In this document: positions 1-64,000 of the stretch, one piece after another | Layout of the letters: each line of letters starts with the position of its first letter | How positions within the stretch are numbered: the stretch's first letter is position 1 | Virus record (IMG/VR): IMGVR_UViG_3300017560_000010 | Direction: 5' to 3' (one strand) | Source: a virus | Length of the DNA: 64,000 nt | Notes under the pieces: generated by a model | The model's input: only the letters and a program-made list of their open reading frames with translations | The model's database searches: none | Told to the model about the DNA's origin: nothing | Made by a program: the position numbers and the translations under genes

Positions 1-1685
1 CCGGAAAGCAGTTCTCGCTCGACAATACCTCCGTTAGAACGGCCGGCAACCAAAGCATCGCCGGCACGAAGACCTTTACCGATCCGATCAATGTGCGTGG
101 CACGTTCGACGTGAACGGCACTGCGGCAGGCGCTCAGCCGAACGGATTCTATGTATCCGATCTGGGAGGAACCAAGGGCACGACGGACAATCCGACCACC
201 ACCCTCGGCATCATGGCGCAGACCAGTGCCTCGAGATCGATTGGCCTTTCTGTCGATGGGCAGGGAAATATCTACGGCTTTCGCTCGCACAGCAATGCCG
301 GCACCTACACCTGGAAATCGAAGGTCAAGGAAGCGGATGCCGCAATTGCGGCCGACCGGCTGAGCACCGCCAGAACCATCAATGGCGTGAGCTTCAACGG
401 GAGTGCCAACATCACGCTTCCAACCGTGAACACCACGGGCAACCAGACCGTCGCCGGGACGAAAACCTTCTCCAGCACGATTGCAGGTTCGATCAATGGA
501 AATGCGGCCACGGCGAGCAGGCTTGCGACAGCGCGCAACATCAATGGCGTGAGCTTCGATGGAAGCGCGGCCATCACGCTGCCGACCGTCAACCTGACCG
601 GCAATCAAAGCATCGCCGGCACGAAGACCTTTTCCGCGCTTCGCCTGGACGGCAATCTCAATGCCAATGGAAATACGATCACAGGCCTGGCCGAACCGAC
701 GGGCGGCGCCCAGGCGGCGACGAAGTCCTATGTCGACGCTGCTGATGCCGCTGCGGTCAAACTGGCCGGCGCCCAGACCATCACGGGCCAGAAGACGTTC
801 AATACAAGCCCGGTGGTGAATGGTTGGGGTGGGCTAGTCCTCAATAGCGCTGCAAGCAGCCCGTCCAACATCCTGAAGCTGACCCCGAACGATCTCGCTC
901 CGCAGACGGATACGCATTTCCGGGTTGGCGCGGGCTATGCCAATACGACAGTGGGCAACCGGATCCAGCTCTTCCTCAGTGCTGGTGACACATATGGAGA
1001 AGGCGGCACGACGAACTTCAACTCCCCCGCCCTGCTCGTTCAAATTCCGAAAACGGCACAGATCACCAACAGCAGCCTGTATGGCAATGGTGTCGATCCA
1101 TCCGACGGGGGGTCCGGCGTCATCTCATCGATGACCTACCGGTTCGTTCACTTCTTCCGCCAGGTGGGGATCGATGGGGGTCTGCATGTCTATTCCAGCA
1201 CGCCCGGCCGGGTTGCCAAGTTCAACGTTCCTCTGGAGGCCTATAACGGGATCAAGGTCAATCCTGGCACGGGTGGCGAGATCAGGATGCATGGACCCGT
1301 CTATGGGCACAGCTTCAACACATTCTCTGACGCAAGCCTGAAGGAGAATGTGGCTTCCATCCAGTCGAGCGACGCACTCGAGCTTCTGTCAAGAATTCGA
1401 CCCGTCTCCTATAACCTGAAGGAAAGCGGGAACTTCGCATATGGCGTGATTGCGCAGGAGTTCCAGGATGTGATGCCCTGGGCCGTGCATAAAACCGAGG
1501 ATGGTCTTCTCGCGGTGGATTACACCCAGATCGTTCCTCCCCTGGCCCTGGCCGTATCGAGCCTGAAGGAGAAGAACGATACCCTTCGTGGTGAAATCGA
1601 AGATGCGAAGAAATCGAGGCAGGAGCTTGAAAACCGCATTGCGCGGCTTGAAAAGCTCATCGTCGAACAGGCTCAGGCGGAGTAA
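1..1685 (+). CDS. Phage tail-fibre protein, 5'-partial (frame open to window start), with internal ~40-aa repeats and C-terminal intramolecular chaperone (peptidase S74-like) domain
   Basis: No stop in frame from nt 3. Repeats of INGVSF(N/D)GSA.ITLPTVN.TGNQ..AGTKTFS. C-terminus SDASLKENV...VSYNLKE...GVIAQE...VDY matches the auto-cleaving chaperone module of tail fibres and endosialidases. Confidence 0.7.
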   Translation, partial: GKQFSLDNTSVRTAGNQSIAGTKTFTDPINVRGTFDVNGTAAGAQPNGFYVSDLGGTKGTTDNPTTTLGIMAQTSASRSIGLSVDGQGNIYGFRSHSNAGTYTWKSKVKEADAAIAADRLSTARTINGVSFNGSANITLPTVNTTGNQTVAGTKTFSSTIAGSINGNAATASRLATARNINGVSFDGSAAITLPTVNLTGNQSIAGTKTFSALRLDGNLNANGNTITGLAEPTGGAQAATKSYVDAADAAAVKLAGAQTITGQKTFNTSPVVNGWGGLVLNSAASSPSNILKLTPNDLAPQTDTHFRVGAGYANTTVGNRIQLFLSAGDTYGEGGTTNFNSPALLVQIPKTAQITNSSLYGNGVDPSDGGSGVISSMTYRFVHFFRQVGIDGGLHVYSSTPGRVAKFNVPLEAYNGIKVNPGTGGEIRMHGPVYGHSFNTFSDASLKENVASIQSSDALELLSRIRPVSYNLKESGNFAYGVIAQEFQDVMPWAVHKTEDGLLAVDYTQIVPPLALAVSSLKEKNDTLRGEIEDAKKSRQELENRIARLEKLIVEQAQAE

Positions 1686-1825
1686 TTCTCCCAAAACTCA
1701 ATGCACCCGCCGGTAAGAAAGCCCTCTTCCTGCGGGTGTGTCATTTCTTGCGCAAGAATTTCAGGATTGAATTTTCGCAAATTTGATTAGTTTCAGGTGA
1801 CAGAGACTGGAAGCCATTCAGGAGA

Positions 1826-3277
1826 ATGGATATGGCAAGCGCAAAAACAAGACTGCTCCTCAGCGCCATGATCGTCGCTCTTGGTGCCGGGACACCGGCG
1901 TTGGCCGACAGGGTAGGCACTGACAGTTCCGGTGTCCTGGGTGTTTCGAGCCCGGGCTTTTTCGGCGCTGGAGATTCCCTTGACGGATCCTCCGGTGACA
2001 ACCTCGGGAACCACCAGGCGAACGCGGATCTCGACATGGGCGGCAACGCCATCGTCGATATGGGTGAACCTCTGTCCGACGGCGACGCCGCCACGAAATA
2101 CTATGTTGACGTGAAGTCTGCCGCGGCCAAGGACAACCTCGGTAACCATGTCGCCACGCGCGTTCTCGACATGAACGGCAATGCGATCACCGGTCTTTCA
2201 GACCCCTCCACCTCGACATCAGGCGTCAACCTGCGGACGCTTCAGAAGATGATCGATGATATCGAGGGTGACGATCTCGGTGACCACAAGGCGACAGCCA
2301 ATCTCGACATGAGCGGGAACCGGATCGAATTCACAGCCGATCCGCAAAACCCACGTGATGTCGCGACAAAGCAATATGTCGACGGGTTGGTGACCTCGAT
2401 CGATCTTCCCAAGGACATCAGCGGAAATCGGGTCAATTCCGGCATCGGCCTCAGCGGCGGCGGGCCGCTCTCATCCGACATCACCCTGAGCTTCGATACC
2501 GTTTGGGGCGACGGACGCTATGCGCTTCGCTCACGGACCCTGTCTGCCGGAGATGGCCTGGATGGCGGCGGACCTCTTTCCGGGAACCTGAGCTTCAAGG
2601 TCGACGGAACGGTTGTTCGGACATCTGGTTCTCAGGCCATCGAAGGGGCAAAGACGTTCAAGTCGATCCGCCTGGACGGAAACATTCAGGCTTTGGGCAA
2701 TACGATCACCGGCCTGGCGACTCCGACGGCTGGTGGACATGCCGCGACGAAAGGCTATGTCGACAAGCTCTACGGCACAGGCGCTGGACTTAAGCAAACC
2801 GGAACGACGTTCGCCCTTGCGGACAACTATCTCCGCCGGAGTGCGAGCACGGATGCTGCTGGCGTCATGGCTTATGCCGGATACACCCGGACCAGTGGGC
2901 AATTCTATGGCGGCAACACGAACCCGAATGCTTCCGTGCGCTTGAACTACAATGGCCACCTCTATGCGACGCGCTTCTACAGCGGCATGTATCTCTACTT
3001 CTCCGACAGGAACCTGAAGGAGAATATCGAGACTGTCGATGCCGATGCAGGCATGGAGCTCATCCGCAAGATCCGTCCCGTCTCCTATGACTGGAAAGAA
3101 AGCGGCGATCACGCTCTCGGTGTCATTGCCCAGGAGGTCGAAGAAGTTCTTCCAATGGCGGTGAAAACGAACGAGGCCGGGATCAAGGCTGTCGATTATG
3201 TCCAGATGATCGCCCCGCTCGTGGCCGCGGTGCAATCCCTGGATGCCAGGGTCGCTGCTCTTGAAGCCGCTCAATAA
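1826..3277 (+). CDS. Second tail-fibre-like protein with C-terminal intramolecular chaperone (S74-like) domain
   Basis: Three DNLGNH.A...LDM.GN.I repeats. C-terminus SDRNLKENIE...RPVSYDWKE...GVIAQEVEEV...VDY is paralogous to the previous gene's C-terminus. RBS-like GGAGAATGG upstream. Confidence 0.7.
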   Translation: MDMASAKTRLLLSAMIVALGAGTPALADRVGTDSSGVLGVSSPGFFGAGDSLDGSSGDNLGNHQANADLDMGGNAIVDMGEPLSDGDAATKYYVDVKSAAAKDNLGNHVATRVLDMNGNAITGLSDPSTSTSGVNLRTLQKMIDDIEGDDLGDHKATANLDMSGNRIEFTADPQNPRDVATKQYVDGLVTSIDLPKDISGNRVNSGIGLSGGGPLSSDITLSFDTVWGDGRYALRSRTLSAGDGLDGGGPLSGNLSFKVDGTVVRTSGSQAIEGAKTFKSIRLDGNIQALGNTITGLATPTAGGHAATKGYVDKLYGTGAGLKQTGTTFALADNYLRRSASTDAAGVMAYAGYTRTSGQFYGGNTNPNASVRLNYNGHLYATRFYSGMYLYFSDRNLKENIETVDADAGMELIRKIRPVSYDWKESGDHALGVIAQEVEEVLPMAVKTNEAGIKAVDYVQMIAPLVAAVQSLDARVAALEAAQ

Positions 3278-3305
3278 GAGCAATCCCGGGACCAAGTGAA
3301 GGAAA

Positions 3306-3340
3306 GGGCGCCGGAGAAATCCGGCGCCCTGATCATTTCC
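3306..3340 (+). terminator. Rho-independent terminator after the tail-fibre genes
   Basis: Perfect 10-bp stem GGGCGCCGGA / TCCGGCGCCC with GAAA loop, followed by TGATCATTT. Confidence 0.55.
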
Positions 3341-3426
3341 GCGAAAACCTGTGGATCCCCGGTCGAGATGGCTTGATATTTTTCTCCAGACGTTTTTCTC
3401 GATTTAAGAGCAGATCGGGGATCTAC

Positions 3427-4302
3427 ATGGATATCGTCTTATTTCTATCCGGCGCGGTCATTTTCTTCCTGATCGGCATATCGTTCCGCAGCAAGGACGA
3501 TCCGGCGGGTTTCCTGGCCAGGTTGACCAAGGAGCACCGGAACTCGAGTATTCATCACTTCCCCGATGACGGGTCCATATGCATCGTCGATCACGGCGGT
3601 AAATGCCTGATCCTCGGGAAGTCGCTCCCGGAGGCGAAGATCGCGAAAATAGAGGGCCGCTGGCTTTTCCAGTCGATCAGGGCCATCGAGATAAGGGCCG
3701 GTCGGGTTCCCGTCGTCTCGATAAGCCGCGAGCAGATTGCCGGCGGCGCGGCAGACAGCGCCACATATGGAAGGATCATGGAGCTTCTGCAGAAGCATAT
3801 CGACAAGACAAAGGACATCCCGCAGGTCTCCCTGGTGATATGGACGGATGATGTCCTGCATCAGTTCAATACCGTGCTGTTTCATGTCCGGAATGAGGAG
3901 GGCAGCGATGAGGATAACGAAGCGAGACTTCATCACGCCGCCAAGAAAATAGGATATTTCTCGTCTCTGATTGCCGCTGGTATGGTCGAGGCCCTGCCCT
4001 CGGAAGCGGCTGTGCCGCTCAAGTCCGTTGCCGGGAAATACTCGGGGGAACGGATCAACGTGAAACCCCCTGAGAATCTTCCCGGTGAACTCATCCAGGA
4101 TGATGAGGTCGCGCAGGTAGAGATGGATGAGACCGATGGGTCGGACATGGATCCGCATGAAGAAACGCCCGCCTCCCCTGCCCCGATCGAGCCGTTGATG
4201 ATCGGAACTGATATCCGTGTCCTCTGGGACCTGGTTCAGCTCGGGGCGCTTTCCGATGACGAATATCGTGTCGCAAAAGAGAAGATCCTTGGAGAAAGAT
4301 GA
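3427..4302 (+). CDS. Membrane protein with C-terminal SHOCT-like motif, function unknown
   Basis: N-terminal TM helix (IVLFLSGAVIFFLIGI). C-terminal LWDLVQLGALSDDEYRVAKEKILG resembles SHOCT short C-terminal domain. Confidence 0.4.
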   Translation: MDIVLFLSGAVIFFLIGISFRSKDDPAGFLARLTKEHRNSSIHHFPDDGSICIVDHGGKCLILGKSLPEAKIAKIEGRWLFQSIRAIEIRAGRVPVVSISREQIAGGAADSATYGRIMELLQKHIDKTKDIPQVSLVIWTDDVLHQFNTVLFHVRNEEGSDEDNEARLHHAAKKIGYFSSLIAAGMVEALPSEAAVPLKSVAGKYSGERINVKPPENLPGELIQDDEVAQVEMDETDGSDMDPHEETPASPAPIEPLMIGTDIRVLWDLVQLGALSDDEYRVAKEKILGER

Positions 4303-4430
4303 ACCTTCATGCCGGATTTTCCCGTGGGAGGATGAACTTCCGAATTTTCTTCTGGAAGCACCTCTGATAGCTTCTTTTTTTCACATGCAAAGCGCATGGT
4401 CATGACACACGGCGAAAGATTCAACTTCAA

Positions 4431-6296
4431 ATGCAGGCACTGATCTTCATCGAAGCGAACGGAAAGGCGGCAGCCTGGTCCCGTATCGTCAGATCCCTCG
4501 GAATGACCGCCCAGGTCATTCCGACGGGTGGTCACGTCTGCTCGTTTCCTGACAAGCTGTTCCCTCTGGGCATCGACATGCGGAAGGAAGGCAAGCTTGA
4601 GGCGCGGCGCGCACCAGATCCGGAGAAGCTTCGGAGGATCGTTGACGCCGTAAAGGCCGCGCCGGCCAATGCACATATCGTTCTGGCCATGGACAACGAT
4701 GTCGAAGGCGATGTGATCGCCTATGATGTCGCTGAGATCATCTTCCGGTCAGCACCTGAACGCGTGGACGCGATCTACAGGGTTCGGCCTGGTCCGATCA
4801 CGGCGAAAGGCGTTCGTCATGCGATGAGCATGGCCAAGCCGGTCAGGAAATGCCTTGGACGGATGGTCAATGATGCCATTCCGGGCCGTGCTCGCGCCGT
4901 AACCGATCGGTGGATCGGCGCGGTTTTCTCGCGCATGGCGAATGTCGCCGTCGGCCGGGTGCGTTCGGCCATTCTCGGCGCCGTTTATCTCAACAACCGC
5001 GCGCCCCAGTTCCTGAGGGGCCGTCCCGAGGTTGGCGAGATCACCTTCCAGGCGCGATCGGCGACCGGTGGCAGGCCGTTCATCGCCAGGGTCCCTCTCA
5101 GTGGAACGGAAACGCCCGATCATGTTCAGGCGCTCATTCGCCTTGCCAAGGAATGGTCTGGCCGCCAGATCCCGGGATCCGTCAGGCCCCTGCAATCCCT
5201 GAGCGCCGCCATCGCCCCGCGAATGGGGACCGTCAGGCCATTCAATACGGCCGATGCCTTGGCCTATGCATCTCGCCATCATGGGATCCCCGTCAAGATG
5301 GCCATGCAGGGTTTGCAGGACTCCTATCTTCGTGGACTGATCAGCTATCCCCGCACGGACAGTCATGAGATCTCGAGCGAAAGCGCCTCCCGGGTCACCA
5401 TGCTGGGCTTCGGCTGCGGCCTCGACGGGCTTGAAGCCGAGGTTCTCAGTTCCGAAGGCCGGATCTCGTCTCTCGAGCAGGTTGCCTTGACTCATGACAA
5501 TGCGCATGAGGCGCTTCATCCTGTCGTGGGGATATCCACAAAGACGACGCAGCAGATGCGGGAGTTGATCCGCAAGCCGTTGCGTAAACCTCCGGGCGGA
5601 TGGGATCGGGACAGCGTCATCAATGCGATGACGATCTTGGTCTCGCGAAGAGCCTTCGAGGCGTCCCGGGAAATCACGCTGGAGCGCGGCAACTGGGGTA
5701 TCGACAATCAGGCGGGGATCGCCAGCGATGATGCCGAGCTGCTACAGGATCTGGAGTGGTTCCGTGATGAAGGGTTCAACTTCCCATGGACCAGGAACTT
5801 CCTGACTTCGGTGAAGGAATGGCCTCTGGACGCTGTTCTTCTTGAAACGATGGTCATCGAAGGCATTGGACGCCCATCCACCTATGCCGCCCATGTCAAT
5901 GTGGCGGTGGAGTCCGAAGATATCGAGTTCAGGGATTTCCCCGGGCTCCCGAAGCCGACCCCGCAAGGCAAGGAAACGCTCAAGAAGATCCCGAAATCGG
6001 TTTGGAATCCGGCCGTATGCCGGCAGATTGAGGATGCGCTGGAGAATGCCGGAAACCTGGTGCGTGAGGATATTTCATCCCCGCTACAGAAGCGCGCCAG
6101 GCACAGGGTTCTCTTCTGGCTCAACAAGATTCCCGATGATATGCGCAAACCGCTTCTGGAAGCCTTGGATGAGGGCAGGTCATCACGGGAGAAGGGGGTG
6201 GCGGCGAACCTCAGGAGCCAGGAGCCGGTGGCAGATGCGGAACGTGACGATCCTTCGCTGTCGACGGATATTCCTGAGCCCGCACCTTACGGATGA
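4431..6296 (+). CDS. Type IA DNA topoisomerase-like protein (Toprim domain + topo IA catalytic tyrosine motif), divergent and short
   Basis: N-terminal Toprim signature (E in FIEANGK, and AMDNDVEGD DxD). LISYPRTDS matches the GxxxYxRTDS active-site tyrosine motif of topo I/III. Confidence 0.55.
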   Translation: MQALIFIEANGKAAAWSRIVRSLGMTAQVIPTGGHVCSFPDKLFPLGIDMRKEGKLEARRAPDPEKLRRIVDAVKAAPANAHIVLAMDNDVEGDVIAYDVAEIIFRSAPERVDAIYRVRPGPITAKGVRHAMSMAKPVRKCLGRMVNDAIPGRARAVTDRWIGAVFSRMANVAVGRVRSAILGAVYLNNRAPQFLRGRPEVGEITFQARSATGGRPFIARVPLSGTETPDHVQALIRLAKEWSGRQIPGSVRPLQSLSAAIAPRMGTVRPFNTADALAYASRHHGIPVKMAMQGLQDSYLRGLISYPRTDSHEISSESASRVTMLGFGCGLDGLEAEVLSSEGRISSLEQVALTHDNAHEALHPVVGISTKTTQQMRELIRKPLRKPPGGWDRDSVINAMTILVSRRAFEASREITLERGNWGIDNQAGIASDDAELLQDLEWFRDEGFNFPWTRNFLTSVKEWPLDAVLLETMVIEGIGRPSTYAAHVNVAVESEDIEFRDFPGLPKPTPQGKETLKKIPKSVWNPAVCRQIEDALENAGNLVREDISSPLQKRARHRVLFWLNKIPDDMRKPLLEALDEGRSSREKGVAANLRSQEPVADAERDDPSLSTDIPEPAPYG

Positions 6297-6338
6297 TCCG
6301 GGAAGCCGCAGGCATCACCTGCGGTGTCCGCCATCGCC

Positions 6339-6965
6339 TCAGCCATACCATTTGCGTTTCGGCCCGGAATCGATGTGAACGAAACGATTCCGGTAATGCC
6401 CCGTTCCTCCGATCTCCAGCCACTCGGCGATTTCAGCGAGATCGGAGACCTTTGCGCCCGGCATTGTGAAATCGACGGCCTTTGCCTCGAGGTGAAGCGA
6501 CTTCTTGGCCGCGCCATACCCCCTGGCTCTGAGGAAATCATTGGTCTTGTTGGTCCTGAAGCCCGAGTTTGCATGAATGAGGCCGGGATTTCCCGCCTTT
6601 ATGCCGCTCATCCGCAGGGCGGCAAGCCCCCAGAGGAGCCGGATGTCCATCTGTCGGGTTTCCTGCTGGCGCCAATCCCGCATGATCCAGTTGAACTCGC
6701 GAACGGCATCCATGTTGTAGCCGGATGAACGGTAGAACCTGAATTTCGCGCGTTCCTTGGTATTGGTGTTGTAGATCTCGAGCACGGGCTCGATATCCCG
6801 GACCAGGCTGTCGAGCCTGCTTCCCGCCCGATTTGGGGTGTTTGCAAAACCCGAGGTCGGCAACATGGCCGGCAGAACGGCGGTCGCCGGCACCAAGGCC
6901 GCACAGGCGAGGTTTGTCAGGAAGGATCTTCTGCCAAGCATAGGCAACTCATCTTCATTAATCAT
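6339..6965 (-). CDS. Tat-secreted DUF882 / peptidase M15A family protein (MepK/YcbK-like murein peptidase)
   Basis: Twin-arginine signal MLGRRSFLTNLACAAL. Family-typical GYRTNKTN, HLEAKAVDF, HYRNRFVHIDSG motifs. Confidence 0.7.
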   Translation of the reverse strand: MINEDELPMLGRRSFLTNLACAALVPATAVLPAMLPTSGFANTPNRAGSRLDSLVRDIEPVLEIYNTNTKERAKFRFYRSSGYNMDAVREFNWIMRDWRQQETRQMDIRLLWGLAALRMSGIKAGNPGLIHANSGFRTNKTNDFLRARGYGAAKKSLHLEAKAVDFTMPGAKVSDLAEIAEWLEIGGTGHYRNRFVHIDSGPKRKWYG

Positions 6966-7153
6966 TTTCGCATGCAATAATAGCGCCGGAAGGCATGTTT
7001 TCCATGCGAAGCTCCGTTATTCGTTGTGGATTCGCGTATGAGAGCGGGAATTGGCCGATCGAGGCCGATTTTTTTCGTCCATTTGGTTTGGGAATTTCGT
7101 GCCCTGGTGCCATCATCCCTCATGAACAAGTGGTAATCCCTTGAATTTGAAAG

Positions 7154-7705
7154 GTGGAACCGATGAACCATGCCCTTGCAGTCGCGCATACGCGTCGCGT
7201 TGATGTCCCGGATGACGTGCCCGGAGGCCGGGAGAACAGCATCGTTGTGCGTTACGACGCCGGCCGGAAGGCTGATGGTGAAGTGATCTACGCGATGATC
7301 TCGCTGACGGATCTGGCGAAATTGCCAGGATCCGTTCTCGAAGGCATCAATATGCTCTCGAAAGGACCCGATGGCTCCCTGGTCGGAAGCCCGAACGCCT
7401 TCTTCCGGGCCCATCCCGAGGAGGGAAACGTCCTCTACGTCAACACCTGGGAGCATGGCGATTTCGTGACGACACTCGGAAACGAGGCCGTCCGGTCCGG
7501 TCTGGAAGCGTTCATGGCAAATGGCGACATCAATGCTTTCCGCGGGCCGGACGGATCCGATATCGATCCTCCGGAGACGCCGGCGTTCATCGCGCTGAAC
7601 ATGGAACATCTGCCGGTCCGCGTGGCGATCTCAGAACTGCATGCACTGCGTTCCGAGCGGGAGAATCGTGCCGATGCCGTATCACCGTCAGGAATGTCGA
7701 TGTGA
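7154..7705 (+). CDS. Hypothetical protein
   Basis: ORF with coding-like composition; no recognisable motif. Confidence 0.4.
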   Translation: MEPMNHALAVAHTRRVDVPDDVPGGRENSIVVRYDAGRKADGEVIYAMISLTDLAKLPGSVLEGINMLSKGPDGSLVGSPNAFFRAHPEEGNVLYVNTWEHGDFVTTLGNEAVRSGLEAFMANGDINAFRGPDGSDIDPPETPAFIALNMEHLPVRVAISELHALRSERENRADAVSPSGMSM

Positions 7706-7720
7706 GTGGAGTGATCGCGG

Positions 7721-8299
7721 ATGTTTCCATCGCGTGAAGATCACCTGATTTTCTGCAGGCCCTGCGATTACCTGGTGATCGACGGGGATACATTCGCGAT
7801 CATGTCATATTTCGATGAACGTGGCGAGTTCATGCCGGCCAGGCGTGATGCAGGTGGACAACCCCTCGCCCATTTCAGGGTCCGCCTGCCGAATGTCGAC
7901 ACGGCCGAGCTCCGCATGACCACGATTTACGATGCCGAGAAGAGAGCGCTTGGCATCGATCCTGACGCAGGTTCTGTCGGGGATGTGGTGAAAAAGGAAG
8001 TTCAGTCGATGGTAAGAGACCGAGCCCTTTTCATTCACCCCCAGCAGGGATGGGACGGAACCGTCCGCGACAGATACGACAGGGTTCTGGCTCATGTCGT
8101 CATATCGGGAAGCAAGGGCAATCAGTTCAATCCTATCGGCTCCCGATCCCTGGAGATCGAATTGCTTGAAAGAAACCTGGCAATCGTGATGGAGGGTCGT
8201 GAGTATCCTCCCCACACCTCGCCAGTGATCGACCAGATTCTTCGGGATAATGATGAACGGGAAATGCTGGAAAGCATATCCTCCGGTCCGGCTCTTTGA
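7721..8299 (+). CDS. Thermonuclease (staphylococcal nuclease, SNc) family protein
   Basis: VIDGDTF, VRLPNVDTAEL, and DRYDRVLAHV mirror SNase motifs (DGDT, RLxGIDxPE, DKYGRxLAYV). Confidence 0.65.
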   Translation: MFPSREDHLIFCRPCDYLVIDGDTFAIMSYFDERGEFMPARRDAGGQPLAHFRVRLPNVDTAELRMTTIYDAEKRALGIDPDAGSVGDVVKKEVQSMVRDRALFIHPQQGWDGTVRDRYDRVLAHVVISGSKGNQFNPIGSRSLEIELLERNLAIVMEGREYPPHTSPVIDQILRDNDEREMLESISSGPAL

Positions 8300-8345
8300 A
8301 AATTTCATTTTTCTCATAATTTCATGGCCAGAACACGAGGCCGCC

Positions 8346-9110
8346 ATGAAAGCATCCATCTTCCTGTCGATCGCCGCATTGATCTCTTCCCCGGTCCTGG
8401 CTGAAGAAGGTATCGATATTGCATCCGATGCCATTCAGGCGCTTACGGGAGAACCGGAAGATCCCCCTGAGCAGCGCCCCCTTGAGGATCTGCTCTATGA
8501 AAGGATCACCGGCATCGACAAGGATATCGGCGTCAGGGAGGTCCATTACGCCGATCTTCTGGATGATGGCGTCCAGGCAGGCCTTGTCATGCTGGACGAA
8601 TGCGACGATCTTGGTTGCGCATGGCAACTGCTGACCTACAGGGGCGGAGAATACGTGATCTCAGGAGCATCCTGGGGACAGCAGGTCCAATTTGCGGATG
8701 CCGGCGGCATCACCATCATCCTCTCCGATGGCGTGACCTGGGCCTATGACGGGACATGGATCTATCCCTATGGCGGCCTGCTCGATCGTCTCGTCAGGAC
8801 AAGGCCGAGTGAAGACGAGATCCGTGATCTCTCCGACGACCTTCCTGACCTGATCTTCACCGTAGATCAGACCGAGCTTCGCATCGCTGAGATCACGGCC
8901 GCACATCCAGGCAACGAGAAGATCTTCTACGATCGCAGCCTCGGGAATTTTGGCGGACCGAAAGGCTACCCCTTCGTCATAACGGATCGGGACAACAAGA
9001 TCATCGAGCAAGGATGGTCGCTGCAGCTTCCACAGATGTTCCGATCCGGGACCGGTTCGATCATCATTCCGGAAAGCGCCAACGGATACGACTTCATCGT
9101 AATCAGGTAA
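8346..9110 (+). CDS. Secreted protein of unknown function (paralog A)
   Basis: Signal peptide MKASIFLSIAALISSPVLA. Shares YADL..DG..AGLVMLDECDDLGCAWQL and SDGVTWAYDG blocks with the next gene. Confidence 0.5.
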   Translation: MKASIFLSIAALISSPVLAEEGIDIASDAIQALTGEPEDPPEQRPLEDLLYERITGIDKDIGVREVHYADLLDDGVQAGLVMLDECDDLGCAWQLLTYRGGEYVISGASWGQQVQFADAGGITIILSDGVTWAYDGTWIYPYGGLLDRLVRTRPSEDEIRDLSDDLPDLIFTVDQTELRIAEITAAHPGNEKIFYDRSLGNFGGPKGYPFVITDRDNKIIEQGWSLQLPQMFRSGTGSIIIPESANGYDFIVIR

Positions 9111-9204
9111 AGGATAGTCCGTTTTCCCCAAGTGATTGTCATTTTTGCGCTAGGTTTTTCGCATTTCTGAATAGATTCACCCTGACAACCATTGGAACGA
9201 TGTG

Positions 9205-9957
9205 ATGAACCCGCACAGCCCCATTGCAGCTTTTGCCCTCGTTGCGGCACTCGCGCTGCCCGGATACGCTCAGGAAGCCAACCAAGGGGCCGTTGAGGCC
9301 GTGGCAGCGCCATCTCTCGATCTGGCCGACGAGCTCTATGCCTATGTCGAGCTCGTCGACGCCGAATTTGGAGTCCGGAATGTCCTCTACGCCGACTTCG
9401 GTCAGAACGGAGAGCCGGCGGCCGTGATCGTCCTCGACAATTGCGATGACCTGGGTTGCGAATGGCAAATGGTGGCCCGCAAGGAAAACGGATATGAGCC
9501 GGTCGGCGGCGCCTTCGCCAAGGAGGTCAGGGTCGAAGATGTTTCCGGCGCCCCGATCGTCTGGTCGGACGGGGTGACCTGGGGTTACAGCGGCGATGCG
9601 CTCTACATCCTCGGTGGACTTCTTGAAGGGCGAGTCGCCTTCGACGCGTCGCCGAAGGATGTCGCTCCTCTCAATGAGGCTATTCCGGATCTTAATCTGG
9701 ATGCGAAGGATGCGATTTTCTACGAACTGGAACTGACAACGAAAAATCCGGGCAATGAACGCGTCTACATGCTTTTCGGTCCTGCCGGAAATTATGGCGA
9801 AAGTGGTAACAGGTTCTTTGTGACCAGCAATGATGGCGAAGTCCTCGTAGATGCGAAGAGTGTCGATGCTCCCAGCATTTTCCGCAAACCTGATGAAGCG
9901 GGATCGACCCTGGTGACATTTTCGGCCGGCCAGATGGCAATGATCGATCTGGAATGA
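9205..9957 (+). CDS. Secreted protein of unknown function (paralog B of 8346..9110)
   Basis: Signal peptide ...AAFALVAALALPGYA. Has VLDNCDDLGCEWQM and SDGVTWGYSG blocks. Confidence 0.5.
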   Translation: MNPHSPIAAFALVAALALPGYAQEANQGAVEAVAAPSLDLADELYAYVELVDAEFGVRNVLYADFGQNGEPAAVIVLDNCDDLGCEWQMVARKENGYEPVGGAFAKEVRVEDVSGAPIVWSDGVTWGYSGDALYILGGLLEGRVAFDASPKDVAPLNEAIPDLNLDAKDAIFYELELTTKNPGNERVYMLFGPAGNYGESGNRFFVTSNDGEVLVDAKSVDAPSIFRKPDEAGSTLVTFSAGQMAMIDLE

Positions 9958-9973
9958 GCACGTCAATAAGGAG

Positions 9974-10789
9974 ATGGGAAAAATGAAACGACTCGTATCA
10001 ACCACGGCGATCCTGTCCCTGGCGTTTCTGGCGACATTCGCGTTGCCAGAGAGGGGTTATGCATCCGGCAGTATGGATTGCACCGCTGCAGATGGCTCGT
10101 CGAGGAGCTATGCCGATATCGTCATGGGGTTCGAGGCGGCAGCGAGTAAACCCTGGCATTCGACCAACCCTTCTTCGAGTGCCACCGGAGCCTATCAGTT
10201 GACGGCTGCCGCACTGGTGGATGCGGGTTTCATCACCAAGGCCTCTTCGGGAAATGCAGGCAAGGGAACAAGCTCATGGTCGGGCGTCGTCTGGACCGAC
10301 AAAGCGCAGGCTCTCGGGGTCAACAGCCGGGACGACTTCTTCAACAACCAGAATGCGCAGAACGTCGCATTTGCCGCGTTCACCCAGACAAACGTGAATT
10401 ACGTCAAGCAGTTCTACACCCCGGGTCAGGTCGTGAACGGCGTCCCCATGAGCGACGGCGCCGCCGGCGTCGCTGCCCATATGCTTGGCATGGGCGGTTT
10501 CCAGAAATGGGCCGAGAGCGGGTTCTCTCCTTCGGGTCTCAATGCCGCAGACGCGGCTGCGCACAATATGTCTCCAGAGGAATACAACAACCATCTGATG
10601 CAGCGGATGGCGGCTGGGGGCTGCGCGGACCCGTCCCTGATCGAGCAGGCTGAAGAAGGCGGCGCCGCGGATGTCGACAAGATCCCTGAGATCATCCTGA
10701 TGCCATGGAAGCCGGATCAGCGCCCGGCAACCATCATGCCCGGCCAGATCCGTTCTCTGCTGGTCGAGGAATATATCAACAAGGATTGA
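9974..10789 (+). CDS. Secreted hypothetical protein
   Basis: Signal peptide MKRLVSTTAILSLAFLATFA. GGAGATGGG RBS-like sequence. Confidence 0.45.
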   Translation: MGKMKRLVSTTAILSLAFLATFALPERGYASGSMDCTAADGSSRSYADIVMGFEAAASKPWHSTNPSSSATGAYQLTAAALVDAGFITKASSGNAGKGTSSWSGVVWTDKAQALGVNSRDDFFNNQNAQNVAFAAFTQTNVNYVKQFYTPGQVVNGVPMSDGAAGVAAHMLGMGGFQKWAESGFSPSGLNAADAAAHNMSPEEYNNHLMQRMAAGGCADPSLIEQAEEGGAADVDKIPEIILMPWKPDQRPATIMPGQIRSLLVEEYINKD

Positions 10790-10793
10790 TCCG

Positions 10794-11291
10794 ATGAGCG
10801 AACGGGGATTCACCAGAAAGGTGGGGGGCTGGGCCTGGCGGAAGGTTCAGCCGGCCTATCAGACAGAACGGGCTTCCAAGCATGTGAGGACGGTCATCGA
10901 AGAGGCCCGCAACTCCGCCAGGCCGGCACGGCTCGACAGGACGGACTTCCTGAAGGGACTGAACGGCCGCCATCACGACGGAGGAAAGGCAAAATTTGCG
11001 GAGGCCGTGAAGCAGAATGATTTTCCGGCCGATAAGCTCGACCATTTTGCGGCTCATAACAGGAAGATCGCCGCTATTTATCTGGCGGTCGGGCTCATCG
11101 CCCCATTTATTGGTTATTTAATATCCGGAGGCGATCAGGCAATCAATTTTGGACCATTGTTCAGAATTGCCGTGATATTCGTCATGGCACTGGCTTTCGT
11201 TGTTTCGGTGAAACACGATTTTTCCAGCTGGCAGATTTCGAATAGAAGATTTGGGTCATTCCGGGAATATGTCAAAGACCGGCTGAGTTGA
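10794..11291 (+). CDS. Small membrane protein, unknown
   Basis: Two predicted TM helices (IAAIYLAVGLIAPFIGYLI; FRIAVIFVMALAFVV). Confidence 0.4.
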   Translation: MSERGFTRKVGGWAWRKVQPAYQTERASKHVRTVIEEARNSARPARLDRTDFLKGLNGRHHDGGKAKFAEAVKQNDFPADKLDHFAAHNRKIAAIYLAVGLIAPFIGYLISGGDQAINFGPLFRIAVIFVMALAFVVSVKHDFSSWQISNRRFGSFREYVKDRLS

Positions 11292-11303
11292 ATTGGCCGA
11301 TTA

Positions 11304-11828
11304 CTATAAATCCGGCGCAATGTCCTCATCGCCTTTTTCTTTTGGCGTTTCCAGGTTGAATGATTTGCGGAGCTGCTCGGTAAGTTCTTCGATACCCTTG
11401 AAGTCTTTGTCGATCGACAAGGTGGAAATCGGGTTTCCGTGTGATTTCGCGTTGCCGAGCTCGATGGCCATGAGCTGACCTTCATGGATCGCGATCACCA
11501 CGTAATCCTTGCGGTTTACCGTGGTTACGACGACACCGTTCACCCGCATGGGCGCCCGCCCGTCACCAAGGTCGAAGCTCAAGGATGCCGGTGCGAAATT
11601 ACGCGCCATGATCCCGGCGTCCTTCCTGGCGAAACTGATCCGATTCCTCCAGGTTGATTTTGTGGCTGCCTCCTCCGGAGACATCCCGAAGGTCTCGAAA
11701 AACTTCCGCTCTAGCAGAATCGGGTTGACCTCCCAATCCTCGGCGATGGTGACAACAAGATCATGACTATATTCGGATTTTTCGAGACGCTCCCGCAGGC
11801 TCGTCACCGCATTGATGATGTCAGACAT
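11304..11828 (-). CDS. Hypothetical protein
   Basis: 174-aa ORF, coding-like composition. Confidence 0.4.
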   Translation of the reverse strand: MSDIINAVTSLRERLEKSEYSHDLVVTIAEDWEVNPILLERKFFETFGMSPEEAATKSTWRNRISFARKDAGIMARNFAPASLSFDLGDGRAPMRVNGVVVTTVNRKDYVVIAIHEGQLMAIELGNAKSHGNPISTLSIDKDFKGIEELTEQLRKSFNLETPKEKGDEDIAPDL

Positions 11829-12112
11829 TCATACGCACATCTTTTATAGGGGCCGACGATGGCTGCCGCGCTTGGTTGATTCGATTATCCTGAAGGAAAA
11901 ATCAACATCATTCTTGCGACTGGAGCAATATAAGTGGGAAGCGGTATTTTTTATCCGACACTTTTGGATAGCTGCCCTCCAAAGTGTGAACGCGTCCATT
12001 TCTTGACCGGCAGGACATACTGCCATCATCGCATTGAATTTCGTGCGAAAATGCTTGCGAAAGGCGTCCCCGCCACCAACATATCATACAGGATAGTCCT
12101 CTGGAGTTCATA

Positions 12113-12883
12113 ATGGAAAAATATGCCGTGACCGCGCCCTCTGCACAAAATCCAGGCAGAGAGAATGTCGATCTGGGGCTTCGGGATCACATGAACCGGG
12201 TCTACACCCTGATGTCCATGGGACTCATGGTCACGGGATTGACGGCATGGATTGTGGCGAGCCTTGCGATTTCCGGAACGGAGACCAAGCATGTGATGAC
12301 CAATGGAACCTATCTAACCGATCTTGGGCATGCCATCTTCATGACCCCCTGGGCTTTCGTCATCATGGTGTCGCCCCTGGCGATCGTTCTGCTTCTGGGC
12401 TTTGGCATCATGCAGATCTCGGGACGGACAGCGACAATCGTCTTTCATCTCTTCGCCGCATTGATGGGGTTGTCGATGAGCACGATCTTTGCCGTCTACA
12501 CGACAGGATCAATCGTCCAGACCTTCCTCGTCACATCCGCGGCTTTCGCCGGACTGTCGCTTTTTGGCTACACGACGAAAAGGGATCTCTCCGCCGTGGG
12601 AGCTTTCCTGATCATGGGTCTATTTGGCCTCATCATCGCGATGGTGGTGAACATCTTCGTTCAGTCTACAGCCCTCGACCTTACGCTTTCGGTGCTCGGT
12701 GTCCTGATTTTCGCCGGATTGACGGCTTATGATACCCAGAAGATCAAGGGTGAGTATCTGCAGCTTGCGGGCCGTGGTGATGAGAGTTTGCGGAAGGTCG
12801 CGGTGATGAGCGCACTGACCCTCTACCTGGATTTCGTCAACCTCTTCCTGACCCTGCTGAGACTTCTGGGCAACAAGCGTTGA
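12113..12883 (+). CDS. BAX inhibitor-1 / YccA family inner-membrane protein
   Basis: About 7 TM helices. N-terminal RVYTLMSMGLMVTGLTA and C-terminal LTLYLDFVNLFLTLLRLLG are family hallmarks. Confidence 0.8.
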   Translation: MEKYAVTAPSAQNPGRENVDLGLRDHMNRVYTLMSMGLMVTGLTAWIVASLAISGTETKHVMTNGTYLTDLGHAIFMTPWAFVIMVSPLAIVLLLGFGIMQISGRTATIVFHLFAALMGLSMSTIFAVYTTGSIVQTFLVTSAAFAGLSLFGYTTKRDLSAVGAFLIMGLFGLIIAMVVNIFVQSTALDLTLSVLGVLIFAGLTAYDTQKIKGEYLQLAGRGDESLRKVAVMSALTLYLDFVNLFLTLLRLLGNKR

Positions 12884-12908
12884 ACGGATCAGGCGACGAA
12901 ATCATGAA

Positions 12909-12940
12909 GCCGACACAATGTGCCGGCTTTCGCTTTCTCC
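12909..12940. terminator. Candidate bidirectional rho-independent terminator between convergent genes
   Basis: GCCGACACA-A-TGTGCCGGC hairpin (one mismatch) followed by TTTCGCTTTCTCC. Confidence 0.45.
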
Positions 12941-12963
12941 ATGCTCATGAATGAACAACCGGT

Positions 12964-13215
12964 TCAGGCCGGTTCAGGCCCGTCGTCCTCGGCAAACATG
13001 CGGGTCATATTCCCTTCCGCGTCGATGATGTTCGCCGCGGTGCCAGGAGCGACCTTTTCCTTGGCAATCAGCGAGGCAAGCGACAGACCGTATTCATCCG
13101 GCCTGTCGATATCCACGTAAAGACCGTAGGACTTGTCCGGATGGTTTCTGGCCATCCATTTCGCCTGTTCGAAAGCGCGGTTGAATCCCTCCAGGGAGCG
13201 CGGATATGAAGACAT
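12964..13215 (-). CDS. Small hypothetical protein
   Basis: 83-aa ORF directly downstream of tyrS on the same strand. Confidence 0.3.
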   Translation of the reverse strand: MSSYPRSLEGFNRAFEQAKWMARNHPDKSYGLYVDIDRPDEYGLSLASLIAKEKVAPGTAANIIDAEGNMTRMFAEDDGPEPA

Positions 13216-13236
13216 CGTATTTCCTTTCCGTTCCTT

Positions 13237-14478
13237 TCAAGAAACCCGGAGCATCCGGTGTTTCTTTTTCCCGATCGAGACGACCAACCCGTCCTGGATG
13301 TGGTTCGGGTCCGTTCTCGTGGCCAAGTCGACCAGGCATCCGTCAAAGCGCACAGCGCCATCCTGGATCAGGCGTTTTGCTTCCTTGCCTGAAGCGGCCA
13401 GTCCGGTAAGGACAACGATCCTGGATGCGGAAACCGCTTCCGAGAGCACATCCGCCGAGACGATAATCTCGTCGAGGCCGGATCCGTCGCCGACCTGCCC
13501 GAAGACATTACCGGCCGTCTCCGAGGCCTCTCGTGCCGCGTCTGGACCATGGATCAGCATTGTGACCTCGTCGGCGAGGACCTTTTTGGCTTCGTTGATA
13601 TCTGCTCCCTGGAGGGCTCCCAGCCTGTCGCATTCAGGAACAGGCAGCTCCGTGAACAGTTTCAGGAAACGGCCCACATCCGCATCATGAGTGTTGCGCC
13701 AGAACTGCCAGAACTCGTAGGCCGAAAGCATGTCCGGATTGAGCCAGATGGCCTTGCCCGAAGACTTGCCCATCTTCTTTCCATCGGATGTTTCGATGAG
13801 CGGCGTTGTCAGACCGAAAAGCTCACGCCCGTCGGCCCGTCGTGCAAGCTCGATCCCGTTGACGATATTTCCCCATTGGTCCGATCCTCCCATCTGCAAC
13901 CGGCAGCCGTGCACCCTGCCGAGGTGCAGGAAGTCATAAGCCTGCATGCACATGTAGTTGAACTCGAGAAGGCTCAGGCTCTCCAGCCTGTCCAGCCGAA
14001 TCTTGACGGAATCGAAGGACAGCATGCGGTTGACCGAGAAATGACGACCGATGTCCCGCAGGAAATCGATGAATTTCAGGCCATCCAGCCAATCCGCATT
14101 GTCCAGGATGAGCGGCGGGTTGGTGGGATCGTCAAGAAGAAGGTGGAATGGTCTCAGCAGACCTTCCATATTGCGAGCGATTTCCTCATGGGTCAGCATG
14201 GGGCGTTCGCTCGATCGGAACGACGGATCTCCGATCCGGGTGGTCCCGCCGCCCATCAACACGATCGGCTTGTGACCGCAGTGCTGAAACCAGCGCAGCA
14301 TCATGATGTTCACCAGATGCCCGACATGCAGGCTTGGCGCCGTGGCATCGTAGCCGATATAGCCGGTGACAGGCGCTTTGGTCAGCATCTGGTCGAGTGC
14401 CGCCATGTTGGTGCAGGCGGAGACAAATCCCCGCTCCTGCATGATCTGGAGGAAGTCAGATCGAACTTCAGCCGCCAT
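13237..14478 (-). CDS. tyrS: Tyrosine--tRNA ligase
   Basis: Class I HIGH motif (HVGHL), KMSKS variant (KMGKS), and C-terminal S4-like domain ([22 protein letters not shown]). Confidence 0.9.
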
Positions 14479-14583
14479 TACCCTGCCCGTTCGCCTTATG
14501 AGAAAGTGCTTATCATTCTATTTCTGGCGTGTCTTTTTCGCAAGGGCATTCTAAACTGGGAGAGAACAACCGGGATCAACGGC

Positions 14584-15513
14584 ATGGCGCGTTTTCTTCA
14601 ATGGTCGGACCTGCATCGTGAATTCGGCAATGCCTCGCAGCCGGTCGACTTCCCCATGCCGACATTCGATTGCCCTGCAGGCTCGGTCGATGGGATCCTG
14701 ATCGCAGGCGACCTCGCCTGCGGTATCGACCATGTCGATGCGCTGGTGGAGATCCATGAGGCCTGGAAGGTCCCCGTGATCTCTATCAGAGGGAACCACG
14801 AATTCTACCACAATGAGTTCACATCATTGCCGGGACGCATGTCCGATGCGGTCAAGCGCGCCCGCGAACAGGGCCATGATATTCGTGTCCTGGATCGGGA
14901 AAGCATGGAGATTGCGGGCACGCGCTTGCTTGCATGCACTCTGTGGACCGATTTCGACATCGTCGGCAATCACCAGGACCAGATGTTCGGGGCATCTGTG
15001 GTCATCAACGACTATCGAAAGATCATCGTGTCGGATGAGGTCCGCGACCGCTATCTTCAGCCTGAAGACACACGCGCCATGCATCTTCATGACCGGTCCT
15101 GGTTGGTCGAGGCGTTGCGCAAGGATTTCGACGGTCCGACCGTTGTCATGACCCATCACCTCCCGGTTCCGGAGGTTCTGGCCGAGAGTGCCGGAAAAGG
15201 ACCTTACGCGCCTGCCTATGTCAGTGACCTGCGTGAAGACGTTCTTGGCTTGAAGGTGGATGCCTGGATTTCGGGGCATACCCATCAGGCTAGGCGGGGG
15301 ATCGTGAACGGCTTGCATGGGCCGATCGCATTCACCTCGAACATGATGGGATATCCCGGACAGGTCACGAATTTCGAGCCTTACAGGGTCCTGGATTCCC
15401 TTGCTCCCGAGTTGGGACTTGCACAGATCGACATTGAGGATCCGGAATTGTCCGGGCTTCCTTCGGCAGAAGCCGTTATCGAAGGACTGAGGGCTCCGGT
15501 CCCGGCCATGTAA
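14584..15513 (+). CDS. Calcineurin-like metallophosphoesterase
   Basis: DLH, GDLA, GNHE, and GHTH metal-binding motifs. Upstream ORF extension (13549..) is antisense to tyrS and was discarded. Confidence 0.65.
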   Translation: MARFLQWSDLHREFGNASQPVDFPMPTFDCPAGSVDGILIAGDLACGIDHVDALVEIHEAWKVPVISIRGNHEFYHNEFTSLPGRMSDAVKRAREQGHDIRVLDRESMEIAGTRLLACTLWTDFDIVGNHQDQMFGASVVINDYRKIIVSDEVRDRYLQPEDTRAMHLHDRSWLVEALRKDFDGPTVVMTHHLPVPEVLAESAGKGPYAPAYVSDLREDVLGLKVDAWISGHTHQARRGIVNGLHGPIAFTSNMMGYPGQVTNFEPYRVLDSLAPELGLAQIDIEDPELSGLPSAEAVIEGLRAPVPAM

Positions 15514-15535
15514 ATTCATGCGAAAAGGAAAGCTT

Positions 15536-16186
15536 ATGGATGAAAAGATGCTCGAGATCGAGAAGAGAAAGACCCAGCTCATCGGCTGGCTTACAGGGCG
15601 CGGTCACTACATGGCCCTGGACGCGATGCACTATGCGCGCGGGTTTCATACCGGGACGCGGAAGGATGGCATCACTCCTGAATTCGATCATCAGATTTCC
15701 ATCGCGCAATATCTGAGGACATTGAGCCCATCCCTTCAGCATCCGCAGGAAACCTTCGCTGCGGTGTTCCTGCATGATGTCCGGGAAGATTTTGACGTAT
15801 CGGATCGCGATATCCGCGACCGTTTCGGGGCAATGACAGCCAGTGCTGTCGACGCGCTGACCAAAGTCGTCCGCGGCCGCAAGCGGCGCCCGGAGCTTGT
15901 GTTCGAGGCAATCGCAGCCGACCCGATCGCCTCGGTGGTGAAAGGTGCCGATCGCCATCACAACCATTCGTCCATGGTCGGCGTGTTCAGTCTGGAGAAA
16001 CAGCGGGAATACATCGACGAGACCAATGATTTTTTCTTCCCCATGCTGAAGAAGGCGAAGGCTAACTTCCCGAGCCAGGAACTCGTCTACGAAAACCTGA
16101 AGCACACGCTGAAATGCGAAATCGCGCTGATCGAGGCCATTCATGCGGCCGCATCAGAGCCGGAAAACGACCCGTTGTCGCTTTAA
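15536..16186 (+). CDS. HD-domain phosphohydrolase, (p)ppGpp-hydrolase (SpoT/Mesh1-like) type
   Basis: H...AVFLHDVREDF matches the HD hydrolase signature of RelA/SpoT hydrolase domains. AAGGAAAG RBS 6 nt upstream. Confidence 0.5.
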   Translation: MDEKMLEIEKRKTQLIGWLTGRGHYMALDAMHYARGFHTGTRKDGITPEFDHQISIAQYLRTLSPSLQHPQETFAAVFLHDVREDFDVSDRDIRDRFGAMTASAVDALTKVVRGRKRRPELVFEAIAADPIASVVKGADRHHNHSSMVGVFSLEKQREYIDETNDFFFPMLKKAKANFPSQELVYENLKHTLKCEIALIEAIHAAASEPENDPLSL

Positions 16187-16196
16187 GGAGTGATCC

Positions 16197-16409
16197 ATGG
16201 CAAAATTCGAAATCAAGGCGCGTGTCGTCGAGACCTACGACAGGACGTTCCTGGTCGAGGCCGATACCGAAGAAGAAGCATTGGAGATGATGCGGAGCTA
16301 TGACTTCGACAACTCCAGCTATCTTCCTGATGATGATGAATCCATCGAATGGGTCGCCAGGGATCCCGAGGTGGTTGGCGTTGCAGGCAATGGCGGCCCA
16401 GGCCTCTGA
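16197..16409 (+). CDS. Small acidic hypothetical protein
   Basis: Strong AAGGAG RBS 8 nt upstream; 70 aa. Confidence 0.4.
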   Translation: MAKFEIKARVVETYDRTFLVEADTEEEALEMMRSYDFDNSSYLPDDDESIEWVARDPEVVGVAGNGGPGL

Positions 16410-16425
16410 GGAACGGAATAACGAT

Positions 16426-16902
16426 ATGCATTTCGATGACCCTTCCCGTCGTCCTCCGGGAGACCAGTTCTACCTTGGGGGCAGTGCAACCGAGCAATTC
16501 AGGAGCCTTCCTCCCTTTTTGCGAGGATATATTTCCGCTGTCTTCTTCACGGCGCCGCTGGGTGAGTGCGACGGTGAGCCGGATCTGAAGGAACACGGTT
16601 TCACGGATCTTGGACTGGAAACCCTTGAGAAAATGAAAACGGATTGCGCCAGGTTCTGCGAGGAGAATGCCGCAGATCTTGCGATCCTGATCGCGCCAGG
16701 CTCGCGGCCTGGTGATCGATATACGATGGAGAACGCCGGGATCGATTTCCTGTTCACCCGCGACGGCGCAGGTGTCGGATATTGGGATCGCGGTTTCACC
16801 GGCGCAGCCGAAGAAGCGGCCGAGCGCCTCACCAACGCCTGCGAGGCTTGGGGACCGGTCAATCTCGATCTTGATGATGATGGGCTCGTTTACGCCATGT
16901 GA
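16426..16902 (+). CDS. Hypothetical protein
   Basis: ORF starting MHFDDPSRR; no motif recognised. Confidence 0.4.
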   Translation: MHFDDPSRRPPGDQFYLGGSATEQFRSLPPFLRGYISAVFFTAPLGECDGEPDLKEHGFTDLGLETLEKMKTDCARFCEENAADLAILIAPGSRPGDRYTMENAGIDFLFTRDGAGVGYWDRGFTGAAEEAAERLTNACEAWGPVNLDLDDDGLVYAM

Positions 16903-16977
16903 TCGTGCTTCATCAAGACCCATGCCCCCCACCAATGCCGTAGCTTGGAGGGGGGCATATCTTCGACCCACTTTTTT

Positions 16978-18033
16978 TCATGCGCTTCCCCAGGAGGGTC
17001 GGTCCTCGGCGAGAGTCAGGCCTTGACGGAGGACGCCGGCAAATTTGCTCGCACTGATCGCACGACCGAACCTCTTCTTCCGGGCATCCCGGATAGCCGC
17101 GCTCAGGGCGCCCTTCGCTTTTTTATCCTCATCGCCCAACGCCGGCATTCCGGTCACGGACCAGGGAAGAATGGCGAAATAGGATGCGGTGCCGGAGTCG
17201 TCCTCATCATCGATATCCTCCAGGTCCATATTGCCGATGAAGCGCAGCGCGAGCAGGTGCAGCCGGCCGCCGCCCCCGCGATGGAGGCCGATATAGTAAC
17301 CGCCCATGTCGTCGGCCCCCTTCAGATTGGCATAGACGTCGATCTTGCCTTCAGGCTGCCATCCTGCCGCGCGGATGATCTCGCTCTCCTTTTCGGCGGC
17401 TGCCTTTGCGAAGCCAGGGCTTAACTGCTCCCTGGTAAGGATATACTTCCATTCGCGCGCGACACCCGTTTGGTCCTCGAGCGCCTCGAGGAAGGATCCG
17501 TATTTCCGCTTCCCGACCGGGGCACCGCGCTTGTCGGAGTTCCAGGTGGCAAGGGCCCAGGCGATTTCCCTTGGGCCGACGATGGAAGCCTCCTTCCAGT
17601 TGGTTTCAAACCAATCGGCCGCGGTCCGGGCAGCCTCCTCATTCCCGTCCATGAGCACTGAAGCTTCGATCAGCCTGGCGGGCGAAAGAAAGCCAACTCC
17701 GCGGCTTGAAAGATTGGCCGAGCCAACAACGCAGCCCTCGTCCGAGAGATATACCTTCGCATGGAAGTCGGGCAGCCATCTCAGGTTTTCGCCGAGCTTT
17801 TCGGAAAGCGCCTTCAATGCGTGGGGGTTTGTGCCGCCCATGCCGATATCGCAAATCAGCCTGGACCCTGCCTGGACAGCGTCTTCCGCTCCGCTGCCAA
17901 GGAATGCCGAAGCGATCCGTACGTCCTTCCCAGACAAGATCCGCTTGATCTGTGGACTGCTTCCGGCTTCGAGGTCCGAACTGATTACAAACTGCATTCC
18001 CGACATCCCTGGCACTATGAAAGGTGCAACCAC
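16978..18033 (-). CDS. Phospholipase D (HKD) family nuclease-like protein with uncharacterised ~200-aa C-terminal domain
   Basis: Single HKD motif HAKVYLSDEGCVVGSANLS (HxK(x)4D(x)6GSxN). Confidence 0.65.
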   Translation of the reverse strand: MVAPFIVPGMSGMQFVISSDLEAGSSPQIKRILSGKDVRIASAFLGSGAEDAVQAGSRLICDIGMGGTNPHALKALSEKLGENLRWLPDFHAKVYLSDEGCVVGSANLSSRGVGFLSPARLIEASVLMDGNEEAARTAADWFETNWKEASIVGPREIAWALATWNSDKRGAPVGKRKYGSFLEALEDQTGVAREWKYILTREQLSPGFAKAAAEKESEIIRAAGWQPEGKIDVYANLKGADDMGGYYIGLHRGGGGRLHLLALRFIGNMDLEDIDDEDDSGTASYFAILPWSVTGMPALGDEDKKAKGALSAAIRDARKKRFGRAISASKFAGVLRQGLTLAEDRPSWGSA

Positions 18034-18090
18034 ATGATATGGTTCTCTGGAAAAATCAACGGTAATTCCTTTCCTGAGCGGGATTCCATG

Positions 18091-18143
18091 TCATGCGAAA
18101 ATGTTATTGTTGCAAACACCTCACGATGATAGTTTTCGCATGA
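18091..18143. promoter_or_regulatory. Inverted pair of the recurrent motif (TCATGCGAAAA ... TTTTCGCATGA) in the PLD/SPFH divergent intergenic region
   Basis: 11-bp perfect inverted repeat separated by 31 bp. Confidence 0.5.
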
Positions 18144-18176
18144 AGGGCAGAAGCCTCGAGTTTGAAAGGATGAACC

Positions 18177-19118
18177 ATGAATTTTCGCCGTTTTCTGCGC
18201 GTCCTCGTCCCATTGGGCATGGCGCTCTCCCTCGCCGGCTGTATCGGCGAAACGGTCGAGGTGCCGACCGCGCATCGCGGAATGATCAGCACCAGCGCCG
18301 GCCTGAAAGAGGGCGTCCTGCCGCCATCGAAGATCCGGCTGTCGAACATGTGCCTGACGTGCGACTCGCTGATCATCGCGGAGATCAGCGATTACGGCAT
18401 CTCCGAGAATTTCGAGCTCTATATGCCGAAGGATCGCCTGAACCTGACGGTCGATGTCCGTGGCACCTTTGCCACCTCGGATACCGAGAAGGACCTGTCG
18501 ATGATCTTCAGCCGGGTTTCGGCCCAGCCGGTGACGGAAAGGGTGAAGGCGATCCGCGCTTCCACGGTCTACGAGACCTACGCCCAGCAGATCGTGCGTG
18601 AAAAAGCACGCTCCGTGCTTGCGAAATATGATATCGCGACGGTCATGGAGAACCGTGATTCAATCAGTGCCGAGCTTTTCGCGGAGGTGGTCGAGGCCCT
18701 TGAAGGCCGGCCGGTCAAGGTGCTGAACTTCGGCCTGAACGATGCACAGCCCCCTTCGGTCGTGACCGAAGCTGAGCTGAAGCGCAAGGAGCGAGAGATC
18801 GCCATCCTGCAGGCGGAAGCCAACAAGGAAGTGTCGTTGCGCGAAGCAGAAGCCGCGCTGGAAGTTGCCAAACTTCAGCAGGCTGTCGACCTGAAAGAGG
18901 CTGAAACCCAGGTCCTGGTCGAACAGAAGCTGAAGGAGGGCTTCTCCGATGCCTTCGTCGCTCAGCGCGGTCTTCGGATCCTCGAAGAGCTGGCGAAATC
19001 CGACAACCAGATCGTCTTCCTGCCCACCGAGGCCCTGAACAACCCTTCGGTGATGATCGGCGGCCTTGGCAAGGCCTTCGAGGATCAGCGCAAAGCGCGG
19101 GAAGCCGCGCGCCAATGA
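18177..19118 (+). CDS. SPFH/band-7 domain lipoprotein
   Basis: Lipobox LSLAGC after signal peptide. SPFH-like core and C-terminal coiled-coil (EAEAALEVAKLQQAVDLKEAE). Confidence 0.65.
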   Translation: MNFRRFLRVLVPLGMALSLAGCIGETVEVPTAHRGMISTSAGLKEGVLPPSKIRLSNMCLTCDSLIIAEISDYGISENFELYMPKDRLNLTVDVRGTFATSDTEKDLSMIFSRVSAQPVTERVKAIRASTVYETYAQQIVREKARSVLAKYDIATVMENRDSISAELFAEVVEALEGRPVKVLNFGLNDAQPPSVVTEAELKRKEREIAILQAEANKEVSLREAEAALEVAKLQQAVDLKEAETQVLVEQKLKEGFSDAFVAQRGLRILEELAKSDNQIVFLPTEALNNPSVMIGGLGKAFEDQRKAREAARQ

Positions 19119-19171
19119 TGGGATCGGGGCGGTTATCCGCCCCTTTGCTCAATCAAAATAAAGGAAAAGCC

Positions 19172-19582
19172 ATGACACTTTCGTATATCCTTCTTTCCTG
19201 GGCCATTCTGATTGCCTGTCTGTCCATTGCGGTGTTTGCCGTTTCTGGGATCGCGGGCACTCTCAGGAACCACAACGCCAGGAAATCCGCATCTCAAGCC
19301 GCAGCCCTGCCTGTCGGGCGCCTTCTCCTGTTCGGGACCGTTCTGGTCCTGGCGCTGCTGACCGCTGGCCGCTCATCGGTTTGGATGCCCAGGAACGATA
19401 TCTCCGCGCCGGCGGTCAGCTCTGCGATCGTGGAACAGAACGCTAAACGCATGGAGAAGGAAAATCGCCCGGCGGTGATCATCTCTTCCGGATCTTCGAC
19501 GAATTCTGAAAACGAGAAAACGCGGAAGAAAGAAGTCGAAAAGGTGAAGAACGAGTTCAACTCTCTTCCAGACGCTCATTGA
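19172..19582 (+). CDS. Small membrane protein downstream of SPFH gene (possible NfeD-like partner)
   Basis: AAAGGAAAAG RBS, two TM helices, charged C-terminus. Confidence 0.4.
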   Translation: MTLSYILLSWAILIACLSIAVFAVSGIAGTLRNHNARKSASQAAALPVGRLLLFGTVLVLALLTAGRSSVWMPRNDISAPAVSSAIVEQNAKRMEKENRPAVIISSGSSTNSENEKTRKKEVEKVKNEFNSLPDAH

Positions 19583-19611
19583 AATTCTCATCGGACCCAG
19601 GAGATCATGCC

Positions 19612-20070
19612 ATGCAGAAGCCGTTTCCTTTCAAGCCTGGCGACTGGGTCGCATCCCGTGGCGATCACAGAAATGTCGGGAAGGTGAAAGACGTCTACCG
19701 GGATCCGGGTTCCGATGAGGCGGTTCTCCTGGATCTGGTCCTCTATGACCGCGACGGCTCGCGTATCGGTCGGAAATCTCCAGCCTGTGGTGGCCCTAGC
19801 GGTTTTGAACCGGCCTGCGCGGCGGACTATTGGGAACGGATCACCCCACCGCTGTTTCCGGTTTCGCTGCAATGGGTGCCCGATGGCGATGGTTCGATCG
19901 CGAGGTATGTCGCTGGAACGGTCCTACCGCCGGCGAATTACCTTCCCCGAACCCGAACTCCGAGAAAGGCAGCGATTCAGCACGATGATCAATTGAGACG
20001 CGCCCTGGAGGCGATCGCCGGCGGCCATAACGATCCGCGCGCATTGGCCAGGGCGGCATTGGGTCTTTAG
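19612..20070 (+). CDS. Hypothetical protein
   Basis: AGGAGA RBS upstream of MQKPFPF. Confidence 0.4.
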   Translation: MQKPFPFKPGDWVASRGDHRNVGKVKDVYRDPGSDEAVLLDLVLYDRDGSRIGRKSPACGGPSGFEPACAADYWERITPPLFPVSLQWVPDGDGSIARYVAGTVLPPANYLPRTRTPRKAAIQHDDQLRRALEAIAGGHNDPRALARAALGL

Positions 20071-20134
20071 GACTGCGATCCCGTCCCAGCCGCCCGGCTC
20101 TCGACCGTAGCGAGAGCAGCCTCTTCCACCGCCT

Positions 20135-20539
20135 TTACTTCGGAAGGGCGGCCAGATCTTCTTCTGCCAAAGGCGCCCGAACCAGGCTCTGTGCGAAGAC
20201 CGGATCCCCGTTGGCACCCTGGTTCGGCACGAAGCCGAAGCTTCTCCAGAAACGCTCCAGGCGCGGCAGGCTCATCCCCGCGAATGTCGCGTCCGGCGTC
20301 AGCCTGACTGTCGTTCCAGCCTGGTCGGCCCAGGCAAGGATACCCCGGATGATCCCGCTTCCGATGCCCCAACCCCTGTCCTCTGGCGGCACGAAGACGG
20401 TTTGAAGGATCAACGTCCTGCGGCCGGATCCCGAGAGCAGGCATCGGCCGGAGACAGTGACCCGCTTCTCGGCGGCTTTTGCACAAACGAGCTCGAAACC
20501 CTGTTTCCACTCTTGGCCTTCCCCGTGTTTCACGGGCAT
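20135..20539 (-). CDS. GNAT family N-acetyltransferase (small)
   Basis: RGWGIGSGII motif-A-like segment. Confidence 0.5.
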   Translation of the reverse strand: MPVKHGEGQEWKQGFELVCAKAAEKRVTVSGRCLLSGSGRRTLILQTVFVPPEDRGWGIGSGIIRGILAWADQAGTTVRLTPDATFAGMSLPRLERFWRSFGFVPNQGANGDPVFAQSLVRAPLAEEDLAALPK

Positions 20540-21660
20540 GGCAGATCCGCATCCTGCAGTTCAGGCGTCAATGCTGCCATGTCGTCGATCCATCCGATCG
20601 TAAAACCGATTTCCGCGGCCTTATCGCGGAAGGATTGCGGTATGTCGAGCCCTTCCCGCCTGGAGACAACGGACGCCAGTTCAAGCACAAGTCTTGCCCC
20701 TTCCCGAAGTGGATCAACCCTGATTGGTTCCGGGAAATCTTCTCTGAAATGGGGAAATCCTCTGATGAAGGAGGAAATCATGCTCTCGGGAAGGTCTTTC
20801 CTGTCGAAACCGGGGATGGGTTCCAGTCGCAGACTCCGCATCACGAGGTGCTCTTTCGTGGCTCGTGCCTGGATTCCGTCGCAGATCTCATAGCCGTCTT
20901 TCCAGACGACCTTCTGCTCCTCATAGAGGACACATGTTCCCCTGCCTTGCGACAGTCGGTCGATAACCGCGGCGAGATGGCCGTTCAGGCGCTCGGAAAG
21001 ATCTCCAGGTGTCGTTTGCAGGCTTGTCCAGGCCCGGAGAGTAGCGCAGGCACCCTTCCCCTTCAGCAACTTTGCGTAGGTTGGGCGCACCGTGAGAACA
21101 GCCCCCAGGAGGGTTTTGCGCCTGTCTATGGCAACATCCTCCTCGACGATCTCATAGCCTCTTTCGCCCGCCTTCCGGTCCCAATGGCGCGAGGTTCCCG
21201 TGCCTGGAGCGAAATGCCGGTCGTAGGCACGTTTGCCAGCCAGTCCCGACAGGTTCTTCCCGATCTCCGTCGCGGGGTCGAGCGCATCGTCCCACTCGCT
21301 GAGGAGTGCGGCAGCATCTGCCGCACTCCGGATCTCAGCAATACGCGAATAGACAGGTGCGATCACTTCGACGACCGGGGGTGTTCGATCGATACCTTTA
21401 CCAGTATCCCAGTCAAGAAGCTCGGAGCCGTTATTGTTTCCGGATCTGATCGTAAAGGAGAATTCGCGATCGCCGATTGTCACGATCCCTTCTGCGCTGA
21501 GGTTCAGCACGTCATGATGGACGACGTCGGTGATGGTCACATAGGGATGCGATCCGCCATAATGGGCGAGCTCGAACATCGACTTCTGGATGTCATCGTG
21601 AAGGTCAGCAGGAATATCCTGGGTAAATCTGCTCCAGGCAGCCTTTTCTGTTTCCCTCAT
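20530..21660 (-). CDS. Hypothetical protein (377 aa)
   Basis: Start MRETEK with GAGG RBS. Overlaps the downstream GNAT gene by 10 nt, suggesting an operon. Confidence 0.45.
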   Translation of the reverse strand: MRETEKAAWSRFTQDIPADLHDDIQKSMFELAHYGGSHPYVTITDVVHHDVLNLSAEGIVTIGDREFSFTIRSGNNNGSELLDWDTGKGIDRTPPVVEVIAPVYSRIAEIRSAADAAALLSEWDDALDPATEIGKNLSGLAGKRAYDRHFAPGTGTSRHWDRKAGERGYEIVEEDVAIDRRKTLLGAVLTVRPTYAKLLKGKGACATLRAWTSLQTTPGDLSERLNGHLAAVIDRLSQGRGTCVLYEEQKVVWKDGYEICDGIQARATKEHLVMRSLRLEPIPGFDRKDLPESMISSFIRGFPHFREDFPEPIRVDPLREGARLVLELASVVSRREGLDIPQSFRDKAAEIGFTIGWIDDMAALTPELQDADLPCP

Positions 21661-22101
21661 CCCGGCCTCAATAGGAGCTATCGCTTCCAGAGCTCGACGA
21701 GTCGTAACTCGAGGAACTTGAGGAGCTGTCGTAACTCGAGGAACTGCTGTAACTCCCCGACCAGTTGGCACCACTCTCCCGGCCGGAATCCTGAATGCCA
21801 CCATCGGTCCGATCGGCGGCTTGATCCTCTACCCGATCGTGTCGATTGCCAGATTTTCTGGCCCCATCATGACCAGGATCGGTCAGGTTGAGGAATGTCT
21901 GGTGGATGGCGAGATTACCTGACGTATCCGTGTTCCGGCCAGAGCTCGACCTTCCAGGAAGTCGGTTTTGAGTTTTTGGAGTTTTTTCCGACTGCTCTTT
22001 TTCTTTGTTTCTTTTACCGAAAAAGAACGATATCCGCTCAAGGATTTTCATTTTTCGCCTTCCCTCTTGAAAATGCTCCAGGAACAGTTTCTTCTTTCTA
22101 T

Positions 22102-22542
22102 CTATGCGGATTGCCGAAGATTTCTTCCGTTTCCCTCGTGGAATCCAGTTTTCATCGAGGCAAATTCTCTCCATCTGGCAAGCAGTTCCGACAGGAGGGG
22201 CCTGAATGCCGAGGTAGCCCGACAAGCATGGGGACTTTCCTCATATTCGCAAAGCCTGGCCTTACAAAGCATCTCCCTGAACATAAGCCCGGCGAGGTCG
22301 CAACGCCTGTCCGTCATCTTCTCCAGGTCTTCGAGAACCGCGATCGCGCATTCATCGAATGACGCGTCGGCGCCGAAGATGGATGTGAAGAGCAGCCATG
22401 GATCGAAACATGACCCTGGATCCAGTGCGGAACTGCGCAAAGGCGTCTTCAGGAGCCTCCGCACCTCCTCAGCTGCGGCCGCTTCGGCATCCGCGGCGGC
22501 GGCCGGCCAATAGAACCCTTCGATCATGCCACACCTGACCAT
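22102..22542 (-). CDS. Hypothetical protein
   Basis: 146-aa ORF. Confidence 0.35.
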   Translation of the reverse strand: MVRCGMIEGFYWPAAAADAEAAAAEEVRRLLKTPLRSSALDPGSCFDPWLLFTSIFGADASFDECAIAVLEDLEKMTDRRCDLAGLMFREMLCKARLCEYEESPHACRATSAFRPLLSELLARWREFASMKTGFHEGNGRNLRQSA

Positions 22543-22766
22543 TGAGCGATGCGAGCGTCCATATCGTCCTGCGCAGCCGTCTTGAGGTCTTCCAGGCTTG
22601 CTCCCTTTTCGAGGCTGATGCGTTCCAGTCGCGTCTGAAACGATCGGCCATGGCCGATGATCCTTTCGACCATTCGGTAATGTTCATTGATCACATAGGT
22701 GCCCGTATCAGCCTCCGCGTAGGGTGGCTCACCCTCGTTTTCGACCCAGAGAAGCTTTTTCGCCAT
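22524..22766 (-). CDS. Small hypothetical protein
   Basis: 80-aa ORF overlapping the downstream gene start. Confidence 0.35.
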   Translation of the reverse strand: MAKKLLWVENEGEPPYAEADTGTYVINEHYRMVERIIGHGRSFQTRLERISLEKGASLEDLKTAAQDDMDARIAQWSGVA

Positions 22767-22843
22767 TGAGGTTCCTCGACCGTTGCAAACAATATAGCCG
22801 GCGGGAACTCCGCCGGCTATATTGTTTTCTCATATGCGTTGGA

Positions 22844-23845
22844 TCAAGCTTCTGCTTCGATCACCTTCTCGGCCTTCACAGCCGATGGTTTGCGCGGTGG
22901 CTTTGCCGCGGATTTCGGCGCTGCACTGCCAGGCTCCAGGTTTGCCGCCAGAAGCGGAAACATCGCCGGGCTGTTGTCCCGCCCGCCGGCAGAACCCGTC
23001 ACGAAGATCACCTTGCCGCCCGACTGGCCGACAGTCGTCAGCGCTTCCATCTCGTTGACGGCCAGCATGAACGAAAGGGCATCCTTATGCGTCAGGTCGG
23101 TCCCATCCATGAATTTCTTCATGGCGGCAGATTGCCCTTCTGCGATGGTGTTGCGGAAATCGGCCAGGCCCTTCCCTTTTTCACGCACGCTTTCTGCTTC
23201 GGCCTTTGCGGTTGCCACCAGCATGGTCTTGTTTGCCTCGGCCTCGTTGATTGCCGCCTCTTTCAGCCGCTCCGAGGCCAGGACACGTTCGAATGCCGCC
23301 CGGAGTTCGGCCGAAGGCTGCGGATCGTCGACCAGTACGTCGATGATCCGATAGCCGCATTCGGCCATCTTCGCGCTGAGCTCCTGCTCGATATCGTCCT
23401 TGAAGGCATCACGCGCCTTGAACAGGTCGATCATCTTCATCCGCCCGGCAGTGGCCCTGACCTGGTTGGTCACATATGATTTGATCTGCTGCGCGGGATT
23501 GTCGAGCTTGTAGGTTGCCGCTTCCACATCCGATTCATCGACTGTCATCTGGATCCGGATCGGCAGGATGACCGAGGCGTTGTCTGCCGACATCACGGAA
23601 ACCTCCTGCGAGATCTCCATGGTCTGCAGCGATTTCACGGCGGACACGGCCTGGATCGGCCAGGGCGCCTTGAAGCTCAGGCCCGCCTTGCGATAGCCGG
23701 AATACTTACCGAAGGTTTCGAGAACCTTCACGTGGCGCTGCGGGGTGATGACGATCATCGAGAGCGCGAGGCTCAGGGCGATCAGACCGACGATCAGCCA
23801 GACGATGGCAGAAATGAGACCCATGGTGCTTTCCTCTTGAGGCAT
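22844..23845 (-). CDS. SPFH/band-7 (stomatin/HflC-like) membrane protein
   Basis: N-terminal TM anchor ISAIVWLIVGLIALSLALSMIVI followed by an SPFH core. Confidence 0.7.
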   Translation of the reverse strand: MPQEESTMGLISAIVWLIVGLIALSLALSMIVITPQRHVKVLETFGKYSGYRKAGLSFKAPWPIQAVSAVKSLQTMEISQEVSVMSADNASVILPIRIQMTVDESDVEAATYKLDNPAQQIKSYVTNQVRATAGRMKMIDLFKARDAFKDDIEQELSAKMAECGYRIIDVLVDDPQPSAELRAAFERVLASERLKEAAINEAEANKTMLVATAKAEAESVREKGKGLADFRNTIAEGQSAAMKKFMDGTDLTHKDALSFMLAVNEMEALTTVGQSGGKVIFVTGSAGGRDNSPAMFPLLAANLEPGSAAPKSAAKPPRKPSAVKAEKVIEAEA

Positions 23846-24015
23846 TTTCTCATGCAGATTATCACGCAGGTTTTCGCCTGACCAGCGCTGAAATCATTGC
23901 GTGATCCTGATTACAGATCAACGACCCGCTCTCATCGATACGGATTCTCCAATACATTTTCGCATGACAGTCACGGTTGGGCTGTTGTATGATCAGGAAA
24001 ACGTAAGAGGTCGGA

Positions 24016-24216
24016 ATGCCATACATGTCGAATACGGAGATCCGCGAAGCTCCGAGCGGATACAAGCCCGCCGAGGTCCTGGATGCCGGTCGGGTCAAAG
24101 GGCCGCAATGCTGCGATCGGCCGATGGCCGATGACGGTGGCTGCTCGGACGGATGTTGCGACGACTATCGCTGCGACAGCTGCGGCCATCGGGTTCGTGT
24201 CGAGTGGCCGGACTGA
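24016..24216 (+). CDS. Small cysteine-rich protein (8 Cys in 30 aa)
   Basis: CCDRPMADDGGCSDGCCDDYRCDSCGH. First gene of the long + strand operon. Confidence 0.4.
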   Translation: MPYMSNTEIREAPSGYKPAEVLDAGRVKGPQCCDRPMADDGGCSDGCCDDYRCDSCGHRVRVEWPD

Positions 24217-24228
24217 GGAAAGGCGAAG

Positions 24229-24459
24229 ATGAGCATGTCAGTTCAGTCATCCCCCGCGATGCAGTCATCCTATGCGCCACCTCCCGGTGGTTCCGCTCTC
24301 CCGCCAAAGCCAGGCAGCGATGCCGCCATGGCTCTGGGATGTAAATGTGCGAGGATGGACAATCATTACGGTCGTGGCTGGGGCGGTGACGGGGATCGCT
24401 TCGGCTGGGTCATCAGCGGCGACTGCGTCATGCACAGCGTCAACCGGGATGGCTTGTGA
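24229..24459 (+). CDS. Small hypothetical protein
   Basis: 76 aa; start is 13 nt after the preceding stop. Confidence 0.35.
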   Translation: MSMSVQSSPAMQSSYAPPPGGSALPPKPGSDAAMALGCKCARMDNHYGRGWGGDGDRFGWVISGDCVMHSVNRDGL

Positions 24460-25094
24460 TGAAGGCCGCAGCGAGCGACAGCGCTGCTGAGGCGCCTTAT
24501 CGTCCCGTGGGGCGGCTTCCCGATGGACGGGAGCTGTATTGGGCGCCTTCTTCGGCATCGGCGATGCGGGAGGCTGAGGGAAGTCTCCAGTCTCGGGTAG
24601 CACCATGGATGGAGGCTTGCTTCGGACCCGAGATCAGCAACGATCACCTCGAGCGAGGTGATCGCCTCCTGGAAGAGGTCCTCGAGCTGCTTCAGTCCGG
24701 GGATTATCCGATCGAGCGCGCCGCGGCGATGATCGGCTATGTCTGGTCACGTCCCAAGGGGGAGCCCGAGCAGGAGGTCGGCGGCGTCATGCTGACACTG
24801 GCCGCCTATTGCCTGAAGCAAGGCATCGACATGCATGATGCCGGCGAAAAGGAACTCTCCAGGGTCTGGACGAAGGTCGAGAAAATCCGCAGCAAACAAG
24901 CGGTCAAACCTGTTGGAGAGGCACTGACGGTCACGACACCGGCCGCCTGTCCGGCCCTGACGCGCTTTGCCGCGAATGTCATCCTGGGCCTGTTGAAACG
25001 CGGTGATCCAGTTGCCGAGGCGTTGCTTCAGGATAGCGGATCATCGGAGCAGACCAGGAACTTCCTTCAGAAACTGAGCGCCTCCGATGTGTGA
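24456..25094 (+). CDS. Hypothetical protein, possibly MazG/HisE-like all-alpha NTP pyrophosphohydrolase
   Basis: LEEVLELLQ ... EPEQEVGGVMLTLAAYCLKQGIDMHDAGEKELSRVWTK resembles the paired EExxE/D helices of MazG-like proteins. Confidence 0.35.
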   Translation: MMKAAASDSAAEAPYRPVGRLPDGRELYWAPSSASAMREAEGSLQSRVAPWMEACFGPEISNDHLERGDRLLEEVLELLQSGDYPIERAAAMIGYVWSRPKGEPEQEVGGVMLTLAAYCLKQGIDMHDAGEKELSRVWTKVEKIRSKQAVKPVGEALTVTTPAACPALTRFAANVILGLLKRGDPVAEALLQDSGSSEQTRNFLQKLSASDV

Positions 25095-25644
25095 AAAACC
25101 TCAAGATGACCCGGAGACCCGTATCGGGATTATCCTGAACGGTGACGGGCCGGTTGTCCTGTCCCGGGCGCAGCTGCGAAAGCTCGCGGATGAAAGCCGT
25201 GAGCTTCGGGCGGAGGTCGACCGCCTGAAGAAGCAGTGCGATGCCCTTCAGGTCGACTGGGTCAGGGAAAACTATCGGGCTGAAAAGGCCGAGGAGCTTG
25301 TCGCCGGTATCGAAGAAGCGACCATCCGGCGGGCGGCCGGGATCATCGACACTTGGGCGTTAGGCCGGGACAGGGATGGAGATTACCTGACACCACGCAT
25401 CGATGGTGACCGTTCGGCGATGATCTACTCTGGGCAAATCAGGGCGCTGCCCCGCCTTTCAGACCAGGAGGCGCTTCAATACACGGTGAAAATGGCGCAG
25501 GACGATATCCTGTCGGCGGCAAATCGCTACCTGAAGGCACAATACGGTATCTATCCTCTCGAAAACCCTGTCGATCGGTCCCGCATCGATGCATTGCTAC
25601 CGCCAATCGTGAAACCCATTCATGAAGATATGGAAAGGTCCTGA
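25087..25644 (+). CDS. Hypothetical protein with coiled-coil
   Basis: Overlaps the previous stop by 8 nt. Confidence 0.4.
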   Translation: MCEKPQDDPETRIGIILNGDGPVVLSRAQLRKLADESRELRAEVDRLKKQCDALQVDWVRENYRAEKAEELVAGIEEATIRRAAGIIDTWALGRDRDGDYLTPRIDGDRSAMIYSGQIRALPRLSDQEALQYTVKMAQDDILSAANRYLKAQYGIYPLENPVDRSRIDALLPPIVKPIHEDMERS

Positions 25645-26458
25645 GATGGGCGGCACACTCAACTGGGTCATCAGGGATGCGACCGGATCAGTCCGATGCT
25701 TTACAGGCTGGACGAACACGCTTCCGACCGGGATGCTGACACCGGCATTTGCCCGCGGGGAAAACGCAGGCATCGAGTATGCGATCGGGAAAATCACCGA
25801 TGGCAAGCAGAAGTCGGATGGTCTTCATCCTTCTGGATACGGGTTGATCGTGACGGATTTCATGACCGGATCCATCCTCAGTATGCAGGGTTATACGGAT
25901 CTGACGAGGATCCTCGCCTTCTCGAATGTCTATGCCGACATGGACAGCCATCATGCCCAACTGCGCAAACTCTCCGAGGCGGGCCTGATCACCTCATACG
26001 AGCTCACCATCTCCAGAAAGGATGTCGAGTTCTTCCTGGAGACCCATGGGGCATCGGTCGAATGGCTGAATGCGTCATTTGCCACGGCCACCTTCCCTGG
26101 CGAACGGTCCTATGACGAGGTAACCGAAATCGAAAGAACCGCCCGTGAGAAATTCGAACTCGTTTTTCCACGCGATGTCCGCAGTGAGGATGATCCCCGC
26201 CTTCTGGAATACCTGAAGGTTCATCAGGCAGCCAGCGAGGAGGAACGCAAGCCCGCCTTTCCCTCTTGCGGCCAGGCCAACCTGTCTCTCGGCGGTCTTG
26301 CGATCATCGATTTCGATGAAACCGCAGAGGGCGGCCGCGAGATGCTGTCGGAGTTGCGCAATCTCGGTTTCGACTTGAGCCAGGCAGAGGAAGAAGCCTG
26401 GGCCGGATGGATCCAGAATCTGGAAGAGGATGAGATCGAGGACGAGGTTCAGCCATGA
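25622..26458 (+). CDS. Hypothetical protein
   Basis: Translationally coupled to flanking genes. Confidence 0.4.
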   Translation: MKIWKGPEMGGTLNWVIRDATGSVRCFTGWTNTLPTGMLTPAFARGENAGIEYAIGKITDGKQKSDGLHPSGYGLIVTDFMTGSILSMQGYTDLTRILAFSNVYADMDSHHAQLRKLSEAGLITSYELTISRKDVEFFLETHGASVEWLNASFATATFPGERSYDEVTEIERTAREKFELVFPRDVRSEDDPRLLEYLKVHQAASEEERKPAFPSCGQANLSLGGLAIIDFDETAEGGREMLSELRNLGFDLSQAEEEAWAGWIQNLEEDEIEDEVQP

Positions 26459-26718
26459 CTGACGTCGATGCCTATCTCCAGGTCAGGGAGGCTGTCGCCG
26501 ATGCGGTCCGCAAGGCTTTCCGCGGAAGCGCCTTCAATGCTCATAGCGTGGCAGAAGCCGAAGCCATGGCGGAATGTGCCGCTTCTGCAGTCGCAAGTCC
26601 ATTCTACACGGCCCTGCGCGACCGGCCGCGCATCCAGGACATCAGGATCTGCGACGAGGAAAATTGCAAGAGCGGACAGGGAAAGCCGCATATTCTGACG
26701 CTGGCTTGCCGCACGTGA
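26455..26718 (+). CDS. Small hypothetical protein
   Basis: ATGA overlap with the previous gene. Confidence 0.35.
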   Translation: MTDVDAYLQVREAVADAVRKAFRGSAFNAHSVAEAEAMAECAASAVASPFYTALRDRPRIQDIRICDEENCKSGQGKPHILTLACRT

Positions 26719-26802
26719 CGTCGCTGAGGCAGCGTCTGAAGGCCAGATCCGTAAATCCCGATCCAATAACGATCAACTTTTTGCTGAACAGGAACGATTT
26801 TC

Positions 26803-27393
26803 GTGCAGACGACCACCCTATCCTATTCGAACATCCATAAACATGGGGAGCTCTTCGCGAATTTGTTTCGCGCGAGGAAGCAACATTTCATCGACCGTCG
26901 GAAGTGGCAGCTTCCGGAAACCGATGGAATGGAATTCGACCAATACGATACGCCGATGAGCAGGTGGATCGCGATTCACGACAGTGAGCGCGTGCTTGCC
27001 GGATTCCGTCTGACTCCGACCACGGCGGTATGCGGCAGCTACAGTTACATGATCCGCGACGCCCAGAACGGAATTCTTGGCGGGTCGATCCCGGAGAATC
27101 TTCTGGATTCAGAAGCGCCGGTCGACCAGAATACCTGGGAGTTGACCCGCGTCTTCATCGATCACGCCATCCCCCAAGGCGGCCGGCGCCGGGTGCAAAT
27201 GCGTCTTGTGGAATCGATCATTGAAACAGCCCGTGAGTTGGGAGCACTTCATCTCATCGCACTGACCGATGCCACTTGGCCACGGTTTTTCAGCCGGTGT
27301 GGCCTCGAGGCGGAGGCGGCCGGCCCCCGGGTGTCGATTGATGACGGTGAATTTCAATGCGTGATGATTCATTTGAAAGGCAAGATGCACTGA
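26803..27393 (+). CDS. Acyl-homoserine-lactone synthase (LuxI family)
   Basis: LuxI-family invariant positions are present: R..F.....W, EFDQYD, RLTPTT, WELTRVF. Confidence 0.75.
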   Translation: MQTTTLSYSNIHKHGELFANLFRARKQHFIDRRKWQLPETDGMEFDQYDTPMSRWIAIHDSERVLAGFRLTPTTAVCGSYSYMIRDAQNGILGGSIPENLLDSEAPVDQNTWELTRVFIDHAIPQGGRRRVQMRLVESIIETARELGALHLIALTDATWPRFFSRCGLEAEAAGPRVSIDDGEFQCVMIHLKGKMH

Positions 27394-27568
27394 GGCTCAG
27401 TGTCTGAGTTGCGCGCCCGGTCCGCGTATCTGGAACGGCGGGAGCGAAGTGGCGGGACCAGGTCCGGCGGTGGTTGCAAACACCGTCCGGAAACCGGTCC
27501 CGTCGCGTTTTTCACCGAGGCTTATGGGTTTTTCGACAGGCCGGACTAACTTGAAGGCATGCTGATGG

Positions 27569-28315
27569 ATGAGGATCGACATGGCACAAAAATACGTTCT
27601 ACGCGCACGCGGTCGCGACCCCATCATTGCCAGGACTGGCCTTGACGACCAGCCTGTGGAGATCTTCAACAGGCTGGTCGAGGAACACGAAATTGCTGTG
27701 GGCGACGCCTATTCCTTTGTCGAGGTCGGGAAAACATCGCATGGTCACGTCTACCCCGATGGAAAGGCTGTCGCATGGGAGGACAAGAGCCCCCCGCGCG
27801 AGTTGATCTGGGATGTCCTGGACCTGCCCAATATCTCCCCTGCGGCGAAGGCCGTCCTGTTCAGCCAGTTCGGCGACAGGGATCGGGTGTTCACGGTCTC
27901 GAATGTGGAGATCAAGCTTCATCAGACAGCCATGATGGCGCTCGATGAGCTGCAGACGAAAGGGTTCGTCCGCCCGGTCTGGGACGACAACACCCGCACC
28001 AGCATGGCAAGATCCTGGGCACTCACGGATTTGGGGAAATCCCATCCGCGGATGGGAAGCTACGAGGAGTTCCGGGACATGAAGTTCCCGATGGTGGAGC
28101 GTATCGATATGGTGCGGCAGGAACGCCTTTACCAAGTCGCCGAAGATCATGGCTGGTCCCTGGCTCTGGACCCGCGGGGCGAGCTCCCGGGGCTTCATCT
28201 GATCCATGCCGAACAGGAAAGGATCTGGCCGCCGGAGGATCCGGATGGTGCGATCAGGGATTTGGGGATCGATCCTGACATCGACGATGATGCGACTCCT
28301 GGTTTCGAGCACTGA
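27569..28315 (+). CDS. Hypothetical protein
   Basis: 248 aa; no motif recognised. Confidence 0.4.
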   Translation: MRIDMAQKYVLRARGRDPIIARTGLDDQPVEIFNRLVEEHEIAVGDAYSFVEVGKTSHGHVYPDGKAVAWEDKSPPRELIWDVLDLPNISPAAKAVLFSQFGDRDRVFTVSNVEIKLHQTAMMALDELQTKGFVRPVWDDNTRTSMARSWALTDLGKSHPRMGSYEEFRDMKFPMVERIDMVRQERLYQVAEDHGWSLALDPRGELPGLHLIHAEQERIWPPEDPDGAIRDLGIDPDIDDDATPGFEH

Positions 28316-28866
28316 TGAGGGCGCCGGACATGGACCGTTTCGAGTTGGACAGGATCGCTGCAAAAGGCAGGCGATTCAATGCGTGGGTCGTCAGAGAGAA
28401 GATATCTCCCACCGAGTTGTTCAGGATGACGCAAGAGCAACGTGACATGATTGCATCTCAGGCGGCGGCAAGCGGAATTCCCATTCCCATCACCGAAGCT
28501 GGCTTTTTTTATCACGGGACATCGATGTCCCGAGCTCGCCTGATCGGGATCGAAGGACTTGCACCCAACAAGAAAAGCTCCTGGGCCAAGGACGGATATG
28601 CGCTCCACAGGCAGGATCGGGTCTTCTTTTGTGACACGATCCGGGCTGCGGAGTTCTATGCGGTGCAAATGTCGAAAACGCGCCCCTGCCTGCTCAGGAT
28701 CAAGGAAGATAGGTTGCAGGACAGGAACCCAGATCCGAGGGAGGCCGATGGCTGCTGGTTCGTTTCCAGATCGATCGCGCCCGAAGATATCGAGATATGG
28801 GTATCCGACTGCTGGACTTCGATATCCCCTCCGGAAACGGAGCTCGATACATCTCCCGCTCCCTGA
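28315..28866 (+). CDS. Hypothetical protein; possible Tpt1/KptA-like or ADP-ribosyltransferase-fold protein
   Basis: FFYHGTSMSRARLIGIEGL....YALH parallels the KptA LYHGT...IxxGL...RHYVHLS segment. Weak. Confidence 0.3.
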   Translation: MRAPDMDRFELDRIAAKGRRFNAWVVREKISPTELFRMTQEQRDMIASQAAASGIPIPITEAGFFYHGTSMSRARLIGIEGLAPNKKSSWAKDGYALHRQDRVFFCDTIRAAEFYAVQMSKTRPCLLRIKEDRLQDRNPDPREADGCWFVSRSIAPEDIEIWVSDCWTSISPPETELDTSPAP

Positions 28867-28929
28867 TTGGTTTGCATTTTTTTCGCATCGCTCTTCTATA
28901 TTAGTGTGGACCGACAGTGAGGTTACGTC

Positions 28930-29439
28930 ATGACAAAGCAGAACGAATTCGGGATCGAGCAAGCCACGATCCTCACCATTTCGACAGCACATCTTTCCCG
29001 TGACACGATCGAGAGGATCGAGGCGGAAAAGGGTGATATGTCCGAGGGCCCGTCTATTGCTATCCGGGAGGAAGGGTTCCTGGTGAACTCCTATCGGGGC
29101 GATGATGCACCCCTCGATCGCGCTTTCACTGCGGGGCTCTTCAAGCCTCTTGCTGAACGCCATCCGGATCTGGTGCTGATCCAGGCGCTTGCGCGCGGCT
29201 TGGGAGCGGAGTGGATCAATATCGACCGGGATGGGGTCGAGTATTCCGATATCCTTCCGACCTATGATGATAATGGCATCGTTTCGGTGCCATCAGCTGA
29301 TGGCTGGAGGGACGCTCTGAACCGGGTTGGCGTGAACTATTGGGGTGCGCCGGTGGTGCTTCCAGAGCGCGGAACCCTGGAGATCATCGAGGCGGGACAG
29401 ACGCCAGGCCAGGACCTGGAGGATGCACCTGGTCTCTGA
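28930..29439 (+). CDS. Hypothetical protein
   Basis: 169 aa. Confidence 0.4.
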   Translation: MTKQNEFGIEQATILTISTAHLSRDTIERIEAEKGDMSEGPSIAIREEGFLVNSYRGDDAPLDRAFTAGLFKPLAERHPDLVLIQALARGLGAEWINIDRDGVEYSDILPTYDDNGIVSVPSADGWRDALNRVGVNYWGAPVVLPERGTLEIIEAGQTPGQDLEDAPGL

Positions 29440-29538
29440 TCGGCGACCAGCATACAACGGCATTGCGCCATGTGAAATTGTTTGCCTTTCTGACAGGCGA
29501 TCGGGTAACATCGAACAAATTCTCATGTGGAGATATCG

Positions 29539-29826
29539 ATGACCCGCATTCACAAGCTGGACCTGATCAAGCACCGCTTCGAGTTGCTCGCGGCCGGCGA
29601 TCGCTCCTTCGACACAAGACCGGTCCATGCCGACTTTCAGCGGGGGGACATCATCGTCTATCGCATGATGGACGACACGGGTCGCTATGCTGAAATGGAT
29701 CCTCAGACCCGGAACTCCATCAGGAAGAGCTTCCGCATCGAATTCGTTCAGCAGGGCGGTCAGGATGGAATTGCGCCAGGCTGGTGTGTCCTCGGTCTGC
29801 GCATGGTGGAGGAACAGACGGCATGA
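29539..29826 (+). CDS. Small hypothetical protein
   Basis: 95 aa. Confidence 0.35.
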   Translation: MTRIHKLDLIKHRFELLAAGDRSFDTRPVHADFQRGDIIVYRMMDDTGRYAEMDPQTRNSIRKSFRIEFVQQGGQDGIAPGWCVLGLRMVEEQTA

Positions 29827-30422
29827 GCCTGCATGCCCGCTGTCACGCAAGGGAGTATCTCGCCTCCAGCGGCCTGTCCATTGAGGATCTTGATCGGGAA
29901 GATTTCCGTCTTCTGGTGAGACACCTCAACCGATCTATCAGGTCGACCAGCGAGGATATGCGGGACATAAAAGTCGGTGGGCGCATCCGGATCGTCGGTA
30001 TCGGAGGGAGGCGAATTGTCGAGATCCGCTGCAGCTCCGACTATTTCGACAACCGGGAAGCCGTTACGTTCAATCGGGATGGTTTCGTCGGGATTTGTGG
30101 TTGGGCGGACAGGAAGAACAGCCTGGCCTTCACGCGCGGTTTCTGTTCCTGGGTGGATGACCTGGCCCCGGATTTCTGGCCCTCACGGGCTTCGGAGGTA
30201 ATCTCTCGCCTCAGTGAAAAGGTCAGGTCCGGACAGTCTGGCATGACTGCGACCGGAGCTCAGGGTGATGGCACCGAGGAGATACTGCTCGCCAACCTGG
30301 TCAGGAAGATCGAAACGAAGGCCGGAGAAGAGGATCCGCCGGTCTGGCTCCACCAGGATCGGATTACGGATATCGTCCGCAAGTTCCTGTCGCCGGCTGC
30401 GATGCCGACCGGTCATTCGTGA
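29823..30422 (+). CDS. Hypothetical protein
   Basis: ATGA start/stop overlap with the previous gene. Confidence 0.4.
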   Translation: MSLHARCHAREYLASSGLSIEDLDREDFRLLVRHLNRSIRSTSEDMRDIKVGGRIRIVGIGGRRIVEIRCSSDYFDNREAVTFNRDGFVGICGWADRKNSLAFTRGFCSWVDDLAPDFWPSRASEVISRLSEKVRSGQSGMTATGAQGDGTEEILLANLVRKIETKAGEEDPPVWLHQDRITDIVRKFLSPAAMPTGHS

Positions 30423-30479
30423 CAGGTCAGGCGCAAGCGACCGTCACCGCAATCCATACGCGCAACTCGAGGTCATTGG

Positions 30480-31184
30480 ATGCCCGCCTTCATCGTAACC
30501 GAACACCATGAAAACACAGGTGGTATCGTCTTCGCTCAGACGATGGAGGAGGCGAAGACCCGTGGTGCTCAGACCGTTCTCGACATGGATCCAGATGAGG
30601 ATGCGATCGTCGTCAGGCGCGCCGAGAACCTCGATATCTATGAGGGAGGGAAGATCCCCGCATCGGTTCTGATCGATGAAGGATGGATCCTCGACTGTGA
30701 CGGCTGCGGCATGAGCCTCTCTTCGGGGAGCCTGGACGATGAGGAAATGCGAAGCGAAGATGTCGTAGGCTTCTACGATCTTGCCATCCATTGCTGTCAT
30801 CATTGCCGTATGGAGGATCTGGCCTCCCGAGCCGGAAAGACGGCGTTCAGCGAGGCCTATTTCGACATGATGGCGGATATGATCCGCAAGCGATGTGGTG
30901 ATGTGGAGATCATCAGGACGGGGGATTTCCGCCCTTCAGCGAATGTCAGGAAGATCGAGGGTGTCATGACCATGATCGAGGCGGAGATCTCCTTCAATTT
31001 CCCAGGCCAGGTTTACGCACCCGCCAGCCTCGAACTGGAACAGCCGAAGACAGGCCATCACATGACACGCCACCCCTCGGAGGTGCAGGGTCCGCCCGCG
31101 ATGCATTACCGCTGCAGGATGGGCGATCTGGACGTGTTTCAGGACTTTCTGGAGAGCCGGGAGGCAAAGAATGGCACAGCATAA
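30480..31184 (+). CDS. Hypothetical protein (Cys/His-containing)
   Basis: 234 aa; CDGCGM and HCCHHC segments. Confidence 0.4.
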   Translation: MPAFIVTEHHENTGGIVFAQTMEEAKTRGAQTVLDMDPDEDAIVVRRAENLDIYEGGKIPASVLIDEGWILDCDGCGMSLSSGSLDDEEMRSEDVVGFYDLAIHCCHHCRMEDLASRAGKTAFSEAYFDMMADMIRKRCGDVEIIRTGDFRPSANVRKIEGVMTMIEAEISFNFPGQVYAPASLELEQPKTGHHMTRHPSEVQGPPAMHYRCRMGDLDVFQDFLESREAKNGTA

Positions 31185-31470
31185 CCTGGCGCAGCGCCTG
31201 CTGCGAAAACCGATCAATTGGCTTGTCGAGACCTTCTTCCCGATGGGAATCTTCTATGGAGACGCCCTGAACCGGCAATTCGCGAACATGACTGCCTATG
31301 ACGGCAAGGCCAGCGGTGAGACCGCGGTTGCCGGATATCTGATCAGCAAGGCCAATGAAATGGGCGCGGAGGATATCGAGATCGAGGTGAAAAACCTGAC
31401 CGTTCGCGGCGTGCCATCTGGCAGTTGGCGGATCAGGATCGAGAAATTCGAGACGGAGGCGGATTCGTGA
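31171..31470 (+). CDS. Small hypothetical protein
   Basis: Overlaps the previous gene by 14 nt. Confidence 0.35.
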   Translation: MAQHNLAQRLLRKPINWLVETFFPMGIFYGDALNRQFANMTAYDGKASGETAVAGYLISKANEMGAEDIEIEVKNLTVRGVPSGSWRIRIEKFETEADS

Positions 31471-31658
31471 CCCGGCACGCAACCAAAAGGCTGAAGGAAC
31501 GCGGCGGCATTCCCAAACGGGCAGCCGAGAAGAGCTTGAGCGAGGTCGTCGAGACGATGATGCCGGGGACGGAAATGGGCGGCCGGCTTCGCCGTTTCGT
31601 CGACCATCTGGGCATGCTGCATCATTCGAAAGCCTATCTGGGGGCGAACGATCTTTGA
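31425..31658 (+). pseudogene. 5' portion of an operon gene interrupted by IS3-family insertion
   Basis: Stop codon TGA is supplied by the first 3 nt of the IS left inverted repeat. The frame continues after the IS (32878..33003) once the CTT duplication is removed. Confidence 0.5.
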
Positions 31659-31673
31659 ATAGCCCCGAGTTTC

Positions 31674-32549
31674 TTAGACGCCTTCACGTCTCATCTTCTG
31701 CTGCCGCTCGAACTCGGCGGGCGACAACATCCCATTCCTCGCATGTTTGCGCTTCGGGTTGTAGAACATCTCGATGTAATCGAACACGTCCTGCCTTGCG
31801 TCTTCGCGGGTCCGGTAGGTTCTGCGCCTGATCCGCTCGCGCTTGAGCAGGTTGAAGAAGCTCTCGGCAACGGCGTTGTCATGGCAGTTGCCGCGGCGGC
31901 TCATCGAATGCTCAAGATTGTGGGCGCGCAGGAACGCAGCCCAATCCATGCTGGTGAACTGACTGCCCTGATCTGAATGGATCAGCACCTTGTTCTTCGG
32001 CTTGCGCCGCCAGACGGCCATGAGCAGGGCCTGCAGGACGACATCTGTCGTCTGTCTGCTTTGCATCGACCAGCCGACCACGCGCCGGGAATACAGGTCG
32101 ATGACCACCGCGAGGTAAGCGAACCCCTCTTGCGTCCGGATGTAGGTGATGTCGGTTACCCAAACCTTGTCCGGAACCTCGACATCAAACTGCCGGTCGA
32201 GGGTGTTGTCGACCACGACCGACGGCTTGCCGCCATAGCTGCCGGGGCGGCGCTTGTAGCCGATCTGTGCCTTGATCCCCGCCAGTTGCGCCAGTCGGGA
32301 AACGCGGTTCGGACAAATGCTTTCGCCCTGTTCGACCAGATCGTCATGCAGCTTGCGGTAGCCGTAGACCTTGCCGCTCTCGGCCCAAGCCTTCTGCAGC
32401 AGTTCGGTCTGGCGCCTGTCTTCCTGCGCCCGCTGGCTCAGCGGTGTCTTCAGCCACGCGTAGAACCCGCTCGGCTGGATACGCAGGCACCGGCACATCG
32501 CCCGCACCGAAAACTGACCCCGATGCTCGGCTACGAACGCGTATCTCAC
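31674..32549 (-). CDS. IS3-family transposase OrfB (DDE integrase core)
   Basis: WVTDITYI, LAVVIDLYSRRVVGW, HSDQGSQFTS, and NAVAESFF motifs. Confidence 0.85.
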   Translation of the reverse strand: MRYAFVAEHRGQFSVRAMCRCLRIQPSGFYAWLKTPLSQRAQEDRRQTELLQKAWAESGKVYGYRKLHDDLVEQGESICPNRVSRLAQLAGIKAQIGYKRRPGSYGGKPSVVVDNTLDRQFDVEVPDKVWVTDITYIRTQEGFAYLAVVIDLYSRRVVGWSMQSRQTTDVVLQALLMAVWRRKPKNKVLIHSDQGSQFTSMDWAAFLRAHNLEHSMSRRGNCHDNAVAESFFNLLKRERIRRRTYRTREDARQDVFDYIEMFYNPKRKHARNGMLSPAEFERQQKMRREGV

Positions 32550-32818
32550 TTTGCATCCCTGGCGAAATACGCGGTGGCCTTTTTTAGGATGTCGCGCTCC
32601 TCCGACACCCGGACCAGCTCACGCTTCAGCCGACGGATCTCGGCATCCTTCTCCGTGTCACCCGACACCGCCTTCGCGAACTTGCGCTTCCAGGCATAGA
32701 GCGAGTGCGTGCTCACACCCAGCCGTGCCGAAACTTCCTTTGCCGGATAACCCCGTTCCGTGATCTGCGCGACAGCATCGCGCTTGAAGTCGTCAGTGAA
32801 ATTGCCCGTGCCCATCAT
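32546..32818 (-). CDS. IS3-family transposase OrfA (HTH)
   Basis: Typical OrfA with leucine-zipper-like C-terminus. Overlaps orfB in the -1 frame (programmed frameshift arrangement). Confidence 0.8.
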   Translation of the reverse strand: MMGTGNFTDDFKRDAVAQITERGYPAKEVSARLGVSTHSLYAWKRKFAKAVSGDTEKDAEIRRLKRELVRVSEERDILKKATAYFARDAK

Positions 32819-33002
32819 GGCCTCCTTGCCTCAAAGTTAGCGAAGAAGGCGTCCACGAAACATGGGGCTATTCACTTCTCTATGCGGTGAAGGGAGATGC
32901 TATCGTCACCGTCCTGACCGTCCCGCAGGAACACAGAGCCCAGGCGCGTATCCAGTTGGCGAAATGGAAGGCGATGCAAAGCTTGAATAAAGAGGCAACG
33001 TA

Positions 33003-33260
33003 ATGCCGCTGATGCACAAGGGCCTCGAAGCGGATCTGGAGAAGGCCAAGGATGGCCGCTGGATCATGCTGCTTTCCGATGGCTCCGATTCCGGAGCATT
33101 TGGCGCTCCAGCAGCTATCGCGCGCTGGTCGGATGGCATCATGCCTGGAGGAGCCTGGATCAACGATGGCGGATTCGTTCGCATCTGTCCCGTCGGCTTC
33201 GTCGAACTGTCGGACCTTGGCCTTGTTAACGATGGTCTCTTTCGAGACCATCAGCCGTGA
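33003..33260 (+). CDS. Small hypothetical protein (operon continues after the IS)
   Basis: TAATG overlap with the reconstructed upstream frame. Confidence 0.35.
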   Translation: MPLMHKGLEADLEKAKDGRWIMLLSDGSDSGAFGAPAAIARWSDGIMPGGAWINDGGFVRICPVGFVELSDLGLVNDGLFRDHQP

Positions 33261-33315
33261 ACGTTTTTCCTCTCTTCCAGATATATCCGTCAGGCATGCT
33301 GAACGGGACCGTGAG

Positions 33316-33831
33316 ATGAACGACGCTGTGGATGTTTCTGGAAATGCCGCTTTCCAACTATTGCCGATCGCGAGCCATGAACGCCTCGCGGAGTTGATCA
33401 TGGAGGAGGCCGAGCCCTTTCCGATCGACAGAGTGCTGGACATGGGCTACATCCTCCATCCCGACGAGATCGATGAATTCGACTGGTGTATTGTCGACTT
33501 CCCGATTACCGAGATATTCCCGCCGGAACGGATCGACGACCGCATTCGTCTCGACGGTGAGACGGCAACGGAAGCTTCCATGCGCTGGAGATCTGTCCGC
33601 AAATGGATGACGAAGTCAGGCGGGGCCGAGGTCGCGATCCAGCAGAGCCCGATCATCGTCAAGCTCGAGGGTGGTAAGGTGGTTCCTCTTGACGGCTGGC
33701 ATCGATGCGTCGTTGCCGCGCTAGATTACGGGCTGACCCATGTGCGGACCGCGGTTGGCTACGACCGCGAATTCGGAAATCGCATCCGCGCGGAGCTGGT
33801 CGGTGAGCCGGCCGATGATCTCGTCCCCTGA
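33316..33831 (+). CDS. ParB-like nuclease domain protein
   Basis: PLDGWHRCVVAAL matches the ParB/Srx DGxHR motif. Confidence 0.5.
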   Translation: MNDAVDVSGNAAFQLLPIASHERLAELIMEEAEPFPIDRVLDMGYILHPDEIDEFDWCIVDFPITEIFPPERIDDRIRLDGETATEASMRWRSVRKWMTKSGGAEVAIQQSPIIVKLEGGKVVPLDGWHRCVVAALDYGLTHVRTAVGYDREFGNRIRAELVGEPADDLVP

Positions 33832-33853
33832 TCGGGGATCGGCTGGCAATGTC

Positions 33854-34366
33854 TCATGGCGACGGATCATCATCTCCTATCCAGGCATCCATGACCGCGC
33901 CCTCGTGTATGCGAACGTCGGTTCTCCCTGCCTTACGCAGCACTTGCGCGACGGAATTTACACAACCGAGCGCACCTGGCTCGTCAACGCAAGCCCAGGC
34001 ACCAGTCACTGTGATTTCTGCATTCTCCGGCAGCCACTCGTGAAGGGCTCGGGCGGCATCCGTCTGATGTTCGAAGATATCTTTTTCGGGCCAGAACTTG
34101 TCCGACGGTACGCTGCCATCGTCGCACCCCCAGAGGTTCCAGGCGATCTGTCCAGCCGCTGATTTGGCTTTCATCAGATCATCGACCCAGGAGCGGTCGC
34201 CGCGCGACATGTGCTCGCTCAGGAACCCATGGATCACGATCAATCCATCAGATATATCGATGAGATCTTCCATCGCATCGATCGCCGGATCGAGAAGGCT
34301 GGCGGACACCTGGTCGGCAGCGGACACAAAGACCGAACCAGGATGCACGAGGATAACGATTTTCAT
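33854..34366 (-). CDS. Hypothetical protein, possibly isochorismatase-like hydrolase fold
   Basis: MKIVILVHPG ... ITVTGAWACVDEPGALGCV; weak resemblance only. Confidence 0.3.
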   Translation of the reverse strand: MKIVILVHPGSVFVSAADQVSASLLDPAIDAMEDLIDISDGLIVIHGFLSEHMSRGDRSWVDDLMKAKSAAGQIAWNLWGCDDGSVPSDKFWPEKDIFEHQTDAARALHEWLPENAEITVTGAWACVDEPGALGCVNSVAQVLRKAGRTDVRIHEGAVMDAWIGDDDPSP

Positions 34367-34412
34367 GGGCACTTCCTTTTCAACATGACAATCCATTTTC
34401 GCACGACCGTCC

Positions 34413-34865
34413 TTACATCACCATGTCGGGCTGGCCGGCGATGTGATGCAGTCCGGATTCCAATGACATTCTTATTTTTTCACCGACTTTCCTGCTTACT
34501 TCCGTGAAATCCCCACAGATGACGGGCCGGACCTTTTCCGGGAACGTTTCGTCGACTTGACCGGCGGACATGTATCCGCTCAGAACAATCTCTCCCACGA
34601 TACCGGCCAGGCATGTGGCCAGTCCCCTGCCCCGGTGCCGGCAATCCGTATAGCAGCTCTCGACAGTCACCTCGACAGCGGATCGAAAAACACAAACCGT
34701 CATGCTGATCTGCGAGATGACTTGTCCCCGCTCCAAGATGGCGAGGGTGAACATTTCGCCATCCGGATACGGCACGACGCCATAGGATGGAGATATCCTG
34801 TCTTCCGGGAAACGATGCATGTCATCGATCATCTCGACCAGTTCGGGATATTCGTCGTCGTTCAT
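34413..34865 (-). CDS. GNAT-like acetyltransferase (paralog 1)
   Basis: CRHRGRGLATCL motif-A-like segment. Shares blocks with the next gene. Confidence 0.4.
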   Translation of the reverse strand: MNDDEYPELVEMIDDMHRFPEDRISPSYGVVPYPDGEMFTLAILERGQVISQISMTVCVFRSAVEVTVESCYTDCRHRGRGLATCLAGIVGEIVLSGYMSAGQVDETFPEKVRPVICGDFTEVSRKVGEKIRMSLESGLHHIAGQPDMVM

Positions 34866-34960
34866 TCGAACAACGCCTACGCCAATTGGAATTTTCGCAT
34901 ATGCATCATGTGCCGCCCTTATGCCCCTGCGAAAGGCAGGCCCGATCTGGAGTATCATGA

Positions 34961-35494
34961 TTAGATCTCCGGTCCGGCAGCATCCAGGCGCCTGAGCGCC
35001 TCTTCAAAGTGCTGGGCGAGCCGCAGGGCGAAGTATTCGCCGGCATCGTTGAAATCGCCCCATACCTCTTGGGCGAGAAGCCATGTCGCATCCTCCTCAT
35101 CGGGAAGATCCCGCACCGCTCTTGAGAAGATCCCGACGCAGGCCTCCACGAGCTTCTCGCTGTGTTCCTTGCCGCGATACCGGAAATCCACCGCGACGCC
35201 TTCAATGCACAGGCCAAACCTGTCGAGGGTAAGGGAAAGCTGCCCGATGACCTTCGCGTCTTTGGTGAGGAGAAGTGTGAATCCAGTATGGCTTGGAACA
35301 GGCGCAATCCCCCATCCGGGGTGGTTGAGCGTGTCGTGATCCGCAAGTTCGATTGCATTGGCCTCGAAAACGAGTCCACCGTTGATCGCCTCGTCCGCGA
35401 TGACCACGTCGAAGCCTTCCCCGGGGTCACGTGAAAGCGCCGCGATCTCGCGCAGAAGCGACTGTCGCACGGATTGCGAAAGATCGAGGGGCAT
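34961..35494 (-). CDS. GNAT-like acetyltransferase (paralog 2)
   Basis: FRYRGKEHSEKLVEA. Paralogous blocks PxxxGFTLL...VIGQLSLT with 34413..34865. Confidence 0.4.
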   Translation of the reverse strand: MPLDLSQSVRQSLLREIAALSRDPGEGFDVVIADEAINGGLVFEANAIELADHDTLNHPGWGIAPVPSHTGFTLLLTKDAKVIGQLSLTLDRFGLCIEGVAVDFRYRGKEHSEKLVEACVGIFSRAVRDLPDEEDATWLLAQEVWGDFNDAGEYFALRLAQHFEEALRRLDAAGPEI

Positions 35495-35636
35495 GACGGG
35501 TTCCTTGATTTACGTTTTCGCATAATAACGTATCCCGCCCCACCGAAATCCAAAAGTTCGGTGTCCGGGCAATCTGAACGCACGGTTTTTTCACAGGAGG
35601 AAGCTATTCTCCCGGTAACAGAACAGGAGCGGATTC

Positions 35637-37382
35637 ATGGAGAAGATCACCGATTTCGGCGAGCATATCCCGGGAGCAGCCAAGGAAAAACGGGCAGCAT
35701 GGCTGCACAAGGCCTCCCTTTATGTCGGCGAGCAGATCGCCAGGGAACCATTTGCGAAAACTTTCCCTGAACCGAATTGGACCGGACTTCTGGCCGATGG
35801 CATGGATCCATGGCTGGTGAGTTTCGCCAGGGCCCTGCGTGACTCGATCGATACCAAGCCCAAGCGGTTGCACCATCTTGCCATGTGGGCCAGGACGGTG
35901 GAGTCGATCCGCAATATCACGATCGACATGTTCTCCGGAAAAATCGAGAAGGAAACCTGCCAGTCCATCCTCGACCGCCCCTCGAATGCCGGCCTGAAGC
36001 AGAAGATCGACTGCAAGATCGAACTCTATGAGATGACCGGCCACAGCCGTTCCCTCAAGGACATCACCATCGGTAAGGTCGGGAAGAACTATGAGGATGG
36101 CGTCCGCCTCCCTGAAACCAGGTTCCTGTGGAACGCATATACAGGCTCTGCCAGATCGATGGCGCTCATTGCGTCAGAACCTTCCAGGGATGCGTTGCTC
36201 CACGCTCTGGCAGAGAAGTTCCGCGCCGATCCGGACGCACAGGCAGAGACAAGGAAGAAGGGGACGAAGTTCGATCTCTACTGGAAGAGCAAATATCGCA
36301 CCGGGCCTGCCATGATTGCCAAGAAAGTCGGAACCCGGGTCATCGAGATCAAGGGCTTCGAGAACATGACGGATGCGAAAGCCTATCTGAAGGAGCATCA
36401 GGACGCGGTCGAGGATCTCTGGGAACGGATGAAAACGGTTCCGGCCGAACGTCGTGGCGAGAACCGCGACCGGGTCGGGCCGGATCATCGTGAGGGCAGG
36501 AATGTCAGCCCTGACATGTTCATGGAAACCTTCGGCTTCCGCGGCGTTCAGTTCGGCAATTACGTCGAGGGCCCACGGCGCCAGGAAGATCTCAACGACT
36601 GCTATGACGCCTTCATCGACCTGGCGGAGATCCTCGGGGTCGAACCGCGAGCCCTTTCGCTCAACGGAGAGCTGGGGATGGCCTTCGGCGCCAGGGGAAC
36701 CGGCGGCATCAATGCAGCGAAAGCACATTATGAGCCCGGCCATGTTGTTATCAACCTGACCAAGAACAAGGGAGCCGGATCGCTCGCGCATGAATGGTGG
36801 CATGGGCTCGCCAATGCCGTCTCGCGCTGGATGGGAGACCGGATGGGGGATGCGAGCGCGCAGCGCAAGCGCGGCAATCCAGAGCACGAGCCGGCGGCCG
36901 AAGCCCTCTTCAACGTCATCAAGGCGATTGGAGCCACGCAACTCCCGATGAGGTCTTCTCTTCTCGACCGGACACGCAGCGCCCCATATTTCTCGCTGGC
37001 TCTCGAAATGACGGCCAGGTCTTTCGAAACCTGGGTGATCGACAGGCTGGAAGCCAATGGACGCTCGAACGACTACCTTGCGAATATCGTCGATGAGCAG
37101 GTCTTCGCGGCGGAATCGGCCCTTCTCGGGCGGGATGGAGACCAGTATCCCTACCCGAAGGGCGATGAAATCCAGATCGTCGGCCGGGCCTTCGATGCCG
37201 TCTTCGCAGTGCCGGACCTGTTTCCGCTTGCCGAGGTGAAGGCCCTGCCCACACCGGTTCCCGCAATTGCGGCTGCAACCGACCCGGAAGCCGCGGAAGT
37301 TGCCCGGATTGCAGATATTCCGGCGCCTCTGGACGGGACGGACCCGCGGGACATCGATGTGAATGATATCTCCTGGGTCTGA
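35637..37382 (+). CDS. Large hypothetical protein with zincin-like HExxH motif (possible polyvalent-protein-type metallopeptidase)
   Basis: LAHEWWHGLANAV contains HExxH. 581 aa with no TM segments. Confidence 0.4.
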   Translation: MEKITDFGEHIPGAAKEKRAAWLHKASLYVGEQIAREPFAKTFPEPNWTGLLADGMDPWLVSFARALRDSIDTKPKRLHHLAMWARTVESIRNITIDMFSGKIEKETCQSILDRPSNAGLKQKIDCKIELYEMTGHSRSLKDITIGKVGKNYEDGVRLPETRFLWNAYTGSARSMALIASEPSRDALLHALAEKFRADPDAQAETRKKGTKFDLYWKSKYRTGPAMIAKKVGTRVIEIKGFENMTDAKAYLKEHQDAVEDLWERMKTVPAERRGENRDRVGPDHREGRNVSPDMFMETFGFRGVQFGNYVEGPRRQEDLNDCYDAFIDLAEILGVEPRALSLNGELGMAFGARGTGGINAAKAHYEPGHVVINLTKNKGAGSLAHEWWHGLANAVSRWMGDRMGDASAQRKRGNPEHEPAAEALFNVIKAIGATQLPMRSSLLDRTRSAPYFSLALEMTARSFETWVIDRLEANGRSNDYLANIVDEQVFAAESALLGRDGDQYPYPKGDEIQIVGRAFDAVFAVPDLFPLAEVKALPTPVPAIAAATDPEAAEVARIADIPAPLDGTDPRDIDVNDISWV

Positions 37383-37451
37383 CCCGGGAGGAGCCTCCAT
37401 TTTCTGAGGGAGATCCTATTCTCCTGCCATGCCTGAAGAGAAAGAGAAACC

Positions 37452-37805
37452 ATGACAAAACCCGTTCTCGACTATAAATCTCGCGACGCCCTCCTGCGCC
37501 CGCTCATTGAAGAGCTTGCGCGCATCAAGGATACTGTCGGAAACCCCGAGGATCTGATTCAGGATTTCCAGACCGCGGTAGGTGCCGAATTCACCGAATC
37601 CTATGAGGTTTTCTACACCGCCAATATCTCAGAGGTGCGCTCGCAGTTTCCTGATGCGTGCGAAGGGAAGACGGACGAAGAGGTTCGAACGGCCCTTCGG
37701 GAATCCTCATCGGATATGCCGACGGAGATCGTGTGCGAGATTGTTCATGATGCGATTCTGCTTGCCCTCGAACCGGAACCGGATGCCGATATCGAAGGTC
37801 CGTGA
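37452..37805 (+). CDS. Small acidic hypothetical protein
   Basis: 117 aa. Confidence 0.4.
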   Translation: MTKPVLDYKSRDALLRPLIEELARIKDTVGNPEDLIQDFQTAVGAEFTESYEVFYTANISEVRSQFPDACEGKTDEEVRTALRESSSDMPTEIVCEIVHDAILLALEPEPDADIEGP

Positions 37806-38464
37806 TGTTGCCCGAGATCCGCGAGAAATATGCCCGCCAGGCTCTTGAAGCCATACGGGCGACCACCGTGTTTCGCGGGCAATGGTGCGGCGCCGATGGC
37901 ATACGCACCAATCTGCCCACGATCTCCTTCGGCACGAGGGAGACGGCGGCGCTCTATGCGAGTCAGCCCAACGATCGATCACTCGCCGCCGGCAGGATCT
38001 TGCATCCCCGGATCTGGGAGGTTCGTCTCGCGGTGCAGAAACCATATGTTCTGATCGAACAGGATGACGAAGACCCGTTCTTCGATCTCGATGTCATCGC
38101 TCTGGAATTTGGCCGGGACGTGCTGAGGGCTGTTGCAAGAGATTGCAGCGCCGCTATCCAGGACACCGGTGGCTATGATGAGATCCATCGGGAAACCGGC
38201 ATGTATCTCGGCGAGATGATCGAGGCCTGGCCGGAACGCCTCGACCGATTGCCGCCGGTTCTCGGGTTCCGGGCACTGGAGGTGCCTGAATTCGTCCAGG
38301 CGCTGAAGGATGCCGGCTACGATTCCGTCTGCCTGGGCGGCTTTGGGGAAAACAGCCTGGAGCATGAGTGGCATCTCTTTGACGCGGATCTGGCTGTCGA
38401 TGTGGAAACGGGAGAGCCTGTCGGCTGGGCCTGCCAGGAGGAAGAGGCAAGCCTGTCGATGTGA
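37802..38464 (+). CDS. Hypothetical protein
   Basis: ATGA overlap with the previous gene. Confidence 0.4.
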   Translation: MMLPEIREKYARQALEAIRATTVFRGQWCGADGIRTNLPTISFGTRETAALYASQPNDRSLAAGRILHPRIWEVRLAVQKPYVLIEQDDEDPFFDLDVIALEFGRDVLRAVARDCSAAIQDTGGYDEIHRETGMYLGEMIEAWPERLDRLPPVLGFRALEVPEFVQALKDAGYDSVCLGGFGENSLEHEWHLFDADLAVDVETGEPVGWACQEEEASLSM

Positions 38465-38509
38465 TCAGCAAGACTTGCGAAAACGGCATGGGATGGTAGA
38501 CTTCCGGCC

Positions 38510-38791
38510 ATGAACAGCACGGCCCCGGAAAAACCAGACTATGGCGCGCCATGCAATGGTTGCGGTGCTTGTTGCAAAGCCATTCCCTGCATTCTGGCGC
38601 GCGACCTCATCCACGCCGTCGAAGGCCCCTGTCCCGCACTGGAATGGGATGAGGGCCGCTATTGGTGTGGATTGCTTCGCAATGCTCATGCCCATATCCC
38701 CGGCATGCGGGAGAAGCCGTGGATCGACCCAATCATCCGGAACGCATTGCTCGAGACGGGAGCATTCGGCGCAGGCTGTGATTCATCCTGA
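38510..38791 (+). CDS. CxxCxxCC putative zinc/iron-chelating domain protein (YkgJ-like)
   Basis: CNGCGACCKAIPC signature. Confidence 0.45.
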   Translation: MNSTAPEKPDYGAPCNGCGACCKAIPCILARDLIHAVEGPCPALEWDEGRYWCGLLRNAHAHIPGMREKPWIDPIIRNALLETGAFGAGCDSS

Positions 38792-38797
38792 ACGGGA

Positions 38798-39007
38798 TCA
38801 CATCGATCCGAGTGATGGAATGCCGCTACCGCCGATCGTTGCACGGTCCGGCGGTGCCTGCATTTCCGGCGGCATGTATCCCTGAACGAAGTTCGCTCCG
38901 ATGTAGATATCCTGGCCGACGCCCGATACGGTATTGCAACCTGCGAGCGCAGTCATGGTGGCGATCAGCATGATTGAACCAAGTCGCGACATGATCATTT
39001 GCCGCAC
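38798..39007 (-). CDS. Entericidin-like small lipoprotein
   Basis: LAGCNTVSGVGQDIYIGANF matches the entericidin EcnA/B lipobox plus core. Confidence 0.45.
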   Translation of the reverse strand: MRQMIMSRLGSIMLIATMTALAGCNTVSGVGQDIYIGANFVQGYMPPEMQAPPDRATIGGSGIPSLGSM

Positions 39008-39801
39008 CCGAAAAATCGCAGCCGATTGCCGTGAATTTCGGCACCGCCAAGGCGATCGATCACCCCGCTACCGAAATCGAGATTGAGGCGGCGATGTGAT
39101 ACCAGATCCCCATAGCTGGCCTGGAATGCCTGTGGCCAGTTCTCGACAAGGACGGGCTGATGTCCATGGACGACCGCTTCGGCATTGAAGCGTTCCCAAC
39201 CATCTGCCCATTCGCTGAAGCTGTCGAAGATCCAGGCCCAGTGGGTCTTCCTGTCACCCTCGTCGAACTTCATGGACAGGTAGGCTTCGGGATCTTCGAC
39301 ATGAGGGTCGACACCTGCATGAACGAGAAGAAATCCACCTCGCACCAGATGTCCCGGCCCGCTGCGAATCTCGCGCAGGAAGCCTTCAGGAATGGCATCG
39401 ACAAGCATCGACCTGATCCGACGGAAACCGCGCGCATCCTCGAGCCCATCGATCTCCTGGATCATGGTTGCTCCACCGATATTGAGCCAGGCATCGTAAG
39501 CCTGATCATCTCCGTCGAGGAAGCGAAGAAGCTCGATCTCGTGATTACCAGGAAGAATGTCGGTCTTCATGCCAGGAAGACCGGTCATGACCAGTCCGAT
39601 CGACCGAAGATTTTCATGGCCGCGGTCGATGATATCGCCCAGAAAGACCAGTTCCTGTTCACCGAGCTGCGGCTGGCGGCCGGACCAATCGAGAGCCTCC
39701 TCCAAAAGGTGGGCATTTCCATGCACATCGCCGATCACGAAGAGATGCTCTTCAACCTCGAGTCCGTGGGGCAAGGGAATCCAATCTGTGGAAACGGGCA
39801 T
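38995..39801 (-). CDS. Ser/Thr-phosphatase-type metallophosphoesterase (PPP/ApaH-like)
   Basis: GDVHGN, GDIIDRG, and GNHE motifs. Confidence 0.7.
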   Translation of the reverse strand: MPVSTDWIPLPHGLEVEEHLFVIGDVHGNAHLLEEALDWSGRQPQLGEQELVFLGDIIDRGHENLRSIGLVMTGLPGMKTDILPGNHEIELLRFLDGDDQAYDAWLNIGGATMIQEIDGLEDARGFRRIRSMLVDAIPEGFLREIRSGPGHLVRGGFLLVHAGVDPHVEDPEAYLSMKFDEGDRKTHWAWIFDSFSEWADGWERFNAEAVVHGHQPVLVENWPQAFQASYGDLVSHRRLNLDFGSGVIDRLGGAEIHGNRLRFFGCGK

Positions 39802-39948
39802 TGCGATGACATCCTTTTTTTCGCATTCTATTAATCTGTTCCCGCAGGAGCAAGGGATGTGGTGCCTGGGATATTTCCCGGGCTCTTTTTTCGTCTTGAA
39901 TGGCTATCTTTGAGGGAACGGAATTTACATCATTCGAGGTTCAGGCTC

Positions 39949-40785
39949 ATGCAACATGTCGATCGCTTCCTTCTCTTCAAGTCCGAGCCTGGGTTCGAAC
40001 GCATGCTTGATGTTTCGCCGCAGGAAGATTTCGATTTTCCCGATCACATCACTCCGGATGTATGGGCTGAAGTCTATGATGCCCATCAAACGGCCGGCGC
40101 CGCCACGATGTCCGCAGAGGACGATGCAAGGGCCATTTTCGAAGCTTGCCGTGCAGGAGACTTCGCCGATCACTATGACCGTCTTGAAGATGTTCCAATG
40201 GCCAGCATCATGCGCGCCCGCATTTTCTCGGATGGATCCGTTGCCGCCTATACTCTGTCTGAGGCGCCAATCGGCAATGACGAGATTCCCGAGTTTATCC
40301 TTTCACTGGAAGATCTGCACAGGGATTTTGGGCTCGCCCTGCCCTTCGGCGAGGCTTTTGAAACCGGGATCAAGCACTGTGACATTGTCCTGCGACTCTA
40401 TGACGATGAAAGCTTCGAAGAGTATTTCGTCTCCAGCTTCGCCGAAGTCACCGGCAAGGATCTCAAGGATGAACTTTTCCTGGCAGCGATTGCCGACGAT
40501 CTCGGAGCTGTCCTGGATAATGTCGATATCGTTCAGAGGTCGGATACGGAGATGACGGCGAGGCTGAGTGTCGAGGTCACGAACGGCATGCTCTTCAAGA
40601 TGCAAAGTTCAGTGGCGGCTCGTCACTCGGGACACGACAGCGATTTCATCCCGTCCTCTCCGGCGGAGGCCATCTACGAGGCCTTCCTCGCCTCGAACGA
40701 GACGGCTGCGCCGGTGGATCTTGGCTTTGAGATCCAGGATTGGAATGATCCTTCGGTAAACAACGACCCGGCACCGGGGATGTGA
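39949..40785 (+). CDS. Acidic hypothetical protein
   Basis: 278 aa. Confidence 0.4.
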   Translation: MQHVDRFLLFKSEPGFERMLDVSPQEDFDFPDHITPDVWAEVYDAHQTAGAATMSAEDDARAIFEACRAGDFADHYDRLEDVPMASIMRARIFSDGSVAAYTLSEAPIGNDEIPEFILSLEDLHRDFGLALPFGEAFETGIKHCDIVLRLYDDESFEEYFVSSFAEVTGKDLKDELFLAAIADDLGAVLDNVDIVQRSDTEMTARLSVEVTNGMLFKMQSSVAARHSGHDSDFIPSSPAEAIYEAFLASNETAAPVDLGFEIQDWNDPSVNNDPAPGM

Positions 40786-40791
40786 TGAGCA

Positions 40792-41847
40792 ATGGTGTAT
40801 GCTCTTTCAACCGTTTTCGGAGCGATGAACTTTCCGGAGCCAAAACCTCCGAAAGAGCGCGAGAAGGAAATCCGTGAAGAGATTGCTGCCGGCGTGAAAT
40901 GGAGCGAAGATCATCTCATCAGCTCGGAAGAGATCTCATGCCGTGAAAGAGACGCTGAGCCGGCCAGGTTCAACGTCATCAGCCTGACCGCCTGGCTTGC
41001 CATCGCCGATCATGCAGGTGTCCCATCGATCCCGGCCAGGCAGATCGCAACGACGTGCGCGACAGAATATTTTCTTGTGATGGACGCGCTGAGTGATGGC
41101 AGCGGAATCGATGCGTTTTCCGACGAAATCGTCGAAAATCTGAAGGAAGGTGAGATACTTCGGTTCGAACAGGTGGCGCCTGGAGATGTGAAGGCAAGTC
41201 TTTCGGATGGAGGGGAAATCTCTAACGGTCTGATCCGCGGTGTCGACGGGAAGATGTTCCCCGAGATATACGATGAGCGCTTCTACTCGACGCTGAGAGA
41301 TCTGGGATCGGCCGAAATCAGGGCTTTCGTCCGTCCCTATATCCCGCCGATGAAGGAGAGCGGCCAGTTCGATGGTGCCGATGGCAATTGGCCGATCGAA
41401 TTTCGCGTTTTTATTCGGGATGGACAGATCTCCGGCCTGGCCAACTACTACCGGCAAATGGGGATGGGTGACAGCGGCGCCATTCCAGAGGCAACCATTC
41501 GCAAGGCGGTTGATGGTGCGCTGTCCTCTGCACAAGCCATGCTGGATGCCATGCAGAACCTGGGTCTCGGCATAGGCAACAAGCGCATCGCTCCTGGAAG
41601 CGACACCGCCGGCAAGGAGGGATGGGATCGCCAGGACTTTACGCTGGACTTCCTGCTTTCTGCCAAGGGGGAGGTCTTATTTCTGGAGGGCGGGCCCGCC
41701 GGCATGACCTTTGCAGATCCCTGCGCATTCCTGACTGAGGGCGCCCGGACAATCTCCCTTGAGGGTGTCGCCCTCTCGGTCAAGCGTCCACCCGTATCAA
41801 TGGAGGAATGGCAAGGCGGCTTGTTCAGGCATCCGGAGATCGGATAA
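40792..41847 (+). CDS. Hypothetical protein, possible ATP-grasp fold
   Basis: EFRVFIRDGQISG and FLLSAKGEVLFLEGGP resemble ATP-grasp E-R-x-F-x-DG and C-terminal nucleotide-binding segments. Confidence 0.35.
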   Translation: MVYALSTVFGAMNFPEPKPPKEREKEIREEIAAGVKWSEDHLISSEEISCRERDAEPARFNVISLTAWLAIADHAGVPSIPARQIATTCATEYFLVMDALSDGSGIDAFSDEIVENLKEGEILRFEQVAPGDVKASLSDGGEISNGLIRGVDGKMFPEIYDERFYSTLRDLGSAEIRAFVRPYIPPMKESGQFDGADGNWPIEFRVFIRDGQISGLANYYRQMGMGDSGAIPEATIRKAVDGALSSAQAMLDAMQNLGLGIGNKRIAPGSDTAGKEGWDRQDFTLDFLLSAKGEVLFLEGGPAGMTFADPCAFLTEGARTISLEGVALSVKRPPVSMEEWQGGLFRHPEIG

Positions 41848-41943
41848 TACATCCTGGAGCCATGATTATGACCATGGCCATCGCCAAGGAGCTGCTCAGG
41901 CATGCTCCTCGGCGATGGTGAGAAGCTCCTCGGCAACGGAGTA

Positions 41944-42414
41944 TCAGGTCGCGGCCGTCGAGCAGCCCGGAGCGAACATGGCAGCAAGCATACCGTCCAG
42001 ACGCTGGAATGCCGCCCCAAGCCTCTGAGCCAGGCCTCGCATCTTCATATTGTCGCAGGACATCAGCAGGATGACCTTTCTGGAACCGGACAGCCTGGCA
42101 TCCGACAGGGCTTGTGCGAGAAGCGTCCGGCCGATCCCCCTGCCCTGCATATCCTTGGTAACAGAGATCCCGATCTCGATATCGAGATTGCCGAGCTTAT
42201 AAGCATCAAGAAGACCGACGATCCGCCCGCCATTGAAAACGGCAAGCCTCACGACCGGATTGCTTTTCGCGATCCGGCACGCCATGACTTCTGGCTTGAT
42301 CCGCGCCAGGAAACGCGCAACCAGACCTTCACTGTCCAGATCGGAAAAGTGCTCTCTGAGAAGCCTTTCGCAGAAATGCTCTCCGCTCAGATCCTTGATC
42401 GAATAATGTTCCAT
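41944..42414 (-). CDS. GNAT family N-acetyltransferase
   Basis: QGRGIGRTLLAQAL motif A. Confidence 0.55.
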   Translation of the reverse strand: MEHYSIKDLSGEHFCERLLREHFSDLDSEGLVARFLARIKPEVMACRIAKSNPVVRLAVFNGGRIVGLLDAYKLGNLDIEIGISVTKDMQGRGIGRTLLAQALSDARLSGSRKVILLMSCDNMKMRGLAQRLGAAFQRLDGMLAAMFAPGCSTAAT

Positions 42415-42560
42415 ACCGAGTGATATAGGAACGAGATCCTGCACCGCTGCATAAATTACTCTTTTCGCCTGCAGCCATGCGCGGTGCACATGGCTGCAGG
42501 CGAATGGATGGTGTCCGCAGGCCCGATCAATCGAACCTGCCTTTGGGCGGATCAGAAGGT

Positions 42561-42785
42561 TCAGGTAGCCAGCGAGATGAAAGTGGTGAAGAGCCCGATC
42601 ACCAGGAGAACGTAACCGACGGCGTTCATGAAGCGGTTTCCGACACCAAACCAGTAGGATTGTTTGAAGTTGTCGAATTCGAGCACACCGGCACCATTCG
42701 TGCGCTCGAAATTCCTTTTCTGCACCTTGATGACCATATACCCACCGACGACGACCATCACGATACCAATCAGCAGTCCCAACAT
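42561..42785 (-). CDS. Small two-TM membrane protein
   Basis: 74 aa; two hydrophobic helices. Confidence 0.4.
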   Translation of the reverse strand: MLGLLIGIVMVVVGGYMVIKVQKRNFERTNGAGVLEFDNFKQSYWFGVGNRFMNAVGYVLLVIGLFTTFISLAT

Positions 42786-42890
42786 CCGATTCTCCTTATG
42801 GTTGGATTTATTTCCAGCAATATTGCCGAAGATTGTACGATTTTCAACGGCCAGATGCGCTTCTCGGAACTCCGATAACGCGCCTTTTCT

Positions 42891-43529
42891 TCATCTCCGC
42901 TGCATGAGAATTTCTGTCCAAATGGTCTCATCGCCGCGGGAATCCAGCCTGACGATCCTGTCCACAGTGACGGATGCCTGATATCGCATCGATGCCCGCT
43001 CGGTCAGGAGCAGGGCGGTTTCGGATCCGTAATGGCACATCGGCCGCCCCCGCTCATCCATAAACTCGCGGGCATCGACATCCTTTGGCGCCTTCACCCA
43101 AGCCATGGCTGCTCCGCCAGGGGCCAGATGGTGCGCAATCGTGCACCAGGCCTGCTCCTGTCCGGACAGTGGAATATGAAGCAGGCTGGCCATGGCCCAG
43201 ACGCCATCCCAGGAGGCGGGAGGCATGAACAGACCGCCCAGGTCGGTCTGCTCGAGCATCACCTCCCCTTTCAGGCGTGCCCGGCAGTTCCCGATCATGG
43301 CCGCGCTCGGATCGATCCCGCCGATACGGCATCCCAAAGCCTGGAAGGCCTCGAGATCACGCCCTGATCCGCAGCCGATATCGAGGATCCTCGGTGAGAC
43401 CTTGACCGGCAGCAGATCAAGGAACCGCCGCATGTCGGGGCCGGTATCCAGAGGATCTGCACCGGAGATGAAGCTGGCCGCATTGTCGTCATACCAGCAG
43501 GCACTTTGGGAGAAGTCGATCCCATTCAT
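42891..43529 (-). CDS. Class I SAM-dependent methyltransferase
   Basis: ILDIGCGSGRD motif I. 4-nt overlap with the upstream PAPS-reductase-like gene. Confidence 0.65.
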   Translation of the reverse strand: MNGIDFSQSACWYDDNAASFISGADPLDTGPDMRRFLDLLPVKVSPRILDIGCGSGRDLEAFQALGCRIGGIDPSAAMIGNCRARLKGEVMLEQTDLGGLFMPPASWDGVWAMASLLHIPLSGQEQAWCTIAHHLAPGGAAMAWVKAPKDVDAREFMDERGRPMCHYGSETALLLTERASMRYQASVTVDRIVRLDSRGDETIWTEILMQRR

Positions 43530-44635
43530 GCGGCGATCCTTTCCAGTCGTGCCTGCCGCTTCAGCGCCTGATCCACCTTCCTGGCATCGCGTGCGTTCTT
43601 CAGGGAGATGAGTTCGGCATAGCGCTCGGTCACACCTTGGGCATCCAGGTATTTCGCATCAAAGGAGAACAGATCGTTTATCTGGCTCCGCACGCCTGCC
43701 AACAGATCAGCCTCATCCTGGGTCGGCATGCGTGTGGGCCAGCCGCTGACATAGAGCAGTTCTTGCGGGATGGTCGCCTCGATCTTCCTGCGGGATTCCG
43801 CCCTGGCCTTGCCTGCAGCGAGAGCATCGGCAAGTTGCCCCTGGATGAGGTGAGGCGCCACATCCCCAAGCCAGCGCGATCCCTGGAAGGCGAAGCTGCT
43901 TACGGCTTCCAGCGCTACCATTCGCAGGTAGAGATCACGGCTTTCTTCCTGGGCGGCCGCGGCGACCAGATCAGGCATGCTGGACATGATGCAGAACCGG
44001 CAGGATACCCGGGTCATACCGAAGCCTCGATAGGCGACATGCGGGGTCATGCCGCTGGCGTCGATTGCTGCAAACACTTCCTCAATGGTCCAGTCGATGA
44101 TCGGCCGCCAGTTGATCAGGGCACCCTTTTTATCTGAGACGGGCTGCTTTGCCCGCTGTGCGCTTTCCTCGCGACGCACGCCGGTTACGTTGACGACAGT
44201 CTCGCCCGGGAAGCGGCGCTTGAGTTCCGCGGTGATGATATGGGTCTTCATCTCGCTCGTGCAAAATCGCATGGAGGGCGTCGACCAGCATGGCACAAGT
44301 GTCACCGTTTCCAGCGCCTCGTAGCGGCTGACGCTCGAAGCCCAACGCGACTCCCATCGTTCCATGAGGCCGCCCGCTTTGCGGGCGACGACGACGAGCT
44401 CAAGTCCGAAATGCTTCGACATTTCCTCACAGACATCGAGGGACGCGTTCCATTCGACAGAACCCAGGTCGGAATGGATCAGGATGCGCGGTCCGGAATG
44501 TCCGATCGTGTCGAGATAGGCGATCGTCGCGATGGCTGCCGCCTGGCTGTCCTTGCCGCCCGAAACGCCGATGGCGACGGGAGCGTTGCAAAACAGCGCT
44601 TCGGTGACGGTATGGTCAAGGGCAACGTCAGGCAT
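43526..44635 (-). CDS. PAPS reductase / PP-loop ATP pyrophosphatase family protein (IbrA/DndC-like)
   Basis: SGGKDS PP-loop motif. AAGGAAGA RBS before MPDVALDH. Confidence 0.65.
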   Translation of the reverse strand: MPDVALDHTVTEALFCNAPVAIGVSGGKDSQAAAIATIAYLDTIGHSGPRILIHSDLGSVEWNASLDVCEEMSKHFGLELVVVARKAGGLMERWESRWASSVSRYEALETVTLVPCWSTPSMRFCTSEMKTHIITAELKRRFPGETVVNVTGVRREESAQRAKQPVSDKKGALINWRPIIDWTIEEVFAAIDASGMTPHVAYRGFGMTRVSCRFCIMSSMPDLVAAAAQEESRDLYLRMVALEAVSSFAFQGSRWLGDVAPHLIQGQLADALAAGKARAESRRKIEATIPQELLYVSGWPTRMPTQDEADLLAGVRSQINDLFSFDAKYLDAQGVTERYAELISLKNARDARKVDQALKRQARLERIAA

Positions 44636-44682
44636 TTGGTCTTCCTTTATTCGCATCTACGTGACCGGAGGGCCTGAAAAGG

Positions 44683-45075
44683 CTAATTTGCAAGCCGGTC
44701 GAGAACCAGTTCGGCATCCGCGATGCTCTTAACACCAAGGCGCGTGATCTTCTTGGTGCGGAACTGTTCATATGCGCTCAGATTGCTATTGGCGCCATCG
44801 CCATGGACGTCAGTCCATTTCCGCCCCGCCGGCATCTTGTCGGCACGCAGAACCGTATTTGGCAGATCGGCCGAAACATGCATGGTGACCAGCCAGAGAT
44901 TGACGACACCATCGTGATCGAATTCGACACCGACTGGCCTGGTCCGTCCGCTCGCGGTCTCCCATACTTCAAGATGAACCTTCCCGCTACCAGCTCGCAT
45001 CGCCGGAACCGGTTTGCAGCTTCGATGAAGGAAGCTCCTCACGAAGGCCTTCACGGACTGAATGGTATCGGTCAT
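44683..45075 (-). CDS. Hypothetical protein
   Basis: 130 aa; GGAGTAA RBS. Confidence 0.4.
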   Translation of the reverse strand: MTDTIQSVKAFVRSFLHRSCKPVPAMRAGSGKVHLEVWETASGRTRPVGVEFDHDGVVNLWLVTMHVSADLPNTVLRADKMPAGRKWTDVHGDGANSNLSAYEQFRTKKITRLGVKSIADAELVLDRLAN

Positions 45076-45140
45076 AGCTGGTTACTCCGCATTTTCGCAT
45101 GCAGAGTAAGCGATAAATTTAATCGTGACAAGCGGTGAAA

Positions 45141-46151
45141 CTACATGACCATCTCAGGAGCTTTGTCTTCCTGAGACCAGTCGTCCTTAACAGGATCCGG
45201 CTCTGCTTCCCCATCTCCAGTTCTTTCGAGTATCTCCGCCCAGGCGACCCAGCCCTCCGCTGCATCCTGTGCGCCGGTGGACCCTGATGCCTTGCCGGGT
45301 TGTATTTCCGGCAGAAGATCCTGCCAGATTCCGTCGAGGGATTCCTCCCTATCAAGACTTTCCCGCGACAGATCTTCGATGATCCTGTTCCTCTCCAGGG
45401 ATTTCACATGGTCGAATTCATTCATGACCATGCCGAAGAGCACCTCCTTCATACCCCAGGCGATCTCGTTGACCTGAGTGCTGACCTTTTCAGTGATATG
45501 CCACACCTGAACGTGGAGAAGCTCCTTACCCATGTAGCTCAACCGGTGGTCGGCGATGTATCCCCCAAGAGGATCGAAGACCCCAGGGGAGCCATTTTCG
45601 GCAGCCTGGTCGGTCACGAGCGTGAACCCGGCGGGGAGCTTTCGACTCCGCGCTGCGGTATTGCTGAACTCGAAATAGCCACCATCGAGCATGATTTCGA
45701 GATCGTCATCCATGGCGCGGCGCGGCACAGCGATACCGATCGATTTGAATGCCGACATGACATCGGCTTCCAGTATCTCGGCACGGCTCCGGATCCTGGC
45801 GTCCCGCTGGAGGCAGAATTCCGCGGCAGCCTGGAAGATGGTTTCGATACGGTCCATATCCTGGGCCAGTTCCGCGATGGTGATCGTAAAACTCTTCGAA
45901 CCGGTCTTCGTCCGGTAGGTCGTAGAAAGAAGCTCTTCATCCCGATAGAGATCGACGGCATCCCAGCGCTTGTCATTGCTTCGGGCCCATACGGAGAACC
46001 TCGGGTGGTTCCAATGTTCTCCATGGCCCATCATGGCGTCGATCTGCTCGGCGCTGAGGATCGACCCGTCAATACGGACGCCCTCGGCGATCTCCCCTTT
46101 AGGGTCCGGCGTCCTGTAGCTTGCGATCGCCTCGGAGATATTCTTCAGCAT
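45141..46151 (-). CDS. Hypothetical protein
   Basis: 336 aa. Confidence 0.4.
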   Translation of the reverse strand: MLKNISEAIASYRTPDPKGEIAEGVRIDGSILSAEQIDAMMGHGEHWNHPRFSVWARSNDKRWDAVDLYRDEELLSTTYRTKTGSKSFTITIAELAQDMDRIETIFQAAAEFCLQRDARIRSRAEILEADVMSAFKSIGIAVPRRAMDDDLEIMLDGGYFEFSNTAARSRKLPAGFTLVTDQAAENGSPGVFDPLGGYIADHRLSYMGKELLHVQVWHITEKVSTQVNEIAWGMKEVLFGMVMNEFDHVKSLERNRIIEDLSRESLDREESLDGIWQDLLPEIQPGKASGSTGAQDAAEGWVAWAEILERTGDGEAEPDPVKDDWSQEDKAPEMVM

Positions 46152-46154
46152 GGA

Positions 46155-46544
46155 TCAGGGCTCCATCCCGGCATCTGCATCAGGGTCGTCTTTCGGCTTC
46201 GCGAAGATTTCTGCGAGTTTTTCACCCCGGATGATCTCATCGATCACAGCCTTCTTGGTCAGTCCGCTGGCCAGAGGATTGTGGTAGGCATCGCCATGCG
46301 GAAGGTGGACGAGGAAGGATGCCGTCCCAGGCTTGCCATCGGCGAGCATGTATTGAGCATGTCCATCCGCGAACGGCAATGACATGATCTTTCCGCTGTG
46401 CTTGCCGATGAAGCCCTGCTCTTTCAGCCAGGCCCGCACCATCTCGTTGTTCTCGGCCTCGCGTGCGATCTCGCGCTCGCGATCGTAGTTCAGATAGTCG
46501 ACTTCGGAGAAGGTGACGTCTGCCGGAGGTGCATAGACTTTCAT
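46155..46544 (-). CDS. Hypothetical protein
   Basis: 129 aa; 3-nt gap to the upstream gene. Confidence 0.4.
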   Translation of the reverse strand: MKVYAPPADVTFSEVDYLNYDREREIAREAENNEMVRAWLKEQGFIGKHSGKIMSLPFADGHAQYMLADGKPGTASFLVHLPHGDAYHNPLASGLTKKAVIDEIIRGEKLAEIFAKPKDDPDADAGMEP

Positions 46545-46900
46545 GGTGCGTCCCTTGTCCTGAGGTTCTGGAGCACAGGAAATCTATTCACACCGTGAGA
46601 AAAATACAGGTGTCGCAGATACCAAAGGCGATTGGCGATGGCCGAAACGAAAACTCCATCCCGTAGGATGGAGTGAACTCGACTGGGTAACTGAACAATC
46701 TTGAAACTGGACCCAGGCTATCATTCAAAGCCAGCGTGGCAGATCTGTTCTTTGAGACAAGTTCGGTCCCCTTGATTGCCAGTTTATACATTTTCGCACA
46801 TAATTATATCCGACAGCACGCCTGAGAACGCATATGCTCATTCCGTGTTTCCCGGCAGAATGCCAGCCGGCGTCTGAATCCGTCCGCGATCAGGCTTGCC

Positions 46901-47218
46901 TCAAGGCTGAGGATCGTCAGATACACCAGGTTTGGCTTCGAACTCGCCAAGGACGATGAAGTCGGCATCCTGGTCGAACTTGTTGCGGGGACGGCATAGG
47001 ATATTGAAATCAGATGGCTCCATGATCTCGTGCTGTTCATGGAAGACCTCCAGGGAACGGCCCATAAGGTCTCCGAGCGACCAGCCTTCCGGCCAATCCA
47101 GCGTAACAAGATAGCTGCCATCATGGGCGGATTCGCCATGCTCGTTCAGATCGTCCGGATCGAGATCGTCCAGGTCGACGAGGAGGGACACTTCAATCAC
47201 GAAATCCTTCTTTTCCAT
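46901..47218 (-). CDS. Acidic hypothetical protein
   Basis: Start MEKKDF. Confidence 0.35.
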   Translation of the reverse strand: MEKKDFVIEVSLLVDLDDLDPDDLNEHGESAHDGSYLVTLDWPEGWSLGDLMGRSLEVFHEQHEIMEPSDFNILCRPRNKFDQDADFIVLGEFEAKPGVSDDPQP

Positions 47219-47381
47219 GGGATGGCCTTTCTTCTGCGGAACTGTTCTGAAAGGGAATATCAGCAGATGGCAAGAAAATCCGGACGGAAAATCGCTAAAA
47301 CGATCCAATCGGATGGATCCAAAAGAGGAAGCCGCCCTGCAAGGAGCGGCTCCGTGTTCGCAATCAACCTGAGGCGCGGAC

Positions 47382-48026
47382 TCAGTCCTTGTTCAGGCTT
47401 GGGGTCTTGTGAGCGATCCAGTCCATGATCGCCAGCAGAACACCAGAGACAACAAAAATCACATGAATCACGACAAGCCAGAACAGATCGTCCTGGGTTA
47501 CGGTCGATGTGGGTTTGCCGAGAGACATGAACGTCTTGAGAAGGTGAATTCCGGAGATTGCGACCATAGACGCGATCAGCTTCATTTTCAGCCCTGAAAA
47601 GTCGACTTTTCCCATCCACGACGGCCGGTCGGTTCCTGGCTTCAGATGGAGTTTGGACACGAAGTTTTCGTATCCCGCAAAAAGCACCACCACGGTCAGG
47701 TTTGCCGCGAGGGACAGGTCGATGAGGGAGAGTGTCGCCAGGATCAGGTCAGCCACCTGCATCTCTGGCAGGATCAGGATATAGTGAAACAGTTCTCTCA
47801 TGAACATATAGAGCATCATCAGTAGCGTCACGCCAAGACCGACATAGATCGGCGCCATCAACCATCTGCAGGCATAGATGGCCTGTTCGAATTGTTGCTC
47901 CAGGAAGAAGAATGTCCTGTCGAACCAGCCCTGCTGGGCCCGTGAACCGCATGTGCAAGGCAAGCCACTTCCGCTTGCACACAGTTTTACCTGGCTCTCG
48001 CCTGCCTGATTGCCGGTTGGCGTCAT
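47382..48026 (-). CDS. UPF0114 (YqhA) family membrane protein
   Basis: RWLMAPIYVGLG, EDLILATLSLIDLSL, and AGYENFVSKL family motifs. Confidence 0.6.
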   Translation of the reverse strand: MTPTGNQAGESQVKLCASGSGLPCTCGSRAQQGWFDRTFFFLEQQFEQAIYACRWLMAPIYVGLGVTLLMMLYMFMRELFHYILILPEMQVADLILATLSLIDLSLAANLTVVVLFAGYENFVSKLHLKPGTDRPSWMGKVDFSGLKMKLIASMVAISGIHLLKTFMSLGKPTSTVTQDDLFWLVVIHVIFVVSGVLLAIMDWIAHKTPSLNKD

Positions 48027-48156
48027 AATTTTCCCCGATCGTTCATGTGTCGACAGCCTGGTTGCAGGCCGAATTCTCGTGGAAAATAGAGGTGTTCGCG
48101 CAATCGGCTACATGGCGCAGTCCTGTTTCTGTGGATAACCGATGCCGGTTTGCTCT

Positions 48157-49035
48157 TTACATCAGTCCTGGCTGGATTGCATGCTCGCGCTCCTTTTCGG
48201 GCGAGATTCCATAACAATCAAGCAGGATTGCGGTGGCACGGTCGGGATCGATCATCGGATAATCGGGGATCGATGGAATGATCCTCTCCAGAATTTCGAA
48301 TTCCGAAGCGATCCAGTCGTCCAACACTTCGATCCGGTAACGGGACTTGCTGTCCAGAGCGCCCCGCTTCCAGTCAAGGACCGAAGCGATGGCCTGAGCG
48401 ACATTACCCGGAAGCTCTGCTTGTGCGAGGAGATCATCGAAATCGAGTGGATACTCGAAAGCCCGCTGGTGATTGTCGTAGATCCACCTGGAAAGCATCA
48501 GGGCCCTGGCCGAGTGCAGGTAGGTCTTGAGCATGGGCGCTCCTGAACCATCAACGTCCCGGAAGTGGTTCTTTTTCGCCAGGCCGCGAAAATTATGCGC
48601 CGCCGGCCGCGGTTGGAGACCGGATGAAAGGGACAGCATGGAGCGGATGAAGCCGTCATCGCCGGCGTATCCATGATTGAAGACACCCATCTGCCCTGCC
48701 CTGCGCACGTATTCGCTGATCTCGGGCTTCGATGAGACCGCCATGGACAAGGCTTTCTTCACCGTGATCCCGTCGAACTCGATCTCGAAGCCAGGGTCGT
48801 AGGGAAGATCCTTCATCTTCAGGGTGAGATGGTCCTTTCCATCGACGAGCGAGAATTGCCGTTCAGGCGGCAGGCGGAAGATGAACCTGATATCGTGATC
48901 AGAGTCTGGTGAAGCAAATCCATGCGCTCTGGATCCCCCTTCGACGGCCGCCATGACACGAATGGCATGCCGCTCCTCGATCGCGGAGATCAATGTCCTG
49001 ATCTCAAGAACCTTTTCAGCAGGGCTCAAGCTCAT
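48157..49035 (-). CDS. Pol-beta-superfamily nucleotidyltransferase domain protein
   Basis: GGSRAHGFASPDSDHDIRFIF (GS..G..SD.D). Confidence 0.5.
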   Translation of the reverse strand: MSLSPAEKVLEIRTLISAIEERHAIRVMAAVEGGSRAHGFASPDSDHDIRFIFRLPPERQFSLVDGKDHLTLKMKDLPYDPGFEIEFDGITVKKALSMAVSSKPEISEYVRRAGQMGVFNHGYAGDDGFIRSMLSLSSGLQPRPAAHNFRGLAKKNHFRDVDGSGAPMLKTYLHSARALMLSRWIYDNHQRAFEYPLDFDDLLAQAELPGNVAQAIASVLDWKRGALDSKSRYRIEVLDDWIASEFEILERIIPSIPDYPMIDPDRATAILLDCYGISPEKEREHAIQPGLM

Positions 49036-49462
49036 GATCGCTGTCCTCCAGGTTGCAATCCGCGTTCCGGAAGCCAGCGCGGCTGCCCAGGAACTCCTCA
49101 GCGATATCAAGATATCCGCCGATGGAAACCTCGATGAACATGTCGCCACGGAGAATGGCTGCTGCCAGCCGATGGTTTCCGTCCTCAACCCGAAACCCCT
49201 GATGGGTGAACTCGAGCTGGACTGGGTCCGGCCAGGAATTCATCGCGAGCCAGGCGATCCTGCCTGCATGGATCATCGGGTCATCGGAGTTGGCGCCTAC
49301 CGGCGTATCGATCCTGAGCGATACATCGGAGAGGCATGCATGGACCATATCCCAGGTGATGCCAACACCCCAGACATCATCGGCAACGGGGTCCCAATGC
49401 CGGGAGATGTCTCCCGTGTAGACGACGAGATTCAGATCCATATCCATGTCAAGATCGTCCAT
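49016..49462 (-). CDS. ParB-like nuclease domain protein
   Basis: VEDGNHRLAAAIL (DGxHR). 20-nt overlap with the downstream nucleotidyltransferase. Confidence 0.45.
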   Translation of the reverse strand: MDDLDMDMDLNLVVYTGDISRHWDPVADDVWGVGITWDMVHACLSDVSLRIDTPVGANSDDPMIHAGRIAWLAMNSWPDPVQLEFTHQGFRVEDGNHRLAAAILRGDMFIEVSIGGYLDIAEEFLGSRAGFRNADCNLEDSDHELEPC

Positions 49463-49466
49463 GCGC

Positions 49467-49976
49467 TTACATGCCCGGCGCAGCGGAGCCGAAATCCAGC
49501 TCCGGCTCAATTCCGGTAATCTGACGTGCCTGCGAGATCAGCCCGTCGAGAGCCATCGTATTGTCCTCGATCCAATCGGGGTTGGCGTTGCTTGCGCCCG
49601 ACTTCTCCATCTCGGATGAGGTCGACAGGTTGGCAAGGCTGTTTGCAAGCTGAAAGACATTCCGCCTGCCCTCGAAGATATATCCGGCGCTTTCCAGCAG
49701 GATCTTGATGTGCTCATCCTCGAAGCCGTTCGGCATCGGGATATCCTGGCCCTCGTAGCGCAGCCACATCGATCGGACATTCGCACTCCTGTCCTTCTCC
49801 ACGATGATGTCGCCATGAGTGACGAGATTGCGCAGATCGTAAGGGCTTGCGTCAGGACCGACGGAATAGGCGTCCCGGCAGACGGCAGAGGCGGGTCCAG
49901 CCATGATTTTCGCCGCCGCCCCAGCCTTCTCCACGGGCTTCGGCGCGCCATTTGTCCTGATCGTCCTGTTCGACAT
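49467..49976 (-). CDS. Hypothetical protein
   Basis: 169 aa; 4-nt gap to the ParB-like gene. Confidence 0.4.
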   Translation of the reverse strand: MSNRTIRTNGAPKPVEKAGAAAKIMAGPASAVCRDAYSVGPDASPYDLRNLVTHGDIIVEKDRSANVRSMWLRYEGQDIPMPNGFEDEHIKILLESAGYIFEGRRNVFQLANSLANLSTSSEMEKSGASNANPDWIEDNTMALDGLISQARQITGIEPELDFGSAAPGM

Positions 49977-50192
49977 GATTATCTCTTCCTGATTGGGATC
50001 CTGGTTCAGGGAACATCATTTCAAATGAGCCTTCGATACGAAACTTGCGAATCTTTTTCCCGAGTTCGGGTGTCCGATACCAGACATTCTTGAACATGCG
50101 GTGCGAATTCAGCCGATCCATCTCGCTCGCATGAGGTCCGTTACCTTCGACTCCGAGAATTTGCTCCGCCATGCACCAGCGCTCCCGGCTGA

Positions 50193-50987
50193 ATATATGG
50201 AAGACGTAGTAGACGGCGCCTGAAGCTGCCGCGGATCGGTTGGGTCAGGATGCACGAGGCCTATCGCTTCAGCCCGGATCTCAACCCCGATCTGAAATCG
50301 GTGGTGATTTCGAAGGAGGGCGGTCGCTGGTTTGCCGCGGTCATGGCCGAGATCGACCATGAGCAGCCCCTGCACAATCACCGGCCGGCGGTCGGCGTCG
50401 ATCTCGGGATCACCGATCTGGCGACCCTGAGCACTGGCGAGAAGATCGCGGGTCCGAAGGCGCTGCGCTCGCATCTCAGGAAGCTTGCGAAACTGCAGAG
50501 ATCGCACGCCCGCAAGATGAAGGGCGGCAAGAACCGGGCCCGGTCCCGGGCGCGGATCGCGAAGCTCCATGCCCGGATCCGCAATATCCGCCAGGACAGC
50601 CTGCACAAGCTGACGACGATGCTGTCGCGCCGCTTTGGCAGCGTGGCGATCGAGGATCTCAATGTCCGGGGCATGATGGGCAATGGCCGTCTTGCCCGGG
50701 CGATCGCCGATATGGGCTTTTACGAATTCCGCCGTCAGCTCGGCTACAAGCTCGAGCGGGCCGGCGGGCGACTGATGGTCGCCGACAGGTTCTTTCCCTC
50801 GAGCAAGACCTGTTCCGGCTGTCACAGCAAGGTGGATCAGCTTCCACTCTCGGTCCGTTCCTGGACCTGCGCCACATGCGGCGCCGATCATGACCGCGAC
50901 ATCAATGCCGCGATCAACCTGAAGAACCTGGCCGGTAGCGAGGGCAGCAATCTCCGAAATTCTGTTCGGCGATCCTGCAGGCGGTAG
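50193..50987 (+). pseudogene. N-terminally truncated TnpB (IS605/IS1341 OrfB) remnant
   Basis: KLPRIGWVRM, the RuvC-I motif VGVDLGITDLATLSTGE, and a C-terminal zinc finger CSGCHS...CATCG. About 130 N-terminal residues missing, the open frame has no plausible start before ATG 50250, and no TnpA is present. Confidence 0.6.
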
Positions 50988-51005
50988 CGCTTGCATCCAG
51001 AACCA

Positions 51006-51605
51006 TCAAACCTCCTCGCAAAGTTGCCGGTTGCGGGGCGTGCCTCTGCCAAAGGCGGGCTCTCCGTAACCTGGCTCGCAGTCCAGCAACGCTTGACTAC
51101 AAGGCAGTTCCGCCGCGCGCAACGCGGCCTCATCGACGGAAACTGGCTTGAAGCCCCAGAAGTCCACGCCGACATTCACCGAATTGCGCTGGCCCAGCCA
51201 GTTGTCATGCACATGGCCGAAAAGTTGCAGGGCTCCGTGGCGAATGCCGGGCCAGGTCACCATCGGGTAATGGAAGAGAGAAACGCGCCGCCCGCCATCC
51301 TTGACCTCGATGAAGTCGTGGATCGAATGCCAGCCCAGATCCTCGATCCAGCTTTTGTCGTGGTTGCCTCGCACCAGATGTTTGCGACCTGGAATCCGAC
51401 CGATCATGGCCCTGACAAGATCCCGGTCCGCCCCCTTTGCAAGAGAGACATCCCCGAGGATCCAGAGATCATCCTTTCCTGTCATGACAGTGGCGGCATT
51501 TCCGATGATGGCTTCATTCATCTCGCCGACAGTGGAAAATGGCCTCCGGCACATGCGGATAATGGCCTCGTGCATGAGATGTGGATCTGCGGTGTAAAAG
51601 TTCAT
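51006..51605 (-). CDS. Metallophosphoesterase
   Basis: MNFYTADPHL (D.H), GDV, GNHD, and GHVH motifs. Confidence 0.6.
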   Translation of the reverse strand: MNFYTADPHLMHEAIIRMCRRPFSTVGEMNEAIIGNAATVMTGKDDLWILGDVSLAKGADRDLVRAMIGRIPGRKHLVRGNHDKSWIEDLGWHSIHDFIEVKDGGRRVSLFHYPMVTWPGIRHGALQLFGHVHDNWLGQRNSVNVGVDFWGFKPVSVDEAALRAAELPCSQALLDCEPGYGEPAFGRGTPRNRQLCEEV

Positions 51606-51704
51606 CGTTCTCGCGCCTTGTGTTTTTCGCATTATCGCAAGGCGACGCCTTCCAATCAAGACAGGAGGATCGGCAGAGAAGGCTTTTACCAACACCTTCC
51701 AGGC

Positions 51705-53459
51705 TCAAGCCCAGACGACTTGATTGAAATCCGGGATATCGGAGGGCGGAGGCGGAGCTGCGATTGCAGCCATATTCTGGGCTGGATCGGGATCGGGACG
51801 ATCAAGGATCGCCCGCGCCATTTCGCGCATCCTGTTCTCATCGGCGGGCTCCGGCGCGTTCCGGTCTTCCCGGACATAGGGGTTCAGGATGCCGTCCGCC
51901 TGGGAGGCTTTCAGCCCGAGCATGCCCATGATGACAGGGTCGGAGCCGCCATCGGTCCAGAGGTAATGGGCAGTCACCTCGCGAGACTGTCCGCGACGGC
52001 GCGCGCGGCCAACGAGTTGCTTGTGGACCTCGGGGGACCAGTCCAACTCGCCGAAGACCACATGACGGATGCGGAACTGCAGCCCGTCGAGACCCGCGCC
52101 GGACCTCAGAGAGATGATGATCACATCCGCCTCGCCCCTCATGATGGCCTCTTTGGCATCCCGCTTCTGTTTCTGGGATTCCGATCCGGTGAACATCACG
52201 ACGCGCAGGTCCGACAGGGCTTCCTGCCAGATCCGGTAGACCTCTCGGTGCCAGCCGCCCAGGATCACCTGTTCGCCGTTCTCGACCAGGTTGCGCACAT
52301 AGGCCGCAACGGCGCGGGCCTTGGCGATGCCGGTCTCCTGGCGCAGCAGGATGTCGAGTTCGCGCGCGGCCTGGCCGCGCTGGGTGAAGCTGCCGGTCAG
52401 AACCCGCTGGGCCAGGCGGCGCTGCAGCTCCCGGTCCGTTTCCACGTCGCCGTCGTTCCAGGCCACCTGGAACAGGGCACGTTTGAGCGGCGGGACGGAC
52501 TGGGCCACTTCTGGATCGTCCTCGGTGCGCCGCAACGCGATGCCCTCGGCCTGAAGGAAGGCGCCGAGCGCCTCCGGCTCCTTGACGATCCAGTGGGTCC
52601 CCTGCATCCGGCACCAGTTGATGCGGAACTCCTCTCGGGTTCCAAGGCAGCCGGGCGCCACATATTCCACGACAGTGTAGATCTCGTCACCGTAATTGTA
52701 GATCGGCGTGGCGGTCAGGCCGATATGATGGTCGCAGGCCGCGATCAGCGCCTTGGCGGCGCGGCCCTTGGCGGTATCCGAGCCGTGACGCAGCTCCTGG
52801 ATTTCGTCGAAGATAACCGTCTTCAGCCCGAGCGCCGGGAACATGTCCACCCATCCGGCCATATTCGTATACCGGAAGATGTAGATATCATGCGGGTCGA
52901 GCTTGTGTGGCTTCGTCGTTTTGATCTGGACCGCGCGCAGGTGGGTGAAGCGTTCGATCGCTGCCTGCCACTGATCCGCGACATGCGGCTGGACCACGAT
53001 GGCCACCGGCAAACCCCAGCCATCCGCGATGGCCGCCAGGGAGGAGAGCGTCTTGCCCAGCCCCACATCGTCGAGCAGTAGAAGCCGCCCTGCATTGCGG
53101 ATCAGCTCTGCGGCGCGCACCTGATGCGGGTCCGCCCGCTCAGGCTCGCGAATACCCCCGATCTCGCCGGGGCGGTAGGCCGCGCTCAAGAGATGTGCCA
53201 GCTGTTCCCGGGATTGGCGATAATCCTCGATCGATCCGTCGAGCTTGCGGCGGGCCGCCTTGCTCATCTCCAGCGGATATCGCTGCATGAACCAGTCCAG
53301 ATCCGTCGCCCGGTCCGGCGTATCGCGCAGTTTGAAAGGGGGGACGGCGCCGGCCGGAATTCCGGTGAAGATCTGCTTGAAGCGCAGGGAAATGTGCCCC
53401 GGCAGCTCGGAGACCGTCCAGCTGCCGGCGCGGAAGTCCAGCCGCCCGTTCACAGCCAT
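51705..53459 (-). CDS. SNF2-family DEAD/H helicase
   Basis: Walker A DDVGLGKT, DEIQ box, LTATP motif III, and C-terminal helicase domain (QLVGRARRRGQ). Confidence 0.8.
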   Translation of the reverse strand: MAVNGRLDFRAGSWTVSELPGHISLRFKQIFTGIPAGAVPPFKLRDTPDRATDLDWFMQRYPLEMSKAARRKLDGSIEDYRQSREQLAHLLSAAYRPGEIGGIREPERADPHQVRAAELIRNAGRLLLLDDVGLGKTLSSLAAIADGWGLPVAIVVQPHVADQWQAAIERFTHLRAVQIKTTKPHKLDPHDIYIFRYTNMAGWVDMFPALGLKTVIFDEIQELRHGSDTAKGRAAKALIAACDHHIGLTATPIYNYGDEIYTVVEYVAPGCLGTREEFRINWCRMQGTHWIVKEPEALGAFLQAEGIALRRTEDDPEVAQSVPPLKRALFQVAWNDGDVETDRELQRRLAQRVLTGSFTQRGQAARELDILLRQETGIAKARAVAAYVRNLVENGEQVILGGWHREVYRIWQEALSDLRVVMFTGSESQKQKRDAKEAIMRGEADVIIISLRSGAGLDGLQFRIRHVVFGELDWSPEVHKQLVGRARRRGQSREVTAHYLWTDGGSDPVIMGMLGLKASQADGILNPYVREDRNAPEPADENRMREMARAILDRPDPDPAQNMAAIAAPPPPSDIPDFNQVVWA

Positions 53460-53800
53460 CCTCGCGAAAGGGACGCGACATGCAGCGGTTTGCCGTCGAT
53501 GGGAGGGTTGGTCGTCGGGAAGGCCACGGAAGTCACCAGGATGAGTGCGTCCACCTCATCTGATTTCGCATAGCGTTCGAGTTGACGCAAAATGGCCCGG
53601 CGCGGGTGTCCGATCTTCACCTCAAGCCCGATCCGACCGATCATGAAGTCAATCCGCTCGCGGTCGCTGAGCCGGACCTCGGCTTTTGCATCGAGTCCCG
53701 CGTCCATGAAAAGACGGGCAAGCCCCCGCTGAGCCAATGTCTCCGTGGACAGGTCCACGCGAGCATTCTCGATAAGATCGACGATCGCTTCAGGGTTCAT
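53450..53800 (-). CDS. PD-(D/E)xK nuclease, VRR-NUC-like
   Basis: ERIDFMIGRIGLEVKIGH...Q pattern. 10-nt overlap with the SNF2 gene. Confidence 0.4.
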   Translation of the reverse strand: MNPEAIVDLIENARVDLSTETLAQRGLARLFMDAGLDAKAEVRLSDRERIDFMIGRIGLEVKIGHPRRAILRQLERYAKSDEVDALILVTSVAFPTTNPPIDGKPLHVASLSRGWL

Positions 53801-53965
53801 GGGTCGCGGCCTCCCGGGCCGGTCTTTCACCGGGCTGGAGCTCAAGCCCCTGCCATTGATTAATTTTCGCAAACTTACCGGGACCCTGCTTCTCGGTCAA
53901 CGGGGATTCGAAATTCCCATGGCAAGAAATGTCCTCCCATTCCAGTGAATGGGAGGTATTTTGGT

Positions 53966-54706
53966 TCAGATTTGCAGCTCCGGCCGAGGATTGAAATCTT
54001 CCTCAGGCCGGTGATCGCGATCCCATCCCTCGACCTTCTCGATCTCTTCCAGTTCGGATGCCAGATCCTCGGCCGACAAACGTATCGTTGGTTCCTCATC
54101 CGTATGTTCTATGGCTTGCAGGATATGCCAGGGATGGTCGATGTCCTCGATCCACGGGTATTTGCCCTCATCACCGGCTTGCAAGTCGGGAAGTCCGATC
54201 TGGCCCGGAACGAAACTGGGATGGTCATCAATTTCCCGATCGCATTTTTCCCAGAACATGGCGATCTGGGATGAAGTCATCGCACCAGCGATCACGACAT
54301 CCCGCGATATCTTGTTGTTTCCGCCATCCCTGTAGAGATAGCTGACTTTCGTATTCTGCATTGGAACCTCCGATTCCCTGTTGATCTGGTCCTGAACAAT
54401 GTCGCGGAGACCGTCGACCTCATCATTGGTCGCAAAGACGAACTCGATCGCGGAATGCACGAAGAAGGGAATCCCGGTCCGCGGCTCCACCCGGTAGCCG
54501 ACATGATAGTCGTCCTTCATCCTGAGATGCCGGTCGTAGCCGAGATCGCGCTCGAGCCCCGCAAGGATCTCCTTGTCCACCAGCCGCAGGAATTCGTCCC
54601 GGGAAACCTCCTCGCCCTCCTCGATCAGGAATTCGAGCATCTGCAAATCCTCTGGCCAACCGACGCAATTGGCGAAGAAGGGCCTTCTTGCTGGTTTCAA
54701 GGGCAT
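53966..54706 (-). CDS. Acidic hypothetical protein
   Basis: 246 aa. Confidence 0.4.
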   Translation of the reverse strand: MPLKPARRPFFANCVGWPEDLQMLEFLIEEGEEVSRDEFLRLVDKEILAGLERDLGYDRHLRMKDDYHVGYRVEPRTGIPFFVHSAIEFVFATNDEVDGLRDIVQDQINRESEVPMQNTKVSYLYRDGGNNKISRDVVIAGAMTSSQIAMFWEKCDREIDDHPSFVPGQIGLPDLQAGDEGKYPWIEDIDHPWHILQAIEHTDEEPTIRLSAEDLASELEEIEKVEGWDRDHRPEEDFNPRPELQI

Positions 54707-54912
54707 GAGACCGGCTCCCTTGCGGCTTCGACGAAATCGAAGATATCGAAGCCCGGATCATGTTCGATGATTTCGCGAACCAAGGCCTGGCAGAGATGGT
54801 TCATGAAAATCCCGGGCTGCTCGATGTTGCGGGCGATATCCCGGATGCGTCCCAGTATCTCATCGGTCAGTCCTTCGATTTCCTGATCGGTCAGGCGCAT
54901 ATCAACCTCCAT
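54697..54912 (-). CDS. Small hypothetical protein
   Basis: 71 aa; 10-nt overlap with the downstream gene. Confidence 0.3.
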   Translation of the reverse strand: MEVDMRLTDQEIEGLTDEILGRIRDIARNIEQPGIFMNHLCQALVREIIEHDPGFDIFDFVEAAREPVSCP

Positions 54913-55408
54913 GGCTTGGGTGAAGAATACGGAAAGGCAACGAAAAATGAATTGCTTTTTCTCAACTCATTATCATGATCCGGCCATGAGCATTTTGCCG
55001 ATAGCCGCCACAGCCGAGAACGTCGAATTCGCGAAGCAGTTCGTCCTTGCGAAGTGGCGCGAACGCGCCACGGAAAGGCTCATGGCGCCACCGCAAGACC
55101 TGTCAAGTTCCTGCAAATTCACCTCCCTCTTCGCCAGGGAGGTCTTCGGCGGCAAGATCCGCGGTAACTGGGACCACCAGTTCGTGGTATTGCCTGGCGG
55201 AGATATTCTGGATCTCAATGAGGATGCTCTCGATGTTCAGGGTATGTCCGATCCTTACCGGCACGACGATCTCTTCTGGATGAACCGCGAGCACAGGAAG
55301 TCCCTGAAGAGCTGTATGCCCAGGGTGAAAACGTGGATATCCGAGTTTGAAAAGATTATTCTTGAGGCCCGGAAAGATTTGGAAGCGGCGCGAGAGCCTG
55401 CCCCATAG
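54911..55408 (+). CDS. Hypothetical protein
   Basis: Start uncertain (possibly 54986). Confidence 0.35.
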   Translation: MAWVKNTERQRKMNCFFSTHYHDPAMSILPIAATAENVEFAKQFVLAKWRERATERLMAPPQDLSSSCKFTSLFAREVFGGKIRGNWDHQFVVLPGGDILDLNEDALDVQGMSDPYRHDDLFWMNREHRKSLKSCMPRVKTWISEFEKIILEARKDLEAAREPAP

Positions 55409-55433
55409 GAATACTCTTCGATGGAGGATGAAC

Positions 55434-56003
55434 ATGAATACAAGGTTGATGCAGGATCTGCTTCAGCACCTGGCCAGCATTTCGACGGGCTTCAATCCCA
55501 AAAGGGGAAAAGTGGTAGCTCACCTGGCCGGGGGCACAGCTGTCAACTTCTACACCGATGCTCGCATGTCAGATGACATGGACATCGAATGGTCTCATCG
55601 TGTCCTGCTTTCCATGGATCAGCAGAGCTTCATGACGGAGGATGCGGATGGCGACCCGGTCAAGGTGTCTGTAGATGCCGGATTTTCCGATTCCATTGGC
55701 CTCTTTCATCCGGACTGGAAGGACGATGCTACAGTGGTTGCGGACCTTCCGCAGCTGACGATTAAGGTAATCTCTCCGGTTGACCTGATCGTATCAAAGA
55801 TCGGACGTTTTATCGAGCGAGATCGGGATGACATCCGTCTGATCGCATCGCATATGCCCATCGATCCGGAGGAAGTCAGGGTGCGGGCTGAGGAAGCACT
55901 TGATTACTACATTGGAAACGAGGAATATATTCGCACAAGCATAAAGCTGGCTATTGAGATTCTCGAGGAATGTCGGAATGACGACACTGGTTGCAAGCCT
56001 TGA
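55434..56003 (+). CDS. Nucleotidyltransferase, AbiEii/AbiGii-like signature
   Basis: HLAGGTAVNFYTDARMSDDMDIE (GGTA....R.S.D.D). GGAGGA RBS. Confidence 0.45.
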   Translation: MNTRLMQDLLQHLASISTGFNPKRGKVVAHLAGGTAVNFYTDARMSDDMDIEWSHRVLLSMDQQSFMTEDADGDPVKVSVDAGFSDSIGLFHPDWKDDATVVADLPQLTIKVISPVDLIVSKIGRFIERDRDDIRLIASHMPIDPEEVRVRAEEALDYYIGNEEYIRTSIKLAIEILEECRNDDTGCKP

Positions 56004-56334
56004 AGGACTCGGCGCCCGCGAACGCGAGCGCTTCATGCTGATCGCGATCGGCAGGATGGCACGAGGTGAGATCTTGGCATCCGAGGTCCATGATGAACAA
56101 GACCTGCGCCAGCTCGCCTACCTGGCCAGCCTGTCGCGTAACCGCGTCAGGTCCGGAGGTGATCGCCTGACCGCATTTTTCAAGGATGCACTTTCCCGCA
56201 TCAGGGAACTGCCCGTTGCAACGGCAGAGCGTGATGATCCGCTGCAGCAGATGCTTGGCGCCCGTTGGTTCATGGATCCTGGAAAAGTCCGGTCTGAAGC
56301 GGATCTCCATGTCGAGGGGAAATCCTCTGACTGA
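55978..56334 (+). CDS. Small protein partnered with the nucleotidyltransferase
   Basis: GAGGAA RBS. 26-nt overlap with the upstream gene. RSEADLH is a weak Rx4-6H-like motif. Confidence 0.35.
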   Translation: MTTLVASLEGLGARERERFMLIAIGRMARGEILASEVHDEQDLRQLAYLASLSRNRVRSGGDRLTAFFKDALSRIRELPVATAERDDPLQQMLGARWFMDPGKVRSEADLHVEGKSSD

Positions 56335-56353
56335 TCGCCTCTTTCGGTTGTCT

Positions 56354-56401
56354 TTTTCGCACGATCGCTCCTATTCTTGTGATGTTGCCCCTTTGCGAAA
56401 A
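56354..56401. promoter_or_regulatory. Inverted pair of the recurrent motif (TTTTCGCA ... TGCGAAAA) upstream of 56424 gene
   Basis: Two 8-mers in opposite orientation 32 bp apart, 23 nt before the ATG. Confidence 0.45.
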
Positions 56402-56423
56402 GATGATCCGGAAGGAAAAAAGG

Positions 56424-56810
56424 ATGAACCCCAACCTGGATGCCCTGGATGACGTTGTCACCCATTACCGGCCCTGGATTGACGCGCTGAACGATTTCCG
56501 CAGGTCGAACCCTGACCGTGATGACATGGTGAATGCTGTCGACATCCTCTACTCCTCCCGGTCGACCGATCGGAGTGTCGAAAGCAGGCTGCCGCACGCA
56601 CGCGAGGCTTCCGTTTGCTTTCCCCAGATCCGGGAAGCGCTCGAGGCGAAGATCTCGGAAGCAGAGCAGACGGGCAACTGGGACCCGGCCGGCGATGTGG
56701 ATGATACCGGCTATTGGAAGCATGAACTTCGTGCCCTGGATCGTCTGTCCGCGGAGGTTGAACGTCTTTCGGGATATGAGCCCGAGACGGAAACCGTGAT
56801 GTCAATGTGA
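56424..56810 (+). CDS. Hypothetical protein
   Basis: GAAGGAAAAAAGG RBS. Confidence 0.4.
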   Translation: MNPNLDALDDVVTHYRPWIDALNDFRRSNPDRDDMVNAVDILYSSRSTDRSVESRLPHAREASVCFPQIREALEAKISEAEQTGNWDPAGDVDDTGYWKHELRALDRLSAEVERLSGYEPETETVMSM

Positions 56811-56820
56811 GGGCGATGAC

Positions 56821-57483
56821 ATGTCGAAACGGGATGCCCAAATTCATGACCGCCTGCAGAGACTGAAAGAGGCCCTACCTGTCTGGGAGGGCCTCTTTAC
56901 CCGCACGGCAGAAAAACCTTCCTTGGCGAGCGACGGTTTTCCCGATTGCGTCAGGTCGGAAATGCTGCAGACGCTCCGGGCGGCGCAACGCTATGCCGGC
57001 TGGGGTCAGCTTCATGTCGCTGCCCGTCTCGTCGCGCCCATTCTTCTTAATCTTGCCTATGCCGTGGAACGTCACAATCACGATCCGGCGGATCGGGCAC
57101 TCTTCAACGATGAGATCGATTATTTGACCGATGTCAGGAAGATCGCTCGAGAACTCGATGCCGGCTGCAACCGGCAGTATTCTGCCCTGTCAGATTTCCG
57201 AATTTTCGAACTTGGTCTCGAGCCAGGTGAGGAGACGCCTCGCAACCTGAAATATGCCGTCAGAACATACCCGGCAGCCATCGAGATCCTGTTCGATGAT
57301 GGGCGTCAGGTCTATGTGGAGACCGAGTCAGGCGAACTCAAAGTGTCTCTTGGCAACATGGATTGCAGCGCCGCGATGCGGCTGAATGCGCCTGTCCAGG
57401 GCAAGGTCTATCTCGCCGATACGGATTACGTGGAGGAATATCAGGCTGAAAACGATACCGACTCTGCAGAACCGGGGATGTGA
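56821..57483 (+). CDS. Hypothetical protein
   Basis: 220 aa. Confidence 0.4.
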   Translation: MSKRDAQIHDRLQRLKEALPVWEGLFTRTAEKPSLASDGFPDCVRSEMLQTLRAAQRYAGWGQLHVAARLVAPILLNLAYAVERHNHDPADRALFNDEIDYLTDVRKIARELDAGCNRQYSALSDFRIFELGLEPGEETPRNLKYAVRTYPAAIEILFDDGRQVYVETESGELKVSLGNMDCSAAMRLNAPVQGKVYLADTDYVEEYQAENDTDSAEPGM

Positions 57484-57486
57484 ATA

Positions 57487-59031
57487 ATGGGCAGTAAGAA
57501 GACCGGAAAACTGGAATTCGATCCTGAGATCATCCGCAAGCATATCAACGCCGAGATTGTCCATGGATGGATTTCTTCGACCATGGATGGATACTCTCGC
57601 GGTGTGAAAAAGAGCTTTAACTCCCCGCTTCCAAGCGCAGAGGAAATGGGGACGGATGAAGCGCTCCAACATTCTCTGCCGCACATCTTTCACCATGATG
57701 CTCTGCAACTTGCGGTGCTTCAAATTCTCGGGGAGTTGCGCGACCAGGGAAAGATGAGGCCTGTTCCATTTGGAGCCGAGCGGGGGGTTCGCGAAGCTGT
57801 CGAGTGGAACCGTTTCGTCGAAAAGGGTCCGGCTGACGCCCCAAAATATGGTTGGAGCACACTTTTCCACTGTCCATTGCCGCAGGCCATCAGCCAGGGA
57901 ATCTTCGAGGGCGCTTACGATTGCATTCGGCAATTGAGGACCGATGCGGGCCTGGATCCACATTCCGCCCATGACAAGTCCGGGCGAACCGGCGCAAAGG
58001 CATTGATGCCGGTTGGCCCTGAGCATGTCAGCCAGGCCGCCGCAGCTGCAGCGGAACGCGCCGTTCTGATGGGATCAGGTGCGAAACGTTTCTTCAGCAT
58101 GTCATCTGAAATGCGTTGCCCCAAAACCGACCAGAGGCTTACCTGGAAGAGCGACAGCCTTCTTGAGCCGGTGGCCGGCATCATGCATTACGGGAACCGC
58201 ATGACCGGCGAGACGACCCGGTTCGAGGAGCTCGGTCCCTGGGATGCGCCAAAGCCACTGAGGCATCTGAAGATCAGCGCACCTTCCGGGCGGATATACA
58301 TGGCCGACTGGTTCCGCATCCCCGGCTTCAATGAAGGTATCAACGACCAGGACGAATACAGCCGCACAAGCATCAATGCTGACAAAGGCGTAGATGAGCG
58401 CACGCAGGATCATTATGAGCGCCTGGGTCTGATGCGGATCCATACGACCAATTGCGTGCCGCAGGTCACACGCGATGGCATCGTCTACCGGATCGGCTGG
58501 ATCGACGAGGATCATGAAGATCTCTGGGACATCAACCCGGACGATCCTTCCGACTACAGCAAGAAGGATGGCGCATGGCCTGACGTCATCGGCCAGGTTT
58601 GCTGCGACCTATGGGATGTCACCTTCGCCGACCGGGAAATCCTGATCGACATCCTGGTAGCCGGCGGGCAGCGCATCGCTGAAAACGGCGGGATAGGAGA
58701 TCGTGACGAGCCGGTCCAGGGGGCTCCAACTACGCGTGAGGAAGCCGGCACGCTTCTCGATGAATATGCGAAGAATAATTCTGTCGCGGTCATTGAAACC
58801 GAGCCAGGTTCGGAATTGAACGTCTACATGGCCACCGGCCATGGCTCGACCAGGTTCTTCAAGCACTTCGGAAGTCCTGATCTCGTCACCCCTCCATGGA
58901 GCGAGGACATGTTCCTGATCTCGACAAAGGAACTTTCGGTGGATCCATCGAAAGTCGACGAGGCCGGGTGGGTCTGGCCGGAACGCTACGCGGCTCCGGA
59001 CGCGGATGCCGTAGTTGGATTGGGATCCTGA
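57487..59031 (+). CDS. Large hypothetical protein (514 aa)
   Basis: 3-nt gap to the previous gene. Confidence 0.45.
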   Translation: MGSKKTGKLEFDPEIIRKHINAEIVHGWISSTMDGYSRGVKKSFNSPLPSAEEMGTDEALQHSLPHIFHHDALQLAVLQILGELRDQGKMRPVPFGAERGVREAVEWNRFVEKGPADAPKYGWSTLFHCPLPQAISQGIFEGAYDCIRQLRTDAGLDPHSAHDKSGRTGAKALMPVGPEHVSQAAAAAAERAVLMGSGAKRFFSMSSEMRCPKTDQRLTWKSDSLLEPVAGIMHYGNRMTGETTRFEELGPWDAPKPLRHLKISAPSGRIYMADWFRIPGFNEGINDQDEYSRTSINADKGVDERTQDHYERLGLMRIHTTNCVPQVTRDGIVYRIGWIDEDHEDLWDINPDDPSDYSKKDGAWPDVIGQVCCDLWDVTFADREILIDILVAGGQRIAENGGIGDRDEPVQGAPTTREEAGTLLDEYAKNNSVAVIETEPGSELNVYMATGHGSTRFFKHFGSPDLVTPPWSEDMFLISTKELSVDPSKVDEAGWVWPERYAAPDADAVVGLGS

Positions 59032-59039
59032 GAGGAGTG

Positions 59040-59288
59040 ATGGCGATGACCGAAAATCGCGAAGATTGGTATGATCGGCGCCATGAATTGCGCCCGGACA
59101 TGGTCTTCCGGGACCATCTCGGCGATCTGGTCAAGCTCGATCGCACGGTTCCGGGCGACGGCACGAAATGGTATGTTGCCGATTGGTCCGGAAGAAGCTG
59201 GAGCTACGAAGACGGCACGATCGAGCCTGGGGATCTGGTTGAGCGGGTCGACGATCCGGAAGCGGAACATACCTGGAGCCCGGGTTAG
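59040..59288 (+). CDS. Small hypothetical protein
   Basis: GAGGAG RBS 3 nt upstream. Confidence 0.4.
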   Translation: MAMTENREDWYDRRHELRPDMVFRDHLGDLVKLDRTVPGDGTKWYVADWSGRSWSYEDGTIEPGDLVERVDDPEAEHTWSPG

Positions 59289-59348
59289 TTCAGGCCCATT
59301 GACGGGTTGACGGGAAAATGTTCAGGATCTCCCAAACCGGAGATCCTG

Positions 59349-62231
59349 ATGACCCCGCATGCTTTCATCTCAAAATGGCGCAATGTCGAGCTCAAGGAGC
59401 GGAGCGCGTCGCAGGCCCACTTCATCGATCTCTGCAAGCTTCTCGACATCGAGGATCCGGTTTCGGCGGATCCGAAGGGCGAGTGGTTCACCTTCGAGAA
59501 AGGGGCCAGCAAGACCACTGGTGGTGAAGGGTGGGCCGATGTCTGGCGAAAGGAATGCTTCGCCTGGGAATACAAGGGCAAGAGAAAGGACCTCAGGGCC
59601 GCGTTCTCACAACTTCAGCAATATGCAATCGCCCTGGAGAATCCTCCGCTCCTGATCGTATCCGACATGGACAGGATCCAGATCCACACCAACTGGACCA
59701 ATACGGTCCAGCAGGTCCATGAAATCTCGCTCGAGGAACTCGCAGATGCGGGTATGAGAGACTTGCTGAAGTCGGCATTTCTCGACCCCGAAAAGCTCCG
59801 CCCCACCAGGACGAGACAGGGACTAACAGAGGAAGCGGCCGGCCGCTTCGCTGCTCTTGCCATGAACCTGCGCAAGCGTGGACATGAGGCGCACGAAGTG
59901 GCCCACTTCGTGAACCGGCTCATATTCTGTCTGTTTGCCGAGGACGTGAATCTGCTGCCGGACCGGATGTTCCAGCGCATGATCGAAACCTCGCAGCGTG
60001 ATCCATCCAGATTTCAACCCAATGCAACCCTGCTCTTCACCGCCATGCATGGCGGTGGCATGGTCGGGTTCGAACAGGTCGAATGGTTCAATGGCGGATT
60101 GTTCGATCATGGAGAGGCACTGCCCCTCGAAGCGCAGGATGTGACCGAACTCCTTGCAGCCGCACGTCTTGATTGGTCGGAAATCGATCCATCGATCATG
60201 GGCACGCTTTTCGAAAGGGGCCTAGATCCGGAAAAACGCAGCCAACTGGGCGCCCATTATACCGACCGCGACAAGATCATGCAGATCGTCCAGCCCGTCA
60301 TCGTCGACCCGCTCCTCGCGGAATGGGAAGATGCCCGCGAACAGATCTCTTCCGCCTTGAGCAAGGCGGCAGCGGCGAGGTCATCCTCTTCGAGAACGAA
60401 GGCCATGAAGCAGGCGGAGGCATTGAAGAACGTCTTCCTGGAACGCCTGAGGAACTACAAGGTCCTCGATCCCGCATGTGGATCAGGGAATTTCCTCTAC
60501 CTGGCGCTTCTCGCACTCAAGGATCTCGAGCACCGGGTCAATCTCGACGCCGAGGCCATGGGATTGCCGAGAGAGTTTCCGAGGATCGGTCCGGAAAACG
60601 TGTTCGGGATCGAGAAGAACCCCTATGCGGCCGAGCTGGCGAGAGTTTCGGTCTGGATCGGAGAAATTCAGTGGATGCGCCGAAATGGGTTCGAGGCTGG
60701 CCGCAACCCTATCCTTCGTCCGCTATCCAATATCGAGAACAGAGATGCTGTTCTCTCTGAGGATGGAACCCGTGCCGAATGGCCAGACGTCGATGCTGTC
60801 ATCGGAAATCCGCCCTTCATAGGCAATAAGAAGATGATCTCGGAGCTTGGCGAGGACTACACCACCAAGCTGCGCCGGGTGTGGAGCCATGTGCCGGGAG
60901 GCGTTGATTTCGTCTGCTACTGGTTCGCCAAGGCATGGGACATGATCGAAGCAGGCCGTCTGTCCCGCGCCGGCTTGGTCTCGACCAATTCGATCCGCGG
61001 CGGTGCCAATCGTGATATACTGAATCCGGTTGTAGAACATGGACGTATTTTTGAAGCCTGGTCGGACGAGCCATGGACGGTGGACGGCGCAGCTGTCCGT
61101 GTTTCGATGATATGCTTCGATGGCCAGCCAGGCGGGCCTGTCCACTTGGATGGTTCTGAGGTGCAGGAGATTTTTGCGGATTTGTCGGCGGCTCGTGGAG
61201 GCAACGATCTGACAAAAGCCTCCCAGATCGTGGAAAATCTCGGCATTGCCTTCCAGGGGCCAGTCAAGGTGGGTCCATTCGATGTAACGGGAGATCTTGC
61301 CCGTGAATGGCTGACGCGCTCAGGAAACCCGAACGGAAGACGGAATGCAGAAGTCGTCCGCCCGCTTCTGAACGGCATGGACATTACCCGCAGGTCTTCA
61401 GGCAGGTGGATTGTTGATTTCGGGGCCATGACCGAGGAAGAAGCTTGCCTTTTCGAAGCTCCTTTTGAATATGTCCGCGCGCATGTAAAACCTTTGAGAG
61501 ATGAAAACAGGGACCTTCAAAGAAAACAGTTCTGGTGGCGCCTTGGCCGGTCTGGCAGTGAGTTGCGTGAGGCTGTCGCACCGCTCCGAAGGGCAATCTT
61601 CACCCCGCGAGTAGCTAAGCATCGCTTGTTTGCATGGTCTGATGCGCGCACCCTTCCTGATAGCCGCGTCGTCCTCATCGCCAGAGAGGACGATACCTCA
61701 TTCGGGATTCTTCACTCATGCTTCCATGAGTTGTGGTCGCTGGCTCTTGGTGGATGGCATGGGGTTGGCAACGACCCGCAATACACGCCGTCCCTTGGTT
61801 TCGAAACCTTCCCTTTCCCAGAAGGCCTGACCCCCGACATTCCCGCCAAGGATTATGCTTCTGACCCCCGGGCGCAGGCGATCGCCGCTGCCGCCGCCAG
61901 TCTGAACGAATTGCGCGAGACATGGCTCAACCCGCCTGATCTGGTTCGTCGCGTGCCGGAAGTCGTCCCGGGATATCCCGATCGCATCTTGCCCGTGAAT
62001 GAATTGGCCGAGAAGGAGCTGAAGAAACGCACCCTCACGAACCTCTACAATGCACGCCCTTCCTGGCTCGATCATGCCCACAAGAAGCTGGATGGAGCGG
62101 TGGCGGAAGCTTATGGTTGGGGTGAAGACTGGAGAAAGGGAATTCTGGTCGACAATGAAATCCTTGCCAGGTTGTTCAACCTCAATCAGCAAAGATTTTC
62201 GCATCTTAAAAATGAGAGATTGACTCGATAG
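59349..62231 (+). CDS. MmeI-family Type IIL restriction-modification enzyme (endonuclease + N6-adenine methyltransferase + TRD in one polypeptide)
   Basis: N-terminal segment FISKWRNVELKERSASQAHFIDLC...ADVWRKECFAWEYKGK is collinear with the MmeI N-terminal PD-ExK nuclease. Motif I VLDPACGSGNFL precedes motif IV VIGNPPF (gamma-class amino-MTase). Confidence 0.75.
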   Translation: MTPHAFISKWRNVELKERSASQAHFIDLCKLLDIEDPVSADPKGEWFTFEKGASKTTGGEGWADVWRKECFAWEYKGKRKDLRAAFSQLQQYAIALENPPLLIVSDMDRIQIHTNWTNTVQQVHEISLEELADAGMRDLLKSAFLDPEKLRPTRTRQGLTEEAAGRFAALAMNLRKRGHEAHEVAHFVNRLIFCLFAEDVNLLPDRMFQRMIETSQRDPSRFQPNATLLFTAMHGGGMVGFEQVEWFNGGLFDHGEALPLEAQDVTELLAAARLDWSEIDPSIMGTLFERGLDPEKRSQLGAHYTDRDKIMQIVQPVIVDPLLAEWEDAREQISSALSKAAAARSSSSRTKAMKQAEALKNVFLERLRNYKVLDPACGSGNFLYLALLALKDLEHRVNLDAEAMGLPREFPRIGPENVFGIEKNPYAAELARVSVWIGEIQWMRRNGFEAGRNPILRPLSNIENRDAVLSEDGTRAEWPDVDAVIGNPPFIGNKKMISELGEDYTTKLRRVWSHVPGGVDFVCYWFAKAWDMIEAGRLSRAGLVSTNSIRGGANRDILNPVVEHGRIFEAWSDEPWTVDGAAVRVSMICFDGQPGGPVHLDGSEVQEIFADLSAARGGNDLTKASQIVENLGIAFQGPVKVGPFDVTGDLAREWLTRSGNPNGRRNAEVVRPLLNGMDITRRSSGRWIVDFGAMTEEEACLFEAPFEYVRAHVKPLRDENRDLQRKQFWWRLGRSGSELREAVAPLRRAIFTPRVAKHRLFAWSDARTLPDSRVVLIAREDDTSFGILHSCFHELWSLALGGWHGVGNDPQYTPSLGFETFPFPEGLTPDIPAKDYASDPRAQAIAAAAASLNELRETWLNPPDLVRRVPEVVPGYPDRILPVNELAEKELKKRTLTNLYNARPSWLDHAHKKLDGAVAEAYGWGEDWRKGILVDNEILARLFNLNQQRFSHLKNERLTR

Positions 62232-62285
62232 GACCGAGAGTATCTACACGTTTAAGGTCTTCTGTTAACGATATGGGTTGCCATC

Positions 62286-62483
62286 ATGTCGGAAAGTTCA
62301 TTGTCGCCGCTGTTTCAACCGACCGTCAGCCGCAACGACTGGATCGCCCTGATCAATATGCTGACAATGTATCAGCACAATGTCGAATTCCGCGCCTTGC
62401 AAGGCAGGATGCTGGAAGAAGCGCGACGGGCGGGCTTCCTGATGCCGGATTCGACCAGGCCAGAACATACTGCAAGCGCGTGA
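62286..62483 (+). CDS. Small hypothetical protein
   Basis: 65 aa. Confidence 0.3.
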   Translation: MSESSLSPLFQPTVSRNDWIALINMLTMYQHNVEFRALQGRMLEEARRAGFLMPDSTRPEHTASA

Positions 62484-62514
62484 CCCGCCAGGATCGGTTT
62501 CGGGAAAAGGTCTC

Positions 62515-62991
62515 TCAGAAACGGGAGACCTTATAGCTTGTGGGGACAACTTCGGACTGTTCGGCCTTCCTGATCGCGTCCTCAAGCTCATCGATGAGGT
62601 CCGTGTGATCCACCTGGATGCCTGGCGTCTCCGGATCCTTTGGCAGCGTATCCTCAAAACAATCATGCTGCGGACCATCAAGATCGACACGATCGAGGTT
62701 CTCGCAATCGAGCATGGCAAGCCGGAGGGCAATATTGTTGCCATCTCCCAGCTGGTTCATCAGCCACCCCAGGCAGTGAACCTCCTTGCCGACCGGGTGC
62801 TCGTGGCAAGCCATGATACGCAGTGGCTCCTTCCCCAGTGCCGCAGCAAGGTTTCCCGTTCCGTCCGCAATGGTGCCGGCGAGAGATCTGTGCAGATCTT
62901 CTGAATATCCGTGTGGGATATCACGCGGATCGGTCGACACCTTCCAGGGACATTTCGCGCATTGCTTGGTCCGCTGAAGCTTCCAGGACAT
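62515..62991 (-). CDS. Hypothetical protein (Cys/His-containing)
   Basis: CAKCPWK ... ACHEHP ... HC motifs. Confidence 0.4.
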   Translation of the reverse strand: MSWKLQRTKQCAKCPWKVSTDPRDIPHGYSEDLHRSLAGTIADGTGNLAAALGKEPLRIMACHEHPVGKEVHCLGWLMNQLGDGNNIALRLAMLDCENLDRVDLDGPQHDCFEDTLPKDPETPGIQVDHTDLIDELEDAIRKAEQSEVVPTSYKVSRF

Positions 62992-63272
62992 GGGATTTCC
63001 TTACGGTTTGGCGATCACGTGCAGTTCCCGGTTCCCTAAGGAGCCGGTGCAGCGTCACGATCATCCAGGTGGCGTGCGACCGCAAGTCCGACCTTGGCGA
63101 CGTTAAGCGCGGGATACCGGGCGAAGACGGTCCAACGGCCTCTCTGCCTGGCCACGGAGGACTCGGTCGAAAGCGGTGCAAGATCTGCCTCCAGCCGGTC
63201 AGCATCTTCCTTGCTGTCGACGATGATCGCGGTATCGATCTGGGCATCATGTTTCATGAGCGGCTCCCTTTT

Positions 63273-63545
63273 TCATGTTCCACTTGCGTCGCGTTCCGGC
63301 CGGCAAGTTGGCTCACATTGAGTCTCGGCATGTGGGGTTACAAGGCGGTCCTGCTCTTCCCGGAACAGGCGACGCTGCTCGTCCACCCAGGCCCGATGGT
63401 CCCGCTCCATTTTTCTCAACTTTTCAAGCGCGGCGTTGTAGCGGTTCACGAATTTTTCGTCTGCCGCGCGCATGCGCTTCTGATACCGCCGCTCATTCGC
63501 CTCCATTTTGGCGTCGTCCCAGGTTCCATACCGGTTCTGTCCCAT
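63273..63545 (-). CDS. Small charged coiled-coil protein
   Basis: 90 aa. Confidence 0.35.
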   Translation of the reverse strand: MGQNRYGTWDDAKMEANERRYQKRMRAADEKFVNRYNAALEKLRKMERDHRAWVDEQRRLFREEQDRLVTPHAETQCEPTCRPERDASGT

Positions 63546-63548
63546 GGT

Positions 63549-63899
63549 TCAGTTCACCGAAACATAAGGCATGCCGCCAGGAAGTGCGGGCCACAGGTCG
63601 CGAGGCAGGAGGAACCTGGCCTTTCCGGCTGCGATTCCGAGCATGAAGAGCTTATCCATGGTCTGGTGCATGCCAGTCCATTGCTCGCCGTTCTTGTCCA
63701 TGCAGGCGTTCAGAAAGGTCCATCCGCCACCGCCGGATTGTTGGAACTCATTGGGCAGACCGGACAGCATGCTGCCGATCTCTTCTTCATGATCCGTCAC
63801 GTCCAGGAATACGCTTCCCATGACACCTTCCGTAACCGATCCGCTGTCGCGCATGCAGGTGGCAAAGAGAGCTTCGACGTTTTGTGCAGTCAGTTCCAT
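63549..63899 (-). CDS. Hypothetical protein
   Basis: Start MELTAQNVEALF. Confidence 0.4.
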   Translation of the reverse strand: MELTAQNVEALFATCMRDSGSVTEGVMGSVFLDVTDHEEEIGSMLSGLPNEFQQSGGGGWTFLNACMDKNGEQWTGMHQTMDKLFMLGIAAGKARFLLPRDLWPALPGGMPYVSVN

Positions 63900-64000
63900 G
63901 GTCTTTCCTTTGATCAGGCCTTTGCTCACGAATTCCCGAGGTTTCGATCGAATGCCCGGATACCGCCGGACAACCTGTAAAGCAGGGCCGGCCTGCTGAT

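Follow-up and report, generated by a model that had tools for sequence, protein, structure and literature searches.

An invariant intergenic 8-mer at about 20 promoters of a giant plasmid-like element as a candidate dispersed operator

The stretch of DNA analysed here (the window; 64,000 nt of IMG/VR virus record IMGVR_UViG_3300017560_000010) is part of a larger element (at least 229.7 kb) that carries Dot/Icm-type (T4BSS) conjugation genes immediately upstream of the window. A preliminary description had spoken of an island, but the window belongs to a conjugative megaplasmid-like element of this size and not to a chromosome. Tail-fibre-like genes and tyrS had suggested a jumbo phage, a candidate that was discarded in view of the T4BSS conjugation genes in the flank; the window has no megablast match among phages, and 10 large ORFs lack a PHROG match. 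Giant plasmid-like elements (230-730 kb) have orphan accessory genes by the hundreds. Throughout the window, one 8-mer (the word; TGCGAAAA, or TTTTCGCA on the opposite strand) recurs at the following sites:

1772..1779, minus strand: exact, reversed, between two co-directional (+) tail-fibre-like genes; the TTTTCGCA end is 52 nt ahead of ATG 1832, and there is no sigma70-like promoter in the TGCGAAAA direction (score 1.9)
6965..6972, minus strand: exact, 23 nt upstream of an M15-peptidase gene start (6941); promoter TGGAAA-16-TATTAT ends 4 nt before the word (score 10.5)
9156..9163, minus strand: exact, reversed, 41 nt upstream of ATG 9205 (+); degenerate direct copy AGCGCAAA 12 nt away
12044..12063, plus strand: exact, with a one-mismatch copy TGCGAAAG in tandem at 12056; the BI-1 (Bax1-I) gene follows 61 nt downstream
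14535..14542, minus strand: exact, in a divergent spacer, with the tyrS start (14478) 56 nt away and the Metallophos start (14584) 41 nt away; overlaps a possible tyrS -35 (TTGCGA-17-TAGAAT) and lies within the spacer of GTGTCT-17-TAAACT, for the + gene (Metallophos)
15519..15526, plus strand: exact, 9 nt ahead of the HD_4 start (15536) within a 22-bp spacer; TAAATT ends 2 nt before the word
18094..18140: inverted pair TGCGAAAA-N31-TTTTCGCA in the divergent spacer of a PLD-like gene (start 17997) and a Band_7 gene (start 18177)
23957..23964, minus strand: exact, in a divergent spacer 132 nt from the second Band_7 start (23824) and 51 nt from ATG 24016; variant TGAGAAAA at 23845 is 20 nt upstream of the second Band_7 ATG
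28880..28887, minus strand: exact, reversed, inside the spacer of TTGCAT-19-TATATT, 42 nt upstream of ATG 28930 (DUF5983 gene)
31202..31209, plus strand: exact, in CDS 31171..31470, 31 nt past its start
34396..34403, minus strand: exact, in a 46-bp spacer 29 nt upstream of ATG 34366 (170-aa gene)
34892..34935, minus strand: exact, plus an inverted partner with one mismatch (cTTTCGCA) 28 nt upstream; a GNAT-like gene (pipeline start 34958) has its alternative ATG, 34865, 26 nt further on
35475..35522, minus strand: exact at 35515, 20 nt upstream of a GNAT-like start (35494); TATTAT shares the word's T, and an inverted one-mismatch partner lies 32 nt downstream
35753..35760, plus strand: exact, within an LPD5/LPD1 polyvalent-protein gene
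38476..38483, plus strand: exact, in a 45-bp spacer 26 nt upstream of ATG 38510; no recognisable upstream -10
39818..39825, minus strand: exact, 16 nt upstream of a Metallophos-like start (39801); the last T of promoter TTGCTC-17-TAGAAT is common to the word
44648..44655, minus strand: one-mismatch TGCGAATA, 12 nt upstream of a PAPS-reductase-like start (44635)
45092..45099, minus strand: exact, 16 nt upstream of ATG 45075; promoter TTGTCA-17-TACTCT ends 3 nt before the word
46791..46798, minus strand: exact, in a 356-bp spacer 246 nt from start 46544; TATAAT 4 nt upstream
51624..51639, minus strand: exact, with abutting one-mismatch TGCGATAA, 18 nt upstream of a phosphoesterase-like start (51605); the last T of promoter TTGATT-17-GATAAT is common to the word
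53864..53871, minus strand: exact, immediately following TTGACC-17-TAAGTT, 63 nt ahead of the first gene (116 aa) of the SNF2 helicase operon
56354..56401: inverted pair TTTTCGCA-N32-TGCGAAAA around the -10 of TTGTCT-18-TATTCT; its second copy (56394), without a -10 of its own, is 22 nt upstream of ATG 56424 (128-aa gene)
62196..62203, minus strand: exact, in the final 36 nt of an MmeI-family gene, 82 nt upstream of ATG 62286

Several sites had previously been placed 2-11 nt away (15511 for 15519, 39829 for 39818, and 51628 for 51624), and a supposed exact copy at 44650 is the one-mismatch variant at 44648. The suspicion that annotated ATGs inside the motif are spurious is plausible: ATG 15518, inside CATGCGAAAA, is likely a false start (pipeline start 15536), and the CDS call around copy 34892 is probably over-extended at its 5' end (34958 vs 34865).

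With 24 exact copies on both strands, the word is the top over-represented 8-mer of the window (2.82 +/- 1.46 copies expected from dinucleotide shuffles, which reached 6 at most, and 3.1 from a third-order Markov model; z about 12). The recurrence first described, at about 22 copies, is thus borne out. The 10-mer TTTTCGCATG occurs 6 times in the window against 0.24 expected. By the pipeline gene calls on identical public contigs, 20 of the 24 copies lie within the 5,975 intergenic bases (9.3% of the window), spread over about 18 spacers, which agrees with the earlier remark that nearly every copy is intergenic; the remaining four (31202, 35753, 62196, and 34892) are in CDS. Variants with one mismatch show little intergenic enrichment (15 between genes, 60 in CDS), so the word is sharply defined. 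Its flanks show a weak preference (cA..tg), with A at -1 in 13/24 copies, and neither structure nor a conserved flank was found around the 24 copies. Copies track gene 5' ends, and hairpin-forming copies at 3' ends, as for uptake/REP-type sequences or terminators, were not observed: the arms of the pairs are 31-32 nt apart, and the T-run has no preceding hairpin. A literature search for the word returned primers only. No Rfam model matched at the sites, and the sole match in the window was a borderline SNORD56 (62225-62292); this C/D-box match prompted us to consider an archaeal BRE/TATA promoter, which was rejected because the genes are bacterial and plasmid- or phage-like.

The reading direction of the word towards the gene, initially described as usual, is a bias and not a rule, with 8-9 forward versus 4 reversed copies (1772, 9156, 28880, and 56354) in co-directional spacers of the window and 14-15 forward versus 6 reversed in unambiguous spacers. 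The two inverted pairs already pointed out do exist, at 18094/18133 with N31 and at 56354/56394 with N32, and are of opposite polarity (-> <- and <- ->, respectively). Inverted partners with at most one mismatch, 36-40 bp away from start to start, occur at four window loci and in the related elements L019 and L014. Allowing up to 2 mismatches gave 37 partners against an intergenic background of about 40 and no consistent second half-site; the window holds no full palindrome, the best abutting second halves having 2-3 mismatches (6965 and 45092).

The word is conserved in relatives of the element: it or TGCGAATA is enriched in patchily related giant elements that differ in GC content, a 733-kb contig (69% GC) and a 535-kb Paracoccus plasmid. 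Relative L015 (69% GC) has 10 copies versus 0.25 expected, and the sites of L019 and L014 are either TGCGAAAA or TGCGAATA, the latter being the form of the Paracoccus plasmid. Among SNF2-linked loci of 56 genomes, no enrichment was found outside giant elements. Strain copies of the element are all 100% identical, without close variants in the clusters, and the relatives have little common synteny and orthologous spacers that do not align, so that there is no site-by-site phylogenetic footprint. An apparent MerR-type regulator beside a palindrome of L015 turned out to be a truncated IS607-type serine recombinase.

Promoter coupling was assessed with 37 intergenic sites pooled from the window and from L015, L019, and L014. 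At 14 of them, a strong sigma70-type -35/-10 promoter precedes the word with a gap of -1 to +5 nt between the end of the -10 and the word, while 1.03 +/- 0.95 such sites are expected from flank shuffles and none of 1000 shuffles reached 14. The gap is -1 or 0 at 11 of these 14 sites, with gaps of +1 to +5 at others, and TTG-starting hexamers peak 22-23 nt upstream of the word, which is thereby placed at about -7 to +1 of the recognisable promoters. Conversely, the word immediately follows the -10 in only 5 of the 14 strong sigma70-like promoters of the window's spacers and thus marks a regulon and not every promoter. Reversed intergenic copies are also far above chance (1772, 9156, 28880, 56354, L019 11750, L014 6029, and L321 15700). 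None of the six that were scored (all but L321 15700) has a promoter in its own direction (scores <5.5), and three are located within the spacer or directly at the -35 of a promoter that would serve the gene next to them. Such copies make sense as binding sites and not as promoters. The six unambiguous ones face a gene 3' end, with only non-coding-looking ORFs downstream. Two other promoter architectures were dropped: a general TTTTC-N12-TAnnnT arrangement, because the TTTTC excess is partly terminator tails and the coupling to a reversed -10 was not significant (6 vs 1.6 expected), and a sigma28-type -10 (GCCGATAA), which came without a conserved -35 partner.

We give about an even chance to the reading that TGCGAAAA is a dispersed operator for one element-encoded, sequence-specific regulator, probably a repressor, in an arrangement like that of P1 C1. 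The core of the earlier proposal, a shared operator or promoter signal that links unrelated genes, is thereby retained, with the operator preferred among its options; the word is not itself a generic promoter, because reversed copies are promoterless and only 5/14 strong promoters carry it right after the -10. The regulator would be encoded elsewhere on the element and recognise the word at the core promoters of about 20 accessory genes, each transcribed on its own (phosphoesterases, GNATs, HD hydrolase, tyrS, Band_7 proteins, BI-1, the SNF2 operon, the PAPS-reductase-like gene, and others). At most copies, gene-ward and right after a host sigma70-type -10 (about -7 to +1), the bound protein would block open-complex formation or promoter escape; other copies are reversed, located inside the -35/-10 spacer or adjoining the -35, and two copies 36-40 bp apart are found at a few promoters. 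These promoters would be kept silent once the plasmid is established and would become active if the regulator were missing or inactivated, for example when the plasmid enters a new host.

Such an invariant 8-mer at about 20 promoters would define a ready-made regulon of phosphoesterases, GNATs, the SNF2 operon, tyrS, membrane proteins, and genes beside NAD/ADP-ribose functions. The word could serve as bait to fish out the regulator and could help to recognise related elements in metagenomes irrespective of GC content. If the regulon were an "establishment" programme on new-host entry, it would point to orphan genes acting against host defence. Since dispersed operators on mobile elements are well known, the gain would be a new case and not a new concept: most likely, a well-known type of control circuit is at work here in a new element.

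The P1 C1 operator is a 17-bp site, ATTGCTCTAATAAATTT. In the annotated P1 record, Ossb directly follows the -10 of P2ssb, Oc1d fills the spacer of P1coi, and Oc1e abuts the -35 of P4cre; C1 operators are annotated on both strands and are in some cases inverted doubles. The window's word shows all of these placements, and both are asymmetric sites at many unrelated promoters of a large extrachromosomal element. However, the word is 8-10 bp long and of unrelated sequence, and its element resembles a T4BSS conjugative megaplasmid and not a P1-type phage. A tblastn search with P1 C1 against the window, its flanks, and the relatives gave nothing below E = 0.5, with about 100 kb of the at least 230-kb element covered. 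The -22 boxes of P1 late (Lpa) promoters (AAGTTACTT and AAGTGATTT) were compared as well and are unrelated to the word. Plasmid repressors such as IncP KorA/KorB (TrbA) and those of the R388 network have operators at many strong sigma70 promoters, overlapping the -10 or adjoining the -35, so that genes are expressed in a burst when the plasmid reaches a new host and are silent afterwards. The operators of these repressors are 12-13 bp palindromes or direct-repeat arrays, whereas the window's sites are mostly single and asymmetric. Most sites being single asymmetric 8-mers without a second half-site counts against an operator, as this is unusual for dimeric repressors. Nor was a candidate regulator seen in about 100 kb of the element, where precomputed Pfam annotation of DNA-binding domains lists only an IS transposase HTH and an NrtR-like winged helix. 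The word recurs as half-site in perfect palindromic repeats of P1-like phage-plasmid contigs and in other operator-like phage repeats, and is thus the kind of sequence that DNA-binding proteins read.

The geometry to the -10 is rather fixed, as in a built-in promoter module, and this, together with the gene-ward bias, speaks against an operator. It is possible, though unlikely, that the word is such a core-promoter module, with its T as the -7 base of the -10, GCG as discriminator, AAAA as start region, and A at +1, read by host RNA polymerase or a polymerase-bound factor (of DksA/TraR/ppGpp or CarD type) and conferring common kinetics such as growth-rate, stringent, or initiating-ATP control as at rrn P1. 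The 11/14 recognisable promoters at gap -1 or 0 fit this reading, as does the preferred A at -1, which would be position 5 of the -10 hexamer, and TAnnAT-GCG exactly matches how the rrnB P1 discriminator of E. coli begins (TATAAT-GCGCC). A C two bases after the -10 is said, in work of Haugen and colleagues from 2006, to shorten open-complex life. At 11-14 sites, the word resembles the GC-rich discriminators of stringently controlled (rrn P1-type) promoters in lying between -10 and +1, with GCG after the -10 and an A start; this holds neither for reversed copies nor for sites without a -10 (38476 and 56394), and gaps of +1 to +5 occur. Discriminators are not typically invariant over 8 positions and are not known to be reversed or paired away from the -10. 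The seven reversed intergenic copies, six of them scored as lacking their own promoter, cannot be discriminators, and the inverted pairs would go unexplained.

We consider it improbable that the 8-mer is a -10-only promoter, like TATAAATA for T4 gp55, for an alternative sigma factor or polymerase of the element that drives each small gene separately. This would suit a compact invariant word without conserved flanks that is oriented preferentially towards genes and lies 9-30 nt upstream of starts even in spacers of 22-46 bp (15519, 34396, and 38476). However, the sigma70 -35/-10 immediately upstream, far above chance, would be superfluous, strict gene-ward orientation fails with six unambiguous reversed copies that lack a plausible downstream gene, and transcription at 15519 would start 2-3 nt before the ATG, skipping an evident Shine-Dalgarno sequence. 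Furthermore, the roughly 100 kb covered revealed no gene for a sigma factor or polymerase.

It is also distinctly doubtful that the copies are half-sites of a ParB/KorB-type centromere-operator bound by a gene-silencing partition protein like RK2 KorB. In P1-like contigs (IMGVR_UViG_3300037502_004185 and relatives), the perfect palindrome GTTTTCGCATGCGAAAAC, each half of which equals the 8-mer of the window, recurs more than 10 times, around a parA-parB operon whose ParB combines ParB_N, KorB, and HTH_ParB domains and near darA/ddrB and lydAB. These copies are multiple, intergenic, and at or downstream of promoters, as in the window, and the window's CA preference before the word matches the palindrome's centre. 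The P1-like contigs differ in having full palindromes, a lower GC content (47%), the P1 genes darA, ddrB, and lydAB, and the KorB-type ParB. In contrast, the window lacks the full palindrome, and ParB dimers bind half-sites poorly. No KorA, KorB, or ParB gene is present in the precomputed Pfam annotation of called genes in about 100 kb, tblastn with the KorB-type ParB and other ORFs of the P1-like contigs found no homologue there, and no protein of the window or flanks is common to both. Other phages use TGCGAA half-sites in different arrangements, so the match to GTTTTCGCATGCGAAAAC may be coincidental; the link is one of DNA sequence only and could be convergence.

Methylation provides a very improbable reading, in which the 8-mer is recognised by an MmeI-family (Type IIL) methyltransferase-nuclease that the element itself carries (59349-62231). 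Type IIL enzymes read short asymmetric words and methylate one adenine. With the word at -7 to +1 of about 20 promoters, methylation could be an epigenetic entry switch, with expression from un- or hemimethylated DNA after conjugative transfer and shutdown once fully methylated, or the converse. It would explain an asymmetric, usually single, invariant word as well as the regulator gene that was not found, and promoters would then switch without a dedicated repressor.

Least credence is given to action at the RNA level, through a conserved 5' leader start (UGCGAAAA) by the ribosome-binding site that a translational regulator or nuclease would bind: although many start codons have the word 9-30 nt upstream, directly ahead of the Shine-Dalgarno sequence, reversed copies are enriched too, no conserved structure or flank accompanies the word, and a start at its last A in recognisable promoters would leave almost none of it transcribed, which disfavours the leader signal initially offered as an option.

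The octamer TTTTCGCA and its complement (TGCGAAAA when read towards a gene) occur 24 times in the window, against 2.82 +/- 1.46 (maximum 6) in dinucleotide shuffles and an expectation of 3.1 under a third-order Markov model, by which it is the most over-represented 8-mer of the window (z about 12). The preliminary description had reported this excess and had placed nearly every copy between genes, and both points were borne out: with gene calls borrowed from public contigs of 100% identity to the window, 90.7% of the sequence is coding, and the 5,975 intergenic bases hold 20 of the 24 copies. Variants with one mismatch show just a weak excess between genes (15 intergenic, 60 in coding sequence), and position 3 is the most tolerant of change (TGAGAAAA, TGTGAAAA). 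Flank preferences are limited to A at -1 (13/24), C at -2 (11/24) and T at +8 (11/24), and the 10-mer TTTTCGCATG is present six times compared with 0.24 expected. Both inverted pairs that had been described are real (18094/18133 with N31 and 56354/56394 with N32), with opposite polarities. Across the whole window, the EcoRI site GAATTC is also frequent (68 versus 31.6 expected), as are its extensions CGAATTCG and GAATTCGA.

A first reading of the Pfam content as that of a large phage (tail-fibre-like genes with BppL_N and Peptidase_S74, tyrS, a topoisomerase, an SNF2 helicase, an MmeI-family enzyme and LPD5/LPD1 polyvalent-protein domains) was set aside. It is disfavoured because the window matches no deposited phage at the nucleotide level, none of the ten large ORFs tested belongs to a PHROG family, and T4BSS genes lie in the flank. 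At 6-15 kb upstream of where the window begins, this flank encodes TrbI, DotH/IcmK, two DotI/IcmL proteins and a 1108-aa DnaG-type primase, together a Dot/Icm-type (T4BSS) conjugation system. The element was assembled in several samples as contigs of 229.7, 195 and 59.7 kb (records ENA ERZ27256359 k141_493614, 229.7 kb; ERZ27256370 k141_25898; JGI 3300017565 Ga0182745_1000043), and all its public copies are identical. Given the T4BSS flank and the long assemblies, the window is therefore one accessory region of a megaplasmid-like conjugative element, at least 230 kb long, and not an island of a chromosome.

Patchily related elements were reached through SNF2 homologues (records NZ_CP151277.1 and ERZ25074135 ctg10162). 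Locus L015, from a 733-kb contig of 69% GC with I-F type cas genes (Csy2/Csy3), has 10 copies of the word in its 21.7 kb compared with 0.25 expected, while L019, from the 535-kb 'plasmid unnamed1' of Paracoccus sp. ME4 (SNF2 identity 90%), and a further relative, L014, carry TGCGAATA or TGCGAAAA upstream of genes. Fifty-odd other SNF2-containing loci of proteobacterial genomes showed no excess. The flanks of the window's own element (about 40 kb) contain three intergenic and five coding copies, with none between the genes of the conjugation operon, which assigns the word to the accessory region with its many singly transcribed genes. The word is common to these giant elements but is no general feature. 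Rearrangement among the relatives precludes footprinting of individual sites. In L015, a truncated IS607-type recombinase gene and a divergent gene have their start codons covered by a perfect inverted repeat with the arms TTTTCGCATCATA/TATGATGCGAAAA (2172-2206), and about 20 copies of GCGGCTTAGAAG at about 17400-19050, where the Csy2/Csy3 genes also lie, look like CRISPR repeats.

Intergenic sites of the window, L015, L019 and L014 were pooled, 37 in all, of which L019 2384 may fall within an ORF. Of these 37, 14 have a strong sigma70-type -35/-10 pair whose -10 ends between -1 (sharing the word's T) and +5 nt before the word. Dinucleotide-shuffled flanks give 1.03 +/- 0.95 such promoters, and 0 of 1000 shuffles attain 14. 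The gap between -10 and word is -1 or 0 in 11 of these promoters; TAnnnT hexamers peak at gap -1 (7 versus about 2 expected) and hexamers starting with TTG at 22-23 nt upstream. Counted from the promoters, the word stands directly 3' of the -10 in 5 of the 14 strong sigma70-like promoters of window spacers. Examples from the 14 pooled sites with a promoter, named by the coordinate of the word, are:

53864: TTGACC-17-TAAGTT, then TGCGAAAA
51624: TTGATT-17-GATAAT, then GCGAAAA
39818: TTGCTC-17-TAGAAT, then GCGAAAA
45092: TTGTCA-17-TACTCT-gca-TGCGAAAA
L019 7989: TTGACC-17-TAAATT, then TGCGAATA
L019 11786: TTGTCG-17-TATGAT, then GCGAATA
L014 6065: TTGTTG-17-TATTAT, then GCGAATA

Assuming standard promoter geometry, the word would span about -7 to +1, in which case transcription would begin at its last A and the word would be nearly absent from the RNA. 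The divergent spacer of copy 39818 also contains a terminator-like hairpin with a T-run (39864-39893, +), about 40 nt downstream of that copy on its reversed side and 55 nt upstream of the ATG at 39949; this hairpin may represent a short RNA or an attenuator.

Orientation is ambiguous in divergent spacers. In the co-directional spacers of the window, eight copies, or nine with the start at 34958 re-called, face the following start codon as TGCGAAAA, at distances of 9, 16, 18, 22, 26, 29, 63 and 246 nt, and four (1772, 9156, 28880 and 56354) are reversed. Adding the flanks and relatives gives 14-15 forward and 6 reversed copies, so that reading towards the gene, as previously described, is a bias but no rule. 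All six reversed copies scored have an own-direction promoter score below 5.5 (L321 15700, in a piece of the element, stands outside that scoring), and the ORFs 3' of reversed copies look non-coding. Copies 56354, 28880 and 14535 lie inside the promoter spacer of a neighbouring gene, and L019 11750 and L014 6029 directly abut a -35.

The word is better explained as a putative binding site for a sequence-specific protein than as a promoter part or an RNA signal, because an invariant short word overlies core promoters, is oriented mostly but not always one way, forms occasional inverted pairs 36-40 bp apart, marks only a subset of promoters and is kept across elements of 54-69% GC. A regulator sitting at -7 to +1 would act by repression, as this position implies; repression, its timing and protein binding of the word are inferred. 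No regulator gene was found in the roughly 100 kb of the element that was read in total. We view the word as a new regulon motif of a known sort, from a so far uncharacterised family of giant plasmid-like elements.

It is doubtful that the word is instead a built-in discriminator or start module of the promoter: the fixed gap to the -10 and the likeness between TAnnAT-GCG and the rrnB P1 discriminator would suit such a module, but reversed copies, pairs and sites lacking a -10 would be left unexplained. A special sigma factor using the word as a -10-only promoter would account for the compact word and the tiny spacers, yet the significant coupling to a sigma70 promoter upstream and the reversed copies make this quite unlikely.

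A scan of IMG/VR for inverted pairs of the word matched P1-like phage-plasmid contigs with darA, ddrB, lydA and lydB. Here the perfect palindrome GTTTTCGCATGCGAAAAC is present many times, notably round a parA-parB operon encoding a ParB with a KorB domain, and the CA preferred 5' of the window's word matches the centre of this palindrome. The 8-mer thus serves as a half-site read by DNA-binding proteins elsewhere, which raises a KorB-like candidate. However, the link may be convergence, since no protein is common to these contigs and the window, the window contains no full palindrome and TGCGAA half-sites of other phages are arranged differently; a KorB-type half-parS is among the less likely readings, and we give it little credence. 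Marine-type P1-like phage-plasmid contigs of 47% GC (L098 1690-6812, L173 3131-9893 and L129, from IMG/VR) carry at least 10 copies of the palindrome GTT(T/C)TCGCATGCGAAAAC round parA-parB(KorB), following a 145-aa gene and as arrays spaced by 41-49 bp, which may be an undescribed KorB-like centromere/operator system of P1-like phages. That the word is a methylation site of the element's MmeI-family enzyme seems very improbable, and an RNA leader element, likewise among the less likely readings, is scarcely credible for a word that would be nearly untranscribed. Of the earlier proposal of a shared operator or leader signal, the operator form is supported and the leader form is not.

A close formal parallel to such an operator is offered by the annotated genome of P1, in which the C1 repressor has asymmetric 'monovalent' operators dispersed over the genome. 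These lie directly 3' of a -10 (Ossb), fill the spacer (Oc1d) or abut a -35 (Oc1e), on either strand and at times doubled. The parallel is one of logic and not of membership, because no C1 homologue is present in the window, flanks or relatives and the operator sequences are unrelated to the window's word.

Other features of the element, with L012, L315, L317 and L321 denoting pieces of it including its flanks, are:

Window 13237-14478 (-): tyrS, a class-I W/Y aminoacyl-tRNA synthetase
L321 12519-13532, about 18 kb past the window end: second class-I W/Y aminoacyl-tRNA synthetase, 337 aa
Window 26803-27393 (+): LuxI-type autoinducer synthase (Pfam Autoind_synth)
Window 63926-64000, on into L315 5606-11126 and L321 17804-20351: NAD/ADP-ribose-related cluster

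No LuxR-type gene was seen adjacent to the autoinducer synthase in the window. The NAD/ADP-ribose cluster comprises a NUDIX protein with an NrtR-type winged helix, ART-PolyVal domains, a Macro domain, Tpt1/KptA (PTS_2-RNA), NAPRTase and isochorismatase, and the variant TGTGAAAA lies 11 nt 5' of the start of the NrtR-like gene. Over window 1-3277, L012 2380-8847 and L317 8413-15034, three or four tandem phage tail-fibre-like genes (BppL_N and Peptidase_S74 chaperone) lie a few kb from the T4BSS cluster and the primase gene. The tail-fibre-like proteins could serve as adhesins in mating, or else the element could be a hybrid of plasmid and phage. An Rfam match to the eukaryotic C/D-box snoRNA SNORD56 in the spacer 3' of the MmeI-family gene (62225-62292, -; 36.9 bits versus a threshold of 36) is most likely due to chance. 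Insertion sequences are found at window 12567 (L012 18138-19309), 31674-32815 and 50250-50987 and at L315 17385-19209. A DDE_Tnp_1 element splits the BI-1 gene in the 229.7-kb assembly only; the others include an IS3-family element, a short TnpB gene and a complete IS200/IS605-type tnpA-tnpB pair, with an exact copy of the 8-mer right before its tnpB.
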